DNA of 63,922 bases, counting the filler, from Chrysochromulina tobinii (taxonomy: Eukaryota), in NCBI GenBank assembly GCA_001275005.1. It is 7 parts of 7 records of this genome, joined end to end, with 100 filler letters (N's around TTAATTAATTAA, not from the genome) between each part and the next. Parts side by side here need not be neighbours in the genome. Positions count along the whole stretch, not along the records: positions 1 to 17,070 come from JWZX01000789.1; positions 17,171 to 30,256 come from JWZX01000790.1; positions 30,357 to 48,486 come from JWZX01000791.1; 4 more parts are not named here. One strand, written 5' to 3'. The first letter of the stretch is position 1. Each line of letters opens with the position of its first letter. A model generated the notes under the pieces. The model did no database searches. It was not told the origin of the DNA and saw nothing but the letters and a program-made list of their open reading frames with translations. Below are positions 1 to 63,922 of the stretch, in pieces. Position numbers and translations under genes: made by a program.

Positions 1-72
1 CGGTGGTGAGGGCGGCGGTGGCGAGGGCGGCGGGGGCGAGGGTGGTGGTGGTGATGGCGGCGGCGGCGATGG

Positions 73-108
<36 letters not shown>

Positions 109-1685
109 TGGCGGAGGAGGAGAAGAAAAGATGCGCACCTCGTGAAGATTGAGCGTGCGCCCTGTCCCGGGCAGCACGATGGTCACATAGGTTCCACTGA
201 GATCCCTCTGGCAGTCGAACGTAAACGGACCGGCCGTGGCTGGGACCATCTGATTACCCACGACGCACGCTTGCGACGTAGCTGAGTTGTAGTCTCCTGG
301 CGACGTACCGACCCATATTTGGAAGGGCGACAGGCGTTCCCCACAGCAGTCACCGCGATTCATGATCCACACAAGCCGCACAGCTTGTTGGCCGGAAATC
401 CGAATCGACAACCATGGATTGGCCACTCCCTGGTCGGAGTGGCACAAATCCGCTACTGTGGGTGAGATCTGGCCATTGATGCAGGACGAGGCGGGAAATG
501 CGCCGCCACAACAGGTGGAGCTCATGCTGGCACTCAGACTTGGGATCGCTGGCATGCTGGGGCTCTGGCATTCAACGCTCGCCATCCTGTCGAAGCTGAG
601 GAGGATAGCCAGCCAGACTCTCCATCGAGCAAAACCCGGCTGCGACCTTCCTCGCCGACTCCCACGTGCTCCTTGCGTCCCGTCTCGCATCGTGCACGAT
701 CGCAGTGCTCTATGCAGCCCCGCCAACCGAACGATGAGGCCAGCCATCGCAAAGAAGACCAGGCAAGCGAATCGACCCATCTCGCCTTGGAGAGCGGTGG
801 CCTTCCATCCCGTGGCTGCAGAGTAGGCATGCGTGTGTAAGGTGGCGCCTTGGGGCGGCGGCAGCGAACTCGGCGGGGGCGACGAGGGGGGGTGCATCGG
901 CGTCGGCGGTGGCGAAGGCCGCGGTGGCGAGGGTGCGGACGGTGGCGCCAGCGGCGGAGGGGGCGTTGACTTTGGCGATTGCGGCGAGGGCGTGCCGGCC
1001 GAGATGCTGCCAGGAGTGGGCGGCATCGTTGGAGGCGATGGAGGCGGGAGAACCAACGGCGGCGGCGCGATCACGTCACGGGGACCGCAGTCGGAGCAAT
1101 CATCGCCGAACGCGCAGTTTCCAGACTCGGCGCACGGGCCACCATCGTCGCACGAACTTTCGCTGCCCCATGTCGTAAAGAGCGCGCACCGAATGATGTG
1201 CCCCCCGGGGGGCGAGGGCGGCGACAGCGGCGGCGACGGAGGCGACGGAGGCACAGGCGGAGTGGGAGGGGGGGGGGAGGCGGAGCCTGAGGCGAAAGTG
1301 GAGGCATGCGCGGAGCAGCAAGCAGCGAAATCATCGGCGATTGCGCGAACGGCGAGAAGGGCGGGAGTGGCGGCGGCATCATGTAACGAGGGCAACAATA
1401 CTCCGTACAAAAGGAGGTCGCTGTCAGGGGCGCTCCAATGGCGAGCGCAGTCGGCGTGATAGTGCACGCCTGGTTGTCGCCGCAATTCGACGGAAAGTTG
1501 GGCGAGCGATTGCAGTTGGGCGAGCTAGGATCGACGGCGCAAGAGCCGGAGGAGACGGTAAAGGAGGTGTCCTGTGCGTCGGCGATGCTCACCATCATGA
1601 CGAGGAAGATGATCCGGGCGAGCCGAGGCACGGAACCGACGCTGCAGCGTCGGCACGGTTCGGGGGTTACGAATGCGTACGCCAT
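1..1685 (-). CDS. Secreted/surface Pro-rich mosaic protein: signal peptide, CUB-like domain, Cys-rich CDDGG..GDDCSDCGPR module and F-type lectin domain; one frameshift near the G-run at ~1266-1278; 3' end truncated by the window edge
   Basis: ORF 1071..1685 gives the hydrophobic leader and SPNFPSNCGDNQACTITP (CUB-like). A second frame, open from ~1320 to base 1, reads SSCDDGGPCAESGNCAFGDDCSDCGPR and LCHSDQGVANPWLSIRI..VWIMNRGDCCGERLSPFQIWVG..LNLHEVRIF (fucolectin-type H..RGDCC.ER motif), separated by SPP repeats. Confidence 0.6.
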
Positions 1686-1914
1686 GTTTTACTCAGAGGG
1701 ACACGGGGACGCCAAACCACCGGTTGACTTCCTCCAGACGCCATTGCACCAACTTTTCTTCGACTTCCCAAGGGAACATCGCAATTTGGGTGAGAAGAGG
1801 CTTAATTAAATACTACCCTCCCTCCGAGCACGACACTGGGGATTCGTCGGGTCCCGAGAGGGCGCCAACTGTTCAAAGTCCAGAGGCGCTAATTCCGCTG
1901 CAAGGTCGTGAAAG

Positions 1915-2422
1915 ATGCTCCCATTTCCTTTCTTGCTGCGCGCGGCGCCGAGCATAGCTCGCGCCTCGTCATGGCGCTTACGACCGCCGGCCCTCGCTGG
2001 TTCGCGAGTGCGACCGCTTTGCGCGCCGGCGGCGGAGCGCATCACCATCACCTTTGTGGAGGCTGGCGAGGACGTGGTCGTCGAGGCGCAGGTCGGCAAG
2101 AGCATCCTCGAGGTCGCGCAGGAAAACGAGATCGACCTCGAGGGCGCGTGCGACGGCTCAATGGCCTGCTCCACGTGCCACGTTGTCTTCGAGCAGAAGC
2201 ACTTTGACGTGCTGCCGAAGCCCGAGGAGGAGGAGGAGGACATGCTCGACTTGGCGTTCGGCCTGACGGACACGTCGCGGCTCGGCTGCCAGATCAAGGT
2301 ACGCGCGCGCCGCACGCAGACCGTGCGCACGCCGATCTGAACCCGCCGGTGCCGGCCCGCGCCTTTGGCAGGTCGCGCCGTCGCAAGACGGCATGAAGCT
2401 CATCATCCCGGGCTCAGGCTGA
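1915..2422 (+). CDS. Adrenodoxin-type (mitochondrial) 2Fe-2S ferredoxin; exons 1915-2298 and 2372-2422
   Basis: [15 protein letters not shown] and [19 protein letters not shown] motifs; Arg-rich leader; GT-AG intron 2299-2371 restores the ending [16 protein letters not shown]. Confidence 0.92.
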
Positions 2423-3077
2423 GACGAGACGGCGCGCACGAGCGGCGTCTGCTGGCCGCGCTCATTGCTCCGAACGGCGCTCCGCTGGCCCGAGGTCGCT
2501 GGCGAGGTGCTCGGCTGGTCGACTCCGCAGACGAGCGGGCACGCGCGTGCACTAGGCCGCGCGCCCGCTCCGATACGGCGCCGTCCAGCCGGTCGCGGCA
2601 GCATGCAAGTGCTCATCACGGCGCCGTCCAGCCGGTCGCGGCTGGGCGACGCTGAAGGTGTGGCCGTGTGGGGCTGGTGAGGCCCTGTAGTGGCAGGCGG
2701 CGCGCGCGGTGGCAGACGAGCAGAGACCTCATCCGATACTTGAATTTATATGTAGCTACGTTTGGATTCGCCCGTCGGATCATTTTAGTTCATGCCAGCT
2801 ACGTACGGCGTTCGTTCGATTCACGGATTTCATAGGGTCCGGTTTTACCCAAGGGGGTAGGTTGACGGGATTAATATCTGGATTTGCACACAATCCTCAT
2901 ACCCTGATTTCAAACTCAGAGTGAACTGCAACACACCGCATCAGAGAGATCAACACGATATGGGAGGCCTGGTCGGCCGCTCGCTCCGCAGACCGCACGC
3001 TTGGGACGGGGGGTCGTCACAGGACACGCGCTTCTGCTCGGTGGGCTCGCGGCTCGGCTCTGCGGCACTCTGTCTGT

Positions 3078-5429
3078 CTACGTGAGGTCATCAGCGTCCT
3101 TAGCATCGGCGGGCACCTCAGCCGGCTCCTCACTTAGAGGCGCATCCGCATCCGGCACCTCGCCCAGCATGCAAGTGCTCATCACGACGCCCCCTCCACT
3201 CAGAGGCTCATCCGCATCCGGCACCTCGGCGGGCGCCTCGGCGGGTACCTCGCCCGGCGCCTCGGCGGGCACCTCGGCCGGCGGCCTTGGGGCGGCCACA
3301 CACAGCTCAATCAGCGCATCCTTCGCTGCGACCAGCTTCGCCTCGTCCTTCGCCTTCCTGATGGGTTTCGGCAGCAGCTCCGGCGGGAGATCGAGGTTGA
3401 GATACGCGGCGAACTCGTGCAGCTTCTTGATGGCGACGCGGATGTTGTACCTGATGAGGGATGCAATCATAGGTCATCAAGAGGTCATTGGATGATCATC
3501 CAGAGGCCATCCAGAGGCCATCCAGAGGCCCTCAAACGTGATGAGGGATGCAATCAAAGGTCATCAAGAGGTCATTGGATGATCATCCAGAGGCCATCCA
3601 GAGGCCCTCAAAAGGGCCTCAAACGTGATGAGGGATGCAATCAAAAGGCGAGCACGTACTCGGCCGTGAGCTCGGCGCATCTCGCCTGGAGCTCCGCCAC
3701 GCCCAGCAGCGCGAGTGCTCGGTTTTCTCGAAGCTGCTTCTCCTCCTTCGCTTTCGCGATCTCGACCCCGAGCCGCTCGAGCTCGTCCATGGCCGCGTGG
3801 TACCGACGGCGCGTCTCCTTCACCTGTGGGGAGATGGGGCGCCGTGGTGAGCGTTTGCATGCAAGGCAGGGCCGCGTGGTACCGACGGCGCGTCTCCTTC
3901 ACCTGATGAGGGTTGCAATCAGCATGCAATCAGGGAGGACATCCATTGCAATCAGAGAGGCAATCCAATCCAATCAGAGAGGCAAGCACAAGGTGCACTC
4001 AAGGTGTGAAGGCAAGGTGTGAAGGCAAGCACAAGGTGCAATCAAGTGCGGCGCGTCGTTCACACCTCCTTTTGGCTCTCCTTGACGAAGTTTCGTCGCT
4101 CCTCGAGCTGCTGCTCCAATATTCCCTGGTACCTGTGGGGAAAAGGGGTGGGTCGCGCGCCGTGGTGAGCACTCGCGTGCACCGGGTTCACAAGCAGAGG
4201 CCCACGTACACGTAGTAGGGCACCAGAGCCTGATGGCAATCGCAATCAGAGGCCCACGTACACGTAGTACGGCACCAGAGCCTGATGGCAATCGCAATCA
4301 GAGGCCCACGTACACGTAGTACGGCACCAGAGCTTCGAACGTCGTCGTGAGCTCCATCGCCATCCTCATCGACTTGCCACGCAGCTCCATCGCCTCCTCC
4401 GCCGCCTTCGCCGCCGACGCGCCGCCCTTGCCCTTCACCTGCTCCGCTGTCTGCTGCGCTTCCTCCGCCAGTGCCTTGGCCATCTCATAGGCGGCCAGCT
4501 TGGCAAGGTGGGCGGCGTTCTCCTGTTGCAGGCGCGCATGCTCCGCAATCAGACGCAATCAGACGCAATCAGACGCAATCAGACGCAATCAGACGCAATC
4601 AGACGCAATCACTCACCTGTTGCAGGCGCGCATGCTCCGCCTGGGTGTTGCGCTCGGCGTTGGCCAATTGCCGTTTGGCGCCATCCATCTTGACCTGTGC
4701 CAAAAAGGGAGGGGGGCGTCGTGGTGAGCACTTGCATGCAGGGCGGGGTGTGTGGCCAGCTGATGCTTGGCGTCATCAGGCGTCATCAGTGGTCATCAGT
4801 GGTCATCAGTGGTCATCAGTGGTCATCAGTGGCCTGACCTGCGCCTGCGTCATCGCGTCTCGCTCATTGTTGATGATCTCGATGCACTTTGGCACGCGCT
4901 CATCCACCTCCTCGTCCTCCTCCTCCTCGTCGCCAGAGCCCTGCGCATTGACGAAACTCGAGCGCAGCCGTCATCAACTGCAATCAGAGGTCATCAACTG
5001 CAATCAGAGATCATCAACTGCAATCAGAGGTCATCAATGCGCATTGACGAAACTCGAGCGCAGCCGTCACCGAGTGCCCGCGATTGCCTAATTTGGGGTG
5101 TACCTCCACAGCGAGGCATCCTCAGCGACAACCATCCTCGCAATCAGAGGTCATATATTGCAATCAGAGGTCATCAGCGACAACCATCCTCACAACTACC
5201 GCAGCCATCAGCGAGGCACTCAGCATGCAAATCACTCAGCGTGCAAATCACTCAGCATGCAAATCACCTGCCCCTTCCGCCACGCCGACGCGTCTTCCTC
5301 CTCCTCCTCCGCCGGCGCGGGCGCCGTCGCGGGCGCCGCCTCGACCTCCCCCGAGCTGCCGCCGCCGCCGCCGCCGCCACTGACGACCCCATTGCTCACA
5401 TCACCACTGTCGTCGCCGCTGCTGCTCGT

Positions 5430-5461
<32 letters not shown>

Positions 5462-6167
5462 GTGGCGGAGGAGGCGGCGGCGGCGGCGGCGGCGGCGCAC
5501 CGCTCCCGCTCCAGTGCGGCGCGAGGTGCGGCGGCGAAGCGCCGTTGCATGCAGCGAGCGACTTGCGCAGTGATGAAACCTCGGCCTCGCTCAGCGAGTG
5601 CTCAAAGGCGAGCGCCTGCTCGAAGGCCAGGCGCGCGCCGGCGAGGTTGCCCTTGCGCAGCTGCTCCTCCCCCGACGAGCTCAGCGACCGGTACAGCGCT
5701 CGCACATCGGCGAGCGGCGCGCCGGCGCCCACCTTGGTGCCGGTGCGTGGCATGCGCTCGAGCTTCTGCTGCACCTGCTTGAGGAGATCCTTGCGCTTGA
5801 AGCGCGAGAGCAGATCGCGCTCGCCCTTGGGTGGCTCCTTGGCCGACAGCTCCTGCTTCGCGCGCTCGTAGTACTCAAAGGCCTGCTGCAGGTTGCCGAG
5901 CTTGTCGTGCACGGCCGCGAGCTGATTGTAGCACAGCACGCACTCGGTCTTCGAGGGCGGCAGGTATCGCTGGTTGACCGAGAGCGCCTGCTCGAAGAGC
6001 GGCAGCGCCTCCGTAAACGCGCCGCTGTTGAGCTTCACGAGCCCCTCGGCGAAGAGCGACGACGCGATGCGCAGCGCATCGGACAGCTGCTTCGGCGTCG
6101 GCGAGGAGGGTGGGGGCTGCTGTTGCGTGCTGCTGCTCGCTTTTTGCTTGGGATTGGGCGAGTCCAT
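3078..6167 (-). CDS. Multi-exon TPR and coiled-coil protein (approximate exons 6167-5268, 4941-4840, 4694-4617, 4522-4316, 4132-4066, 3823-~3650, 3450-3078)
   Basis: TPR-like helices (ALPLFEQALSV, YNQLAAVHDKLGNLQQAFEYYERA) in ORF 5232..6167; coiled-coil coding fragments between repeat-filled GT-AG introns. Boundaries partly uncertain. Confidence 0.6.
4547..4612 (-). repeat. Intronic tandem array (TGATTGCGTC)n
   Basis: Perfect 10-bp units, agacgcaatc on the + strand. Confidence 0.95.
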
Positions 6168-6365
6168 GCTGCTCGCCTCCTCTGCGACGGAGCGGAGGCG
6201 CGGCTTTGCGCGGGCGGCGGCGAAACCTCCTTCTCAAGCGTGCACTGCTGCGCACTTGCGGACGAGCGGGCGCCCTCTCGAAGACTCCGATTCGGACGTT
6301 TCGCTCAAACTTGTCTCGGTCGTCTCGGGCCCAGACTGGAAGTCAGTTTCGTCGTGACGCTCACT

Positions 6366-6414
6366 AAGGACGGCTCCGCACCCCTCGGTCAACACAAGTA
6401 CTGAGTACTCGCTC
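6366..6414. repeat. Dispersed 49-bp repeat; second copy inverted at 20574-20622
   Basis: 48/49 identity between two contigs; contains AGTACTGAGTACT. Confidence 0.85.
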
Positions 6415-7240
6415 TTTCGGGTCACTCCGATATGCTAATGAGGTCGGTCTAACGGTCTCTCCCTGTGGGGTGTTCCCTGTCGCAGGGCCCTGTCGCTTTA
6501 TCTGCCCCATGCTGAAACTGCGAGGGTCCGCCACCCCCCACGGAAAAGGTCGCCAAACACGGGGGCCGCTACAGTAACCTTCTCGACGACCGGCCGTTAT
6601 ACAAAACAGCACTCCTGTCAGAGATACACGACAGTACTACATGCATCATGCAGTCAGGAGTACCTCTGACCTCGAGCGTCTCGAGACTCTCTGTGAGGAC
6701 ACACTCAGTTGACACTCTCAGACTCGCACTCAAACTTGCACACACAAGATACGTCTAACGGATCTCCCTCGGAGATACGTCTAACGGATCTCCCTCGGAG
6801 ATACGTCTAACGGCTCTCCTCTGCGCGGCCCGGGACACACATTCGAGTTATGCATGTTGCGCGCCGTCTCGGGCGCGGCCCATCGGCTCGTCCGAAGCAC
6901 ACGTTAGGCGCCGTCTCGGGCGGTCATATTGCCGTATTCCATGGGCCGTATTTAGCGCACCACGTGCATCGGAGGGTAAGCTTCGAGCGGCAGCCCTTGG
7001 CTCAGATTACACCTCCAGAGCTCGATCAGAGCGAGCTCAGAGGGAGCTCGGAGCTCGCTCAGCTGAGCTGCGAGCTCAGAGGGAGCTCGGAGCTCGCTCA
7101 GCTGAGCTCGCTCTTCTGGGCAGGTCCGAGTTGACGCGAGCTCAGAGGGAGCTCAGAGGGAGCTCAGAGGGAGCTCAGAGGGAGCTCAGAGGGAGCTCAG
7201 AGGGAGCTCAGAGGGAGCTCAGAGGGAGCTCAGAGGGAGC

Positions 7241-10200
7241 TCAGAGGGAGCTCAGAGCTCTTCTGGGCAGGTCCGAGTTGACGCCACCGTTGAAGAGCGC
7301 CGCATCGAGCGCCGCGCCCTGCAGTTCGCGCACGTTCTGGTCGTACCATATTTGGTCGAGCCACGTCGGTTTCGTCAGACCGATCTCGGCCTGGAGCACC
7401 TTCTCACTCATCTTGAGCGAGCCAACGGCCCAGCCCGACCGGTAGCCGTAGTCCTGTGGGGACAGAGCAAGGGCAGCTCATCAGTGCTCATCAGTGCTCA
7501 TCAGTACTCATCAGTGCTCATCAGTGCTCATCAGTGCTCATCAGTGCTCATCAGTGCGCATCAGTGCGCATCAGTGCTCATCAGTGCTCATCAGTGCTCA
7601 TCAGTGCGCATCAGTGCGCATCAGTGCTCATCAGTGCTCATCAACGCTCATCAGTGCTCATCAGTCGCAATCCCTGGCCAGCAGGGCGAAACGCCCTCGA
7701 TTGCATGCACACCTGGTCGGCAAGGTACACGTCATGAGTCTTCGTAGGCTTGCGTACCTAAGTAGGGAGAGAAGGGTGCCGAGGTGAGCGCTTGCATGCA
7801 AGGTACACGTCATGAGTCTTTGTAGGCTTGCGTACCTAATTAGGGAGAGAAGGGTGCCGAGGTGAGCGCTTGCATGCAAGGTACACGTCATGAGTCTTTG
7901 TAGGCTTGCGTACCTAATTAGGGAGAGAAGGGTGCCGAGGTGAGCGCTTGCAGCAAGGTACACGTCATGAGTCTTCGTGGGCTTGCGTACAAGGGCACGG
8001 TTGGCGCCCGTGCAATCAGATGTCATCAGTGTGCAATCAGAGGTCATCAGTGTGCAATCAGATGTCATCAGTGTGCAATCATATGTCATCAGCGTACAAG
8101 GGCACGGTTGGCGTCCGTGCCAGTGCTCGCGCTCAGCCGCCCTATCCCCGGGGTAGTGGGATCTTCAGAGTCCCAATTCGAGACGGTCATGAAGGTGGGC
8201 TTGGCGATGGAGGCGGGGCTGATGCCCTTCTGCTGCAGCTGGTCCTCATGGAACGTGAGCAGTGATGAGTGCTGCTCACCGAGCGCCCAAGACGACACGT
8301 CAGCTCGCCATCAGTGACCATCAGGGGCACTCAGAGGCACTCAGAGGTCATCAGCTCGCCTGCTCGTCGAGGGCCTTGGCGCCCATCGGGGTGCTCATGT
8401 CGAGCAACGTCACGGGACTGCGTGGGTCGGTATGGAACTGCTTATAATAATCGGCCGAGCTAGTGTAATAAGTCTCGAGGAAGCCCGAGCAGTTGCCGTA
8501 CTGTACCTTGATGCCTGAGTACACGGGCTTCCCGTCGGGGTCGACGCCCACCTGATGCAATTAGGATGCACTCAGGATGCCACCGAAGATGCACTCAGCA
8601 AGGAACTGAGGCCGTCAGTAGGCAATCAGCATGCAATCAGCATGCAATCAGCATGCAATCAGCAAGGAATCCGAGGCCATCAGAGCCAAGCGGAGGCGAT
8701 TGGGGAGCCATTAGAGCCACTGAGAAGCAAACAAAGGCAATCAAAGGCAATCAAAGGCAATCACCGAGCCACTCAAAGCCACTCAGTAGCCATCAACGGC
8801 AATCACCTTGCACTTGAGCGGACCATCGTGGTAGCGACCGGCAAAGGGGGCGGCGAGGGTCATGTCGTTGATGAGGCCCTCCATCAGTCCCAACTTGTTA
8901 GCCCACCACGCATCTTCGTAGTACACATAGACCTTCTGCATCGATCCAACAGTAACGGCCTCCAACACGGCCTGCACCTGTGGGGAAGAGGGGGAGCGCC
9001 GTGATGAGCATGTGCATGCAGGGCCGGGGCATCACCAACACGGCGCGCACCTCGCTCGTGCTGTCTATCACGAGCACGCTGTCTGACACGTTCATGAGCT
9101 TCTCGATGGAGGCGCCGGGCAGGTTGAGCATTACCTAATGAGGGACGCAATCATATTGAGCATCCTCAGCATGCAATCATCTGAAGCGTCTTCAGCATGC
9201 AATCATGGCATGTGGAGCACCTTCGAGGCCGTGAACGTGGCGCCATTACGGAATGAGAGACGTGTCGAGCGGCCAGTACCAGCGACGATCGAGATGAGCT
9301 CATGCCCAAAGTGCACCTGCGTACTCAGCCAGCAATCACGTGCAATCACTCTGCATGCAATCACTCTGCATGCAATCACTCTGCATGCAATCACTCTGCA
9401 TGCAATCACTCTGCATGCAATCACTCTGCATGCAATCGAGATGAGCTCATGCCCAAAGTGCACCTGCGTACTCAGCCAGCAATCATGTGCAATCACTCTG
9501 CATGCAATCACTTTGCATGCAATCAAAGCCATGCTCGAAGCCATGCTCGAAGCGGACCTGCGTGCCTTCTCCAAAGTCTTCGATCTCGCCAAGCATCACC
9601 TCAATCGGCCACGAGAACCTAATGACGCAAATCATCAAAGGCAAGTCATAGGCCAGCAGAGGCCCGCAGAGACCAGAATGGGGACAGCACAGGACATCAG
9701 AGGCCAGCAGAGGACAGCATATGCACGTACCCGAAATTGTTGCCGTACGTATCCTTGATGACGTAGCAGTTGCCGCTGCCCTCGCAGCCGCCGGCGCACT
9801 GCCAGTCGTAGCAAGCGGTAGGCAGCCTGAGCGCGTCCCAGACGAGCTGCGCGGGCAGCAGGTCCGTCTCGATGAAGCGGTAGCCGCCCGCGTCGAGCGC
9901 CAGGTCCGGCGCCGGCGGAAGGCCGCGGATCGAGAAGATGCGGCCGCCCACCCGGCCGTTGGCCTCGAAGACGCAGACGTTGGATGGATCGACGGTGTCA
10001 GTGTCGATGGACATGCGCCACGCGAAGTAGGCGCCGCCCCAACCTGCGCCAACCACCGCCAGATCGCAGTGCTTCGGCTCGTCGCGCAGGAGCGACGGGT
10101 TCCGGCGCTGCTCCAGAGCCGCATCCGAGATCATCTCGCCGAGCTCCGGGCGCCATTTAGCCTGAAAGCGCCACGCCGACGCCGACGAGTTGGGGAGCGA

Positions 10201-10260
10201 GGGCAGCATACTCTCCACAATCGTCGGCGCGGCCTGGGACAGCAACGTCAGCGACAGCAT
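7241..10260 (-). CDS. Flavin-dependent amine oxidase / L-amino-acid-oxidase-like protein, multi-exon (about 9-10 exons)
   Basis: FAD dinucleotide-binding motif DLAVVGAGWGG..FEANGRVGGRIFS..DAGGYRF; internal KVYVYYEDAWW; C-terminal VYLADQ|DYGYRSGWAVGSL. Introns are filled with tandem repeats. Confidence 0.85.
7478..7665 (-). repeat. Intronic tandem array (TGATGAGCAC)n
   Basis: About 18 units of tcagtgctca on the + strand, inside the last oxidase intron. Confidence 0.95.
7722..7990 (-). repeat. 78-bp tandem units, each an exon copy plus the GCATGCAAG cassette ending in TAG
   Basis: aaggtacacgtcatgagtc recurs at 7722, 7800, 7878 and 7955. Confidence 0.9.
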
Positions 10261-10474
10261 CTTCTTGGCTGCTGTACCCCCTGGCCCGACGGTCGGAGCA
10301 GTCCAGTCCAGTCGCGAAACTTCCGACGGCCCCGAGATTCCACGGAACCCGGGTCGTGTTCGTGGATGAACTTTCACTTTTGGGGGCCATGTTGACTTTT
10401 CCGGAAGTTTCGTGTCCCCAACGCGCGCCCCGCCAGATGCCTTCTCCGAAGCGGAAGCAATCCGAGTGCGTATA

Positions 10475-12069
10475 ATGTCGCTGCGCCTCCTCCTCGCGCT
10501 GGGCTGCCTGCTGCCGGCGGCCTCGTTTCGCGCATCTGGGACGGTGGGCAGTGCATCGACCGCGCAGCGCGCGCGGCCGGCGGTGTGCGGCGTTGCTAAC
10601 GTGCCGAAGACGGTCGGCGAGGCCCGGACGGGCTTCAACAAAGCCTACGGCCGCCCGGTGGATGGCGTGCAGCAGGGCTTCGTGAACGAGATGCTCACCG
10701 GCTGCCAGCTCGCGCTCATCTCGCCGGGCTACGCCCCCTCGCGCGTCTTCTCGCTAGGCTTCGAGTCGCTCTGCACCGCCTTCCTCGCCAACTCTGGTGA
10801 AGGCCCCAAGATCCACGACGCGCTGCTCGCTGGGCTGGGCATGGATGCGAAGAAGCTGGTGTCCGAGGCGGAGGCGCTCAAGGCGGCGGCTGCGGGCATG
10901 TCCGAGGCGGTGCGTGCGCACCGCTGCGCGCGCCTTCCCTCGTCGCTCCTTCCCTCGGTCGCCATCTCCGTTGCCTCCACTGCCTCTGCCGTCTGCTGCC
11001 TCCACCGCCTCGGCCGCCTCGGCCGCCTCCACTGCCTCCGCCACCTCCGCCACCCCCGCTGCCTCGGCGGCTCCCTCGCCACTTCTGCTCGTGTTTGCCT
11101 CCGTGATTGCCTCCCTAATATGGTGAGACCGACGTTCGATCCTCACTGCATCGTCCGCTGCTCTCGTCCGTTACTGGCTGCAGGAGCTGCTGGCGTCGCC
11201 CGACCTGAAGGCGATCGCGAGCAAGCCCGGCTACAAGTATTCTTACCCGCTGGGCGCTGGGCTACTCGCGTTGATGGCCCTCGTCGGCAGCGAGCCGTCA
11301 AAGGAGGTGTGTGATTGCCTCCGTGAATGCCTCTCTGATGGCCGCGCTAATGGCCTCGCTGATGGCCTCGCTGATGGCCTCGCTGATGGCCGCGCTGATT
11401 GCCGCGCTGGTGGCCTCGCTGATGGAGGCTGCTATCAGCGCACCCCGTGTCACCCTTACCATATTAGGCATCACCTCACCCCGTGTCGCCTCGGCATGAC
11501 GAACCTTGCAATGACGAACCTCGCAATGACGAACCTCGCAATGACGAACCTTGCAATGACGAACCTCGCAATGACGAACCTTGCAATGACGAACCTCGCA
11601 CTGACGAACCTCGCAGGTGATCGAGCGATGGTGCACGGCCCTCGGCCTGCCGGCGTCCCGGCTGACGAAGGATTGGGAGTTTTATGAGGACGCATCTCGG
11701 AAGCTCGTGGAGGTGCGCCAGATGACATCTCGCTTGATTGCCTCTTGCTTGCCTCTGGATTGGGAATTTCACCGAGGACGCATCTCGGAAGGTCGTGGAG
11801 CTGCGCCAGATGACCTCTCGGGAGATGATGGCGGAGATGGCCCACTGATGGACACTGATGGACACTCAACACTTCTGATGACCTCTGATGACCTCTGATA
11901 CCTCTCGCGGCCTCTGGTGGCCTTCCTCCTGTGGCAGGTGCGTCAGATGATGGCGGAGATGAAGGCGGCGGGTAAGCGTAAGGAGGCGGCGAAGCTCAAG
12001 GAGGAGGCGGAGAAGGCGATGAAGGAGGCCGACGAGGCCGAAGCGAAAGAGAAGGCGGCCAACAAGTAA
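10475..12069 (+). CDS. THF1: Thylakoid formation 1 / Psb29 family, plastid-targeted; exons 10475-10909, 11184-11306, 11617-11712, 11938-12069
   Basis: KTVGEARTGFNKAYGRPVDGVQQGFVNEML..VFSLGF and GYKYSYPLGAGLL resemble THF1/Psb29; signal peptide plus AASF bipartite leader; three GT-AG introns keep the frame. Confidence 0.8.
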
Positions 12070-12663
12070 ACAAGCGTAAACAAGCGAAGGAGAACTTGTG
12101 TTGATGTGGGGGGGAGCCAAACGTAACGATGGCTAGAACGGTGGAGAACTGGGTGCGAGTACTGCCTCGCCATGTACCTTGAGTCATACCGCCGTCCGCG
12201 GGTCGGTTTTTGAGCGCACTGTTGGCGCGGGGCCGGCGCCAGGGGGAGCGCGACGCCGCAGGGAGCCGAGCGGAGTGCCCCGGCCACACGACAGGTTCGA
12301 CACCGCACCGGCTGACCTGAACGCTGAAGCTCACACAGGGCGCGACACAGCCGCGGTTTGAAACATTGAATACTTCAAAATTGAAACTGAGGCCTCCCTG
12401 CCCATCGGTCCCGGGACACTCCCCTTCTCGGCCCCTTCCCGGCCCCTCCCGGCGCCCAGGCTGGCTAATCCCCTGGCTCAGCGCTCACAGCCGGAGGGAT
12501 GCCGGTGAGGCGGTGTTAAGGCGCAGGGTGTTTTTGAACCGATACGCATGGCGTGGGTGTGGGCGCGCGCCGGGCTAGGTGACGTTTCATCGTAGGGCGG
12601 CGCACCGTTCAAATACTGAGCAATTGAAAAGTACAGTACCGGTACACAGTACTAATTACGATA

Positions 12664-14297
12664 ATGTATCATAGACCCGTAACACGCTTTCCAGCGTACA
12701 TGGCACCGCACAGCCAAAGCCCGCTCGGCTCGCACCAACAGGCCTTGGATTTCTTCGGCCTGAAACACTCGGTGATCGATGCACACAATCCGCTCCCTAA
12801 CGTGGTGATGGATGCCGCGCACGCGGTACATGCTGGCTGGGCGCTGTCGCGGCTGGCGCCGGTGCTCACAAAGCTGAATGGCAGCAGCGCGGACTGCTGC
12901 CTGCACATCATGACCCTTGGCGGCAGCGTCATGTGTGGCGTAGGGCACCCGACCGGTTGGCAGCAGATCAAGGCCTTTAACTCGCCGTGGTTTCCATCCA
13001 AGTGGAAGAGAAGTTTTGATTCTATCTCTCCCGGCATCAACCACACATGGGCAAACGCTTTGGTCGAGTACCTCGACTCGCGCAGCAGCTCGTGCTGCCC
13101 AGCGGGCCACCGACTCAGAAATATGTGCCAGGCAGGTGTTGCTACGAGTTTCTATGTGCAGACCTTTGAGGCGCGCGTGCTGCGCGCGTTCCGCGAGGAT
13201 CCCGCCGACCTGGTGATCGTGGATATTGCGACCAACGACGTAACGCCGTTTTTTTATCCGTTTCAAGAGGCGGACATGTCGATTCTGTGGCCAACCGCCT
13301 TGACACGGAGGCTTTGATACGCAAACTGCTGCTGCTCTCGCCCACGGCGCCCGCTATAATGTACGCTGAATCGGCTTGGTTCGACCCGAACCGGTTTCCA
13401 GGACGGAAGTGGGGAGGATGGCCGGATCACAAGAGCGTGCTCGAGCATTACGGCATTCCAACGACATTTTGGACGCACGCGCTCGCGCAAAACCCACACC
13501 GTCCAGCCAACGTTTCTCGGCTTGAGGTGATCGCGGATGCTTTGCACCCGTCGCGCCGCGGCCACGAGGTGTGCGCATACTTTTTGGTGGAACTCATGCT
13601 GGCAGAACGAAAGCGGCTTGAGCAGCTGCCAGCTGCCGAGCGCGCGCAACTCGCGGTGCAAGCAGCAACGTTGCCGACCACATACGCTCAGAAGGTGGGC
13701 GGCACGAGCCTTTTCGAGAAGCTTCTCGATATCCTCGAGCCGCCTCTCACCCATGTCGACTTCACGGACAACAAATGCTGGATGGATTCCAGGTGTAGCC
13801 TTACATGGCGGCGCCTCTTTCCAAGGCTGTTGGACAGTGCAAAAGGAGAAGCGACACCTGCTGCGGAGCCTCGTTGGGAGTGGACGATGCTCCGCAAGTC
13901 TGCTCAAGGGCGCTACGAAGAGACAGCGTGGCACAATGCTCCTAGGCTTGCCCAAGCGGCTGACAAGTGGGGCTTCATGGCGCGGGTGACGGGAGCGACC
14001 TTCGCCACGCAACTCAACATTTCGCGCGTCCTCCGTGTGGGTTATCTACGCAGCTATAGTGGTGATGCGAACGTGAGCGTGCGCATGGAGTGCGATGGGC
14101 ACGAGGCACAGCTGTTTACCCTCTCCCGTCGTTGGGAGGTCAACGCCTCGATCTATGCGAGCGAGACATTACGCCTCGTGAAGGAGGAGGCAGGAGCAGG
14201 AGCAGCGCCTGCACATCCGAATATTTGGAGCGTTACCTTTACGCTGCTGCCTGGCGCCTCCTCAAGCTTTACCCTGTACAGCCTCACGTCGGCCTAG
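12664..14297 (+). CDS. SGNH/GDSL-like hydrolase, split by one frameshift at the T7 run 13249-13255 (error or pseudogene)
   Basis: Block I TLGGSVMCG and block III DLVIVDIATND in ORF 12664..13317; EALIRKLL and block V DALHPSRRGH in ORF 13287..14297. Adding one T joins the two frames. Confidence 0.7.
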
Positions 14298-15200
14298 CTT
14301 TATATGATAAAATTGGAGTAAAAGGTTACTATTGCTTGGGCTTGGGCTTGGCTGCTTGGCACTCAGTTCAAAAATGTAAAATCAGCAGAGCGGTCCATTC
14401 TCAGCGATATGGCAGGTGCTAGACCTGACCTTAGAACCACTCTGGGGACAGTGTGTGAAATCCAGTTTGTGTATGGCGCCGCGGTACCCGCGACCGTAGC
14501 TACGGTAGGGCGCGGACTAGACCGCCCGGCAGCGCACGCGGAGCGGACTAGGCCGCGGGCAGCGCGGCCGCGGAGGGGCACGCCCGGAGCGCACAGTGAC
14601 CGGACACCGCGGCACCGAGAGCCGCGAGCTCCCCTGACTCTGGTCTCTGCCCGAGGAGACGCTCCGAGTCAATATGCTCCGAGTCCGACCGCCGGCACGC
14701 GACGCGCGCGTAACTCGCGCAAAAAAGCAGCAAGGCAGTTTGGAGTTTCGCCCGGCCCTCGCCCGACCGCGGGGCGCCCGCGCGCGGCGGCCCCGCCCCC
14801 GGCGCAAGCGGCCAAATTGGCTATTTATTGCTCGCCGCACGGGTCACGAACATAATGTCGTGTATTTACAGCATGAAGCAAGGTCAGAAGCATGGCATGA
14901 AATTACCATGTGCCATGCAGTCACACTCCGACTCCGGACTCGCGCTACAATGAGTAAAGACTCGCGTGGGAGTGCGTATAGGGGGCGAAGGGGCGGCGGC
15001 CACCTAGGAGCGGCCGGCACTCTGTGAACAGCTGTCTGTGAAGTGTAAAGATGTGCTCACTGTGGGCGGAACCCACGGTCAGCCCACGGAGCACGGGCGG
15101 CGCCGCGACGGGCACGCAGCCCAGGCCCGGCGGCGTCCACTGAGCGCTGGCGCCGTAACGGGCACTCTCGTGTGCACCGTGTGGCGCCGTCATGGGCACT

Positions 15201-15878
15201 TCATTTGCGCCGCAAGAGCGAGCCGAGGACGAGGGCCGCGCCCGCGACGGCGCCACCGACGATCGCGGCGGCGAGCGTTGTCTTGGGCACGCCCGTCTGC
15301 GCCGAAGCGTCCTCGAGCAGCTCCATCGCACGGCCTACCAGAGGGCTCATCGCCTCCGCCACGGGGCTGAAAGCCTGCGCCACCTGCGCCGGCGAGAGCG
15401 GACCAGCCCCGCTGCTCTTGGATGAGAGTGCGGGCGCGGGCGTCGCAGCGCTCGCGGCGCCTGCGCTCCGAGTGGCCGGCGCGCCCGGTGCGTCCCCCCG
15501 CGCGGCGCGCTTCTTCTCGAGCGCTGCCACCGCCGCCGCGAGCTCTGCCTGCGCCTGCGTGGCCATCGCCTCGAGCTCCACGTCCGAGAGCGCGCCCATG
15601 TACGCGTCGACCGCCGCGTCGGCGACCGCGCCGCAGTCGATCGGTGTGCCCTCGAAGAAGGCGAACGGCCCCTTCGTGCTCGTCAATCTCTCAGGCGCTG
15701 GCCGCTTGCGCGCGAGCGCCGCCTTCGCCTTCTCCAGCTCAGACTGCACGGTCGCCACGGCGTCGAAGAGGTCCTCGTCGGGTAAGCTGTCAATGTACGC
15801 CTTTTCAGCGTCCGCCGCCACCGCGCCCACCATCGCCGTCACCGCCGCGGCCTCGCTCGAAAGCACGCCGGCGGTCAT
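15201..15878 (-). CDS. Hypothetical protein with a duplicated acidic helix and a C-terminal membrane anchor
   Basis: AYIDSLPDEDL / AYMGALSDVEL repeat; hydrophobic tail followed by RRK; GC3-rich codons. Confidence 0.5.
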   Translation of the reverse strand: MTAGVLSSEAAAVTAMVGAVAADAEKAYIDSLPDEDLFDAVATVQSELEKAKAALARKRPAPERLTSTKGPFAFFEGTPIDCGAVADAAVDAYMGALSDVELEAMATQAQAELAAAVAALEKKRAARGDAPGAPATRSAGAASAATPAPALSSKSSGAGPLSPAQVAQAFSPVAEAMSPLVGRAMELLEDASAQTGVPKTTLAAAIVGGAVAGAALVLGSLLRRK

Positions 15879-16149
15879 GGCCCCGATCCGCAGACGACCC
15901 GCGCACCCGAAGTCTGCCTCGTGCTCGCAGCCTATTCACATCGAAGGGTCCCTGCGAGCATGAAAGTGCCTACTTACCACGGCCCCAAAACAGGGGTTTC
16001 TCTACAAGTACAAGACCGCCATTCTAGACTCTCACGTGACGAAACTTAGTCCGCAAGTTGCGGACTGGAGGAACTTCATTACACGTCCCGGTACGCTGCA
16101 GACTTGACTACGGGGACGCCCGGCCAATACGCGAAAAAACCCCTATTCA

Positions 16150-17070
16150 ATGGCGCCGCCCCTCATGGTCTTCCGCCGATTCGACGGCAGTAACGACGGC
16201 AGCTCCAGCGCCAGGGATGAGGAGGTGCGGTGGCTCAGAGAACAGCTGCAGGAGTCCTCGGGGCAGCTCGGGCGGGTACGGCTCGAGCTCGCGGCGCTGC
16301 AGCGCAGCGTGAGCACCACGGTCGCTGTGGCCACCAACGTCCGCGACGACGTTCGCGGCGGAGAGATCCCACCCAATCCATCGCAAACCAAAACAGGACG
16401 TCACCGCATCCATGGCGTGCACAAGCTTGCGGCGGGCTCGAGCGCAAACCTCGAGCTGCACTTGCCGAAACCCTCCGCCGAACTCGCCGCCAACGATCCC
16501 CTCGCGCGCCGGCCTGACGAGGCGCAGAAGAAGCGCATCATCTCGACGATCTCGCGCCGTGCGCCCTTTGAAGGGAGCGACGAGGCCACCCTCGGGCGCG
16601 TGGCCGACTCGATGGTCCCCGCGAGCTTCGCAGCCTCGACGGACGTGCTGAAAGAAGGCGACGACGGCGACCTCGCGTACTGGGTTTCGTCAGGGTCGCT
16701 CGAAGTGCTCGTCGGCGGCAAGGTGAGAGCGCGCGACGCGAGCGACGCGAGCGACGCGAGCGCAGCCGGCTTTCTGTGAATGTGAATGGCTTTCGCGTCG
16801 GTCCATTGCCACTTCGCTGCGCCCCACCTCACCCCCTTCTTCCCCACACCTCAACCCTTTCTTCCCCCCCTCGACCTCTCTCGCACTGCACCACTGACAC
16901 GCACCCTTCTCCATCGCACCCTTCTCCATCGCACCCCCCCTCCCCTCGCCCCTTCGCCCCTTCCCCCCCTCCTGGCCATTCTCATTCACACCTCCCCTGG
17001 CCGTTCTCATTCACAGCAAGTCGACGTCATCAAAGCGGATGCACTCTTCGGCGAAACGGCGCTCATCTAC
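16150..17070 (+). CDS. Coiled-coil plus cyclic-nucleotide-binding domain protein (PKG-like N-terminus), truncated at the contig end; intron 16723-17016
   Basis: VLKEGDDGDLAYWVSSGSLEV..|..LFGETALIY cNMP motifs. Confidence 0.8.
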
Positions 17071-17170
17071 NNNNNNNNNNNNNNNNNNNNNNNNNNNNNN
17101 NNNNNNNNNNNNNNTTAATTAATTAANNNNNNNNNNNNNNNNNNNNNNNNNNNNNNNNNNNNNNNNNNNN
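17071..17170. other. Artificial contig linker
   Basis: N44-TTAATTAATTAA-N44, with stops in all six frames. Confidence 0.99.
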
Positions 17171-17907
17171 CATTTTTGGTGCCAACAGCCGACTTGAGGC
17201 CGCTGGGCGTCGCAAACTGCATGCTCAGCCACGCCTCGAACTGCGTCCAGAAGCGGGACAAGTACGAGAGGTCGAAGAGGATGAGGACGGTCGTGCCGAG
17301 GTAGAGCATGTTGACCTGTGAATGGGGGAGAGCAATGGCGGGGTGTTAATATAACATAGGTGGTTGAGTGGCGGGGAAAGGGTGGCGAGAAAACTAAGGG
17401 CGGTGCCCAAGGCAAAGCGCCGGCACAGACCTGCGACAGCATGGTCTTGAAATCGGCCGTGCCCTCGTCGCTGCGAATGAGGCCGATGGTAGGCTGGTGC
17501 TGAGGCATGGAACCGCCATCGATCCACACGAGCTCGATCCGCTTGCCAGCCGACGAAACCAGAAAGGCCTTGATGGCCTCGAGCTGTTCGCCGTCGGGGT
17601 CGGGTTGGGTAGGTAGCATCCAGCGATGCGAGATCGACAGGATCTTCTCGACATGTTTGCCGCAGACCACCTCTTCATAGCTGATGGTCTTCTCCATGAA
17701 AGCACTCGGGTGCTTCGCGCGAAGCTCCTGGAAAAAGGGCAGGTTCGTGCCAGAGAACGTGCGGAGAAAGTCCGCCTTGATCATCCAGAACCTACATGTA
17801 GCCGCTCCGGTTGATGAGCCGGCCGTGAGCAGCTTAGTGGCGGCGCCCACTGGTGGGATCGCCTCCTCGCGCTCGGCGAGTGCGTGCTTGCTCGCCGCGC
17901 ATCCCAT
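17171..17907 (-). CDS. HET-like domain protein with an N-terminal MGCAASK acylation motif; intron 17316-17430; 3' truncated
   Basis: ILSISHRW..PDPDGEQL..VWIDGGSMPQ..|VNMLY..TVLIL..YLSRFWTQFE matches the HET motif order (SHxW, WID, IY, RxWxxxE). Confidence 0.75.
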
Positions 17908-18144
17908 GGCACCGAACTGCTCTTGCAAGTGAAGGACATGCGCAAATTTTGGGACTTTCGCAATCCCCGAAACACCGTGAAACACGTGGCCTTCGCGTCC
18001 AGCTCATCTGCCTCCGCGGTGAAGCGCCCTTTTTGAGACGTTCGGCGCTCGTTTTTTCGATAAAAGTTCGCCGGCCTCGACCTGCTCCGCCCGCAGATGT
18101 CTGCCTCGTTTCGCGGCTTCAAGCGCGGTCGCCGACGCTCGGAG

Positions 18145-20493
18145 ATGCCCAAACAGCAGTACAAGGTGAAGGGCGAGACCTTCGAGGTCGACGACCGCTA
18201 TGAGGTCAAGAAGAAAATTGGCGCGGGTGCCTATGGCGTGCTGTGTGCGGCGATCGACAAGAAGGAGAATATTATGGTGGCAATCAAGAAGATCAAGGAT
18301 GCCTTCGACGACGCCATCGATTGCAAGCGCACGCTGCGCGAGGTGCGGCTGATGCAGCACTTTACGCACGAGAACGTGCTCAACTTGCGCGACATTATGC
18401 TGCCCCCGCCGGGTCAGATTGTTGAGTGGAAGGACATCTACCTCGTCCTCGAGCTCATGGACACGGATCTGCATTACATTATCCACTCGAAGCAGGCGCT
18501 CATGGACGACCACATCCAGTACTTCATCTACCAGATCTTGCGAGGCCTGAAGGCCATTCACTCGGCCAAGGTGCTGCACCGCGATCTGAAGCCCAACAAC
18601 TTGCTGGTGAACCAGAATTGCGACTTGAAGATTTGCGACTTCGGGCTCGCGCGAGGCGTGGACGAGGTCGCAGAGACAGGATTTACTGAGTACGTGGTGA
18701 CGCGTTGGTACCGTGCGCCCGAGCTGCTCGTCGAGAACCAGATGTACGACTTGGGCATTGACATTTGGTCTGTGGGCTGCATCCTCGCAGAGTGCCTCGG
18801 TAGGAAGGTGTTGCTCCCGGGCAAGGACTATTTGCAGCAGCTCCGCCTGATCATTGAGACGCTGGGCGAGCCGTCTGCGTCCGACTTGGCGATCCTCGAG
18901 AACCCGCAGGCCGTCGAGTACATCAAGGCGCTTCCCAAGAAGCCCAAGGTGCCCTTCGGGGCTCTATACCCGCAAGCCAACCCCGCCGCCATCGACATGC
19001 TCGAGAAGATGCTGGTCTTCGACCCGTCGAAGCGGATATCGGCGGCGCAGGCGCTCGAGCACCAGTACCTGCGTGCTCTGCACAACGTGAACGACGAGCC
19101 GAGCGCGCCCACCTTTGACTTCTCTTATGTGACTTCCGAAACCACAGAGACGGACCTGAGGAAACTCATCTGGGACCAGCTCCGCAAGTACCACACGGAG
19201 CTAGGCGCCATGCCAGCAAGCTTCGCGGTGTTGGATGGTGGTGGAGGCGATGGTGGCGGAGTCACCCGAGCAGGCAGCAGTCAGAGGCCGTCGGCATCCG
19301 GACGAATCGACGAATCCCTCGCTGACGACGACAACAGCCCTGCGGACGCCTCAAAGCTTTGGGAAGCGCTGCGGTCGGGCGAGGTCGTGCTTGTGCGCCT
19401 CTCCTACGTGCGACGGCTGGCGACGCTTGGGCACCTGCTGCCGAAGCGTCAAGACCTCGAGCCGTCCGCCATCATCTCTGCAGAGGAGCTGGAGATCATC
19501 CATCGCTCGGTCGACCCCGGTATCCATGGACGGCGTGCCGCTGTCGAGGTGCCGCAACACGCCGTGCCCATTGCAGTCGTCAGTCACATGTGGGCGACCC
19601 ATGACCATCCCGACCCCGATGGCACCACCCTCAGCGCCATTCTTGCAGCCTTCGACCAGCCCGACTTCTTCCAGAGCCGCTCCGGCCAGCCGTTCTTCTC
19701 CGAGGTGGGCCTCTTCTTCGACTACAGCTCCCTGTACCAGCGGCTGCGCACGGACCGTGAGCAGCTCGTCTTCGACGCCGCGCTGGGCAACATGAGTATG
19801 TGGTACGCGCATCCGCTCACGACGGTGATCTTGCTCACGGCGGATCGCCCGGGATTGACGCTAAGCTACCACGCACGGGGATGGCCCACGTATGAGTTCT
19901 TCATGGCGCGCGCGGTCAAGCCGACAGACGAGACCTGCGCGTATTGGGAGAAGACGTACGATGTTAGCGCAGGCGTACCGTGCGCGCCCAAAGCACCGAC
20001 AGCGTTTGCGGCACTGCTTCAAGCGCGTACGTTCACGAATGGCGCGGACAAGGACACCGTTACGCAGCTGTACAGTAAGACGCTGTCTGAACACTACGCA
20101 CGTGTCCAGACGCTGCGCTTCGTCAGCCGCGATTGGAGTGCATGCGAGGCGATGGATCTCGCGAGGGCGCTACTCGAATGTGGCGCACCGCACCTCCTCG
20201 ACCTCTGCCTTCGCAACAATCCCAGGATCGGAGACGAGGGTGTGTCTGCTCTCGCTACAGTCTTTGAGGCGGGCGCCCTTCCGCGGCTCAAATCGCTCTC
20301 GCTCTCACTCTGCGGGATCGGCCAGCCGGGCTTCTCGAAGCTGTGCGCCGCTCTGGCCACAGGTAAGACGCCGATGCTCTCACAGCTCTCCTTATACGGC
20401 AACCACCTGATCACGAGCAAAGAGCCACTCAAGGAGGCGATCATGTCGGGCGCACTGCCGAATCTCGACCTGTCGATAGCGGATGAGCCATAA
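18145..20493 (+). CDS. MAP kinase (TEY) fused to a HET-like domain and RI-type LRRs; intronless (alternative ATG at 18097)
   Basis: GAGAYG, VAIKKI, HRDLKPNN, DFG, TEYVVTRWYRAPE; then VVSHMW..HPDPDG..FFDYSSLYQ..MSMWY..RGWPTYE; then LCLRNNPRIGDEG / LSLSLCGIGQPG / LSLYGNHL. Confidence 0.88.
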   Translation: MPKQQYKVKGETFEVDDRYEVKKKIGAGAYGVLCAAIDKKENIMVAIKKIKDAFDDAIDCKRTLREVRLMQHFTHENVLNLRDIMLPPPGQIVEWKDIYLVLELMDTDLHYIIHSKQALMDDHIQYFIYQILRGLKAIHSAKVLHRDLKPNNLLVNQNCDLKICDFGLARGVDEVAETGFTEYVVTRWYRAPELLVENQMYDLGIDIWSVGCILAECLGRKVLLPGKDYLQQLRLIIETLGEPSASDLAILENPQAVEYIKALPKKPKVPFGALYPQANPAAIDMLEKMLVFDPSKRISAAQALEHQYLRALHNVNDEPSAPTFDFSYVTSETTETDLRKLIWDQLRKYHTELGAMPASFAVLDGGGGDGGGVTRAGSSQRPSASGRIDESLADDDNSPADASKLWEALRSGEVVLVRLSYVRRLATLGHLLPKRQDLEPSAIISAEELEIIHRSVDPGIHGRRAAVEVPQHAVPIAVVSHMWATHDHPDPDGTTLSAILAAFDQPDFFQSRSGQPFFSEVGLFFDYSSLYQRLRTDREQLVFDAALGNMSMWYAHPLTTVILLTADRPGLTLSYHARGWPTYEFFMARAVKPTDETCAYWEKTYDVSAGVPCAPKAPTAFAALLQARTFTNGADKDTVTQLYSKTLSEHYARVQTLRFVSRDWSACEAMDLARALLECGAPHLLDLCLRNNPRIGDEGVSALATVFEAGALPRLKSLSLSLCGIGQPGFSKLCAALATGKTPMLSQLSLYGNHLITSKEPLKEAIMSGALPNLDLSIADEP

Positions 20494-20573
20494 GCCCCGG
20501 CCCTCGATACGCCCCGGCCTTCCAGATGCGCATCCGGCCTCAAGGCTCTTACTGTAATGCCCCCAGCCCGAGC

Positions 20574-20622
20574 GAGCGAGTACTCAGTACTTGTGTTGAC
20601 CGAGGGGAGCGGAGCCGTCCTT
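20574..20622. repeat. Dispersed 49-bp repeat (inverted copy of 6366-6414)
   Basis: Direct sequence comparison. Confidence 0.85.
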
Positions 20623-20953
20623 TGAGACGGTGGTGTACTCGTGTGAGCGTGGGGGCCGGCGGGGGGCCGCGACGAAACTGACTGACTGACTGACTGAGAC
20701 CAGTTTTAGAAGCGCTTTTTTCAGGAAAATAAGTCAACGAAATCCAACACGTGTAGCTGTAGGGTGGTCAACACACAACACCGCGTTGTCCCGTTGACGC
20801 TTGACCTTCAGCACCTTCCCGAGTACCGATGTTAGTCGTGTCCCAGAGGCGGGGCTGAGGGTGAGGCCTGAAATAGCTCGGTCCGGGACCGCCGTGTACC
20901 TTCAGTCCCTATTGAAAAACGCCTAATTAGGACATAACTTCACAGAACCCCGG

Positions 20954-23731
20954 TTACCAGGTGGTGTAACTCCACAGATACAACTGGAATCCACTCCGGC
21001 CCTTCACCGCATCTTGCACCGCTGTTTTCCCTGCATCTCCCAAATTATTGTCCCAAAGGTAGAGCCTGGTCAGCACCGCCGTGCCCGTCTGCAAGGCATC
21101 GGCGATGGCTTTGGTACCCTCGTCCCCAATCTTGTTCCCGTTGAGCCACAGCGTGGTCAACACCCTGTTGACCTTCAGCGCCTCCGCGATCGCCTTGGCA
21201 CCCTCAACCTTGATGTAGTTGTACCCGAGGTCCAGGGTGGTCACCACCGCGTTGACCTTCAGCGCCTCCGCGATCGCCTTGGCACCCTCATCCCCGATGC
21301 TGTTGCTCCGGAGGTCCAGGGTGGTGACTACCGCGTTGACCTTCAGCGCCTCTGCGATCGCCTTGGCACCCTCGTCGCCGATCTTGTTGCCGCCGAGCTC
21401 GAGCTTGGTCACCACCGCCGTGCCCGACTGCAAGGCGTCAGCGATGGCTTTGGCACCCTCGTAGCCGATGCTGTTGCCGTACAACTCCAGGTTGCTCAAC
21501 GCCGGCATGAACTTGGTAGCAATGAGGAGAGCGATGACCTTGCAGTCGCCATCCGTCAACCCCTTATGAGACCATTTGAGTTCAGTGGCAGACCGCACTT
21601 GCTTAAGCGAAGCTCCAACCTTCGCAAAGAAGGCCGCCTTCTCAGCTTCTGTCGGCGGGGGCGGCGGGGGCAACCCGCTGCCACCGATTGCGGCCCCGAT
21701 AATTGATCCCACTCCCGCACCCACCACCATCCCCATGGCCCCCCCCATCATCCCCACCGCCTGACCCATCGTTGCGCCCGTCATCATCGCCCCTCCAATG
21801 CCGATCGCCGTGGTGGTCGCGGCGGCAGCGGCTCCTCCCACTGCCGCCTGCGCCGCATCTGTCAGATCACCCCAACGAATGATCTTGCCACTGTGAAGCT
21901 TTGGCTGCTTGTGCCTTCCTTCTGCATCGCAAATTTTCCTCAATTGCCCCTTCAACGGCTGAGCGTAAGGATTTTCAGCAGGAGGCGATTCGTACTCAAT
22001 GAGGTAGGCGGGGAACGCTCGGTGATTCTCGTAAACGATTGCCTCGATATTTGCATGCGAGGTGTTTGAATGGCATCCTGGCGTCGGGAGCTTCGATTCT
22101 GGTTTCGTGAGGTTTTCGGGTCCGGGAGGCACAAGAGCTCGGACGCCCATCTTTCCGAGCGTAACACGCGCCAACAGGATGGTCTTCGTCACACCCATGC
22201 CTTGGTCGCGCGTCTTACGCTCAAAGTACATAGAGAGGCGCGGATCTGCTGCAAAGTAGATGCCCACACCGTACGCATTGTAAACCTCGGACGCATATTG
22301 CGTCATGAAGCCGTTTTTGATGTTCTCTTGCATGGAATCATTCCCGTTGAAGAGCCACACCTCATTCGGGTCACCACCGTTTTGTTCCTTGATCATCTCT
22401 CGCATATCTTTGTAAATGCGATACTGGGCTTCATTGTCATTGCGCACCACCCTTTTCACGACGAGGCCGGGAGTCTTGGCGAAAATCTTGAAGGCGTTGC
22501 CAACGACTGCCGTTTCTTCGGCGTCGCACACGATTTGTTGTGCCGGCCGAGGCGGCAGCTTTGGAGCCTTTGGAGCCTTTGGAGCCCGAAATACCTGGTA
22601 GGGGTGCGGCGTGGGCTTCGGACGGCCGAACAGTCCGCCATCGCCGTCTCCGTCGTCGTCGTCGCCGAATAGGCCACCGCTGCCGCCCTTGGGCTTCGCA
22701 GCCGGCGGCGCGGCGGCGGGCGGCTTGGGAGGCGCCGCGGGGACCTCTGAAGGTACGGTTGGTACCGCCTGGGAAAGAAGCTTGCGAATTAATGCCTGTC
22801 GTGCAGACTTGAGCTTCGTCGTCTTCGCTTGCGCCACCTCCTTCGCCTCCCGACGCTCAGCCTGGTCCTGTGAGACGGCCGCCTGCCGCTCCTTCTCTGC
22901 CGCCGCCAGTCTTGCGGACTTGGGCTTCATCGTCTTTGCTGGCGCCGCGTCCTCCGCCGCTCGGAGCTCAGCCTGGGCCTGGGAGAGCTGCGGCGGGTAG
23001 CCCTGCCGCAGCGGCATTCCCTGCTGCTGCGGAGAGTGCACTTGAAGCGGCATGCCTCCCTGCTGCGGCGGGTACGCCATGAGCCGCTCGATCGCGAGAT
23101 CCACGTCATACCTCGTTGCCGCGAGCGCCCTATACGCTTGGTCCTCGGTGAAGCCGGTGGTGGTGATGGCGCCTAAGGTATTATTCCAGAAATTCGCACT
23201 CTCCTCGCCGGCCTTCTCCGCCGCCCGCTCGGCCTGGGCCTGTGAGAGCTGCGGTGTGTACGGTACCTTGCAGATCTGAGCCTCCGAGTCGGGTGAGACG
23301 AGCATGTCCCAGATTCCATAGCACCCGAAGTTGACAGAGACTCGGCGATTCTTGTCAGGCAAGTCCACAGTGCAGGCCCCGAGAACCGTACCAACGTCGT
23401 TTTTCATGAGTTCTGCCCGATTGATGCGCGAGACCACTTTGTCACCTTTGGCGAAGCCACCAAGAAGCGGAACGTCAAGCTGTAGCTTCTTGGGCGCACC
23501 ACCAAAGAGCCCATACTTGCGCATCATACTGAACTCATCGAAATCGATTTCTTGGAACCACCCGCTCACCTCCCCGTCCACGACTTCACCCATCCCGATG
23601 CGGCGTGCGGCCGGAAACTTTTCGTGGCTCCTCTGCAGACGGCGAGCGGCGATTGTCCTCGAACGGCTTGAGCAGTCGCTGAGCGCTTCGTTGCCCATGA
23701 GCGCCGAAATAATCCGGTCTTCTTGATCCAT
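20954..23731 (-). CDS. UBA, PARP-type ADP-ribosyltransferase domain and RI-type LRR protein; intronless
   Basis: UBA-like GFTEDQAYRALAATRYDVDLAIERL; PARP-like NEVWLFNG..YGVGIYFA..SMYF..ILLARVTLG..EAIVYENHRAFPAYLIEY; about six 28-aa LRRs of the form LxLxxNxIGDEGAKAIAEALKVN. Confidence 0.85.
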   Translation of the reverse strand: MDQEDRIISALMGNEALSDCSSRSRTIAARRLQRSHEKFPAARRIGMGEVVDGEVSGWFQEIDFDEFSMMRKYGLFGGAPKKLQLDVPLLGGFAKGDKVVSRINRAELMKNDVGTVLGACTVDLPDKNRRVSVNFGCYGIWDMLVSPDSEAQICKVPYTPQLSQAQAERAAEKAGEESANFWNNTLGAITTTGFTEDQAYRALAATRYDVDLAIERLMAYPPQQGGMPLQVHSPQQQGMPLRQGYPPQLSQAQAELRAAEDAAPAKTMKPKSARLAAAEKERQAAVSQDQAERREAKEVAQAKTTKLKSARQALIRKLLSQAVPTVPSEVPAAPPKPPAAAPPAAKPKGGSGGLFGDDDDGDGDGGLFGRPKPTPHPYQVFRAPKAPKAPKLPPRPAQQIVCDAEETAVVGNAFKIFAKTPGLVVKRVVRNDNEAQYRIYKDMREMIKEQNGGDPNEVWLFNGNDSMQENIKNGFMTQYASEVYNAYGVGIYFAADPRLSMYFERKTRDQGMGVTKTILLARVTLGKMGVRALVPPGPENLTKPESKLPTPGCHSNTSHANIEAIVYENHRAFPAYLIEYESPPAENPYAQPLKGQLRKICDAEGRHKQPKLHSGKIIRWGDLTDAAQAAVGGAAAAATTTAIGIGGAMMTGATMGQAVGMMGGAMGMVVGAGVGSIIGAAIGGSGLPPPPPPTEAEKAAFFAKVGASLKQVRSATELKWSHKGLTDGDCKVIALLIATKFMPALSNLELYGNSIGYEGAKAIADALQSGTAVVTKLELGGNKIGDEGAKAIAEALKVNAVVTTLDLRSNSIGDEGAKAIAEALKVNAVVTTLDLGYNYIKVEGAKAIAEALKVNRVLTTLWLNGNKIGDEGTKAIADALQTGTAVLTRLYLWDNNLGDAGKTAVQDAVKGRSGFQLYLWSYTTW

Positions 23732-24204
23732 GCTGGCCCTCTGTTGGGTATGCGATTGCGTCTCACGATCCGCTATGCGTGCACCTTGGATGAGCGAGCG
23801 AGAGCGAGTGCAGAGCGCGTACCACACTTCGCGAGCGAGGAAGAATGCGAGCACGACCGTTTTCTTTGTCACAACCGACGATCTAACGAAGCCGCGCGCG
23901 CGCGCGCGCGGACGGGCGACCTGATCGGTCGGCAGAATACCCACTGATGACCCAGAGGCCTATATATACCGATCGTTTCGCCCTGTGGGTCCTTCAAGAG
24001 TGTGCGGGAGCACGCTCCGGCTCACAGCCGTTTCACACAGAGCTGCTGATGACCGCCAATCAACCCAACGCGACCACGGGCGCGACCAACACACAGGAAA
24101 TTCTCTGATTGAGCGGATCATCTCCGGGGGGGTCGCGCGCCGCCGCCCGCACTCCCACGGCACTCTTCTTTCCACGAGGATCAAAGTGTCAGGAATTTGG
24201 CGAG

Positions 24205-27200
24205 ATGCGTGAGAGATTGAGTGCTGATTTGGGCGTCCCGACGTCAGACTTCATGGTATCCGACTATTCCCAGGCCTGGTCTCCGCCCCTCTGCTCAGAT
24301 CCCACGCTCCGATCGACTCTTCCGAACGGCGCCCTCGTCGAGGCATTCATCTTCCCCGACACGGGTCGCGGGCTGCGCGTCACCCGCGCCGTCGCCAAGG
24401 GCGAGGAGCTTCTCGCCGTGCCGCTGGACGACTGCTGGCACGCGGCCGACGCGCGCAAGTGCGCCGAGCTTCAGCCGCTGCTCGAGTCCGGCGCGGCTCT
24501 GAGCGATTTCGACGCGTCTGTTCTGCAGCTCTTGCTGTCGCGCGCTGGCAAGACCAGCGTGAGCGAGCTGCGCAAGGCGCACCTCGCCGAGATGCCCTCG
24601 GCGTACAACTCGACGCTGTTCTGGTCGGACGCGGACATGGCGGAGCTCAAGGGCTCGCCGTGGCAGCAGCTCGCGGAGCGGCTCGCTGAGGAGGTGGCCG
24701 CTGATTGGGCCGCGCTCCGAGCGCTCGTGAGCAGTGCGGCCACTGCGCATCCCATCCCCGAGGAGCCTGTCGACGTCGCCGACGGCGCAAGCGACGGCGC
24801 AAGCGACGGCGCGACCACGAGCAACGGCGCGCCCGCCGCCTCGTCAGCGGGCTCCTCCTCGACCATCGGCCCATGCCTCGACTTTCTCGAGGAGCACGGC
24901 ATTACGTGGGACGACTACCTGTGGGCCTACGCCACGCTCAAATCCCGCGCGGCCGAGGCGTCGGTCGAGGGCGTGAGCGGCGTGCGGCTGATGGCTCCGG
25001 GGTTTGACCTGATGAACCATGACGACTCCATCGAGCCGGGCACATCGCACTACTACGACGCAGCACGGCGGGCGCTCATCGCCGTCGCGCCGCGCGACTA
25101 CGCGGCCGGTGAGCAGGCCTGCATCTCGTACGGCGCCGCCTCGAACGGCTCGTTACTCTTAGTCGGTGGGTTCGTGCTCCCTGCCCAGCCGGGCAACCGG
25201 TTCGACCACGTCGAGATCTCGCTCACGACGCTGGTGGCGGCGCCAGACCTGACGACCTTCATGATGGCAGCGCCCGACGCGTCCGGCGCGACTGCGAAGA
25301 CGCCCTTCGAGTTCACGCAAGTGCCCGACGACGCTGCGATCGCGGCCGCGGGCTGCGCGGCTCCCTTCACCACAAAGCACTTGCTGATGCAGGCTGAGCC
25401 GCTGCCGCAGCCGTTGCTCACGTACGTGCGGCTCGACCGGTTGAACGGGGAGGACCTCGAGCTGTACGCGAAGCGCGCGCAGAAGGCGGGTGAGCCGCTG
25501 CACGAGGCGGTGCACGCAAGCCCGTATTGCATGCAAGTGCTCACCATGGCGCCCCACTCCCCACAGGTGAGCCGCTGCACGAGGCGGTGCGCAAGCCCGC
25601 GCCGCTCGATGCTCTAAACGAGGTGCTCTCGCTTGGGGCGCTGCGAGGGGTTGTCGCTTCGATGCGGGACGGGTACCCGACCACGGCAGACGAGGACGAG
25701 GCGCTGCTCGCGCGCGGCTTTAGCGCATTGGGTGAGCGCAAATGGTGCGCCGTCACGCTGCGCCTGTCGGAGAAGAGGTACGCTGATGGCCACTGATGAC
25801 CTGCCTCGCATGCAAGTGCTCACCACAGCGCCATCTCCCCACAGAATCCTCGGAGCGTCGCTCTCTGCCATCGACGCATGCCTCCTTCCACAGCTGAGGG
25901 CGCTCCTGGAGGACGCGGCCAAGCAGGAGGCGGCGTGCCGTCGTTCGGGCAAGCCGTGGAGTGAGTTGCTCACTCGGCGTGCCACGACGCTCGAGGCCTC
26001 GACGGCGCGCATGCATCGGGTCTTCGAGCGGTTACATGCGTCCAATTTGGGCGAGGGTATGCTCACTACGGCGCTCCTCGCGCAGGCATGCACCGCCTTC
26101 TTTATGCTGCTGGCCGTGCCGCCCCTCGCCAGCCACCCGCTCGCGGCGCACACGGCCTTTGTGCCCGCCGCATGGCCCTTTGGCAGCGAGGTCGCAGCTC
26201 CCGGGAGTGGTGCTGGAGCTACCACCACCGGGAGTGGTGCTGGAGCTACCACCGGGAGTGATGCTGGAGCGCTCCCGCCGCTCCCGCCTCTCAAGCCTGA
26301 GATGCTCGCCGTCTCCTCCTCCTCCTCCTCCTCTTCCTCGCCGACGTCGCTGCCTTATCTCGAGCTCTACCGATCCAAAATGGCCTTCTGGGGCGCCTAC
26401 CTCTTGTCCCAGTGGGGCGTGGCACGCGCATTGTCGGTGGCGGAGTCCTCCACCATGCAGCGCGAAGCGGAAGCGCTGCGCCGCGAGTACGCTTGATGGA
26501 CGCTTGATGGACGCTTGATTGTCGCTTGATGGACGCTGGATGGTCGCTTGATTGGCGCTTGGTTTGCGCTTGATGGACGCTTGATTTGCGCTTGATAGTC
26601 GCTTGATCGCTGCTTGATGAACGCTTGATTGCCTTCATCAGGTACGCCTGGAGTGTGCCTACCGAGACTGCGCTGGCGACCCTCGCGCGGTACGCTCCGA
26701 TCATCGAGCTAGGCGCGGGCACCGGCCACTGGGCCGCTTTGCTTCGCGCGCGCGGCGTCGATGTGCTTGCGTACGACACCCGCTGCTGGTCGGATGCGTT
26801 CGCCGACGCTGATGCCTCGGGCGGCACGGCGGGAGGCCAGGCGGGAGGGGCGTCCACGGGGTCGGCGGCGCCGGGTGGGGTCGCCACAGGCACGAGCCTC
26901 ATCGAGGGCGATCGCGACTTGTGCGTCGCAGAGGGGGGGCCGGAGGCCGCCGCCGCCCATGCAGGTCGCGCCCTGCTCCTTGCATGGCCGGACTACCGTG
27001 GGCTGGGCACGTATGCCAGCTGCTGCCTCGCACAGTACACTGGCTCGACGCTCCTTTTGCTCGGGGAGTGGCGCGGGCGCACCCTCGGCGTGCATGCACC
27101 GCCGGGCATGGGCGAGCATGGGCAGTCGTTCTCGGCCGCCTTCCAAATGAAGGTCGAGGCCGAGTGGCGCCTTGTTGAGCAAGAACGGCTGCCCAGCTGG

Positions 27201-27257
27201 CCTTTCTTCATCGACTCGCTCATGGTGTGGACGCGGAGCGGAGAGTGTGACGGCTGA
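24205..27257 (+). CDS. SET-domain (Rubisco-LSMT/SETD3-like) lysine methyltransferase fused to a class I SAM-dependent methyltransferase; exons 24205-25489, 25567-25777, 25845-26486, 26642-27257
   Basis: GRGLRVTR, WAYATLKSRA, MAPGFDLMNH, ISYG..SNGSLL, YPTTADEDEALL, RLSEK|RIL; C-terminal YAWSVP..IIELGAGTGHWA..VLAYD..LLLAWP. The three GT-AG introns preserve the frame. Confidence 0.8.
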
Positions 27258-27462
27258 GACGCTGTGGCGTGTGGGGTTGTCATGGGGTTGCTTGGCTCTC
27301 AAAATCTCTCTCACAAGGGGAGCACAAAACGTACGGGCAGGTTCGTTCATCGGTTGTACCTAGCTTCCTTTTTAGGTCCTGTTTTCAAGTTTCTAGCTAA
27401 CCCGCGCGCGGCTCCACATTCGTATAATTACGCCGACTCTCTGTCGCGACTTCGTCTTTCGC

Positions 27463-28515
27463 ATGATGGCCTCTGGGGACTCGTCGGCGACCAGTACAAT
27501 TGACGAGGTGCTTTGGAGTACCAGTCTACCATCGACGAAGTATTCGCTGCAGGCGATACAACTTCAGGAACAGCTTCACGACTTTGAACGCCATCAGAAG
27601 GAAGCACTTCGGCCCAGGAGAGAGTCCGCCCGCTTCCACAGTGCGGAGGAGTTCATGGGAATTCAGTGCATGCTGGTGCTGCCCGGCAGGACCGCAGAAA
27701 GAAAGCTTCGCCGCGCTTGCCAGCAAGGGAATTCGGAGGAGGTCCGCGGACTGCTCGCCGCAGGCTGTGAGCCAGCGGCGACCGACGAGGCCTTCGAGCG
27801 CACCGCCCTGCACTGGGCAGCGCTGAGCGGCGATGTCGAAGTCGGAGAGCTGCTTTTTACACACCCTTCAACCATATCGCTCTTCGATGCCCAGGACCTG
27901 TCCAATTTCACCGCCCTGCACATCGCTGCAGAGCGCGGGCACACGGGCTTCATTGAGTTACTCATACGGCACAGGGCGGATCCGTTGCTTCGAACGTCGG
28001 CGGGGAACACGCCGCTGCACTACGCGGCCTTCAACAACCACATCGAGGCAGCGCAGTTCATTCTCAACACGTCGATCTCGAATTCGCAGGACCTCGATCT
28101 CGAATTCGACGTGACGTTAAGCAACATGCGCAACAATGACAGACAGACTCCGATCGAGCTGGCACAGAGCCGGGGCCATTTGCTCCTCGCATCACGTCTT
28201 GAAGACATACTCGAAGACTTTGTGAGGCCTATTATTGAGCACAACGAGATGCTGGCGAGCCACGGCCTATTAGTCGTGAACCACAGAATACAAAGCGCCT
28301 ATCTCGAGAGCATAAATCAGACCATCGCCGAGAACGTTGCATCTCGCCCTCTCGCCCCGTGCGATCGCAGAGGGTTAAGAGGGTTTGAGACATCTCCCTG
28401 GGGCACAAAACCGGCTGCCGCCCAACAGCTAAGGGATCGCATTCAAGAGCACCGAGGCATCCAAATCCACAGACTACAACCGAACTACACCGACTTCAAT
28501 CGACCGGTACGGTAG
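27463..28515 (+). CDS. Ankyrin-repeat protein
   Basis: RTALHWAA, FTALHIAAERGH, GNTPLHYAAFNNH, QTPIELA. Confidence 0.9.
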   Translation: MMASGDSSATSTIDEVLWSTSLPSTKYSLQAIQLQEQLHDFERHQKEALRPRRESARFHSAEEFMGIQCMLVLPGRTAERKLRRACQQGNSEEVRGLLAAGCEPAATDEAFERTALHWAALSGDVEVGELLFTHPSTISLFDAQDLSNFTALHIAAERGHTGFIELLIRHRADPLLRTSAGNTPLHYAAFNNHIEAAQFILNTSISNSQDLDLEFDVTLSNMRNNDRQTPIELAQSRGHLLLASRLEDILEDFVRPIIEHNEMLASHGLLVVNHRIQSAYLESINQTIAENVASRPLAPCDRRGLRGFETSPWGTKPAAAQQLRDRIQEHRGIQIHRLQPNYTDFNRPVR

Positions 28516-28710
28516 TTCGACCGGTGGCGTGGGCTTACTCGTATACTTGGCACTTAGGCTTAGCCTTGGCGCTCCGCTTAGGGGGCGCGAGACGTCTCCG
28601 ATCGAGAAAGCCACCGGCCAGTGCTCCAGCCGACTGTATAGTTTGAGAAAGTTTCATACTCTAAGAGTTAAGCCAAATTAGGGGAAGTATAATACTACGA
28701 AGAAGTACGA

Positions 28711-30087
28711 TTACACTAACTCTGGCGCTAACGCAGGAATAGAGTACTCCATACTTACAGAACTTAGGTACTTGCCCAATGAGCTCAAGCGTACACTTCC
28801 AGAGGAAAATAGCGCCCTCGGCGAGAGAACTTCGGCGCGCACTTCGGCCGCGGCAGCAAGGCGGGCGCTCGTGACGGCGCTCCCCATGCGGGACCCATTG
28901 CCATTCTTGCTGCCGTGGCCGTGCTTGGTGGATTCCACACGAGTCGCAGGCACCAGCAGCACCTCGATCAAGGCGTGGGCGGGCAGGCGGATAGCGCCGC
29001 CCTCGATGCCGTCGAGTGCGGTGCAGGGCAGGCTGAGCACTCCGGCCGCGGCCGCAAGGTTAGCATTGAAGCTCGCGCGGCAGATCAGCTGCCCTGAGCG
29101 CGACTTATCGCGCACCGTGAGCACCACATCGCCGCACACGAGCACCGGAGCGTCGCCTCGACTCATGCTCTCGTACGCGTAGGAGCAAAGGCGCTCTGAT
29201 CCGTCCTCCTCCCCTGGCTCCTCCCCTACACGATACTCTGTCTCGACCCTCCTCGCCGAGGTACTCGCATAGAGAGCCTTTGGACCGGAGCTCAAGAGCT
29301 GCATCAAGAGCACGCACGGCGCCGGGTGGAGCACCGGAAAGCCACGCAGTACCACACCACGCAGCTCGCACCACTGCCCAGCAGCGACGTCAAAAAAAGG
29401 GCCCGTCTGGCTTTGGGCCCCATCGACGCCTTCAGCGTCCTCCATCGCACTCGCCACCTTGCGTTGCAAGGTCTCGCCATCGGCATTCTTAGGGAAGAAG
29501 TTTCCCGATATGAGCGGCATCGTGCTCAGCGGGAAGGCCTCCGCGACGATGCCGAGCCGCAGCCGCATGTAAGACGCATAGCCGACTATCAGCACCGTGA
29601 GCAGCACCGAAAATATGATGGACGGTGAGGCGGCGCCCCAGGAATACGCGATCAATACGCACATCAACGAGAACACCGTTCGGAGAAGCGTACTCAAGAT
29701 CTCGTCGAATTCGTCCAACATGCTGTCGACCGCAGAGTGTATAGAGCCCTCAGGTCCGCGCAGTGCCTGGCCCGGGCCAAGCATGGAGAGCATGGTCGTG
29801 CCGAGCACATTGCGAAGCGAGAGGCACATGACTATCGTCATGCCCGTGATGACTAGTACCTGGGCGAGCGTCGACTCGTCACCTGGTCGAGCGTCGACCC
29901 CCGAGTTACCCGTAAACCAGGTCATCTGAGTATGCACGAAAGATGAGTACATGCAGCCTGCAAGCAACGCCGAGATGTGGCCAACCACATGGCAATTCTT
30001 GGAGTAGAAATGGAGCTCGCGCTCGCGGATGTGGATCAGTCTCAGCCTGAACCGGTTTTCGAGCGCCTTCTTCTCGGCGAAGATCAT
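28711..30087 (-). CDS. Four-TM Orai-like/PGG-like membrane domain plus a PTEN/tensin-type C2 domain
   Basis: ERELHFY..SALLAG TM1 and GPGQALRGPEGS motifs with four hydrophobic segments; C-terminal VCGDVVLTV..ICRASFNA..LSLPCTALD. Confidence 0.55.
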   Translation of the reverse strand: MIFAEKKALENRFRLRLIHIRERELHFYSKNCHVVGHISALLAGCMYSSFVHTQMTWFTGNSGVDARPGDESTLAQVLVITGMTIVMCLSLRNVLGTTMLSMLGPGQALRGPEGSIHSAVDSMLDEFDEILSTLLRTVFSLMCVLIAYSWGAASPSIIFSVLLTVLIVGYASYMRLRLGIVAEAFPLSTMPLISGNFFPKNADGETLQRKVASAMEDAEGVDGAQSQTGPFFDVAAGQWCELRGVVLRGFPVLHPAPCVLLMQLLSSGPKALYASTSARRVETEYRVGEEPGEEDGSERLCSYAYESMSRGDAPVLVCGDVVLTVRDKSRSGQLICRASFNANLAAAAGVLSLPCTALDGIEGGAIRLPAHALIEVLLVPATRVESTKHGHGSKNGNGSRMGSAVTSARLAAAAEVRAEVLSPRALFSSGSVRLSSLGKYLSSVSMEYSIPALAPELV

Positions 30088-30210
30088 GGTGGGGTGACTG
30101 GCGCGGTAGGTCCTCTCTACCACATGCACAGTCCTCCCCGACACTGTCGGCTACACGAGCGTTTCCCTGCGGCAACGCGCGGGGGAAGAACTCCGACGAG
30201 GGAATGAAGA

Positions 30211-30256
<46 letters not shown>

Positions 30257-30356
30257 NNNNNNNNNNNNNNNNNNNNNNNNNNNNNNNNNNNNNNNNNNNN
30301 TTAATTAATTAANNNNNNNNNNNNNNNNNNNNNNNNNNNNNNNNNNNNNNNNNNNN
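30257..30356. other. Artificial contig linker
   Basis: N44-TTAATTAATTAA-N44. Confidence 0.99.
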
Positions 30357-30516
30357 TGGCAAAAAGCGCACGGGCCTCGCGCGAACGCAGCCGCGACTAG
30401 CGTAAGAGACGAGGAGAGCCGGAACACGGCCTCGCGCCGCGCCGTCGCGGCCCTCAGCCAGCCGACAACCGCCATCGCGCGCTGTCGCGGCGAAGCTCGA
30501 AACGGTTTGGCTCGTG

Positions 30517-30615
30517 CTAGACTTTTGGAAATGAATTTCCCAAAGTCGCCGCTCGTGGCACGGTGTGCGACATCCCTGGCTTTTGTTAGAAAAAAACGGG
30601 TTCACACGAGTCAAC
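30517..30615. repeat. Left arm of an imperfect inverted repeat (partner at 33108-33231)
   Basis: Shared blocks CTAGACTTT, AAATGAATTTCCCAA, GCACGRTGTGCGAC, CCTGGCTTTT, GGGTTCACACGAGTCAAC. Confidence 0.8.
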
Positions 30616-30693
30616 GAAACGGTTGGCTGCGGCACGCGAGCGGTGGAGACGCGCGGACCGTCCGGACTGCCGGCTGGAGGTATCGTACGGGTC

Positions 30694-31455
30694 ATGCCGA
30701 CTCCACCGTCCACCGAGCGCGACGTAAGGGTGCAGCGCCTCATCGAGCTTGACGCCACCGACTTTTACAACCGACGCGCAAAGTGGGTTCTTGTTCCGGT
30801 GCTCGCGATGTACATCTTTCATTCGGTTTTCCTATCTCGCGGCCAGCGCTCCGACACGAGGAGCATCAGCGGTGAAGGCCTCGCAATGGATCTCGTCGCC
30901 CCACTGCCACTGCCCCTGCTGCACGCGCATTCATGCGGCGCGATCGTCCTCGTTCTGCTTACGCTTCTTCAAAAGGAGACGGTGCCCGGCATGCTCCGCG
31001 CACCGACAAAGGACGGAAGCCGGCCACTTGGTCTCGCGACTTCGGGCGCGCGTTTGCACCGCCGGCTCGGCTACGGCTGCCTGATGGCGCTCGCGGTGAT
31101 GGATGCCGCGGGCTACGCCATGGGCCGCTACAGCGCCTTTGCCAATTTCGACACTTTCTCGGTGCTCTTCGCCCTGCCGTTTGCCGCGTGGCTCGTCGCC
31201 ATTCCGCTGACCGCGCGCTGCGGCTGGATGCGATCTCACCGGCTGGCGTCGAATATGCTCCTTAAAGGATGCATCGCGACCCCGCTCAGCCGGCTCGGGG
31301 GCGCACTGCTGCAGCACCGCGGCTGGCCGACGGCCGCGGGATATTACTCGGGTATCTTCGGCGTTGCGTCGGTCGTTGCGCTCTGGCAAGCCGCCGACCT
31401 CGTCTTGATGTGGAGGGAAGTGCGGAGGGAGCGTGGCGACTCCAAGGCGTTGTAG
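30694..31455 (+). CDS. Multi-pass membrane protein (DUF2306-like His motifs)
   Basis: Five to six hydrophobic segments; H..CG, LHRRLGY and HRL motifs. Confidence 0.6.
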   Translation: MPTPPSTERDVRVQRLIELDATDFYNRRAKWVLVPVLAMYIFHSVFLSRGQRSDTRSISGEGLAMDLVAPLPLPLLHAHSCGAIVLVLLTLLQKETVPGMLRAPTKDGSRPLGLATSGARLHRRLGYGCLMALAVMDAAGYAMGRYSAFANFDTFSVLFALPFAAWLVAIPLTARCGWMRSHRLASNMLLKGCIATPLSRLGGALLQHRGWPTAAGYYSGIFGVASVVALWQAADLVLMWREVRRERGDSKAL

Positions 31456-31740
31456 CGTCACCGCGCGCGAAATTGCGTTTTCGATTAGACTGTGTCCTCC
31501 AGCTCTCCCAATTGAGCTCTCCAAGATGTGTTTTGCAATTGGTGTTTTGAGATATGGGCATGAAAGGACCAAGTTGTACATGTACATGTACTTACGCGAC
31601 TTAAATATTGAAATCGGCGGTAAAGTTTAAGTTTGACTGGGAATTTCTCAACAACACCTGTTCACACAATCGCTCCCGGGTCGGCTCGCGTGGGGCAACG
31701 CCGAGCTGGGGCCCTTGGCCGGACGTTGGATACGAGGACG

Positions 31741-32838
31741 ATGGGGTGTTCAAAGAGGTGCGCGCTCCTTTTGGCCGTCTTCGATGTGGGCCGCGGCCAG
31801 CAGGAGGCTGGCGTAGTCGGCCTCGTCGATGCCTTCGTCGCCTCGCCCGCACGGCGCTACACGAACGATAGGGCCGCCCAACTGGTCCGGCTGGGATTTG
31901 CGCCGAGGCGCGTCGCCCCGGTCTATCTTTCGGCGGAGGAGCACCTGCGCAGGGGCTGTAAGCTCACTGCGAAGCAAGCGGGCGTCTTCGCCGTGCATGT
32001 GCACATGTGGAAGACGGTGAGCGAGCTCCTCAGACGGCCCGACGCAAAGGCGCTGCTGCTCGAGGACGACTGGTCGATAGGCGCGCAGAATGAGAGCGAC
32101 GTGGCGGCCGAGCTCCGTCGTATCGAGCTCCGGGACGACGACTGGCAGCTCATAGGCCACTGCCACGGCACCTCTTGCACCACCGCCTACTACCTGAGCC
32201 AGCATGCTGCTCAGCAGCTCTCGGACGCGCAGATCGACCCCTGCGAGGTGGGCGACTGCCCCGTGGACTGGTTCCTCGAGACGCTGGCGAGCGCGGGCCT
32301 CCTCCGCACGTACGTGACGCCGCGCCAGGCGCCCTTCGGCCGGCTCCTGAACGGGACCGTCGATTGGAGTCAAGATGGGCTGTTCCAACAAGATCAGCAC
32401 CAGTTTGCAGTCGAGGAGGACTTGCCTAATAAGGAGGGATCTCCGGTGAGGAGATCGGCAGCAGTCCCATCGCCAGCTGCCGAGCCCCATCCCTCTTCAG
32501 TGACGCACCATCCAGCGCACCATCTTGTCCGCCATCCACTGCCCCCGCCCCCTACCCCGCCGCCGCTCGAGGCGCCGGGCTTGCCTAATCAGGACTCGTG
32601 CGCCGACTCCGACACCCCGCCTGCTGCTCGTGCTCAGCATGCAAGTGCTCACTACGGCGCCACCTCCCGCCACCCAAGCCGCCGCCGTCTCCCTCCGCCG
32701 AGGCCCCCGCCAGCATTGAGCACAATCCCTCCGCCGCTCCCTCCGCCGAGTACACGTGTCTACCAGAGCTGTGAATGCATGCTTCGACGGCTCCGCCTCT
32801 TTGAGCACACTAGGCAGAAGAGCGCAAATGCATGCTGA
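31741..32838 (+). CDS. Glycosyltransferase family 25-like protein; Pro-rich 3' part uncertain
   Basis: GVFAVHVHMWK..ALLLEDDW..TTAYYLS..AA..L..PVDWFL; N-terminal hydrophobic segment. Confidence 0.55.
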   Translation: MGCSKRCALLLAVFDVGRGQQEAGVVGLVDAFVASPARRYTNDRAAQLVRLGFAPRRVAPVYLSAEEHLRRGCKLTAKQAGVFAVHVHMWKTVSELLRRPDAKALLLEDDWSIGAQNESDVAAELRRIELRDDDWQLIGHCHGTSCTTAYYLSQHAAQQLSDAQIDPCEVGDCPVDWFLETLASAGLLRTYVTPRQAPFGRLLNGTVDWSQDGLFQQDQHQFAVEEDLPNKEGSPVRRSAAVPSPAAEPHPSSVTHHPAHHLVRHPLPPPPTPPPLEAPGLPNQDSCADSDTPPAARAQHASAHYGATSRHPSRRRLPPPRPPPALSTIPPPLPPPSTRVYQSCECMLRRLRLFEHTRQKSANAC

Positions 32839-33107
32839 TCGGAGGTTGCACAGGCTACGGTGCTGGCTCATCGTCATCCGCCTTTCAGCCCTCACGTTGA
32901 CATCCAGGGACAGCGCTGCGTGCGCGGATGCGCTCATTCTGAAGCGCTCAGCCGCTCACACTGTTTACAATTCAGGTAGGATACGTAGGATGTTGAACTT
33001 TGAAGACACAAAACATTGTAGGCATGGTACGGCTCGATTCAAAGAAGAGCGAGAGGAGGATCTTTCTTCTTTGGAGGATACTAGACTAAAAATTCCTTCA
33101 TGAGGAA

Positions 33108-33231
33108 GTTGACTCGTGTGAACCCTTTTTTTTACACGAAAAGCCAGGTCGTCGCACATCGTGCATTCCCAAAGCCGCTTCGTTCGGCGCTCGCGTTTTC
33201 GTTGGGAAATTCATTTTCCCCGAAAGTCTAG
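33108..33231. repeat. Right arm of the imperfect inverted repeat
   Basis: Reverse complement aligns with 30517-30615. Confidence 0.8.
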
Positions 33232-33240
33232 TCGTCGTGC

Positions 33241-33271
33241 CGACCAATCACTAGTGTCCAGTGACCAATCA
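33241..33271 (+). promoter_or_regulatory. Tandem CCAAT boxes (GACCAATCA x2) just upstream of ATG 33293
   Basis: Two identical 9-mers 21 bp apart; function inferred only. Confidence 0.35.
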
Positions 33272-33292
33272 GGAACTCCAGGAAGTGCCTCC

Positions 33293-35059
33293 ATGAAGCG
33301 TCGTCGGGATGGCGACGTCGGAGGTGGCGATGACATCGGCGGCGACGGCGTCAACGGCGATGTGAGGGTGCGAAGCGCCGAGGGCGAGGAGGTCCCGTGG
33401 TCCCGTTTGGCCGCGGCGCGATCGGCGGCGCTCGCCAACTGGGTGAGCGACACGGGCGGAGCCGAGGGGGCGTTCGCCACTCTGGTGCCTGCGGCTGCGC
33501 TCCGCGCGCTCGCGCGCGTCGCCGAGGGCGGTGCGGAGGATGGCAGGGCGCTGGAGGGGTGCTCGCTCGCGCAGCTCGCGCAGCTGTTGTACGGCGCGCA
33601 CTTTCTCGACGTGGACGTCGAGCTTCTCCGACTCCTCTCCCGTTCCCTGTGCACCGGCCACCTCGCCAGCAAGAGTGGCGCGGAGCTCGGGCGGCTGCTG
33701 GGCGTCGTGAGCGACTTCCCCACCGAGGCGGAGCGGCAGGCGGCGACGGAGGAGCCGCTCTACACGCAAGACGCTCAGCACGACGCCACTGCACTGCGAG
33801 CGGCCGACGCACCCGCACCGCCAGCGCCAGTGTGCTGGCTCTCGACGCAGCTCGTCAACGAGGACGCCCTCGAGGACGCCCTCGCAGACGCTGACGTGCC
33901 GACGCTGTGTGCGCTCAAGGGCGTGAGCCTCGCGTGGCGTGCGCGGGCGCGGCGCGTCCTGTGCGCGCGGCTGTGCGCACGCGTCGGCCTGCCGCTCACG
34001 AGCAACCTCGCTAAGGTGACTGAGCTCGACCTCTCGGGCAGCCGCGCCGCCGGTCGCCTCATCGGCGACGCGGTCGACGCGTCGCGCTGGCTGCCCAACC
34101 TGGCAAAGGTGACGGGGCAGGGTGGCTTCGAGGTGGACGTGGCCGCGCTGAGGCGCGTGGCGTCATCGGATGTATCGGAAGAATATGAAGATGGTACGCA
34201 ACCGTATCCGATGGCAGGGGTGCGCGCATGCATCCGCGGCGAGGGCGAGGCGCCGATGGAGGTGCTGCTCGCGGCGTGCGCTCTGCGCGATGGCGAGGCG
34301 CACGTGCCGGCGAACGCGTTCCGCGACGACACGTCCATGACGTCGATCCAGCTGCCCGCCGGCCTCATGAGCATCGGTGAGAGCGCCTTCTATGAGTGCT
34401 CCTCGTTGACATCGATGGAGCTGCCCGCCGGCCTCACGAGCATCGGCGGGGGCGCCTTCTTTGGCTGCTCCTCGATGACTTCGATCGAGCTGCCCGCCGG
34501 CCTCACGAGCCTCGGTGGGGGCGCCTTCTGTGGCTGCTCCTCATTGACGTCGATCGAGCTGCCTGCCGGCCTCACGAGCATTGGTGAGTACGCCTTCGAT
34601 GGCTGCTCCTCGATGACGTCGATCGAGCTGCCCGCCGGCCTCACGAGCCTCGGTGGGGGCGCCTTCTATGAGTGCTCCTCATTGACGTCGATCCAGCTGC
34701 CCGCCGGCCTCACGAGCATTGGTGAGTACGCCTTTGCTTACTGCTCCTCGATGACGTCGATCGAGCTGCCCGCTGGCCTCACGAGCATCGGTGAGAGCGC
34801 CTTCTTTCGCTGCTCCTCGATGACGTCGATCGAGCTGCCTGCCGGCCTCACGAGCATCTGTGAGTGCGCCTTTCAGGGCTGCTCCTCAATGACGTCGATC
34901 GAGCTGCCCGCCAGCCTCACGAGCATCGGTAAGGGGGCCTTCCGTGGCTGCTCCTCGTTGATGTTGATCAAGCTGCCCGCTGGCTTCTATGACAGCATTC
35001 TCGAATCTGCTGCAGTGCCTCCCAGTGCCATCCTATGCTTTGCACCAAAAGTTGGTTGA
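33293..35059 (+). CDS. SKP1-like, F-box-like and BspA-type (LRR_5) repeat protein
   Basis: VRVRSAEGEEV..LAQLLYGAHFLDV..LL..LASKSGAELGRLLGVVSDFPTEAE (SKP1 pattern); DVPTLCALKGVSLAWR (F-box pattern); nine 23-aa SxTSIELPAGLTSIGxxAFxxCS units. Confidence 0.8.
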   Translation: MKRRRDGDVGGGDDIGGDGVNGDVRVRSAEGEEVPWSRLAAARSAALANWVSDTGGAEGAFATLVPAAALRALARVAEGGAEDGRALEGCSLAQLAQLLYGAHFLDVDVELLRLLSRSLCTGHLASKSGAELGRLLGVVSDFPTEAERQAATEEPLYTQDAQHDATALRAADAPAPPAPVCWLSTQLVNEDALEDALADADVPTLCALKGVSLAWRARARRVLCARLCARVGLPLTSNLAKVTELDLSGSRAAGRLIGDAVDASRWLPNLAKVTGQGGFEVDVAALRRVASSDVSEEYEDGTQPYPMAGVRACIRGEGEAPMEVLLAACALRDGEAHVPANAFRDDTSMTSIQLPAGLMSIGESAFYECSSLTSMELPAGLTSIGGGAFFGCSSMTSIELPAGLTSLGGGAFCGCSSLTSIELPAGLTSIGEYAFDGCSSMTSIELPAGLTSLGGGAFYECSSLTSIQLPAGLTSIGEYAFAYCSSMTSIELPAGLTSIGESAFFRCSSMTSIELPAGLTSICECAFQGCSSMTSIELPASLTSIGKGAFRGCSSLMLIKLPAGFYDSILESAAVPPSAILCFAPKVG

Positions 35060-35410
35060 GCTGCTGCCGGCCTCACGAGCATCGTTAGGAGCGCCTTCTG
35101 GGGCTGCTCCTCGATAACGTCGATCGCACTGCCCGCCGGCCTCACGAGCATCGTTGGGTGGGCCTTCTATGAGTGCTCCTCTTTGACGTCGATCCCGCTG
35201 CCTGCCAGCCTCACTAGCCTCAATTCCGAGTTCGTCTTCCATGGCTGCTCCTCGATGACGTCGATCGAGCTGCCAGCCGGCCTCACGAGCCTCGGTGATG
35301 ACGCCTTCAAGGGCTGCTCCTCGTTGACGTCCATCGAGCTGCCTGCGAGCTCCGATGACAGCACTCTAAGGTCCGCTGGAGTGCCTCCCAGCCCCATCCG
35401 TCGCTTTGCA
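35057..35410 (+). pseudogene. Orphan BspA repeat units plus a second copy of the C-terminal cap, downstream of the stop codon
   Basis: About four degenerate 69-bp units, then DDSTLRSAGVPPSPIRRFA (compare YDSILESAAVPPSAILCFA). Confidence 0.7.
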
Positions 35411-35887
35411 CTCGACTTGCTTCTGCCATCGAACACAAGGTCATGTGGAGTGACCCTTAAGCGCACATCGCACATGCTGGCGGCTACAGAGTAAACATGC
35501 GGGCCTCGCACAGGGCTGGTAGGACGATTGTATGTGCTGTGGTGCTGAACTGTATTCCATCTGTATATGACGGTGCTTCTACTACACCCGGTACTACCTC
35601 TGGTCGATATAAAATCACGCGCCTTTTAGCTCGACCTTTTAGCCGCTCGACCGCGCCAGGGCCCCCGCCGGGGCCCCGGGTGTGCTGGGCGCAATTGGCT
35701 GGGCGGTCGTGCTGGCCGAGGGGTTCGACACACCGCGTCCGCTCTCGAGCCCGATTCATTTCGTTCTGTCACCAGAATACCTGACGACGTCCCCGAGCTC
35801 ACGTCGATTCGGCCGAACCAAAAGCGTTGGAACCATCGTCGGGCCCGCGCGGCAGGCTGGATAGGCCGCTGCGCGGAGACAGCGAGG

Positions 35888-36316
35888 CTATGTCTCCTCA
35901 TCCACCGCCAGCCGCTCGCGCTCGCTCCGAGGCGAGTGCGCTTGAAATAGCACTTCGCTGAGGGAGTCGTTCAAGAGGCCCTCTCGCATGACACACGCCG
36001 CCCGGCAGGCCGCGAAACTCCAAAAGCACGCGCCGACGACGAGGTAGGTGATGAAGGTAGGCGGCAGCAGGTGGGGCGCCGAGACAAGTACGTAGACGTA
36101 GTTGAGCGCCACGCCCCACGAGGAGCCCACGCAGAGACAACGCAGGCAGCTGACCGTGCGCTGGTTGCGGTACCGGTGCGGTACCCAGCCCGGCTGAGTC
36201 AGTTTGAAGGCGTCCACGTGTGCAATTAGGGCGACGGCGAAGCTGATCACCCCCAAATCCAGAGCGCCATGGCAAGCCTTCTCGACCGCCCAGAGCCAGA
36301 AGAAGAGCGCCACCAT
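35888..36316 (-). CDS. Small four-TM membrane protein
   Basis: ATG-initiated ORF with four hydrophobic stretches. Confidence 0.55.
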   Translation of the reverse strand: MVALFFWLWAVEKACHGALDLGVISFAVALIAHVDAFKLTQPGWVPHRYRNQRTVSCLRCLCVGSSWGVALNYVYVLVSAPHLLPPTFITYLVVGACFWSFAACRAACVMREGLLNDSLSEVLFQAHSPRSERERLAVDEET

Positions 36317-36518
36317 GCCACAGGCGGGATGTGGTGTGATGAAGAAATTTACAAATTCAAGTTACAATAGTACTGTACATGTACGTGTATTTCTGTTCAG
36401 ATGATTGCTCAGAGTTCCGCAGTTCGGCGAAGCAGGGTATTGCACCTTCTAAGTGCGTTTCGTCAACCGTGCCCCACTTTGAGACGAACGTGGAGATTTC
36501 TCGGACTACCAGACACCC

Positions 36519-36908
36519 ATGCTCCGCGCACTTCTCGTTGCTCTTTTCGCCCTCGCCGCGGGCGCCTTTTTCGCTCCGATGGCGGCGCCGCGCGCCGCTA
36601 TCGAGGCCCGCTCTGTCAAGATCCAGATGGACATTGCCTTCAACTTCAACGACGAGGCGCTCGATAACCCCGCCAGTAGGAGAAAGGCGGCTGAACGCAC
36701 AGCCTCTCATCTCCTTGCTGCTCTCCTGCGTCCTGCACCCACGCTGATCGGTCGCCGAGCCCGACTCCCGTGTATGGACAGTCGCCGAGGACAAGCATGC
36801 GCAGCCGGCGCGCAAGTGCGCTTCGTGCTTTGGGTGATCCGGAGACACCCGCTGCCCCGTGGGCGGCATCTAAACGTGCCGTTCGACACACCCGAGTCGG
36901 GCGAATGA
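36519..36908 (+). CDS. Small probably plastid-targeted protein; 3' structure unresolved (likely intron after ~36676)
   Basis: Signal peptide, AGAFFAP (ASAFAP-like) motif and a transit peptide ending in IQM. Confidence 0.45.
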   Translation: MLRALLVALFALAAGAFFAPMAAPRAAIEARSVKIQMDIAFNFNDEALDNPASRRKAAERTASHLLAALLRPAPTLIGRRARLPCMDSRRGQACAAGAQVRFVLWVIRRHPLPRGRHLNVPFDTPESGE

Positions 36909-37629
36909 CTTCGCCACGCAAAATAATTCGAGTGGTGAATGAGAAGCCTGACGCCAACGCCTTGTACCGCACAGGACCGTAGAGCGCTCTCTCTCTCCTT
37001 GCAACCAGCATGTATCGACATTGCCCTGTCCTGGATCTTCAGGCCGTCCTTATGGGCCAGTGCCCAGGAGCTCCCAGGTCCGGCCTGCTCATGTCGGATC
37101 GGTTTGGTTTTATATATTGGTGCAAGTAGCGAAAACTTCGCGTGCGCGTGTTCAAACACGCAGGATGGTGGCTGCGGATTCCGGCAGGCGCCCCCCGGTT
37201 AGAGCGCCCCCCGGTTAGAGCGTTTTGTTAGGCGCCCCGACGGTATCCCGACTGTGTGCGCCGGGGCACTATACATGGCGCGGCACCTGCACGCCTTTAT
37301 ACGAGTCATATTCGAGACGAGCACACTGTAAACGAGCTGACGAAGGATGGCACGATACAACCGTCGTACATATTTCGTATGATCCATGAGTGAGATGCGA
37401 ACATGCGATCTGGACCCGCGCGCGCACAGCGCATACACACGACGCGCACAGTAAGCGCACAGCACACGCACACACCCTACTGGTCGCGCTGCAGCTGCAG
37501 TGCAATGGGCGAGGGGCACGTCCTGCGCGACACGCATGGCGACTCGGGTCCATATCGCATCGGCGATCGGCCCGGCCAACGCCCATTGCCAACGCACCGC
37601 CCTGACCGCAGCTCAAAGTAAGAGATTGA

Positions 37630-38343
37630 TCATACACGGACACTACCTGGGACGCAGCCACGAGTAGGACGGGCATTCGCCCACTCGTGCGCGCCGGACG
37701 GGGGCGGCTCTCTGGAGAACTCTTCTGGAGATGGCCCCCTCGTGGGATGACGATGTTGATGACCCCACAGGCTTCCGCTCTGGCGATGGCTCCATAGGAG
37801 GCCACGCCCCCATATCGAGCTAAAACGGCTGTGCATGAACGTTGGGCGCCGGCGCGGCGGTGCAGCATCGCTGTGATGGCGGGTAGGCGGCGGAAACGGT
37901 GAAGGGTACGGCGGGTACGGGTACGGGTATGGCATCTGGTGCTGCTGCGCCTTTCCGCAGCCGCAGCGATTGCCTCGCAGGCAGCGGCACATCATGCAGC
38001 TAGCGCAGAGGAAGAGGAGAACGCCCCCGAGAATAGGAAGTATCCTCCATACGATAATGGCTGAGTTCAGCCACCATTCCGGAGCGCCGAGAGATTCACT
38101 GCAGCCAGGCAGTGCATAGTGGGCGCTGCCGTTTCTTGCGGTGCCGGGATCTCCTGGGATGAGGGGCTCTTGGGGCGCTTGCACGTTGGGCGAATTGAGG
38201 CCTTGCGTCGGAGTGAATGATGAAGAGGGCGGTGGTGGAGGGGACGCCAGAGCAAGCATCGCAATGGTCAGCATCAGTCCACGCACGGCCACCCGGCGTC
38301 CAAGTGCGCCAATCAGAACTTTGTAGGCCGAGTTTGGTATCAT
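37630..38343 (-). CDS. Hypothetical single-pass membrane protein with a Cys-rich juxtamembrane region and a PY-rich tail
   Basis: Signal-like leader, TM segment ILPILGGVLLFLC, YPYPYPPYP. Confidence 0.45.
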   Translation of the reverse strand: MIPNSAYKVLIGALGRRVAVRGLMLTIAMLALASPPPPPSSSFTPTQGLNSPNVQAPQEPLIPGDPGTARNGSAHYALPGCSESLGAPEWWLNSAIIVWRILPILGGVLLFLCASCMMCRCLRGNRCGCGKAQQHQMPYPYPYPPYPSPFPPPTRHHSDAAPPRRRPTFMHSRFSSIWGRGLLWSHRQSGSLWGHQHRHPTRGPSPEEFSREPPPSGAHEWANARPTRGCVPGSVRV

Positions 38344-38510
38344 AATTTAAGCTAGAAACCATTGTTACGGCTCCGCACGTAGGGTCGAGTTTGACGCAGT
38401 CAATGTTACAATTCCTTGGCTCAATTTGTCGCGGTGTGAACGGGGGCGACGCGAAAATTCCAGGCCTTTTCGTGTCGCCGCCCTCTCTGCACAGCCTCTC
38501 GGTGGCCGCG

Positions 38511-39609
38511 ATGGGCTCGTTTGCCAAGGTCCTCTCTCAGCTGGGCAACGTGGCATCCGCACGGTTGGCCGCACCGGCCGCCACTGGCACGTCGCGCGGC
38601 ATAATTCAGGGCTCTCGTGCCAACAAACAAGGCCTGTCGCTCATGCTCGATGGAACGCTGAAAGCTGGGCATGACATGAAGACTTTTGGGCTAGGGACGG
38701 CGGCATCGCTTGCGACGGTCGAACGATACGCTCGCTTCACCGCGGCCATGCATCACGTGTACGGCACCATGGAGAGGTCTTTCGACGCCTCGACGTCTCC
38801 TGTAGTCGTCCCACTGTGGCAGCGCTTCGGTGACTCGTTGCGTCGCGAGCCGTCACTGGCCCTCGACCTGGCGGACGTGAGCTCGAGTGCTACGCTGCAC
38901 AGCCGCACGCCAGCGACTGCAGCCTACTGCGCCGCCATCGAGGATGCCGCGGCAAGGGACAATGCCGACGGTGGGGGCCGTTTGATAGGCCACCTCTACT
39001 GCCGTTACTTTGCAGATCTGTTTGGTGGTCAGGTGAGTGGCACTGAGTGGCACTGAGGGCCAACAATTGCCATCTGCGCCATGCCATCGAAGCGCCATTT
39101 GAGTGCCGTGCGATCTCTCCCTCACACGCGGAGTCTTGGTGTGCACAAGCAGGCGCTCGCAGCCCCCACACGGTACGCTCTCGCGCCGGCTGTCCGCCCC
39201 GGTACGCCTCGGCACTACGACTTTGGCGACTTCGGCGCACGGCGCGCCGAGTCGGTGGAAGCGCTGTACCAAGCGTTCAACACGGCGGGGGCGGCGCTCG
39301 GATCTCAAGCGGCACAAGACGAAGTCGTAACGGAAGCGAACCGCGCGTTCGCGCATAACATTGCGGTGCGCATAGCTTCGACCAGCTTCGACCAGCTGCG
39401 ACTAGCTTCGACCAGCTTCGACTAGCTTCGACCAGCTTCTTACCGCCGCGCTCTGCCAAGCACTGCCGTGTGCCTGAGTGGCCGTTGTTTGCCTCCTTCA
39501 TCAGGTGTACTCAGAGGAAGGGGCCCTGTGGAGTGGCGCAGCGCACGGCGTCGCCAACATGGTTCGTGGCTTTGTGCGCGCGAAGGTCGTTGGTTCCCCT
39601 GCCGAATAA
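38511..39609 (+). CDS. Heme oxygenase-like protein; exons 38511-39032, 39153-39365, 39505-39609
   Basis: HVYGTME, LRREPSLALDL, PATAAY, HLYCRYFADLFGGQ, YDF, EANRAF..N motifs; two GT-AG introns. Confidence 0.88.
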
Positions 39610-40468
39610 CCAAGTGGCCTTTGGCAGGTCGTTGGGTCCCCTGCCGAATAACCCGAGTGGCCTTTGGCGCGAAGAGCTCCCACCTCTGGGGCTGAGTCAG
39701 CCGTGGACGCAGGATTTCGGTCCCGCCACCACAGCTTGCCGCGTCTACTGTTCGTGCCGCGGTCTAGAATACTATGTGCTGTGCTGTGTGCCACTGTGGA
39801 GCCGTGTGCCTACGTGGAGACGGATAGGTTGTGATGCGAGAGAGGGGCGCGCAAACGGTGCAAGGCTGCGAGCAGGCGCAATGCTCGAGACGGGGTAGCG
39901 ATACCGACTCTCGCGTACCGAAGCTCTCCCGGGGCCCCAACCTCGAACCTGCAGAACTCCACCCCACTGCTTCCCCACACCATTACCACCATGACATGCA
40001 CTCCATGATGATGCGCGATGTGGTACGCACAGTGCCGCCTTGCCTCCATGTCTTCTTCCACGGCGTATGGAACGTAATGCATGCAATTTGGGCCGTTGGC
40101 TAGCTCGCCTGTGGCGTGTGGGGAGCCCTCATTCACACCCTCTATGCTCTAAAAACACAACCACACCTGCGCTTGAATGAGCTTGAGCACACAGCGGAGA
40201 TACGTTTGCGCCGCGCAGTGGCGCCGATTCGGCGCCAAACGAAGACGAATAAAATATGCTAGGTTTGGGAAAGCGGTTGCTAGAGAGCGGACGCCAAGTG
40301 GCGCCAAGCTCAGACGCGTCGATTAGCATCCGCCAGGGTGCCCGCGATCAGCCGCACCTACCTCTCAACGCCAAGGCAGTACATGGTGCTGGGTGACGTT
40401 GCCAGAGGTGAGAGTATACATATTGCTCGCATGCGACGAAGGCCACGTCGTCTGACCCATGAATGCCC

Positions 40469-43400
40469 TCACGGTCTTTGCAGACACTCGCGAATTTCGT
40501 CACCATGTGTTTCCACCATGTGTTGTATGATGAGGCTGGCGGTTGGTCGGTGAAGAGACTCGTCCTCAGATTTCAGTCCATCGCTGCACAGATTTACCAT
40601 GAGTTTTGAGTGACGAGCGGGCCGATGCTCACACAGTCGGCTCATGAACCCCTTCCACCTGTCGACGAGCGGCTTGTCCTCTGGATACCAATCTACGATG
40701 ATGGCGCTAGCGTCAAAGGCACCTGCTGCAAGCACCGCATCCGCACCGGGCCCGCTGTCTGCGAGTGCGCCGAGCAGCTTCAGGCTGGTGCGCAGCTGCG
40801 AGAAAACCAAGCTGAGCACCATCGTTTGCTGGGCAGAGGCCTGTCCGTCGCCGTCACTGCCATCTTCCTGTGGGCCAAACGCACGCTCCACTGTGCGCGA
40901 GATGAGTGAGGTGAAGCGACGCACTGACATGTCGGCAAGCCGAGTGAGGCTGGTTGGTAGCGTATCCGCAAAGGCGTTGCTCGAGGAAACGAGGAAACGG
41001 ACTACAATCGCTACGCCGTCCGCTGCGCACAACGCCTGCGCGCCGTCAGGATGGACGTCGCTCGCCTCGTCGAAGACGAAGCTGTAGATTGCGGGAAGAA
41101 CCGTGGTAGCCAGATCGATAGCCAGACAGGATTCGCAATCGATGGACTTGTCAGCATTGGGTCCGTCGCCACCAGAAAAGGCAGCGTCTCGCTCTCCATC
41201 TAGATGCTTGATGTGTTCGTGCAAGCGCGCACAGAGCACATGTGGCAGCCGCGATTGGCATACCGTTTGCGGGGGGAGCTTGCTGATGAGCATGCAGATG
41301 GATGTAAGGCACTCCCCCACGTGCCAGTTGGCCACCTGGAGCTTGATTTTCATAGCATGCACCTCCAGGCACATGCTCAGCACAGCTGCAACAGGGAGGC
41401 GAGCAAGGGAGGCACGCTCCGTTTGAGCGCTCAAGCCATTGCTTGCTCGACGGAAGAGCACCCCACACGCCTGTGTGCAGAAGCGAATGCAGCGCGGCCC
41501 GTGGCCAGCCAGCAGCGTCACTAGGCTTACGAGCTCGTTCTGGGCCTCGAGCTCGCTCTTGGACGGGGACGGATAGCACGGCGCCTCGATGGTCAGCCGC
41601 TCAGCGAGTAGGGCAACACGCGCTCCCGAAGGGAGCATGTGCACCGGCCATCGGCCATTTGCTGTGCGCGGCTCTACCACAACGCCGCACAAGCCGTTCA
41701 GCTCAGGGCGGCCGTTCAAGCCCTTGACGCGCACCAAAGCGCCCACACGGAGCTCCTCTGCGGTAGGAGCCCCGACAGGTGCGAGGGGCTTGAACGGCGG
41801 CGCAGATGGCGTACACCCTATGCCCTCACTCTCCTTCTTGATCTTGTTCTCGAGGAAATCCTTGTAGGCGATCGACTTCTCGAGCAGCTTTTCGAGGCGC
41901 GCAACCTTATCTTTAGCGCTCAGGCCCTTGAGGCTGTCCAGTTCCTTGGCTTTTTCCTTCTCGGCCTGGGCGAACGGCGGCGCAGATGGCGTACACCCTG
42001 TGTTCGTGGAGGAGAGTGCGGGCGTGGATGGAGCAGAAAAGATGCCAGGCTGACCGAACGAAGACGCCGTTGGGCACGCCGCTGGCTTGGAGGGGGCGGA
42101 GCCGACGGTGAAGATGCCAGGCTGACCGAACGAAGACGCCGTTGGGCACGCCGCTGGCTTGGAGGGTGCGGAGCCGACGGTGAAGATGCCAGGCTGACCG
42201 AACGAAGACGCCGTTGGGCACGCTGTTGGCTTGAAGGGTGCAGAGCCGATGGTGAAGATGCCAGGCTGACCGAACGAAGACGACGTTGGGCACGCCGCTG
42301 GCTTGGAGGGTGCGGAGCCGACGGTGAAGATGCCAGGCTGACCGAACGAAGACGATGTTGGGCACGCTGTTGGCTTGGAGGGTGCGGAGCCAAGCACGGC
42401 GGGGGAGTTCTCGCTCTGCAGTTGGAACGCTGCCTCATTAAAGTCGGAGACGAGCGGCAACATGGGCAGCGGCGACGGCGGGCTATGGGCGCGACGAGTC
42501 TGCTCCCTAGTGCGCACATCCTCCATGGTGGCGGCAACAGGCTCAACGAGCTTCACTTCGTCCAGACGCCTGGCGGCGTCGCACTTCTTGCACCGGCGAA
42601 GACGCGCGCCTTTAGCAAGCTCCGCGGGCGAGAACTCGGCTCGCTTGTGTGCGGCTTGGCAGCCCAAGCAGGTAAGCAGCTGCTGATGTGGCTTCGAAGT
42701 GGGAGGCGCAGCAGAGCTCTCTCGCCGGGGGGGCACTGCGTGGCTCGTGCCCTGTGCTGGGCGCTGTGCTGGGCGCCGAGAGCTTGGTGGCACATAGTCA
42801 GGCAGCGTTTCCGTTTGGTTGATGGCATGCATGATCTCTTGGATGTCTGTGCCAGCCGCCGCGTTGATATCTGACGGGACGCATTTCTCGCCGCGATCGT
42901 ACCTTGCAAGGAGCTCGTCCTCGCTCATCGGGTCAATTGACAGCAAAGTGCTCAGGAACTCACCGCCAGGCTTCTGCAGACTCGGGAACGCTCGCATCGC
43001 CGCAACCACGGCCTCTAGAGCGCCTGCAGTACGAACCGCGTTGAAACCAACGCCTGAGCGCAATGGCGGGGGATGGAGCGGCCCGCCGGCCGAACCGCTA
43101 TCTACCCTATGCAGCGCGTCCGCTCCATGCAGCGCCATGAGCAGGAGCGGTGCAATGGCTAGCCCAGCAAGCTCCTCGTCCTCCGGAGCGCGCCGCAGCG
43201 CTGCCCGTGAGATCGCGGCCACACACAGATTCTCGGCACTGAGAGCAAGCGCGGTGCCAGCATCCGCGCCAGCACTGCGGTCGTCGCAACATATCATCAG
43301 GGCTCGCATGGCAAGCATTGGCAATGGGCAATCACCATCAGCGGAGTGATCTCTCCAGTCGAGTTGCTGTGCCAGTCGGAGGCTCTGCACAACTGCGCGT

Positions 43401-44599
43401 GGGGCGCCAGCATTCGTGACGCACGGGAGCAACTCGCACAGCCCGAGCAAAACAATGAGGTGACATGCGCTCGCCTGAATGAGAGGGTCAGTCTTGAAGG
43501 CAGTCATGATGTCGACGAGAGCCGGACCAAAGCCACGGTGGGAGGCGAACGCGCTGAACGCCGCCCGCTCTTGGGGGCCGTACCCGCTCGAGGCATCATC
43601 GCAGCTGGAGGCATCATCGCAGCAGATGTCATGGATCGCCTTCATCGCGTGCATCGCGACCTCGGTGCTCGCCGGCCCAAACTGGATGAGAATGCGCGCC
43701 ACCGATGGTACCGACAGCTCGGAGAGGGACATGACTTCGGGCTTGGTGGGAAGATACCAGCCACACGTCTCCTTATGCCCACGTTCGCTCCATGCGATCT
43801 TTTGATGCGACGCGCAGCAATAGCTGGTGATCCCGCAATGCGAGCACTTGGGCCACGCAGCACCTGAGGGTGGTGCCATGCCGCAGGTGAGGCAGACGCT
43901 AGCCAACTCGGGATATGTGCAATGTGGATCCTGCCGCATCTTGTCAAAGTTCCCTCTCCCGCCAGCTTCGACCTTTCGCAGGTCTTGCAGTAATACGCGG
44001 TCGCCCATTTCGCGGCGTACACTTTCTGGGCACGATGCTGCTGCCTCCGCACACCATAAAGACACGTTGAACACCTTGGGCTGTGCATCGGTTCCTGACA
44101 AACATTGCTGTTGCGCAGCTGCCTCCAATGCCGAGATTTCGGTGGCAGAGATGCACTCTTTGCAGCGACGCGATCTGGCATTCTTTGATAGCTGCACGCG
44201 CGAGAACGCATCTTTCGGCAGCCTCTTCTTGCAGGCGGAGCACAGCGAGCCACCGGTGGCCGTCGGTGGATTTGACCACGTCTCTGTGCTCAGATCATTG
44301 GGTGCCGTCAGCAGATCACCTGATGCCTTCGGATCAATTGGTGCCTTCGTAGCAGCAGATGCAGCCGTGGTGGGACCGTTCTGCAGCGCGGCAAGCAAGC
44401 CACGGTTTGTATTGATCCGAGCGGCTGTCTCAATCTTCTCACGGCACTCGGGACACCTGAAGCTGCCACTGGCTTGTGCACGCAGGAGACGGAGGCAGGC
44501 GTCGCAGAGCTCATGCGCGCCGCTGCACGGGAGTATCTTCGGCTCGTGCTGCGCGCCGTCGTAGGCCTCGAGGCAGACGGGGCACTCGAGTGCGCTCAT
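40469..44599 (-). CDS. Large RING finger, CxxC zinc ribbon, MYND and ARM-like protein with internal 24-aa repeats; intronless
   Basis: CPVCL..PKILPC..HELCDAC..CPECR; CSACK..FSRVQL..CKEC (present twice); CLTCG..CSHCGITSYCCASHQKIAW..HKETC; VGALVRVKGLNGRPELNG SH3-like module. Confidence 0.85.
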   Translation of the reverse strand: MSALECPVCLEAYDGAQHEPKILPCSGAHELCDACLRLLRAQASGSFRCPECREKIETAARINTNRGLLAALQNGPTTAASAATKAPIDPKASGDLLTAPNDLSTETWSNPPTATGGSLCSACKKRLPKDAFSRVQLSKNARSRRCKECISATEISALEAAAQQQCLSGTDAQPKVFNVSLWCAEAAASCPESVRREMGDRVLLQDLRKVEAGGRGNFDKMRQDPHCTYPELASVCLTCGMAPPSGAAWPKCSHCGITSYCCASHQKIAWSERGHKETCGWYLPTKPEVMSLSELSVPSVARILIQFGPASTEVAMHAMKAIHDICCDDASSCDDASSGYGPQERAAFSAFASHRGFGPALVDIMTAFKTDPLIQASACHLIVLLGLCELLPCVTNAGAPRAVVQSLRLAQQLDWRDHSADGDCPLPMLAMRALMICCDDRSAGADAGTALALSAENLCVAAISRAALRRAPEDEELAGLAIAPLLLMALHGADALHRVDSGSAGGPLHPPPLRSGVGFNAVRTAGALEAVVAAMRAFPSLQKPGGEFLSTLLSIDPMSEDELLARYDRGEKCVPSDINAAAGTDIQEIMHAINQTETLPDYVPPSSRRPAQRPAQGTSHAVPPRRESSAAPPTSKPHQQLLTCLGCQAAHKRAEFSPAELAKGARLRRCKKCDAARRLDEVKLVEPVAATMEDVRTREQTRRAHSPPSPLPMLPLVSDFNEAAFQLQSENSPAVLGSAPSKPTACPTSSSFGQPGIFTVGSAPSKPAACPTSSSFGQPGIFTIGSAPFKPTACPTASSFGQPGIFTVGSAPSKPAACPTASSFGQPGIFTVGSAPSKPAACPTASSFGQPGIFSAPSTPALSSTNTGCTPSAPPFAQAEKEKAKELDSLKGLSAKDKVARLEKLLEKSIAYKDFLENKIKKESEGIGCTPSAPPFKPLAPVGAPTAEELRVGALVRVKGLNGRPELNGLCGVVVEPRTANGRWPVHMLPSGARVALLAERLTIEAPCYPSPSKSELEAQNELVSLVTLLAGHGPRCIRFCTQACGVLFRRASNGLSAQTERASLARLPVAAVLSMCLEVHAMKIKLQVANWHVGECLTSICMLISKLPPQTVCQSRLPHVLCARLHEHIKHLDGERDAAFSGGDGPNADKSIDCESCLAIDLATTVLPAIYSFVFDEASDVHPDGAQALCAADGVAIVVRFLVSSSNAFADTLPTSLTRLADMSVRRFTSLISRTVERAFGPQEDGSDGDGQASAQQTMVLSLVFSQLRTSLKLLGALADSGPGADAVLAAGAFDASAIIVDWYPEDKPLVDRWKGFMSRLCEHRPARHSKLMVNLCSDGLKSEDESLHRPTASLIIQHMVETHGDEIRECLQRP
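42039..42391 (-). repeat. Coding 72-bp tandem repeat x5 (GSAPSKPxACPTxSSFGQPGIFTV)
   Basis: Visible in both the DNA and the protein. Confidence 0.95.
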
Positions 44600-44818
44600 G
44601 GCCTCGTGGCGTGCAGCAAAAACACAGCAACTACAAAAACAGTACGCACAGCGCGTGCGTGCGCTGCGCGCGCTGCGCGCTCCTTATGGCGCGAAACCGA
44701 GAGCGATTTCTTTGAAGGAGAGTCTCAAACACCGAATCTGCGAGACGGTGGTGGTCGCCCCAGTGCACGGTTAAGCTTCCGAGCTCCCTCTAACTCGGAA
44801 ATTCACAGTTTTTCACAA

Positions 44819-45708
44819 ATGCCTTTTCGCGCGAGTTTCGTTGACCGCGAAGTCGACCGCAATCGGCACACCTTGTGGATGCAAGAGGACCTCGCGCACA
44901 CGGTCGCGCAAGCCTTTGTGCAATTCGACACCGGGTGCAAAGGCTACCTCACGCGGCACGAGCTGCGCGTCGCGCACGTGGCCGTCCTCGGCCATGCTCC
45001 CTCGCAAGTCGAGCTCGATGCGATGCTGCCCAAGAGGACCGACGGTGCGGCTGCCGCTGACGACGGCCGCTGACGGCTGCCCTCCCACACAGACTCTTGA
45101 CCAGGCACCTGCCCATGTGCCCCCGCACAGGCTTCGAGACGGGAATCGAGCTGCCGCGGTTCTGCGAGCTCATGGACCAGCGGCTCGCGATGCAGGAGCC
45201 CGACGAGGTCACGCGCCGCTCGTTCCGTGCCTTTGACGCGCACGCCAAAGGCTACATCAGCGCGGCAGACTTTGAGCGCGTGATGAACGGGATCGCGCCG
45301 CACCTGCCGCGCGAGACCATCTCCCTCGTCTTCTCCGAGGTCGACACAGATCGTGATGGTGACGGCCCGGCGTGCCGTCGAACCTCTGCCGCATCTCGAC
45401 CGATCTCGACCATCGGCCGCGCACCAATCGCCCCTCTTGCCCGCCCGCCTCGCCGGTCGCTCATACGCACGCGCGGCGCGCTACCCCGGTGCGCAGGTCG
45501 TGTTAGTTACAAGGACTTCCACACGATGATGATGGCCGTGCGCCCGGGCGGCGCTCGACACGGCGCTCGTCCTCCCGCGATGCGCGTACCTCCGCCCGTG
45601 GCCTTCACGCCCCCCCGATCGGCAGGCGGCCATCCCATATTAGGATCGGCCTCCCGAACGGCAGGTGGTCATGCATTCGGCGGCGCGGCGGGTCTGGCGG
45701 CGAGGTAG
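44819..45708 (+). CDS. EF-hand protein (EFCAB11/centrin-like); exons 44819-45044, 45131-45358, 45497-45708
   Basis: FDTGCKGYLTRHEL, FDAHAKGYISAADF, EVDTDRDG|RVSYKDF. Confidence 0.85.
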
Positions 45709-45874
45709 CGTACACACACATGATGATGCAGTCAAATGCAGTCATGCTCACCACGTGTTTTAGAAAATCATTTGAGCCGGTGTACGCTCGGCACTTTCAT
45801 CGATACAGCTCGTCGATACCGGTCCGTCATGATCCGTATAGCGTATACCAGTGACAGGCGGCATTGACAGGCGG

Positions 45875-46522
45875 TCATTTGAGCTCGACCAAATATTCAC
45901 GCATTGGCCGATCGTCGTATCCATTTTTGCCACCGTGCGCGCAGGTGGGATCCGATGGCGCCCCCTCTGGCAGATCGAACCACGAGACATCGCCATCGTC
46001 GTTCACTGAGTCGAACAGGCCTGGCGTGCCGTCGTGATGGCTTCCGAGCAAACGGCCTGGCGCCACGTACACAAAGCAGTAGTCCAGCACATGATGGTGT
46101 GGCTGTCCTAGGTCCCCGGCACCCGGCTCTAAGAAAAAGTCCCACACACGGCAGTACTCGTTCTCAAACAGCAGCGATGTGCCCACGTCCGTGGAGTAGA
46201 GTGCCTCGGCAAGCCGCTGGCGGACCTGAGCCTCAGTCCTCGTCGGAGGCTCTTTGAGCTCCCAGCAGATCTGCCTGTACTCATCATCGCCGGCGTTCTT
46301 GCAGCAGAATGGCTCGCCGCGATCAACCCAGAAGACCGTCTTGTCTGCCACGTCTGCAGGCTCCGCGAAGCCATCGCCCGATCGCTCTTTTACTTGATGC
46401 CGACCGTCATCCACCTGCCAACGGATGGTCGGGAACTCGTGCCGCTCAATGCCACCCGAAGCACCGGCCGCAAGTCGGAAGTCGGATATGCGCACGCGCT
46501 GGTTCTCGAACAGGAGCCTCAT
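45875..46522 (-). CDS. Tandem (bi-)cupin-fold protein
   Basis: Two copies of LLFEN..RV/I..F.L..G...H; HHHVLDYCFVYV and a terminal H..REYLVELK. Confidence 0.7.
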   Translation of the reverse strand: MRLLFENQRVRISDFRLAAGASGGIERHEFPTIRWQVDDGRHQVKERSGDGFAEPADVADKTVFWVDRGEPFCCKNAGDDEYRQICWELKEPPTRTEAQVRQRLAEALYSTDVGTSLLFENEYCRVWDFFLEPGAGDLGQPHHHVLDYCFVYVAPGRLLGSHHDGTPGLFDSVNDDGDVSWFDLPEGAPSDPTCAHGGKNGYDDRPMREYLVELK

Positions 46523-46753
46523 GGCGTGAGCTCCCGACTCGTCCACTCGCTCGCGCTTTATGTTCGCGACGGAACGCTAGCGAGTCAGGAGCGTATAAAG
46601 TCAAGTCAAGTCAAGTCAAGACATGACTCGCCTTGTGTGTATATGATTTTTCTGTGAACACGTTGCACCACTTGGCACGAGAGCGCAATGCCGCCATGGG
46701 CACGTGGCACGCATTACTACTCTCGATTACTACTCCTGTCAGCCATCACAACT

Positions 46754-47749
46754 TCACAACCTCGACCGCGCCGGGGCCGCCCGGTCATGCCACAGCTCCT
46801 CATCCTCATGCAGCCCAAGGCCGTACAAGTCAGAGCACACGCCCCAGTGGGTTCGGCCAGCCAGGTACGTGTAACGCACCGCCGGAGCTCGCCGTGGAGA
46901 TTGCATCTGGACGGGAGATTGCATCTGGGCGGAGTGCAGCGGCCCTGTGGACGCGCAGCCGGTGGCGGCGGCGGCGGCGTCGGCGTCGGCGGTGGTCGGA
47001 GTGGCCGCTGTCGCGGTTGCGGTGGTCGAGGTGGCGGCGGTAGCGGTAGCGGTGGTCGAGGTGGCCGTGGTACCGGTAGCCAGTCGTTGAGCCACTGACT
47101 TCCAATAAGTGGCGCGCGGCGAGTGAACAATGTCGAGGCCGGCGCCGTAGACAAAGAGTCGGCAGCGGCCCTGCGCCGCCAGCTCGAGAACCGCCTCCAC
47201 ATCCACCCCATACTCGGGCGTGTCGACAATGACGCGGAGAGCATCCGCCCATCGCACCGTGTCGGGCAGCAAGGAGCACACGGCGCGTGCAGCGCTTCCC
47301 ACGGGATGGCACGGCATGAAGGGCGGCTCGGGCAGCCCGGCGGGTGTGACGAGTACGAGTCGCGAGACGCGGTCCGGGTGCGCCTGCGCGTACCGGTAGC
47401 ATACCGCCGCTCCGAGGCTGCAGCCTCCAAGGACCAGCGGCGCTCCGCGATCCCAGCCGATGGCCGCCACACGGTCTTCGACGAGCTGCGTCCAGCCTGC
47501 GGGCGACATGGCCGCCGAGGACGGCGCGTGAGTCAGTCCGTGCCCGTAAAAGTCGAGAAGCAGCACTGAGTGGCCGTACAAGTCGCGCAAGGCGAGCGCC
47601 GTCGGCAGCCACGCCGTGTGGCTCTGCAGCCAGCCGTGGAGGAGCACGATGCGCGAGCGTGGGCGCACCGGGCGTGTCGGGTTCACGTCCGCGCCGTGCA
47701 GCAGCAGCCACGCCGGTCGCGTCGCGGCGGGCCGCGGCGTCGATCGCAT
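46754..47749 (-). CDS. Alpha/beta hydrolase with a Thr/Ala-rich insert (possible in-frame intron 46888-47073)
   Basis: VLLHGWLQS, DFYGHG, GCSLG nucleophile elbow, GLDIVH, GRTHW. Confidence 0.8.
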   Translation of the reverse strand: MRSTPRPAATRPAWLLLHGADVNPTRPVRPRSRIVLLHGWLQSHTAWLPTALALRDLYGHSVLLLDFYGHGLTHAPSSAAMSPAGWTQLVEDRVAAIGWDRGAPLVLGGCSLGAAVCYRYAQAHPDRVSRLVLVTPAGLPEPPFMPCHPVGSAARAVCSLLPDTVRWADALRVIVDTPEYGVDVEAVLELAAQGRCRLFVYGAGLDIVHSPRATYWKSVAQRLATGTTATSTTATATAATSTTATATAATPTTADADAAAAATGCASTGPLHSAQMQSPVQMQSPRRAPAVRYTYLAGRTHWGVCSDLYGLGLHEDEELWHDRAAPARSRL

Positions 47750-47937
47750 GGGCCCAGAGAATGAATTGTTGGACTTGTCTACGTGAATGAATATGGCTAA
47801 ACGAAAGAGGCGGCCGATGCGCCAGACGCCCCATTTCCGCTGCCCTCTCCCGCGCTTCTCTCCTGCCTGCTTCGCCCGAATTCTGACACTATTTTGACAC
47901 GTGTCTTGCCTTCTTCCAGCTTCGGCGCCACGTCAAC

Positions 47938-48486
47938 ATGATGCAGGCCTCGTCCCGTTGGTCGCTTCTCTTGGTGCTGCTCGTCAGCTGCACGCGCTGG
48001 GCGACCGCCCAGTTTTTCCAATTCCAGCAGGGGGGCATCAATCTCGAGGATCTGATGGGCGGCGGTGGCTTCGGCGGCTTTGGCGGCGGCGGCGGCGGCG
48101 GTGGCTACGAGGAGCTGCCACAGCAGGAGGAGGAGGAGGAGGTGCGCTGGCCACAGCGCAGCCATCGCGCGGCTGCCGACGGCGGCTTTGCTCGTCCAGC
48201 CCAGCCCATGCGCACTGACCCGCTCTCGCCCCGCACGCGCAGGTCGACTTGTATGAGCGGATAGGCCTGCAGCCCGAGGCGAGCGACAGCGAGATCAAGA
48301 AGGCCTACCGCAAGCTGTCGGTGCAGTACCATCCCGACAAGAACAAGGGGAACGCGGAGGCGGAGCAAAAGTTCCGTGAGATCACCGAGGCATACGAGAT
48401 CCTGGGTGACAAGGAGAAGCGCGTCATCTACGACTCGAGCGGCATCGGCGCCGTGCGTAAGATGGTGCGCCGCCGCCGCCGCCGCC
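47938..48486 (+). CDS. ER-type DnaJ protein, 3' truncated; intron 48142-48242
   Basis: Signal peptide; [37 protein letters not shown]. Confidence 0.9.
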
Positions 48487-48586
48487 NNNNNNNNNNNNNN
48501 NNNNNNNNNNNNNNNNNNNNNNNNNNNNNNTTAATTAATTAANNNNNNNNNNNNNNNNNNNNNNNNNNNNNNNNNNNNNNNNNNNN
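48487..48586. other. Artificial contig linker
   Basis: N44-TTAATTAATTAA-N44. Confidence 0.99.
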
Positions 48587-50856
48587 GCGGCGAGGGCGCC
48601 CTCCTCGGCGAGTCGCAAAAGGGCGTGTGCGGCCTGGCGTCCGCCAAGGACGCTCGGTATGCGCAGCTGCTAGATGAGGCGTTGGAGCGCTTCGAGCGCA
48701 CAAGGGCAAAGGGGCAGGCCGGCGAGGGTGGCGTGGGAGGCGGCGGTGACTCCGACGACGGCGACGACAGTGATGACGAGAGCTCCGCTAGCGAGGGCGA
48801 AGAACAGGGCGGGGAGTCCATCCGTCTCCAGAAGGAGGCCCGGCGTAACGCGCGCCTCGCCGGCCTCCGCGGCTACCGGCGCAGCCTGCGCGCCGTCGCA
48901 GAGCAGGCGGTGAGCGGCCTGCCGCTCGCCCAGTGCCACGGGAGCGCGGCCTCGCTCCGGCGGGCGGGCGACGATGCGGGCGCCCGGAGCTCGCTCATGC
49001 TGCCCCTGCACGACAAGGCGGAGGTGTCGCCAATCTCCGCCGTGCCGTGGGCGGTCACGCTGTGGCGCGATCAGCCCGAGCGGGTGCTGGTGGCGGCAAC
49101 GGCGCACCTGCACAGGTGGGTCGTGCGCGATGGAGTGAGCAAGGAGGGGCACGTGGCGGCGTTCGCCACGCGGGGCGAGGGCGCGCAGGCGGCCGCGTTC
49201 GATCGCCGCCATCGCGCGCTGCAGCCGCTGTTCGCCCAGCTGCGCGCGCGCGGCTTGGAGATCAGCGTGATCTCGGGCGTCGGCTATCCGACGCCCGTCT
49301 TCACGCTGGAGGAGGTGGAGGCGCTCGCCTCGGCCCTCTCGCGCGTAGTAGAGAGCGACGATGCTGCGGGTGTCAGCAAGAGTGAGCGCGCGCGCCGCGT
49401 CTGGCTCGACGCGACGCGCGTGTACCCTTGCTTTCGCCCGCACGCCGATGCCCACTACTACCCGCAAGAGGGCTGCACCGTTGCGGTGCAGATGCGGCCA
49501 CCAGGGGGTGAGGGCGGCGTTCCGGAGCACGCGGGCGCGGACGAGGAGGTGGAGGAGGAGGAGGAGGAGGAGGAGGACGAGGACGAGGACGAGGACGAGG
49601 ATGGGCCAGAGGATGGGCCGGCAGCATTCGGCGAGACCGAGGGCGGCGACGGCGGCGGCGGGGGGACGCGCATGCAGGCTGCGCTAGGCAGCGTGGCCGC
49701 CAGCCTGGCGACCTTGAAGGCGTGGGACCCATCGTTCGCGCCGCCGGCGACGGGGCCAATCACCTTTGGGCGCGCGCGTGGGCTGGGGCTGGGCGGGCTC
49801 AGAGCTCCACCGGGCGGGCTCCAGCACGAGGAGCACGTCGGGCCGCCGCCGGCATCAGGCGGCCGCAGCGGATGGGTTCTCGACACCGCGTGCCAGCTCC
49901 CCACGCCCGATGGGCGCATGCTGTTGCACATGCGCCCGCCACCACCGGGCGGCGAGCCGCTGGGGCGCCTCCCGCGGCTGTGCTCGCGCCGCCGCCGCCG
50001 CCGCAGCATCACCTGGCGCTTGCCGGACGGACTGAGGGTCCGGTTCAGCGTGCGGAGCGAGCTGAGCTTCGTAGTCTGGGCGTACCCGGCCCAGCTCGCT
50101 GCCCAGCTGCCCGCTGAGCCCCTGCACCCCGACTACCTGAGCCCAGCGGCGCTCGTGGCTCGCAGCCGCGTCCTCACGTCCGCCGCCGTGGTCGGCGATG
50201 TCCTGCAGGGGGCGTGGGGCGGCCGGCCGTTTGAGGCGGTGCAGTTCGACGCGAGGACCATCGCCCTCTGGCCGGCCAAGCCGCGAGCAGGGCCGCGGCC
50301 CGCCTTTGTTCCCCTGCCCGCCTGGCTCAGCGCGCCGCGCGAGCTGGCGCTCGACGCTGGCGTCCTGCCGCCCCGCGTGCAGCTGCGGCGCTCGCCTCCC
50401 CTGCCTACAGCTCCCGTCGTGGAGGCGGCGGAGATGGAGGCAGCCGAGCCCGAGGAGGGCGCGGGCGCAGCGAGGCAGCGCACGGATGAGGAGGTGGCGA
50501 GAGCCGTGGGCAGCGAGGAGGAGGGCATGGAGGTGACGCCCTCTACAGCAGCGACAGCAGCAGTGGCGGCGGCGGCGGCGGGATCGGAACGTCAGACGCG
50601 CAATCTTCCCAATCGCAAGCGTAAGAAGACTGCGGCAGCGCTCACAGCTGACGAGGCCAGGGCTGTCGCGGTAGCCGAGGGACTTGAGTTGGTGCCCTCT
50701 TCGAATGAGACGGGCTACATGGGTGTGCGCAGGCAACATGGCAGGTACCATTCGAGGGGATCAAGAGAGGAGGGCACCATGCACTACCTCGGCAGCTTCG
50801 CGACGGCGGAGGAGGCGGCCTTGAGCTATCAGAGGAACAAAAAAGGAAGAGGCTAG
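48587..50856 (+). CDS. 5'-truncated protein with a C-terminal AP2 DNA-binding domain
   Basis: AEGLELVPSSNETGYMGVRRQHGRY..YLGSFATAEEAALSY. Confidence 0.7.
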
Positions 50857-51222
50857 TGTGTAGACGGCATGTAGACGGGTGAGTTGAGTGTGCGAGTGAT
50901 CCTGTTTGGTCTAAGCACCAGTGCTGGCCGAGGCCGTCCCGGTTCCGGACTCCCCCACCCCCTGGGGCTTTCAACCACGACGGTGCCCTGCGAGGTCGCG
51001 GCTTCGGCTCGTCCGCGGGGGATCTTTACTGGTCGGTCTCCCTCAATTGGCCTCCCTCTCGTAGGCCATTATAAAACTTATTTGTCCAAGACACCACCGC
51101 ACGCCCGACCACGACCTCACGCAGGCATGATACATTACATAGCAGATACTCTCTGTGGCGGTGGCAGCGAGGGCGGCGGCGGCGATGGTGGTGGCGGCGG
51201 CGTGGGCGCGGTGGTGGTGACC

Positions 51223-51322
51223 NNNNNNNNNNNNNNNNNNNNNNNNNNNNNNNNNNNNNNNNNNNNTTAATTAATTAANNNNNNNNNNNNNNNNNNNNNN
51301 NNNNNNNNNNNNNNNNNNNNNN
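51223..51322. other. Artificial contig linker
   Basis: N44-TTAATTAATTAA-N44. Confidence 0.99.
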
Positions 51323-51325
51323 GCC

Positions 51326-51392
<67 letters not shown>

Positions 51393-52014
51393 TCACCGCC
51401 GCCACGGTACCACTTCGAGTTCGGATCGCATTCAGGGTCGTAGAAGCGCGAATTCTTGTCGGCGCGGGGGTCGTAATGGACGGAGGTCTTGTCGGCGAGC
51501 AGGTTGAACGCGGGCGCGCGCCGACCGCCGCTGCCGGAGCCGCGACCGAAAGTTGCTTCAGCGGGCAGCGGTGGTGGGTGGGGCGCACCGACCCCTCCGG
51601 GAGGCTGCCAGCCGGTGCGCACGGGCGGGGGCGCGCCCGCGTCGTTCCAGCTGTAGGCGAAAGGATGCTGTTGCGCCTTGGTTCTCTCGGAAGGCGGCGG
51701 CTCACGTGGGGACACCATGTTTAGGCGGCCATGGCCGGCGCCGTACACCGAGCCGACGGCCGCACGTGACGAGAAGCCTCCCCCTGCCGGTAAGCCTCCT
51801 GCGCCGCCGCCTCCCCCGCCGCCGCCCGCGCCGCGGAGCAGGGCCTCGATCTCACGCTCCTCCTGCCGAATGCGAGCGAGCTCCCTCTCTTGCAGCTGCA
51901 GCTCCGCCATCACTTCGCGCAGCATCGCGTCTTCCTCTGCACTCACGACACTCGGGCGCGCACTCGGTGCGGAATTCTGCTCGGCCGACTCTGAGTGGCG
52001 CTGGCGCGCCGTGC

Positions 52015-52057
<43 letters not shown>

Positions 52058-53776
52058 GACGACGAAGCCCTGAGCGCGCGCCTCAGCCAGCAGCGTCTCG
52101 AGACGTCGACGCTCGCTGCGTTCGCGCTCGAGCTCGGTCATGACCTCCGAGAGCGCGGTGCGCAGTCGCGCCTCGTTCTCGCTCGCGACGGCGGCGCGTT
52201 CTCGCTCAATCTCGAGCGCGCGCTCGCCGGCGGCGCCCAAGCCGCCGCCGCGCTCGGGGGAGCTCAAAGTCGCTGCGTCGCTCACCATCGCTCGCAGCTG
52301 ACGAGCGCGAGCCGATTCATCGCCGCGCCCTGCAAGGGCGCCTCGCCACCCCTCGCGCCCTTCGCGCCCTTCGCGCCAGTCGCGCTCACGCAGCTCCCTC
52401 TCATGCATGTCCTTCTCGTGCATCTCGCGATCACGGCGCGCGAGCATCTCCTTGAGCCCAAGAACCTGCTGCTGCAGCCGCTCGATGCGGCTCTCGAACC
52501 GGCGCCGCTGCTGCTGGAGAGTCTCGCCCAGGTCGGCGGGCGCGTTCGGCACGGCGCGCAGCATCACGTGCTTCGCGCGGTCGGCAAACCGGAGCGTCGA
52601 GATGGTCTCATCGGCGCACTTGTCAGAGGGCGCCACCGTCGCCAGCAGCAGCGTGCGCGAGTGTCCGCCGAGCGAGGCCTGCAGCAGCCGCGTGAGCACC
52701 GAATCTCGGTACGGCACGTGAGAGCGCTTCCCGCCTTGCGCGAGGGCGGAGATGCAGTTGGCGAGGGCGGAGAGGCTCTTGTTGATCGCGACCATCTCGC
52801 GCTTGTGCTGCTGCTCGCCCAGGGCCGCGTTGCCGCTCTCGGACGCCATCCGCTCGGAGCCGGCGAGGTCGACGAGGTTGAGCTTGGCACACACGGTGCG
52901 GTTGGCGCCGCGGCCGCCCGGGGAGGGTGAGCCCGCGAGGCTCGCCTGCTCGAGCGTGAGCTGGAGCACCGCGTGCGAGCGTGACGAGCGCTGATTCATG
53001 TCTGTCTGGCGCGACGCGCGCCCGCGCAGCGCTCGCCGCACAAGCGCGAGCGCCTGCGTCACGTGGTGCACCGGGACTTCGGTCAGCCCGATCACGCGCA
53101 CGTCACCGTGGTCCTCGCGCAGCGTGAGTCCGCTGCCGCCGTCGGCGGTGCCGCCACCGCCGCCGCCGCCGCCCCACGCACCGCTCGTCCCCCACGCCGC
53201 CTTAGCGCCCGAGGGCAGCAGCAGGTCCGACACATGCTCGTTGTAAACTTCGAGGAACGAGCAGCTCAGCGCGAGGCGCGTGCCCTCGGCGGCGAGCGCG
53301 TCGGCACGATCAAAAATGTGGCGCAGCGCGCGCGCGGCCATGCCCTCCGACATCCCACCCGTGCTCGCGGCCCACTCCGATGAGCCCACGTCCGCGCGCG
53401 CCTGCGGGTCACCGGGCAGCAACCCGCCGAAGAGCGTGTAGGTCTTGCCCGAGCCCGTCTGGCCGTACGCGAAGACGGTGGCGTTGATGCCAGCCAGCGC
53501 GGCGTCGACGGCGGGTGCAACGTGCTGATACACAGAGCGCTGCGAAGATTCGAAGCCGAGCACGGCGTCGAACTGCGCCTCCACATCGCCCTGGTGACGG
53601 CCGCCTCGGTGGACGCAGATGGAGTTCGGCGGTTGGATCGAGAGCTGCGAGGCCGGGCCGGCGCGGTCATCGAGCGGTGGGCGCACGCGTACCACCACGC
53701 GGATCGGCTCCGCGCTCGCCTTCGAGGCAACGTCGTCCTCGTCGTCCGCCAACGGGTCGGATGCGTTGCCCTCCAT
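51323..53776 (-). CDS. Kinesin motor protein, 3' truncated
   Basis: IRVVVRVRP, FAYGQTGSGKT, SSRSH, LVDLAGSE, HVPYRDSVLTRLL; followed by a coiled coil. Confidence 0.95.
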
Positions 53777-53952
53777 TCTTCTGGGCTTCGTTTCTGTTCA
53801 GTTTCTTGAGTCTGCGGAATTTCGATTATGGCTGCTGTTGCTGTTTGGGGGCCCTTCCCTCACCTTTAATTTTCGAAATAAAGTTTTGGTAACGGTCTGG
53901 CTGTCTGGCACGCGGCGGCGCGCTCGGACCTTCCCCGTCCGCGCGGAGCAAC

Positions 53953-54891
53953 ATGGCGACAAAAGTTCGTACGCGACCCGAGGAGAGCGGGCCGGCCGAC
54001 ATTTTCTACAACGAAACGGAGGCGAACAAGTACCTGCACTCGAGCCGCATGATCGAGGTGCAGACCAGCATGGCCGAGCGCGCCGTCGAGATGCTCTGCC
54101 TGCCTGAGGACACGCCGTGCCTTCTGCTCGACGTCGGCTGCGGCACCGGGCTGAGCGGCGAAGTTCTTGAGGAGGAGGGCCACGCATGGATGGGCTGCGA
54201 TATCAGCCGCGACATGCTCGGCGTCGCGCAGCAACGCGAGGTCGAGGGCGAGCTCATCCACTCGGACATGGGCACTGGGCTGCCCTTCCGGCAAGGCGCC
54301 TTCGATGGCGCCATCTCCATCTCGGCCATCCAGTGGTTGTGCTACTCGAACGACGAGGGCAATCCGCGACTGCGACTGCACCGCTTCTTCCAATCGCTGT
54401 ACCGCGTGCTGCGCCGCGGCGCGCGCGCGGTGCTCCAGTTCTACCCGCAGAATGCCGAGCAGCTGCAACTCATCACCGCGAGCGCGATGCGTGCCGGCTT
54501 CGGCGGCGGGCTCGTGATCGACTTCCCACACTCGACGAAGGCGAAAAAGTACTTTCTGGTGCTGCTCGCGGGGCCGCCCGACGCGGGCTTCAGCATGCCC
54601 ACCGCCCTAGGCGAGTCGGACGCGATGAGCGTGGGCGGTGCCTCGTCAGCGGCGAGCGGTCTCGGCGGCGGCGCGGCGGACGCGGGTGCGAGCAGCAGCG
54701 TGCGGAATGACGGGCGCAAGCGGCATGCGCGGCGTGCAATGGGCTCACGCGAGAAGTCGCGCCACGGCAAGATTGCCAAAAAGAGCCGCGAATGGATCGC
54801 TCTCAAAAAGGAAGCGGCAAGGAGGCACGGCAAGGAGGTGACACATGACTCTAAGTACTCCGGGCGAAAGCGCTCGAAGGTGAGCTTCTGA
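53953..54891 (+). CDS. BUD23: 18S rRNA m7G methyltransferase
   Basis: RPE..P..FYNETEA.KY..SRMIEVQ, LLDVGCGTGLSG, SISAIQWLC, FGGGLVIDFPHSTKAKKYFLVL, DSKYSGRKR. Confidence 0.95.
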   Translation: MATKVRTRPEESGPADIFYNETEANKYLHSSRMIEVQTSMAERAVEMLCLPEDTPCLLLDVGCGTGLSGEVLEEEGHAWMGCDISRDMLGVAQQREVEGELIHSDMGTGLPFRQGAFDGAISISAIQWLCYSNDEGNPRLRLHRFFQSLYRVLRRGARAVLQFYPQNAEQLQLITASAMRAGFGGGLVIDFPHSTKAKKYFLVLLAGPPDAGFSMPTALGESDAMSVGGASSAASGLGGGAADAGASSSVRNDGRKRHARRAMGSREKSRHGKIAKKSREWIALKKEAARRHGKEVTHDSKYSGRKRSKVSF

Positions 54892-55736
54892 TCGGACGAA
54901 TCACGAGGCGGTTGGTGGCCGGAGCCCTCCCCAGACCGGGTCAGGGGGGTGCGTCTGCGACGCGACCGGAACGGAGTCGGGAGTGCACTCCCCCGCCCTT
55001 CGCCTTTCCGGCGTGTCTGAAACTCTGAATGCATGATTCTGAATTCTGTCTGTGTTAACTGTCTGTGTGTGAATCCGCGGGATTCGTTTCCCGGCGTGGT
55101 CGCAAGACACGCGCGTGTCACGTGTCTATCAGGCCCCCAGCCACGAGATCTGATGTGCGCAGCTTGGCGCCACCTATGCCGGGTTGGTAGCGGTATCGGC
55201 CGCGTACGATAATGTGCTATGTGGGCGTGTCGACCCCCGCGCGCGCGGCATGGGCCGGCATGCCCCGCCCGGGCGTCCGGCGCGCGGCGGGCCGGGTATT
55301 TGCGTGCGCGCGCCGCGAACGGCGCCGCGCGCGCGGGCCCGGGCCTTTCATGTTTCAAATTACAAATAATCTGCTCGCTCAAAAACTTGAGCTGAATCGC
55401 TCACATGCCACATCATAGAGGATCTTATTCGCAACCATCCGGCGCGCCGTCGCTCCCCACCGCCCGGGGCTGTACCCGCGCTGCGTACTCACGCAAACGC
55501 GGGGGCCCGAGAGCGCTCATACACGAGACGCACGTCACCATCATGCATGTTTGACACACGACTTGCGGCTCGCTCATCAAGAAGTTCCACATCTGCTGCG
55601 TGCTCATCACCGCGCATCCGCCATCCCCCCCAGAGCGCCTCCAAGAGGACCGGGGTGCCGCTCCCTCTACGGAGCGACCGTTGTCCGAGCGCTTGCCATG
55701 GGGGGCGGCCGTCTGACGACCAGCCCACATCGACCT

Positions 55737-56922
55737 CTAAGGCCGCCGCGGCTCAGCAGTGTGCGCGCTCTTGTGCTTGAGCAGCGCCTTCTTATACTCG
55801 GGCACGTTGTGCCAGATGGAGGCGGCGTGGCCGTTGAGCGGACTGTCCAGGTTGGGGTCGCCGAGCAGGCTCTGAATGGAGAGGAGGATGGTGCGCACGT
55901 TGTACACCGCGCTCCACTTCTCCTTCAGAATATCTGAGAGCGCGGCGAGGCACGATGCCGGCACACGCGTGAGCAGCAGGCTGCGGACAGGCTCTCTGGA
56001 CCGCGCCGGGGGGATGGGGGGGGGGGAGAGCTTCGGATGGCTGCGCACCCAGGCAGATGTTGCCGTATTGATCGACGTTCGGGTGGAAGCACGGCGTGCT
56101 GAACGTCACCTGCGGCGCCTCGAACGGGTAGCTCGTTGGGAACTTCAGCAAGAGCTTGAAGGTCAAGCCCTCGTACACCTGCGAACGGATGGCAGGGAGG
56201 GACGCGAGGTCAGCACGCATCGTAGCCAGCAAGGCAGGAGGCGCCGCCGGCTGCGTCCGGCAGGTACACGGCACCAGCACGCACGGCGTGCGCATCGCAG
56301 CGGCGGCGGCCACTGTAGGCATGGTGAGCGGTTGATGTCCTCCCATCGTCGTCGCCGCCGTGTCGTACCCTGGTAGCAGCGGCGGCGGCGGTGGCGGCGG
56401 CGGCGGCAGCCAGCAGCGGCGGCAGCCAGCAGCGGCGGCAGCAGCAGCCAAAGAGGGAGAGGAGCCGGCATAGGCCGCGGCGGCGGCTCCGGTGCGCGCT
56501 GCGCCGAAGCAGCGTTCCGCGCAGCATACCGTGCCCGCGCCGCCCGTGATCGTCCCCGTCCACTGGAAGATGTTGTCACCTTCCGGGAAGGCTGACAGCG
56601 ACGGATCGCCTGCCGTCATGAGCGTCATGAGCTCCGTTTGCAGCCTGGGGGTGGGAGCACAAGGGAGCCTCCGGGTGAGCGTGACCGATGTCTGAGCTCG
56701 GGTGGGGCAGGCCAAGCATCGCGCACGGCGCGCTCGGGTGCAGCAGGCAGGCGCTGCCGCCGAGCTGTCCGCAGATGCTCGGACGACAGGACCATCGGGT
56801 CGAGCTCAGGCGGGCGGGCGGGGCACGCACCGTTTGTTGACGGACTGCCCAGCTGCTGAGGAGGGTGCGGCGGCCGCCTTGCTGCCGCCTGTGGTCGGAG
56901 ATCCAATCGCGGTCTGGCTCAT
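55737..56922 (-). CDS. UBE2C: Ubiquitin-conjugating enzyme E2 C (UbcH10-like), four exons
   Basis: [30 protein letters not shown]..|[47 protein letters not shown]. Confidence 0.92.
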
Positions 56923-57112
56923 CCTGAAGAGCAAAGGCTCAAAGCGGAGTGCTTGGACTGGTTTTGAGCAGTCAAGGCAAGGCAAGGCAAGTTTGTGCTC
57001 GCATCAGACAGAGGGCGGCGAGCACTTTTGCTTTGAATTGAAGACCTCTTGCGCTCACCAAAAAGTTCGCGTGGTTGCAACTGATGCGCGTGCACTTTGT
57101 GTGGGTACACGA

Positions 57113-58963
57113 ATGGTGATGTCAGTCCAGTCCATGCAGCCTCCTGAGCCGCCTCCGTCGAAACGCACGCCGCGTTCCGCCAAGGCTACGGATGTGGGTA
57201 ACCCGGCCTCGCCACATCCCCCCACATCGCCCTACAGCGCCTCCGTCGTGGCGTCACGCTGCGCAGCCGCGGCCGCGGCCTTCGCGACTGGTCGATTAGA
57301 TGCTGAGATTGCCGCCAACCCTCGACTCCGCGAGACGCTCGCGGCAGCGGGCCTTGACCTCGACGACCCGCGGCTGCGGCAACGACCCGACTCGCGCTTC
57401 GACTCGTGCTCTGCCACGCCGAGCCATCGACAGACCGGCTCAGCCGCCGCCTCATCGCACCATTCGCCACGCAGCTCGCGTCGCGGCGCACCGCCCGCCT
57501 CGTCGCACCGCTCGGCGTCGGTACCGATGAAAGACATTGGCGGCTCGGAAACGGCGGCGCGCGCGCTTTGTCACCACGACTTTGAGGCCGTAGAAGACCC
57601 CGGCTGGATCGAGCCGCGCACGGCGCGCGAGCGCGAGCTGCAGTTCAAGCTGAGGGCCGCGCTGCAGGCGCTCCACCTGTGCCGCGACGAGCTCAAACGG
57701 CGCGCGGCGGTGGCACTGCCGAGCGACCTTGCAGCGATGCCGGCCGACGCGAGCGCCACAGGCGGCACGGGCGCTCCCATCAACGCCTACGCTGCTCGCC
57801 TCGGCGAAGCGAAGCCAGATTGGTCACTCGCACTGCGTTGGCGGCTTACGTCTGAGCTGCGGGGCGAGCTTGACGCGTGCGAGAGGGGCTGGCGAGCCGA
57901 CCGGCAGCGCCACCTCGAGGAGGTGGCGCGGCTCGAGCGCGCACTCGCCAAGGAGCAGCAGGAGAAGGAGGCGGCCGTGACGAGGCTCACCAAGGACATC
58001 ATCACGATGCAGCGTAATTACGCGTCCGAGTCCGTCCAAGGAAAGACCATCTGGGCGATTCTCAAGCCCGAGATCCGGCATGCGGAGCGCGCGCACGAGT
58101 GGCACGCGGATGTGCTGCAGCGTGAGATCGACCGACTGAACACAGAACGCTCGGAGGCCACAGGGACGCTGCAGATTGAGGTCGTGCACCTCAGGGACGC
58201 TCTCTGCCAAATGCAAGAGGATTTGGCAGACGAAAAGGCGCGAAAGCAGCTGATGCGCGATCAGCTGACGACCGAGGTCGAGAGGCTGCAAGTCGTGCTC
58301 AGTGAGACGCGGCGCGAGCTCGAGGACGCGACGGCCACGGCCAGCGCCTCTCGCGTCGAGCTGCGCCGGCAGCTACGCGAGGCAGCAGAGGAGGCCGATC
58401 GAACGCGCCTGCGCCTCGAGAAGGATGTTGAGGAGCAGTCGAGCCTCAAGGTGCACATCCAGACGACGCTCAGCGGCGAGGTCGAGCGGCTCCGGGTCGA
58501 GAAGGAGAAGCAGGCCAAAGCCGCCAAGATGGCCCTGATGCAGAGCGAGACGCGCCGAGTGGCCGAGACGGCGACCCTCCAGGCGCGCGTGACGCATCTG
58601 CGCGAGCTACAGCAGGAGGCGCTGCAATGGCTGCCCGCAAGCGAGGCACGCTCGAAACTCTACATGTCGTCGATGAAGGTGGACAAGCCCGACTCGCCCT
58701 ACATTCGCGGGGACCCGCCCGATCGCGCGTCTAGCTCTGGCTCTGTCACGCCCACGCCCACCACGACGCCCAACAGCGTGCCGAAGAAGCAGCTGAAGTC
58801 GGCCTTTCAGAAGGCCAAGGCAGAAGCACTGGCTGCGGCTCCCATGTACACGCCAGCCGTCCCCAGGCCGGCGCCGGTGCTGAGCAGCAACGTGATTCGC
58901 GTGCCGTCCGTCGATTATTCTGGCCAACTGAGCAGCGGCGCACGCCCTGTTTCTGAGGTGTGA
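57113..58963 (+). CDS. Coiled-coil protein of unknown function
   Basis: Long ORF with extended E/R/L/Q heptads. Confidence 0.7.
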   Translation: MVMSVQSMQPPEPPPSKRTPRSAKATDVGNPASPHPPTSPYSASVVASRCAAAAAAFATGRLDAEIAANPRLRETLAAAGLDLDDPRLRQRPDSRFDSCSATPSHRQTGSAAASSHHSPRSSRRGAPPASSHRSASVPMKDIGGSETAARALCHHDFEAVEDPGWIEPRTARERELQFKLRAALQALHLCRDELKRRAAVALPSDLAAMPADASATGGTGAPINAYAARLGEAKPDWSLALRWRLTSELRGELDACERGWRADRQRHLEEVARLERALAKEQQEKEAAVTRLTKDIITMQRNYASESVQGKTIWAILKPEIRHAERAHEWHADVLQREIDRLNTERSEATGTLQIEVVHLRDALCQMQEDLADEKARKQLMRDQLTTEVERLQVVLSETRRELEDATATASASRVELRRQLREAAEEADRTRLRLEKDVEEQSSLKVHIQTTLSGEVERLRVEKEKQAKAAKMALMQSETRRVAETATLQARVTHLRELQQEALQWLPASEARSKLYMSSMKVDKPDSPYIRGDPPDRASSSGSVTPTPTTTPNSVPKKQLKSAFQKAKAEALAAAPMYTPAVPRPAPVLSSNVIRVPSVDYSGQLSSGARPVSEV

Positions 58964-59176
58964 AAACGAGCCTGTTCGTCGCAACGAGTCGAACTCTGAT
59001 AAGTTCAATTACGGCGGTTATTAGGGCATGTTGTAAAACTTGCTTACAGTCTATCGTATACAAAGATAATCGCGGAACGCGGCGCGCCGTGCCGAGGTCC
59101 CGTGCGGTGCCTCGGATATGCCTCGGATGGGCGTCGGGGAGACCTCGCGACGCCAAACCTCCCCAATCATTCGCAT

Positions 59177-60111
59177 CTACAACTCGTGATACACAAACTC
59201 AACCTCGTCCTGCGTCAAGGCCAACTGAGAGCCATTCGAACCATTGTGCGTTACTGCAATTGAGTTGTTGCCATTCAGAGTGACGCGGAATGCCACGCGC
59301 GTGACAGCTCCGCAGACGCCGTCGATATTTGCTGCCGTAACTGGTGGGCTCTCGCAAAGGAGCTCTGAGGCCTCTTCGGTACCAGAGGACAAGCGCGCAG
59401 GTGTCAGCGGCGCAGCTCCGAACGCACAGCCCAGCCCGCGCCCGTGGTCCAAGTCTCGAAAGCCCACGCCAGTCACGGTAATCAGCGTGCCTCCTTCAGG
59501 TCTGCCACCCCGAGGATAAATGCGCGAGACGCGGACATCAACGCCTGAACGGAAGTAGGTGAAACTGACGCCTGCGCTGGTGCGCGCTTGAAGCTGTCCG
59601 TTGAGGCTCACCTCGAGAGAGCGAGGCTCGAACGCAGTGGTAGGTGAGGTGGGAGGCGACTGGCACATGAGAGCCTCGCCGTCCACCATCGTTGCATTTA
59701 CTGCATGCTCGCCTTCAAATAGGCACAGTAGCCTACCAAAATTGACAAATCCCGACCCGCGCACTATAACGAGTGTGCCTCCAGCACTCGGACCACCATT
59801 CGGTGTGAGCTGTTGCACACTCAGTCCAGAGGCAGGCGCATTGACGTCGAAAAACGTAAAGATTCCATGATCACCAATCCTCAAGTAGTCCTGTCCATTG
59901 AGAGTGACTTCTACCTCCACCTCATGCGGGGCGTGGCTTTGCTGCCAGTGTGGAGGAGAGACGCAAGTGACCTGCCCCGTCTGGTCGACCGTTCCATCCG
60001 CCTCCTCGTTGAAAGCCCTTCCAAAGCGGCAGCGCACATCGCCAAGTGGCTGCAGCAGAGCACCACGCAGCTCCACCGACGTGTTGCCCGTCAGCGGCCC
60101 GCCACGAGGAG
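59177..60111 (-). CDS. IPT/TIG-repeat protein, 5' truncated
   Basis: PNGGPSAGGTLVIVRGSGF..C.F..C.SP..EVSLNGQ units. Confidence 0.85.
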
Positions 60112-60211
60112 NNNNNNNNNNNNNNNNNNNNNNNNNNNNNNNNNNNNNNNNNNNNTTAATTAATTAANNNNNNNNNNNNNNNNNNNNNNNNNNNNNNNNN
60201 NNNNNNNNNNN
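60112..60211. other. Artificial contig linker
   Basis: N44-TTAATTAATTAA-N44. Confidence 0.99.
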
Positions 60212-60515
60212 CTGTAAATTCACACTTCAAGCTGTGAATTCACACTTACCTACTGTGAATTCACAGCAGATGACCAAGAGGGTCCAGAGGGTCTGGACCC
60301 TCCGGGACCCTCGGGACCCCCCGGGACCCTCGGGACCCTCGGGACCCTCTGCTGTAAATTCACACTTCAAGCTGTGAATTCACACTTACCTACTGTGAAT
60401 TCACAGCAGATGACCAAGAGGGTCCAGAGGGTCTGGACCATCCGGGACCCTCGGGACCCCTCGGGACCCCCCGGGACCCTCGGGACCCTCGGGACCCTCC
60501 CGGGACCCTCGGACC
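60212..60515. repeat. 140-bp tandem duplication with nested (GGGACCCTC)n
   Basis: ctgtaaattcacacttcaagctgtgaattc at 60212 and 60352. Confidence 0.9.
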
Positions 60516-60773
60516 TCTCCATAAGCGCCGTGCCGGGCACCCATTTCATTACCATGTGAGCCCCATTACATGCCTGATGAGAGGGACAATCCACTCATTT
60601 GTTTACCTTATTTGGGCATGAAAATGCCTGATTACCTACCCACTTCATCCATACTGTAGGGGACGCGACGGAAGAGGAAGCCAGGACCCCCGGGACCCTC
60701 GGGACCCTCGGGACCCTCCCGCCTCCATGACCAGCGCGCCTCAGTTTGTCGGCGCACTCCACGCGAGCGCCTC

Positions 60774-61634
60774 TTGGAGTTTATCGCTGTGTACGGTCGG
60801 AATGGATCTTCATGCGCCCTGCCTACCGACAGAGCCGAGCGGCATCGCGAGCTGATGAGAAGGGCAGCAAGGATCGATTCGCTGCTCACGAGGCCGTTTG
60901 GCTTGGCGAATACAGCGGATGTCGTGAACCACCTCGAATTGATCGAGCGCTTCTACGGCGGCGAATTGCCATCGGCGCCGTTGGGCGATCAAGCGTTATG
61001 CGCCGTGCTCGAGCCTCCCGAGTTCGTGTGCTCGTTTTGCGCTGAGCAGCCGTGCTTGCGGACCGAGTCTGACGACAGGCGCGCGCATGGAAAACTCCTT
61101 GTGCTGACGGAGAATGGTGTGCTACCGGGCGAGGCGTACGTGCGAACCTGTCCGCGCTGCGATGCCAATTACTACTACGATCGCATCGCGAGGTTGCCGT
61201 CTCTCGAGGAGTGTGCGGCAGGCATCGAGCAGCGAATGGAGAGCCGTTTCCGTGACGCCGTGCACCTTCTTCCGTACATTCGCTGCGATTCGATAGGAAA
61301 GTACGTCGTGGCAAGCTCGACGTTGCTGCGGCATCACGCGGCCAACGAGCGGATTCAGGAGTCGGCACGGCAGGCCTCTCTCGGATCGCAGGACCTGGTC
61401 CCCGGAACTCCTCTCCGCACATCGCACGCGGGTTGGCGGCCGCTGGCGCGATGTGTTTGCACGCGAGAAGGGGCTGGGCCGCAAGCGCAAGGCAGCTGCA
61501 CCGTAGCCTCGCCAAAAGAAACTCTGCCTGTGCATGAGGGGGTCAATGGGGTCGCGCCAAAAGAAACTCTGCCTGTGCATGAGGGGGTCAATGGGGTACA
61601 TATTCGTGCGTATCCAGCAGCCCATATTCAGTGA
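60774..61634 (+). mobile_element. Fragment encoding a CxC5-like cysteine cluster, probably a KDZ-superfamily DNA transposon remnant
   Basis: LEPPEFVCSFC..VLTENGVLPG..CPRCDANYYYD pattern on a repeat-rich contig; no transposase core seen. Confidence 0.45.
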
Positions 61635-62035
61635 AGCAAACTCCGCTTGCGCTTCGCGCGCTCCGTAGCCGTTTAACTGATACCAGTGGTTCCGAGGGGA
61701 TTTACTAAGGGTTAGACGGACTAAACACGTATCCCTGTGGTTCGTTACCCTAAGTGCCAGTGGTTCGTCATACCGCTCCACCTGTAAGGCGTCGTTATGC
61801 TGGGCCAGTAACGCGTACGTTTTCCTAACACATACCCAAACTCATGCTTAGCCAGTTAGGCGTAGCCGTAAGAGTAACCGTCATACTGCTCCACCTGTAA
61901 GGCGTCGTTATGCTGGGCCAGTAACGCGTACGTTTTCCTAACACATACCCAAACTCATGCTGGGCCTGTGCAAGTGCTTCCTAATAATCTTCTCGTGGTT
62001 AGTCATACCGCTCCACCTGTGGTTCGGTTGGTGTC

Positions 62036-62337
62036 GCAAAACGCAAAACGCAAAACGCAAAACGCAAAACGCAAACGCAAAACGCAAACGCAAGACGCAA
62101 GACGCAAGACGCAAGACGCAAGACGCAAGACGCAAGACGCAAGACGCAAGACGCAAAACGCAAGACGCAAGACGCAAGACGCAAGACGCAAAACGCATGC
62201 AAAACGCAAAACGCAATTGCAAAACGCAAAACGCAAAACGCAAAACGCAAAAAACGCATGCAATACGCAATACGCAAAACGCAAAACGGGTCAAAGTGGG
62301 CTGGCCCGTACGCAATACGCAATACGCAATACGCAAT
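62036..62337. repeat. Minisatellite (ACGCAAR/ACGCAAT)n
   Basis: 7-bp units running to the contig end. Confidence 0.95.
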
Positions 62338-62437
62338 NNNNNNNNNNNNNNNNNNNNNNNNNNNNNNNNNNNNNNNNNNNNTTAATTAATTAANNNNNNN
62401 NNNNNNNNNNNNNNNNNNNNNNNNNNNNNNNNNNNNN
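62338..62437. other. Artificial contig linker
   Basis: N44-TTAATTAATTAA-N44. Confidence 0.99.
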
Positions 62438-62927
62438 ACACCCCGCGCCAACTGCGCCACACGATGCGCGGCGAGGGCGATCGGATCGGTGGCCTCCCCG
62501 AGAGGCCGCCCCACATCCGCCCCCCAGAAGCACCCCAATAGCACCCCAAGGGCGCGGCGCCGGCGCGCCACAAACACCCCTCGCCGCCCTAACCCTTAAC
62601 CCTAGCGCACACCCAGCACACCACACCGACTCACCACACGAGTTCACTATACCTCCCTTAGGAGCACTTTGGGCACAGCGAGTGGATGCAGACATCCTTG
62701 GTCACTCGGAAGATACGCTAGCAAACATCACACTTGTACCCCCGTTGTCGCCGTCGAGGCGCTCGGTCTTGGCTCTTGAGCGCCTGCTCGACGCTTCGGT
62801 ACAGCTCGCCACCGTCCGCCTGAAGCTGGAGGCGATCTCCCCTCCCCCATGCGATGTTCATATGTTCTCAGGGTCGCCCCTCAGTCGAGCAGCTGGGTCA
62901 CAGCTGGGAACACCCCCCCACACATGC

Positions 62928-63902
62928 TCAGAACAGCTGCGACAGCGTGTTGCGCACAGCGTCCTTTTGTTGGTTCAGCTTCGTCACAGCCTCGTCGAGC
63001 TGGCGGAAAGTTGTCGCAGCTTCCTCAAATGCGTTTACGCGCTTGAACTCGGTTAGATTTGCGTTGAGCACGGCGATTTCCTCAACCGTCTGCTTGATTG
63101 CGCGTCCTTGGCTCTGGAGCGCCAAAGCGCCATTAAAATTTTGGTTAGCGGAGCACACCTTCATAGCTCGCTCAACTTCCGTTATGAGCTCCTGCACTTC
63201 TTGGGCGACGCGAGGAGGCATGGGTGAAGTCTCGTCAGCTGGCCCCTTGAGTTCTGGCAAGGAGCAGTTCCGAGGGGCCATCATCGGCAGCGACGAACCA
63301 GGGTTAGCTCCTGAAGCGGACTGCGAGCACCCGAGGAGCGCCGCCCAGCCCTGGTGCGCCCCCATGACCTGCTGCGACGACCCACCGGCTCCAAAGCTCG
63401 TACACGATTGCATCATCATAGCGCCTCTGAAGCAAGATGCTGTATTCGAAGACTCCAAATGGGCTTGATTTACCTTTGTAAGTTCAACCTGCATCTCGGC
63501 CTTAGCAGCAATGCTCGCCTGCATTTTTGCATTCTCAATCTCTACCTGATGAAGTTTCTCCTTCAACTTGTCCTGCTGTGCTTGAAACGAGCTCGCCTGC
63601 GCAGCCAATTTCGAGTCATGTTTTGCTTCCGCTTCGTGCGTCGCCTTCATAACATCTAACTCCTTCTGAAGGTCGCGTACCTTAGCGTCCGTCTCCTTGG
63701 CTTCAGGCCGTGGCCTCTTTGCTTCTGCTATCGTCTGACCCACCTCTGCGATCTGCTTGAGCACGTGGACCATCTCGCTTGGGAGCGACGGCTGCGACGG
63801 AGGCATCAGCGATAGTGCATGCACCGGCGGGGTTCCCCTTAACTTGGGAAAATATGCACCCCAACTTGTGCGACACCTGACACACTCCACGAGCAAAAAC
63901 AA
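62928..63902 (-). CDS. Hypothetical coiled-coil protein; start uncertain
   Basis: Stop-free ORF of 324 codons with two K/E/Q-rich helical regions. Confidence 0.45.
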   Translation of the reverse strand: MFLLVECVRCRTSWGAYFPKLRGTPPVHALSLMPPSQPSLPSEMVHVLKQIAEVGQTIAEAKRPRPEAKETDAKVRDLQKELDVMKATHEAEAKHDSKLAAQASSFQAQQDKLKEKLHQVEIENAKMQASIAAKAEMQVELTKVNQAHLESSNTASCFRGAMMMQSCTSFGAGGSSQQVMGAHQGWAALLGCSQSASGANPGSSLPMMAPRNCSLPELKGPADETSPMPPRVAQEVQELITEVERAMKVCSANQNFNGALALQSQGRAIKQTVEEIAVLNANLTEFKRVNAFEEAATTFRQLDEAVTKLNQQKDAVRNTLSQLF

Positions 63903-63922
63903 TGACGGGATTCGAAAGTAAT

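Follow-up and report, generated by a model that had tools for sequence, protein, structure and literature searches.

Where introns come from is a long-standing question, and two accounts describe most recent intron gains as having no traceable source (PMC3443670, PMC4202315). In Daphnia pulex, intron gains at staggered breaks resemble the inserts described here in that the introns are recent and polymorphic, directly repeat the end of the neighbouring exon and can hit one site repeatedly; in those accounts the repeats measure 4-12 bp and the filler is mostly of unknown source (PMC4202315, PMC3443670). In our case, by contrast, the repeats are mostly 10-45 nt and make up about half of the intron, and the filler comes from a single, recurring family of acceptors whose donors can be traced. 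Duplication at staggered breaks, with filler templated locally, has already been described (PMC7407515). Tandem duplication of AGGT segments also takes the donor from a duplicated exon segment, but both splice sites then come from the duplication and nothing foreign enters, whereas here the branch region and acceptor are imported. In intron transposition, or template switching by reverse transcriptase, new introns are likewise homologous to existing ones; the 14 events counted in the source are understood to involve whole introns (PMC3443670, for both routes), and our inserts are half-introns with a long target duplication and hundreds of copies.

Known intron-making elements with fixed target-site duplications (TSDs) share other features with the inserts: they carry the acceptor, take the donor from the duplicated target, leave the mRNA unchanged and occur in many copies. 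Their TSDs are fixed at 4 or 8 nt, most have terminal inverted repeats (TIRs) and their copies are alike from end to end, whereas our inserts have neither fixed length nor TIRs, are alike in the 3' half only, are truncated at both ends and have local donors. The Introner pipeline requires similarity to reach both intron boundaries (PMC12130899). In a survey of haptophyte Introners, C. tobinii is entered with 0 families. The Emiliania huxleyi family fam24 (5 copies, unknown class), from the same phylum, is described as having 10-bp terminal direct repeats, co-opting its 5' site and carrying its 3' site, and may be akin to the C. tobinii inserts; family 5 of Chrysochromulina sp. TARA is unlike them, carrying its 5' site and having a 4-bp TSD. 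No description of a system joining a half-intron to an exon duplication was found in the literature searched.

The window analysed here is a stretch of 63,922 nucleotides from Chrysochromulina tobinii (assembly GCA_001275005.1). The closest named matches are haptophytes, at 59-68%. A first-pass annotation had reported a cassette, made of a branch-point-like motif and an acceptor, 12 times on 3 contigs, and every copy was located as claimed (chance expectation 0). Ten of the 12 are within 3 mismatches, whereas 100 shuffles gave 0 such matches, and nine of the 12 lie on contig 1. The CTCAC motif is a candidate branch point. The annotation had placed most copies between direct repeats and had read the inserts as introns. 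The first statement stands for 8 of 12 copies, which have a repeat of at least 16 nt (6 of 10 independent sites), and falls for those at 4156, 4715, 25808 and 32637. The second does not hold for the copies at 2601, 3167 and 32637, none of which is an intron, nor for that at 3838, which extends an older one.

On the plus strand, a 25-nt direct repeat (2575-2599 and 2618-2642) surrounds a cassette truncated at its 3' end (2601-2625), the final 8 nt of which run into the second repeat copy; this site (2575-2642) has no AG or acceptor and lies after a ferredoxin-like gene. The plus-strand cassette at 3167-3191, which lies with a 32-nt repeat within 3131-3228, is antisense to its host gene; the insert adds 66 nt in frame to the coding tail. 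A minus-strand unit of 79 nt (3824-3902) consists of an exact 36-nt repeat, the cassette (3838-3862) and CAG; as claimed, 3791-3826 and 3870-3905 are identical. It adjoins an older acceptor, CTCATCAG, belonging to an intron that extends to about 4065 and whose 5' end was placed from the reading frame; since the unit lies directly behind that acceptor it lengthens an intron and does not make one. Also on the minus strand, at 4133-4180 (copy 4156), a cassette and an acceptor belong to a likely intron that contains tandem copies, and no more than GTAC is shared with the likely donor site. Those at 4695-4739 (copy 4715) close a likely intron whose interior consists of CTGATGAC-type repeats, and here the 7-nt CAGGTCA is shared with the likely donor site. 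Three tandem 78-nt units (7758-7954, minus strand) each join a 36-38-nt exon-start copy to a cassette variant ending in TAG; their cassettes, at 7775-7954, form one tandem array and were counted as a single site. A likely intron of 73 nt (8978-9050, minus strand) comprises a 16-nt imperfect exon-start copy, which matches at 14/16 positions as first described, a short filler, the cassette and CAG.

Two likely introns lie in a plus-strand gene (24109-27257) encoding a SET domain, a Rubisco LSMT substrate-binding domain and a C-terminal methyltransferase-like domain. The 77-nt insert at 25490-25566 is opened, as had been proposed, by a copy of the next exon's start, which gives the GT (34/36 aligned, one 2-nt gap), followed by the cassette (25529-25553) and CCCCACAG. 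The 67-nt insert at 25778-25844 (copy 25808) is of a long form with its own GTACG donor, a CTGAT-type part and a cassette variant, and has no duplication. Two SET orthologues continue through both insert sites, and retention of the first insert shifts the frame relative to them. The remaining plus-strand cassette (32637-32661), in a low-complexity coding tail inside an ORF, has neither acceptor nor repeat; it is older, because a 90% identical homologue has the same peptide.

In a wider sample of 791 kb from related assemblies we found 339 distinct copies across 131 sequences, and the mass production claimed at the outset is supported. The family thus forms dispersed likely introns with common sequence in unrelated genes, as Introners do. 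Its core measures 25 nt, most positions being 90-100% conserved, and is far better kept than the flanks; likeness is lost beyond about 8 nt upstream of it. Copies are clustered (chi2 107.5, df 30), and the depth of the cassette bin, 16,502 against about 85, fits a high-copy repeat and is not a copy number. The long form, a minor class recurring at 11 listed places of which two are duplicates of one contig, is the only form with a shared 5' end, and its copies are in turn often truncated and lie within duplications. Neither a poly(A) nor a tandem tail was seen behind the cassette among the 339 copies. A hairpin signal was rejected, the cassette folding no better than shuffled sequence (z -0.31 to 0.78). 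Searches for an outside source gave 0 matches in 185,579 prokaryote genomes. Viral contigs yielded 1, at the end of a contig from a viral collection, where a haptophyte tail that looks chimeric is attached.

In the inserts an intron end of about 40 bases stands between two copies of an exon stretch. In 151 of 226 acceptor-ending copies the downstream exon start is copied upstream (control 0.45%), so that the 5' half of the insert is host sequence and similarity stops short of one intron boundary; a direct repeat of the adjacent exon thus stands at the opposite intron end, as is expected of a staggered double-strand break. Repeat lengths are spread over 10-49 nt. Two central proposals of the annotation, a variable long host duplication giving the GT to a reused acceptor cassette and a TSD of variable length, are therefore supported. 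The duplication starts with GT in 126/151 cases and with GC in 11/151, is preceded by G in 124/151, and the target reads AG|GT in 71/151. Inspection by eye of the 151 printed structures revealed no terminal inverted repeats, and with lengths that vary there is no fixed short TSD of the kind left by TIR DNA transposons or MITEs. Variable TSDs and 5' truncation are as in SINEs and non-LTR elements; the fixed 3' end with a poly(A) or repeat tail is lacking, 81 of 307 copies having no acceptor end. Nor do both splice sites come from the duplicated segment with nothing imported, as in AGGT duplication, since empty alleles lack the cassette.

Most acceptor-less copies still sit in duplications: a repeat scoring at least 15 accompanies 47/81 of them against 9/79 controls, tandem arrays inflating both figures. 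The identical duplication-plus-filler layout also occurs with other fillers, and median repeat lengths are alike across them (26, 28 and 26.5). Machinery dedicated to splicing, which the annotation had envisaged, is on these two grounds not supported. Of the 20 duplications that extend into the core, 14 show GC microhomology at the junction (background 0.14), and 24 of 133 duplications have no base in common with the cassette at the 3' junction. The 5' junction peaks at the start of GCATGC (35/122 within -2 to +3).

Reading frames suggest that inserts made of duplication and cassette are likely to be spliced out as new introns. Among inserts whose length is not a multiple of three, the frame is kept only upon removal in 33 of 35 (25/25 at the strictest margin), and there is no overall bias towards multiples of three (52/151; 12/38 perfect). 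Contigs from three RNA runs give thin cover of the SET gene, and the 15 listed of their 52 joints include none at either insert. Of 10 comparable sites, three have alleles, 96-99% identical, in which the insert is exactly missing. This supports recent turnover, by gain or by loss, and provides presence/absence at orthologous sites; repeat collapse could have removed the insert precisely from the empty alleles. Each of the three polymorphic inserts has a length divisible by three, and the two that were read through contain no stop, so they need not be spliced.

The cassette is likely to be copied from an older intron nearby. The best-matching other copy lies in the same locus in 20.7 of 101 cases (1.9 expected), and at high score in 9 of 15 (0.28 expected; 6 distinct pairs at 5 loci). 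Two inserts, at loci L052 and L039, carry over host bases of a neighbour 1.7 and 2.5 kb away with 5-nt microhomology, these being the only clear donor-to-recipient cases among 275 local ordered pairs, and the polymorphic insert L061:770 is identical in upstream bases and tract to a neighbour 524 nt away. For about 80% of copies the best match is not local, in loci of at most 20 kb that are often cut; the donors of these copies may lie in trans. Local likeness could be due in part to later gene conversion.

We give about even chances to staggered-break repair with a template switch to an existing cassette copy or intron 3' end, often within a few kb, selection keeping the spliceable products. 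Two nicks 15-50 nt apart would leave 3' overhangs. One end would anneal by 2-5 nt to an existing copy, copy 15-75 nt and rejoin, as junction microhomology and carried-over donor bases suggest. The expected product is the arrangement observed, target-cassette-target with a variable repeat and a 65-90-base insert. If a repeat begins at G|GT or G|GC and copying extends as far as CAG, the exact mRNA would be restored by splicing; spliceable products would hence survive in exons, and others in non-coding or tolerant sites. Each new intron would be a new donor, by which one acceptor family would amplify and cluster, and slippage between repeats may account for the tandem arrays seen. The template would be DNA, and no element-encoded enzyme would be needed. 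Switching at random, however, does not predict the peak at the GCATGC start or the well-kept core.

A possible, if doubtful, extension is a selfish half-intron that has neither transposon ends nor a gene: its 25-nt core would recruit break repair or a spliceosome-linked reverse transcription step, taking an intron's branch region and acceptor from the locus itself and copying them into newly made long duplications. If true, it would account for thousands of introns, CTGAT-type fillers would be sister families, and it would represent a mobile-element class excluded by the very design of present Introner searches.

The same break geometry could also be served by RNA, the gene's own unspliced pre-mRNA or lariat being reverse-transcribed in cis from the acceptor end to a stop near GCATGC, by a reverse transcriptase or an RT-capable repair polymerase. 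We regard this as somewhat unlikely. It would explain the preferred 5' junction, and the excess of 5'-truncated copies over those cut inside the right half (61 right-half-only matches against 10 left-half-only; reversed controls 0 and 3), and AG|GT targets are consistent with priming at the acceptor junction of the donor itself. All 11 same-source best donors share the strand of their copies and lie 0.5-3.4 kb away, on both sides, but availability predicts this (396/452 candidates are same-strand), and strand was set aside as a discriminator between RNA and DNA templates. Moreover, the antisense 3167 copy has the GACGCC variant of an opposite-strand copy 1548 nt away, many copies stop before the acceptor, and there is no stable fold to halt the enzyme.

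A dedicated trans template, such as a small RNA or a SINE-like master inserting at any site by target-primed reverse transcription (TPRT), would account for the conserved core, the recurring long form with its own donor and the majority of copies without a local match. TPRT, too, leaves repeats of variable length and copies truncated at the 5' end. The single template of the first-pass annotation is nevertheless not supported, in view of the 33 different tracts among 34 perfect duplications, the local excess of best matches, the carried-over host bases and the missing tails, so that any such template is clearly unlikely. The window has no Rfam match at gathering score, and 5 weak hits in 10 loci include no snRNA. 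The antisense strand of the cassette presumably resembles U1, U6 and tRNA ends; snRNA or tRNA as template was rejected for want of Rfam support.

That a conventional Introner, the 67-nt long form, came first, short forms arising later through ordinary exon duplication and gene conversion between neighbours, is very unlikely. The long form is indeed conserved at both its 5' and its 3' end and shows no duplication at 25778-25844, and 25 of 133 duplications begin behind an older acceptor, but the other 108 do not, long-form copies are often truncated within duplications, and three empty sites already weaken the reading, the empty alleles lacking the whole unit and not the duplication alone. An assembly artefact is hardly credible: although one viral-collection contig looks chimeric and no listed DNA contig piece covers the SET inserts end to end, 7 shared sites recur in independent assemblies with point differences, repeat copies differ mutually and from the empty allele, and 0.98 of sampled words of 24200-27300 are present in 12 DNA runs, possibly the source data themselves.

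Under the staggered-break reading, the two halves of an intron can be traced separately, one to the target exon and the other sometimes to an identified intron close by. With empty alleles present in close relatives, and with DNA and RNA runs from cultures publicly available, the route is directly testable. C. tobinii would be a case of ongoing, transposon-free intron making in bulk, a gain of introns that proceeds without a transposase and escapes searches requiring end-to-end likeness.

The first-pass annotation had listed 12 copies of the cassette in the window, and all are present, against a chance expectation of zero; its three worked duplication examples were upheld on re-examination. 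Three copies are non-intronic and one lengthens an older intron. Three of the 12 belong to a single tandem array, and the copy at 25808 is the longer form carrying its own donor. A search of positions 9020-17070 and 33000-63922 found no cassette, and the introns of genes at about 45-57 kb look ordinary; the process is therefore confined to patches. At 3824-4065 (minus strand) one site was struck twice: an older, decayed exon-start copy with a CTGAT-type filler was followed by an exact 36-nt exon-start copy with the cassette. A mirror-image case lies at 4522-4640 (minus strand), where a GTGAGT donor comes from the filler and the AG from a duplicate, 25 nt long, of the end of the upstream exon.

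The host is a GC-rich eukaryote, represented in the window by seven contigs with N linkers between them; among named organisms, the closest matches to its BUD23-like gene all come from haptophytes, namely Prymnesium parvum (68%), Diacronema lutheri (65%) and Emiliania huxleyi (59%). Related DNA was sampled by a motif scan that matched at least 133 stretches (about 1,600 estimated across the collection) and that imposes one exact cassette copy on every sampled locus. Sampled loci that overlapped or were allelic were merged for locality tests. The survey of copies covered 130 loci and the window, 791 kb in total.

The 339 distinct copies found there share a 25-nt core and a variable pyrimidine tract. 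An acceptor-like YAG ends 226 of the 307 copies with enough flank and at most four mismatches, and 139 of these 226 end in CCCCACAG. The cassette had been described as flanked in most cases by direct repeats: in 151 of the 226, the start of the following exon is copied upstream (score of at least 10), compared with 0.45% of shuffled pairs. The duplicated copy starts with GT (126/151) or GC (11/151), and is preceded by G in 124 cases and by AG in 71. In 137 its first base lies 20-59 nt ahead of the core; the median implied intron length is 78 nt. Duplication length is variable, as first proposed, with repeat lengths continuous across the 151 structures and no fixed target-site duplication, and inspection of these structures by eye revealed no TIR. 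Half-matches show truncation at either end (61 right-only and 10 left-only; 0 and 3 in reversed controls). A repeat scoring at least 15 accompanies 47 of the 81 acceptor-less copies versus 9 of 79 controls, arrays inflating both figures. The right half also occurs alone in tandem arrays of 18-24-nt units at three sampled loci (L035, minus strand, ~5880-5990; L031, 6215-6290; L075, 10528), suggesting that it is able to seed minisatellites.

In the SET gene (24109..27257, plus strand), two full-length orthologues, from contigs that need not be genomic or intronless and with 49-54% identity to the first-exon query, are continuous across both insert sites (25490..25566 and 25778..25844). The matches of the window change frame from 1 to 3 and back to 1 at the inserts, and the middle exon matches PF09273 in the shifted frame only. 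Reading frame was assessed with a codon model that had been trained on the ORFs of the window, with flank filters passed by 64 of 133 inserts. For inserts whose length is not a multiple of three, the frame is continuous only once the insert is removed in 33 of 35 cases at margin 2, 25 of 25 at margin 4 and 37 of 42 unfiltered. As no RNA splice junction was seen at the SET inserts among the 15 of 52 joints listed, where RNA contig cover is thin, we infer splicing from these patterns. An older acceptor in front is absent at 108 of the 133 inserts, and most are consequently new positions; the other 25 are extensions of older introns.

Among 312 copies queried, ten distinct sites were comparable between non-identical assemblies. 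The insert is shared at seven; three sites are exactly empty, with flanks 96-99% identical: 78 nt at L021:858 are missing from L022, 81 nt at L061:770 from L011, and three 86-nt units at L041 from L055. All three inserts are multiples of three in length, and the empty alleles are open read-through ORFs. They are compatible with gain or with precise loss, and any direction of change is presumptive. That the structures are artefacts of assembly seems extremely improbable.

The cassette had been attributed to a single trans template. That claim is not supported: the 34 perfect duplications (no mismatch over at least 22 nt) hold 33 distinct tracts, which means that tract variety was already there at insertion, best matches are in local excess, and neighbours' host bases are carried over. 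Identical core variants make up 5.7% of 212 same-locus pairs versus 1.4% in permutations (0/1000). With same-site alleles and tandem units dropped, 20.7 of 101 copies have their best match in another copy of the same locus, versus 1.9 expected, as do 9 of 15 in a high-score subset, versus 0.28 (six pairs, five loci). The inserts at L052 and L039 include bases from the host duplication of a neighbour 1.7 and 2.5 kb away, respectively, with entry via 5-nt microhomology; distant copies yield four hits among 17,224 pairs, every one due to the shared long form. The polymorphic L061 insert matches a neighbouring copy 524 nt off, duplications reaching the core continue with GC in 14 of 20 (background 0.14), and copies are clustered (chi2 107.5, df 30).

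We favour, with middling confidence, staggered-break repair in which the template is switched to a copy already present. Nicks would produce the staggered break, its repair would switch onto an existing cassette copy, probably as DNA, selection would retain spliceable products, and the cassette would then self-amplify. Counting against a switch to a nearby copy, some 80% of copies lack a local best match, and this model does not account for the peak of 5' junctions at the core start (35/122). Copying of the cassette in cis from a pre-mRNA template is a tentative alternative, and supply by a trans master, in view of the tract variety and local likeness, is somewhat less probable still. A conventional Introner inserted first and duplicated later is unlikely. 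The inserts function like an acceptor-carrying Introner but, by the features tested, do not qualify as Introners or transposons.

A coarse search for spacers of 12-150 nt enclosed by repeats of 18-70 nt retained 423, of which 146 have the core, 121 CTGAT-type fillers and 156 others, with median repeat lengths of 26, 28 and 26.5, the latter two classes containing ordinary coding repeats. One CTGAT-type unit is polymorphic too (94 nt, L068 versus L032). Since duplication plus filler occurs with several fillers, the cassette is one filler family within a general process. A second family, widespread over loci and likewise lying between host duplications, consists of introns of 9-11-nt CTGATTGC/CTGATGAC-type tandem repeats, many ending in TGATTGCMTCCCTCATCAG; in the window these occupy 3430-5270, 7080-7710, 8550-8810, 9130-9620, 11300-11940 and 26488-26641.

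The window has other notable features. Inverted repeats of 41 nt (30575-30615 and 33108-33148; 88% complementary) flank a 2.5-kb stretch that contains two ORFs and may be a TIR element carrying genes. A short intergenic repeat occurs in inverted copies (~6370-6420 and 20565-20635), the second of which lies in a bin of very high depth in DNA data (18,262); it may be MITE-like or a promoter repeat. An ORF at 60855-61634 (plus strand), on a repeat-rich contig, has a weak, below-cut-off match to CxC5 (KDZ transposase-associated; E 1e-4), and an intronless 925-aa ORF at 20954-23731 (minus strand) matches UBA, PARP catalytic and LRR_6 domains. Outside the window, haptophyte-type sequence with a cassette ends a phage-like contig from a viral collection (L001, 4200-4554), which is likely a chimeric assembly.

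Neither layout nor motif is described in the literature searched, which included few subscription papers and the consulted portions of PMC9860276, PMC4580454, PMC12130899, PMC3443670, PMC4202315, PMC7407515, PMC12480563 and bioRxiv 2020.10.14.339549. The searched part of the PMC9860276 supplement does not contain the 12-nt motif, nor do 12 of 14 supplementary files of PMC12130899; Introner family sequences on GitHub or in the remaining files could contain it. In the portions consulted, the latter, a 2025 Introner survey, gives C. tobinii 0 families and demands likeness at both intron ends, a rule under which half-intron inserts would drop out. The system is best filed as a variant form of intron gain by break repair, one whose filler propagates itself, and represents a real and active, apparently undescribed route of probable bulk intron gain.

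What the first reader, a model, noticed from the sequence alone, without database searches (positions are those of the whole stretch)
17171..23731. Candidate algal innate-immunity cluster of three genes with NAD-linked effector domains
Seen: consecutive genes encode (i) an MGCAASK-anchored HET-like protein, (ii) MAPK-HET-LRR and (iii) UBA-PARP-LRR. Established: fungal HET domains are TIR-related cell-death effectors, PARP-type ADP-ribosyltransferases act in antiviral defence, and RI-type LRRs are sensors in animal NLRs. Inference: an LRR-sensor/effector system without a NACHT or NB-ARC module, possibly directed against giant viruses. Caveat: these domain families may be greatly expanded in this lineage, so clustering could be chance.
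Basis: partly seen in the sequence, partly recalled or inferred. Interest (0 to 1): 0.78.

Follow-up and report, generated by a model that had tools for sequence, protein, structure and literature searches.

The report
Algal helicase receptor with swappable effectors
In a haptophyte alga, the first of three neighbouring genes is cut off by an assembly gap and is really a 2,200-residue protein joining a predicted TIR-like enzyme domain to a helicase whose close copies swap their end domains, so it likely works as an immune receptor, while the grouping of the three genes is probably chance.

Summary
The three genes are real, adjacent and found in RNA libraries, in Chrysochromulina tobinii or a sister species. 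Three parts of the reading change.
(1) Only 9% of gene 1 is in the window. Two other assemblies close the gap: it is 2,197 aa, a HET/TIR-like domain plus a superfamily-1 helicase with intact motifs, so it does have an NTPase module. Ten close relatives share its core but swap N- and C-terminal domains at fixed junctions; 25 of 120 helicase relatives carry a TIR or HET-like domain.
(2) The 'HET' domain misses Pfam HET. Its model best matches TIR and deoxyribosyltransferase folds (Z 4-6, weak) and keeps an invariant W-x3-E.
(3) Gene 3's PARP has Asn where PARP12 has His. Gene 2 is a young fusion of a MAPK duplicate (97% DNA identity to a stand-alone copy, pN/pS about 0.9) to HET-like-LRR.
Nothing links the three functionally: the two HET-like domains are about 27% identical and the families are large. 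No antiviral role or NAD activity was shown. Verdict: immune-like parts, cluster unproven; the helicase-centred receptor family is the notable find.

The parts
17071..17170 (.). Scaffold gap (N44 + 12-nt spacer + N44) that cuts gene 1; the DNA left of it does not match the 8 kb that L001 holds there
17171..17315 (-). Gene 1 exon 2, first 48 codons: second half of the HET/TIR-like domain with RFWTQFE (W-x3-E). The exon runs on for about 6 kb in L001 (8154-2038): coiled coil, conserved unnamed region, SF1 helicase (aa 986-1385), helical repeats, two Cys-rich repeats, an EF-hand-like motif read by eye
17316..17430 (-). 115-nt GT-AG intron of gene 1
   Evidence: sequence; skipped in 3 of 3 RNA runs and 0 of 1 DNA run
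17431..17907 (-). Gene 1 exon 1: MGCAASK start (predicted myristoylation/palmitoylation, recalled motif) and first half of the HET/TIR-like domain (SHRW..PDP, WIDGGS..Q)
   Evidence: profile of the gene 2 family matches the spliced protein at E 5e-15
17908..18096 (.). 189-nt spacer between the divergent start codons of genes 1 and 2 (likely shared promoter; inferred)
18097..19227 (+). Gene 2 MAPK part (GAGAYG, VAIKK, HRDLKP, DFG, TEY all present); recent duplicate of a stand-alone MAPK (L003, 97% DNA identity over 769 nt) that stops where the fusion goes on
19342..20100 (+). Gene 2 HET/TIR-like domain (SHMW..HPDPDG, FFDYSSLYQ, RGWPTYE)
20104..20493 (+). Gene 2 C-terminal ribonuclease-inhibitor-type LRRs
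20565..20697 (.). Short dispersed high-copy repeat between the 3' ends of genes 2 and 3; second copy at about 6366-6421
20954..21600 (-). Gene 3 RI-type LRRs (28-aa repeats); five concave positions 23% identical between repeats against 80% for the framework
21950..22540 (-). Gene 3 PARP-family catalytic domain with N-Y-E in place of H-Y-E
23081..23155 (-). Gene 3 UBA domain
   Evidence: E 8.7e-5, 22.7 bits against cut-off 22.4
20954..23731 (-). Gene 3, whole ORF, 925 aa

Best explanation
The locus holds three separate members of large domain-shuffling gene families of a Chrysochromulina-type haptophyte, which likely lie together by chance in a fast-changing region, and gene 1 likely acts as an NLR-like immune receptor that uses a superfamily-1 helicase, not NACHT or NB-ARC, as its switch.

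Shown: the architecture of all three genes; intact helicase motifs; exchange of N- and C-terminal modules around a conserved core in close relatives; splicing of gene 1; the recent MAPK duplication and in-frame fusion in gene 2; the His-to-Asn PARP.

Inferred mechanism for gene 1: (1) lipid on Gly2/Cys3 would hold the protein at a membrane; (2) the helicase would bind foreign or aberrant nucleic acid and, with ATP, open or cluster; (3) clustering would bring the TIR-like domains together; (4) their conserved Glu would cleave NAD+ or a related nucleotide, giving a signal, growth arrest or death. Paralogues would plug other outputs into the same switch.

Gene 2 would be a HET-like-LRR sensor-effector that recently gained a MAPK copy now under relaxed selection, as a decoy or a young neutral fusion. 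Gene 3 would be an LRR binder with an atypical, perhaps weak or inactive, ADP-ribosyltransferase domain.
For: Gene 1 length and helicase; motifs LTPHQ, APAGAGKT, DEAH, LLSDVSQSQ, EVVRSSKR, DGLE, LYRALTRA are intact and conserved over 109 helicase stretches. Module exchange: 10 of 10 near-full-length close relatives share gene 1 residues 389-1708 and differ before YWLEVAI and after LAFDP, with three unrelated N-terminal types (5 HET-like, 3 helical, 2 other) and C-termini with TIR_2, RelA_SpoT+MORN or TPR+SEC-C. Of 120 listed helicase relatives, 19 carry the HET-like domain, 7 TIR_2, 13 a kinase, 3 a caspase, 1 PARP, 1 ART, 1 RelA_SpoT, and many carry LRR, TPR, WD40, ankyrin or RCC1 repeats. 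Kinase, C2, TIR, TIR_2, RelA_SpoT and HET are all on the list of fungal NLR effector domains in PMC9815663 (passages). TIR-like fold: pLDDT 90.4; 18 of the top 20 VIA rows are TIR/SEFIR or deoxyribosyltransferase/MilB; W-x3-E is invariant in 115 of 115 aligned rows. Two of 83 HET-like relatives carry NACHT. Virus-infected and resistant cells of another haptophyte express TIR genes, and recovered cells also LRR and NACHT genes (PMC12489294, passages). Independence of the three genes: the HET-like domains are 27% identical (gene 2 against P0158, a 90% stand-in for gene 1) and in separate branches; 1,706 clusters in the family.
Against: Nothing functional was tested. Fold Z-scores are 4.1-5.8, below the tool's threshold of 8, and Foldseek gives no match at E <= 0.001. 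HET biochemistry is itself unknown (PMC10890737). The helical (MLKL-like by eye) and HEPN/CHAT-like (by eye) N-termini of paralogues got no Pfam or PDB support. Many helicase partners are not immune-typical (RCC1 15 of 120, F-box, PPR, actin, EF-hand), and I had no control for how often such domains sit on any long algal protein. Some mosaics may be assembly chimeras of near-identical paralogues (P0156 and P0001 look mosaic). Gene 1 itself has no recognised repeat sensor domain. Chance clustering rests on assumed family sizes.
Confidence: 0.5

Rival explanations
1. The locus is a functional unit. Genes 1 and 2 form a head-to-head sensor/helper pair like plant RRS1/RPS4 (recalled): the MAPK copy is an integrated decoy for a pathogen factor, and its HET-like domain pairs with that of the helicase protein. 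Gene 3 adds an ADP-ribosylation output.
For: Divergent starts 189 nt apart. Both genes carry the same TIR-like family. The MAPK copy is young, keeps its catalytic motifs and differs from the stand-alone copy by 9 non-synonymous and 3 synonymous changes outside the activation loop (pN/pS 0.89; P = 4e-4 against an assumed omega of 0.1). At 3 of the 9 sites both outgroup MAPKs agree with the stand-alone copy, and at none do both agree with the fused copy. All three genes are covered in the RNA runs laid.
Against: The domains are only about 27% identical and not sister clades. No kinase fusion among 152 other HET-like representatives, so the fusion is young and local while gene 1's family is old and widespread. 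Close neighbours are expected in a 59-Mb genome with 16,777 genes (PMC4580454). pN/pS near 1 fits drift as well as a decoy role.
Confidence: 0.17
2. The genes are neutral products of domain shuffling in a repeat-rich, transposon-associated region. Most copies have no immune role, and gene 2 is a decaying chimera.
For: pN/pS about 0.9 in the fused kinase. A high-copy repeat lies between genes 2 and 3. A Ulp1-like fragment (read by eye) and short repeats lie beyond gene 1. Partner domains are very mixed. The PARP lacks its His.
Against: Long open frames (2,197, 798 and 925 aa), invariant catalytic-type residues in both the HET-like domain and the helicase, a spliced transcript, and swaps at fixed junctions rather than at random. 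The Asn is shared by 4 of 4 PARP relatives, so it is not fresh decay.
Confidence: 0.2
3. The families are real enzymes and signalling proteins but serve non-immune roles, such as membrane or Ca2+ signalling through cADPR-like products, phagosome handling of prey, or RNA/DNA metabolism.
For: MG-type N-termini in 28 of 152 HET-like and 15 of 120 helicase relatives. EF-hand, C2, PH, FYVE and MORN partners. The organism is phagotrophic (PMC4580454). Helicase profile hits include splicing and quality-control helicases.
Against: Large expansion, variable LRR surface positions, NACHT-bearing relatives and recurrent TIR, caspase and ART partners fit conflict systems better.
Confidence: 0.13

Closest known systems
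Fungal HET domain (PF06985) and fungal NLRs (HET-E/D/R; Dyrka 2014 PMC4986451, Wojciechowski 2022 PMC9815663)
   Same: TIR-related alpha/beta domain with three motif blocks and a conserved Glu; N-terminal effector position; reassortment of effector domains around a central NTPase. Dyrka 2014 already found HET homologues in Haptophyceae.
   Different: No Pfam HET match. The central NTPase of gene 1 is an SF1 helicase, not NACHT/NB-ARC. Genes 2 and 3 have no NTPase and use LRRs.
Enzymatic TIR domains and the related nucleoside deoxyribosyltransferase fold (SpbK, SARM1, ThsB, TIR-STING, RPP1)
   Same: Best structural matches of the model; W-x3-E on the helix after the third strand (equivalence to the catalytic Glu inferred from position; TIR spacing recalled).
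   Different: Z only 4-6, 2-14% identity in the top 20 rows; extra HPDP loop and C-terminal helices; activity untested.
Schlafen SLFN11/SLFN5 helicase, ZNFX1, RIG-I-like receptors and bacterial defence helicases (HamB, GajB, Nhi)
   Same: Effector-plus-helicase layout. Weak SLFN-g3_helicase Pfam hits. SLFN11 at E 6.8e-7 by profile. A paralogue hits HamB, GajB and Nhi weakly.
   Different: No Schlafen RNase domain or CARD detected. Matches cover mainly the Walker A region, and Brr2/ASCC3 score higher through two cassettes. No close prokaryotic relative (1 Walker-A-only hit among 281 candidate stretches). Effector modules are exchanged on both sides.
Mono-ADP-ribosyltransferases PARP12/14/15 and tankyrases
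   Same: Best PDB sequence matches (PARP12 E 2.8e-10); GIYFA Tyr kept; Glu in EAIVY.
   Different: Asn replaces the His of the H-G-T motif in this gene and in 4 of 4 close relatives; fused to UBA and RI-type LRR; no WWE, macro or zinc-finger domain detected.
Plant NLRs with integrated domains and head-to-head pairs (RRS1/RPS4, RGA4/RGA5; recalled, not looked up)
   Same: A host signalling protein (MAPK) fused to a TIR-like-LRR gene, divergent from a TIR-like NTPase gene.
   Different: No NB-ARC; pairing not shown; the fusion is very young and absent from the other family representatives examined.

Membership tests
HET domain (PF06985) | Match to the Pfam HET profile | tested here: not met
   No hit for either domain at E 10; none shown among 83 relatives at E 0.01, 9 of which had rows hidden; not among the 25 of 38 families shown for 47 rows at E 5
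HET domain (PF06985) | Three motif blocks (S-x-x-W; D-x5-Q; R-x-W-x3-E) with a conserved Glu | tested here: met
   S 97%, W 98%, D, Q, G, W, E 100% of 115 rows; gene 1 keeps SHRW, D-x5-Q and W-x3-E. The HET consensus is recalled; the conserved Glu is stated in PMC9815663
HET domain (PF06985) | Induces cell death | not testable with these tools
   needs expression assays
TIR superfamily | Flavodoxin-like alpha/beta fold whose nearest structures are TIR/SEFIR | tested here: inconclusive
   11 TIR/SEFIR and 7 deoxyribosyltransferase/MilB chains in the top 20, but Z 4.1-5.8, rmsd 3.4-4.7, 85-115 aligned; Foldseek top rows TIR-STING and RPP1 TIR at E 0.07-0.08
TIR superfamily | NAD+ hydrolysis or cyclase activity through the catalytic Glu | not testable with these tools
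   Glu present on the helix after strand 3; activity untested
NLR / STAND receptors | Central NACHT or NB-ARC domain | tested here: not met
   None in genes 1-3; only Walker-A-level nSTAND hits at E 0.02-0.05 in gene 1. Present in 2 of 83 HET-like relatives
NLR / STAND receptors | Interchangeable effector domains around a conserved NTPase core | tested here: met
   Three N-terminal types and unrelated C-termini on one core in 10 close relatives; assembly chimeras not excluded for every row
Superfamily 1 helicases | Q motif, Walker A, Walker B DE, motifs III-VI | tested here: met
   (Q, G-x-G-K-T, D-E-x-H, S-Q, V-R-x3-R, G-L-E, R-A-L-T-R-A conserved); Pfam UvrD_C_2 and SLFN-g3 in a paralogue; motif numbering recalled
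Schlafen proteins | N-terminal AlbA-type Schlafen RNase domain | tested here: not met
   No such Pfam hit in gene 1 or its paralogues; the N-terminus is HET/TIR-like
PARP/ARTD family | ART catalytic domain by sequence | tested here: met
   PF00644 27.3 bits against cut-off 26.7; PARP12 E 2.8e-10
PARP/ARTD family | His of the H-Y-E/H-Y-[I/L] NAD-binding triad | tested here: not met
   LFNGN against LFHGT; Asn in 4 of 4 relatives
MAP kinases | Catalytic motifs and TEY activation motif | tested here: met
Functional gene cluster / paired receptors | Linkage beyond chance or conserved across genomes | not testable with these tools
   No whole genome held; L001 and L002 are near-identical to the window and so not independent lineages; only assumed-frequency estimates
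Functional gene cluster / paired receptors | Physical interaction of the gene 1 and gene 2 products | not tested

The most novel reading that the evidence does not exclude
Haptophytes, dinoflagellates, cryptophytes, pelagophytes and uncultured protists share an undescribed class of NLR-equivalent receptors. In it a Schlafen-like SF1 helicase replaces NACHT/NB-ARC, senses viral nucleic acid and fires interchangeable death effectors (TIR-like HET, TIR, a four-helix pore-former, a HEPN nuclease, caspase, ART, RelA), exchanged as cassettes at fixed junctions. In the boldest form (about 0.1), gene 1 pairs head-to-head with a newly born MAPK-decoy sensor.
Probability: 0.35. Interest if true: 0.88.

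Novelty: new variant of a known kind. Interest (0 to 1): 0.6.

Why it matters
Antiviral mechanisms of microalgae are largely unknown; PMC12489294 states that TIR-based antiviral systems had not been described in them. A helicase-centred receptor with swappable effectors in a culturable haptophyte would give a concrete, testable candidate. The domain is also a handle on HET biochemistry, which is still undetermined even in fungi (PMC10890737, PMC12881547). The MAPK fusion is a rare view of an integrated-domain gene at birth. The three-gene 'cluster' as such adds little unless linkage is shown.

Tried and rejected
Whole-genome clustering test: impossible, no genome held. Complex prediction of the two HET-like domains was not available: no verdict. 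Pfam, PADLOC and NCBIfam gave no name to the HET-like domain; the Atlas gave only unnamed, mostly haptophyte clusters at 0.86-0.87, leads only. The MLKL-like and HEPN/CHAT-like readings of paralogue N-termini are by eye only: Pfam on whole proteins and cut stretches and a PDB profile search found nothing, and the Atlas query for this did not complete. My idea that the region after YWLEVAI is a degenerate CHAT domain got no support. Viral contigs: no relative of the helicase, HET-like-LRR or PARP domain in 4 of 4 scans that ran; these pattern scans find close relatives only. No BFVD match at E <= 0.001, no plasmid match, no Rfam match. Folding HET-like plus LRR together returned only LRR matches, so the domain was refolded alone. 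Tandem duplication of genes 1 and 2: rejected (quick tree only, long branches flagged). The MAPK fusion as an assembly artefact is unlikely: it stands in the window, L001, L002 and P0001, and an RNA contig starting 30 nt inside the kinase tail runs on into the linker in 3 of 3 runs, one base short of the tool's 31-nt bridging rule. Which copy changed its activation loop could not be polarised. Summed contig depth is not a copy number and was used only as a hint.
Full report
Source and layout. The window is a GC-rich eukaryotic scaffold with six gaps; no whole genome is held. The helicase region of gene 1 is 100% identical to Chrysochromulina tobinii Ctob_006821, so the organism is that haptophyte or a sister species. 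Genes 1 and 2 are divergent, with starts 189 nt apart; genes 2 and 3 are convergent, with a short high-copy repeat between them. A DNA pattern scan of metagenomes gave 3 loci. L001 and L002 match window 17171-29201 at 99.99% and run through the gap at 17071-17170. Their 8 kb beyond it match nothing in the window, so the scaffold is mis-joined there or the gap is far larger than drawn.

Gene 1. Only 207 of 2,197 residues are in the window. The 115-nt intron is skipped in 3 of 3 RNA runs and 0 of 1 DNA run; those contigs may include close paralogues, and one RNA run also holds an unspliced piece. The full protein reads: MGCAASK, HET-like domain (about 38-280), coiled coil, a conserved unnamed region, a helicase (986-1385), helical repeats, two Cys-rich repeats and an EF-hand-like motif (the last read by eye). 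Pfam hits for the helicase are weak (ResIII 2e-4, DEAD 1e-3, SLFN-g3 0.08), but the motifs are intact and conserved over 109 stretches and in a 25-row alignment. A profile hits Brr2/ASCC3 (E 6e-9, two cassettes summed) and SLFN11 (6.8e-7), then RIG-I, SLFN5, PcrA and ZNFX1, mostly around Walker A. The motif pattern is SF1-like (numbering recalled). Prokaryotic genomes gave 1 Walker-A-only match among 281 candidate stretches.

The helicase family. The search gave 123 proteins of 1,120-3,567 aa, 120 listed, with named members from haptophytes, dinoflagellates, cryptophytes and a pelagophyte. Ten near-full-length close relatives (82-100% identical in the helicase; an eleventh, P0155, lacks the N-terminal part) share residues 389-1708 and diverge outside two fixed junction motifs. 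Five have the HET-like N-terminus (two of them called from an internal Met), three a helical domain behind the same or a similar leader, and two a third type. By eye these look MLKL/HeLo-like and HEPN-plus-CHAT-like (recalled patterns), but no library confirmed it. C-termini include MIB_HERC2-SH3-C1-TIR_2, RelA_SpoT-MORN and TPR-SEC-C. Across the 120, 19 have the HET-like domain and 7 TIR_2 (25 with either), 13 a kinase, 3 a caspase, 1 PARP, 1 ART, 5 LRR, 5 TPR, 5 WD40, 4 ankyrin and 15 RCC1 (counted by hand). This overlaps the fungal NLR effector list in PMC9815663 (passages). Against this: many partners are not immune-typical, there is no control set, and Ctob_006821 itself looks mosaic (N-terminal part 100% to P0160, core 99-100% to gene 1), which may be gene conversion or mis-assembly.

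The HET-like domain. It has 1,706 clusters at 50% identity. I scanned 83 of the 150 listed: 57 show LRRs, 2 NACHT, and single cases carry ubiquitin, Tudor, a phosphatase, MORN, HEAT or ART; none shows Pfam HET (9 had rows hidden). D, Q, G, W and E of three motif blocks are invariant in 115 of 115 rows. The model (pLDDT 90.4) has strand-helix alternation with W-x3-E on the helix after strand 3. VIA's top 20 of 48,161 chains are 11 TIR/SEFIR, 7 deoxyribosyltransferase/MilB and 2 uncharacterised proteins, at Z 4.1-5.8 with none at 8 or more; Foldseek's top two are TIR-STING and RPP1 TIR at E 0.07-0.08. So it likely works like a TIR, it is not a Pfam HET member, and NAD activity is inferred. HET homologues in haptophytes and the HET-TIR link are already in print (PMC4986451, passages). 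How HET kills is unknown (PMC10890737 and PMC12881547, passages). The domains of gene 2 and of P0158 (90% identical to gene 1 in this part) are 27% identical over 182 aa. Genes 1 and 2 fall in separate branches of a quick 75-row tree built from every third representative plus helicase-linked copies; the careful search did not finish and long branches were flagged.

Gene 2. L003 holds a stand-alone MAPK, 97% identical over 769 nt, that stops exactly where gene 2 runs on into a linker and the HET-like-LRR part. Contigs fork at both ends of the kinase, and its depth is about 1.6 times that of the flanks in the DNA run, which fits two copies (a hint only). Outside the activation loop there are 9 non-synonymous and 3 synonymous differences in 247 codons (pN/pS 0.89). 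At 3 of the 9 sites both outgroups (MPK4, Mps1) side with the stand-alone copy, at 1 one does, 1 is mixed and 4 are uninformative. The activation loop differs by a compensated frameshift with TEY kept. L003 comes from another data set, so strain differences contribute. P0001 joins stand-alone-type residues to the same HET-like-LRR and may be a chimera or an allele. No kinase occurs in 152 other HET-like representatives. This is a young fusion under relaxed constraint; decoy function is inference.

Gene 3. UBA, PARP and LRR are confirmed. The catalytic domain is closest to PARP12 but has Asn for the His, as do 4 of 4 relatives at 85-96% identity; 2 of them also have LRRs and 1 has a peptidase S51 N-terminus. 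Activity is therefore doubtful or atypical (role of the His recalled). In four LRR repeats the five concave positions are 7 of 30 identical against 111 of 138 for the framework (positions chosen by eye).

Is it a cluster? This could not be tested directly. Summed depth over the LRR and over gene 1's 5' end is about 340 and 9-19 times single-copy level in one DNA run, a hint of many close paralogues. With 16,777 genes (PMC4580454, passages) and assumed frequencies of 0.5-3% for HET-like and 1-4% for LRR genes, the chance of at least one such triple per genome runs from 0.01 to 0.84, before allowing for post-hoc choice. The head-to-head pair of genes 1 and 2 is the only feature that suggests coupling; the complex prediction that could have probed it was unavailable. 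No viral relative was found. The giant-virus link rests only on analogy with Gephyrocapsa huxleyi, whose infected and resistant cells express TIR genes and whose recovered cells also express LRR and NACHT genes (PMC12489294, passages).

Literature. Nine searches answered. I saw listings for all; term passages of PMC12881547, PMC10890737, PMC9815663, PMC4986451, PMC12489294, PMC4580454, PMC3417536 and bioRxiv 10.64898/2026.04.20.719644; and outline plus passages of bioRxiv 10.64898/2026.10.11.758280. No supplements were read. None describes a helicase-centred protist receptor family, but the library lacks most subscription journals, so absence from print is not established. Earlier AI notes of this scan describe the HET/TIR-like-LRR family in other algae and none the helicase family; they are leads, not support.

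Verdict. Observation partly confirmed; interpretation partly supported. The parts are immune-like, the cluster is unproven and likely incidental, and the helicase-centred receptor family, a new variant of the effector-NTPase-sensor design, is what deserves follow-up. Interest 0.6.

Noticed in passing
window 17071-17170: The scaffold join here is wrong or hides more than 8 kb: L001 1-8009 has no match in the window. The cyclic-nucleotide-binding-type gene left of the gap (16150-17070, read by eye) is therefore not a close neighbour of gene 1.
   Followed up: partly
window 20565-20697 and 6366-6421: Short dispersed repeat with very high summed depth in the DNA run (about 470 times single-copy level) and many different flanks; no Rfam match. 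Possibly a MITE or SINE-like element.
   Followed up: partly
window 18664-18685: The fused and stand-alone MAPK differ in the activation loop by a compensated frameshift (one base lost, one gained) that rewrites about seven residues just before TEY.
   Followed up: partly
proteins P0007, P0030: HET-like domain with LRR and NACHT in one 2,000-2,400-aa protein: true NLR-type members of the same family.
   Followed up: no
proteins P0223, P0224, P0230, P0232, P0180: Helicase proteins with two or three HET-like domains, some interrupted by insertions; four relatives also hit the membrane family Tmemb_185A.
   Followed up: partly
L001 3-692 (+): ORF fragment that reads like a Ulp1/SENP protease (His..Asp..Gln-Cys, by eye), often transposon-borne, beyond the 3' end of gene 1; two 58-nt direct repeats at 1188-1317.
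   Followed up: no
window 21670-21850 (-): Gly/Ala/Met-rich hydrophobic stretch between PARP and LRR in gene 3, absent from two close relatives that have Pro-rich linkers there.
   Followed up: no
window 33122-35059 (+), 27397-28515 (+), 40469-44683 (-): Other repeat or conflict-type genes nearby: BspA-type LRR (E 1.5e-70), ankyrin repeats, and a 1,404-aa RING/MYND protein.
   Followed up: no
window 60660-61634 (+): CxC5 cysteine cluster associated with KDZ transposases (E 1e-4).
   Followed up: no
L001 2038-2402 against L002 17638-18173: The C-terminal 57-aa tandem repeat of gene 1 has two copies in L001 and three in L002.
   Followed up: no
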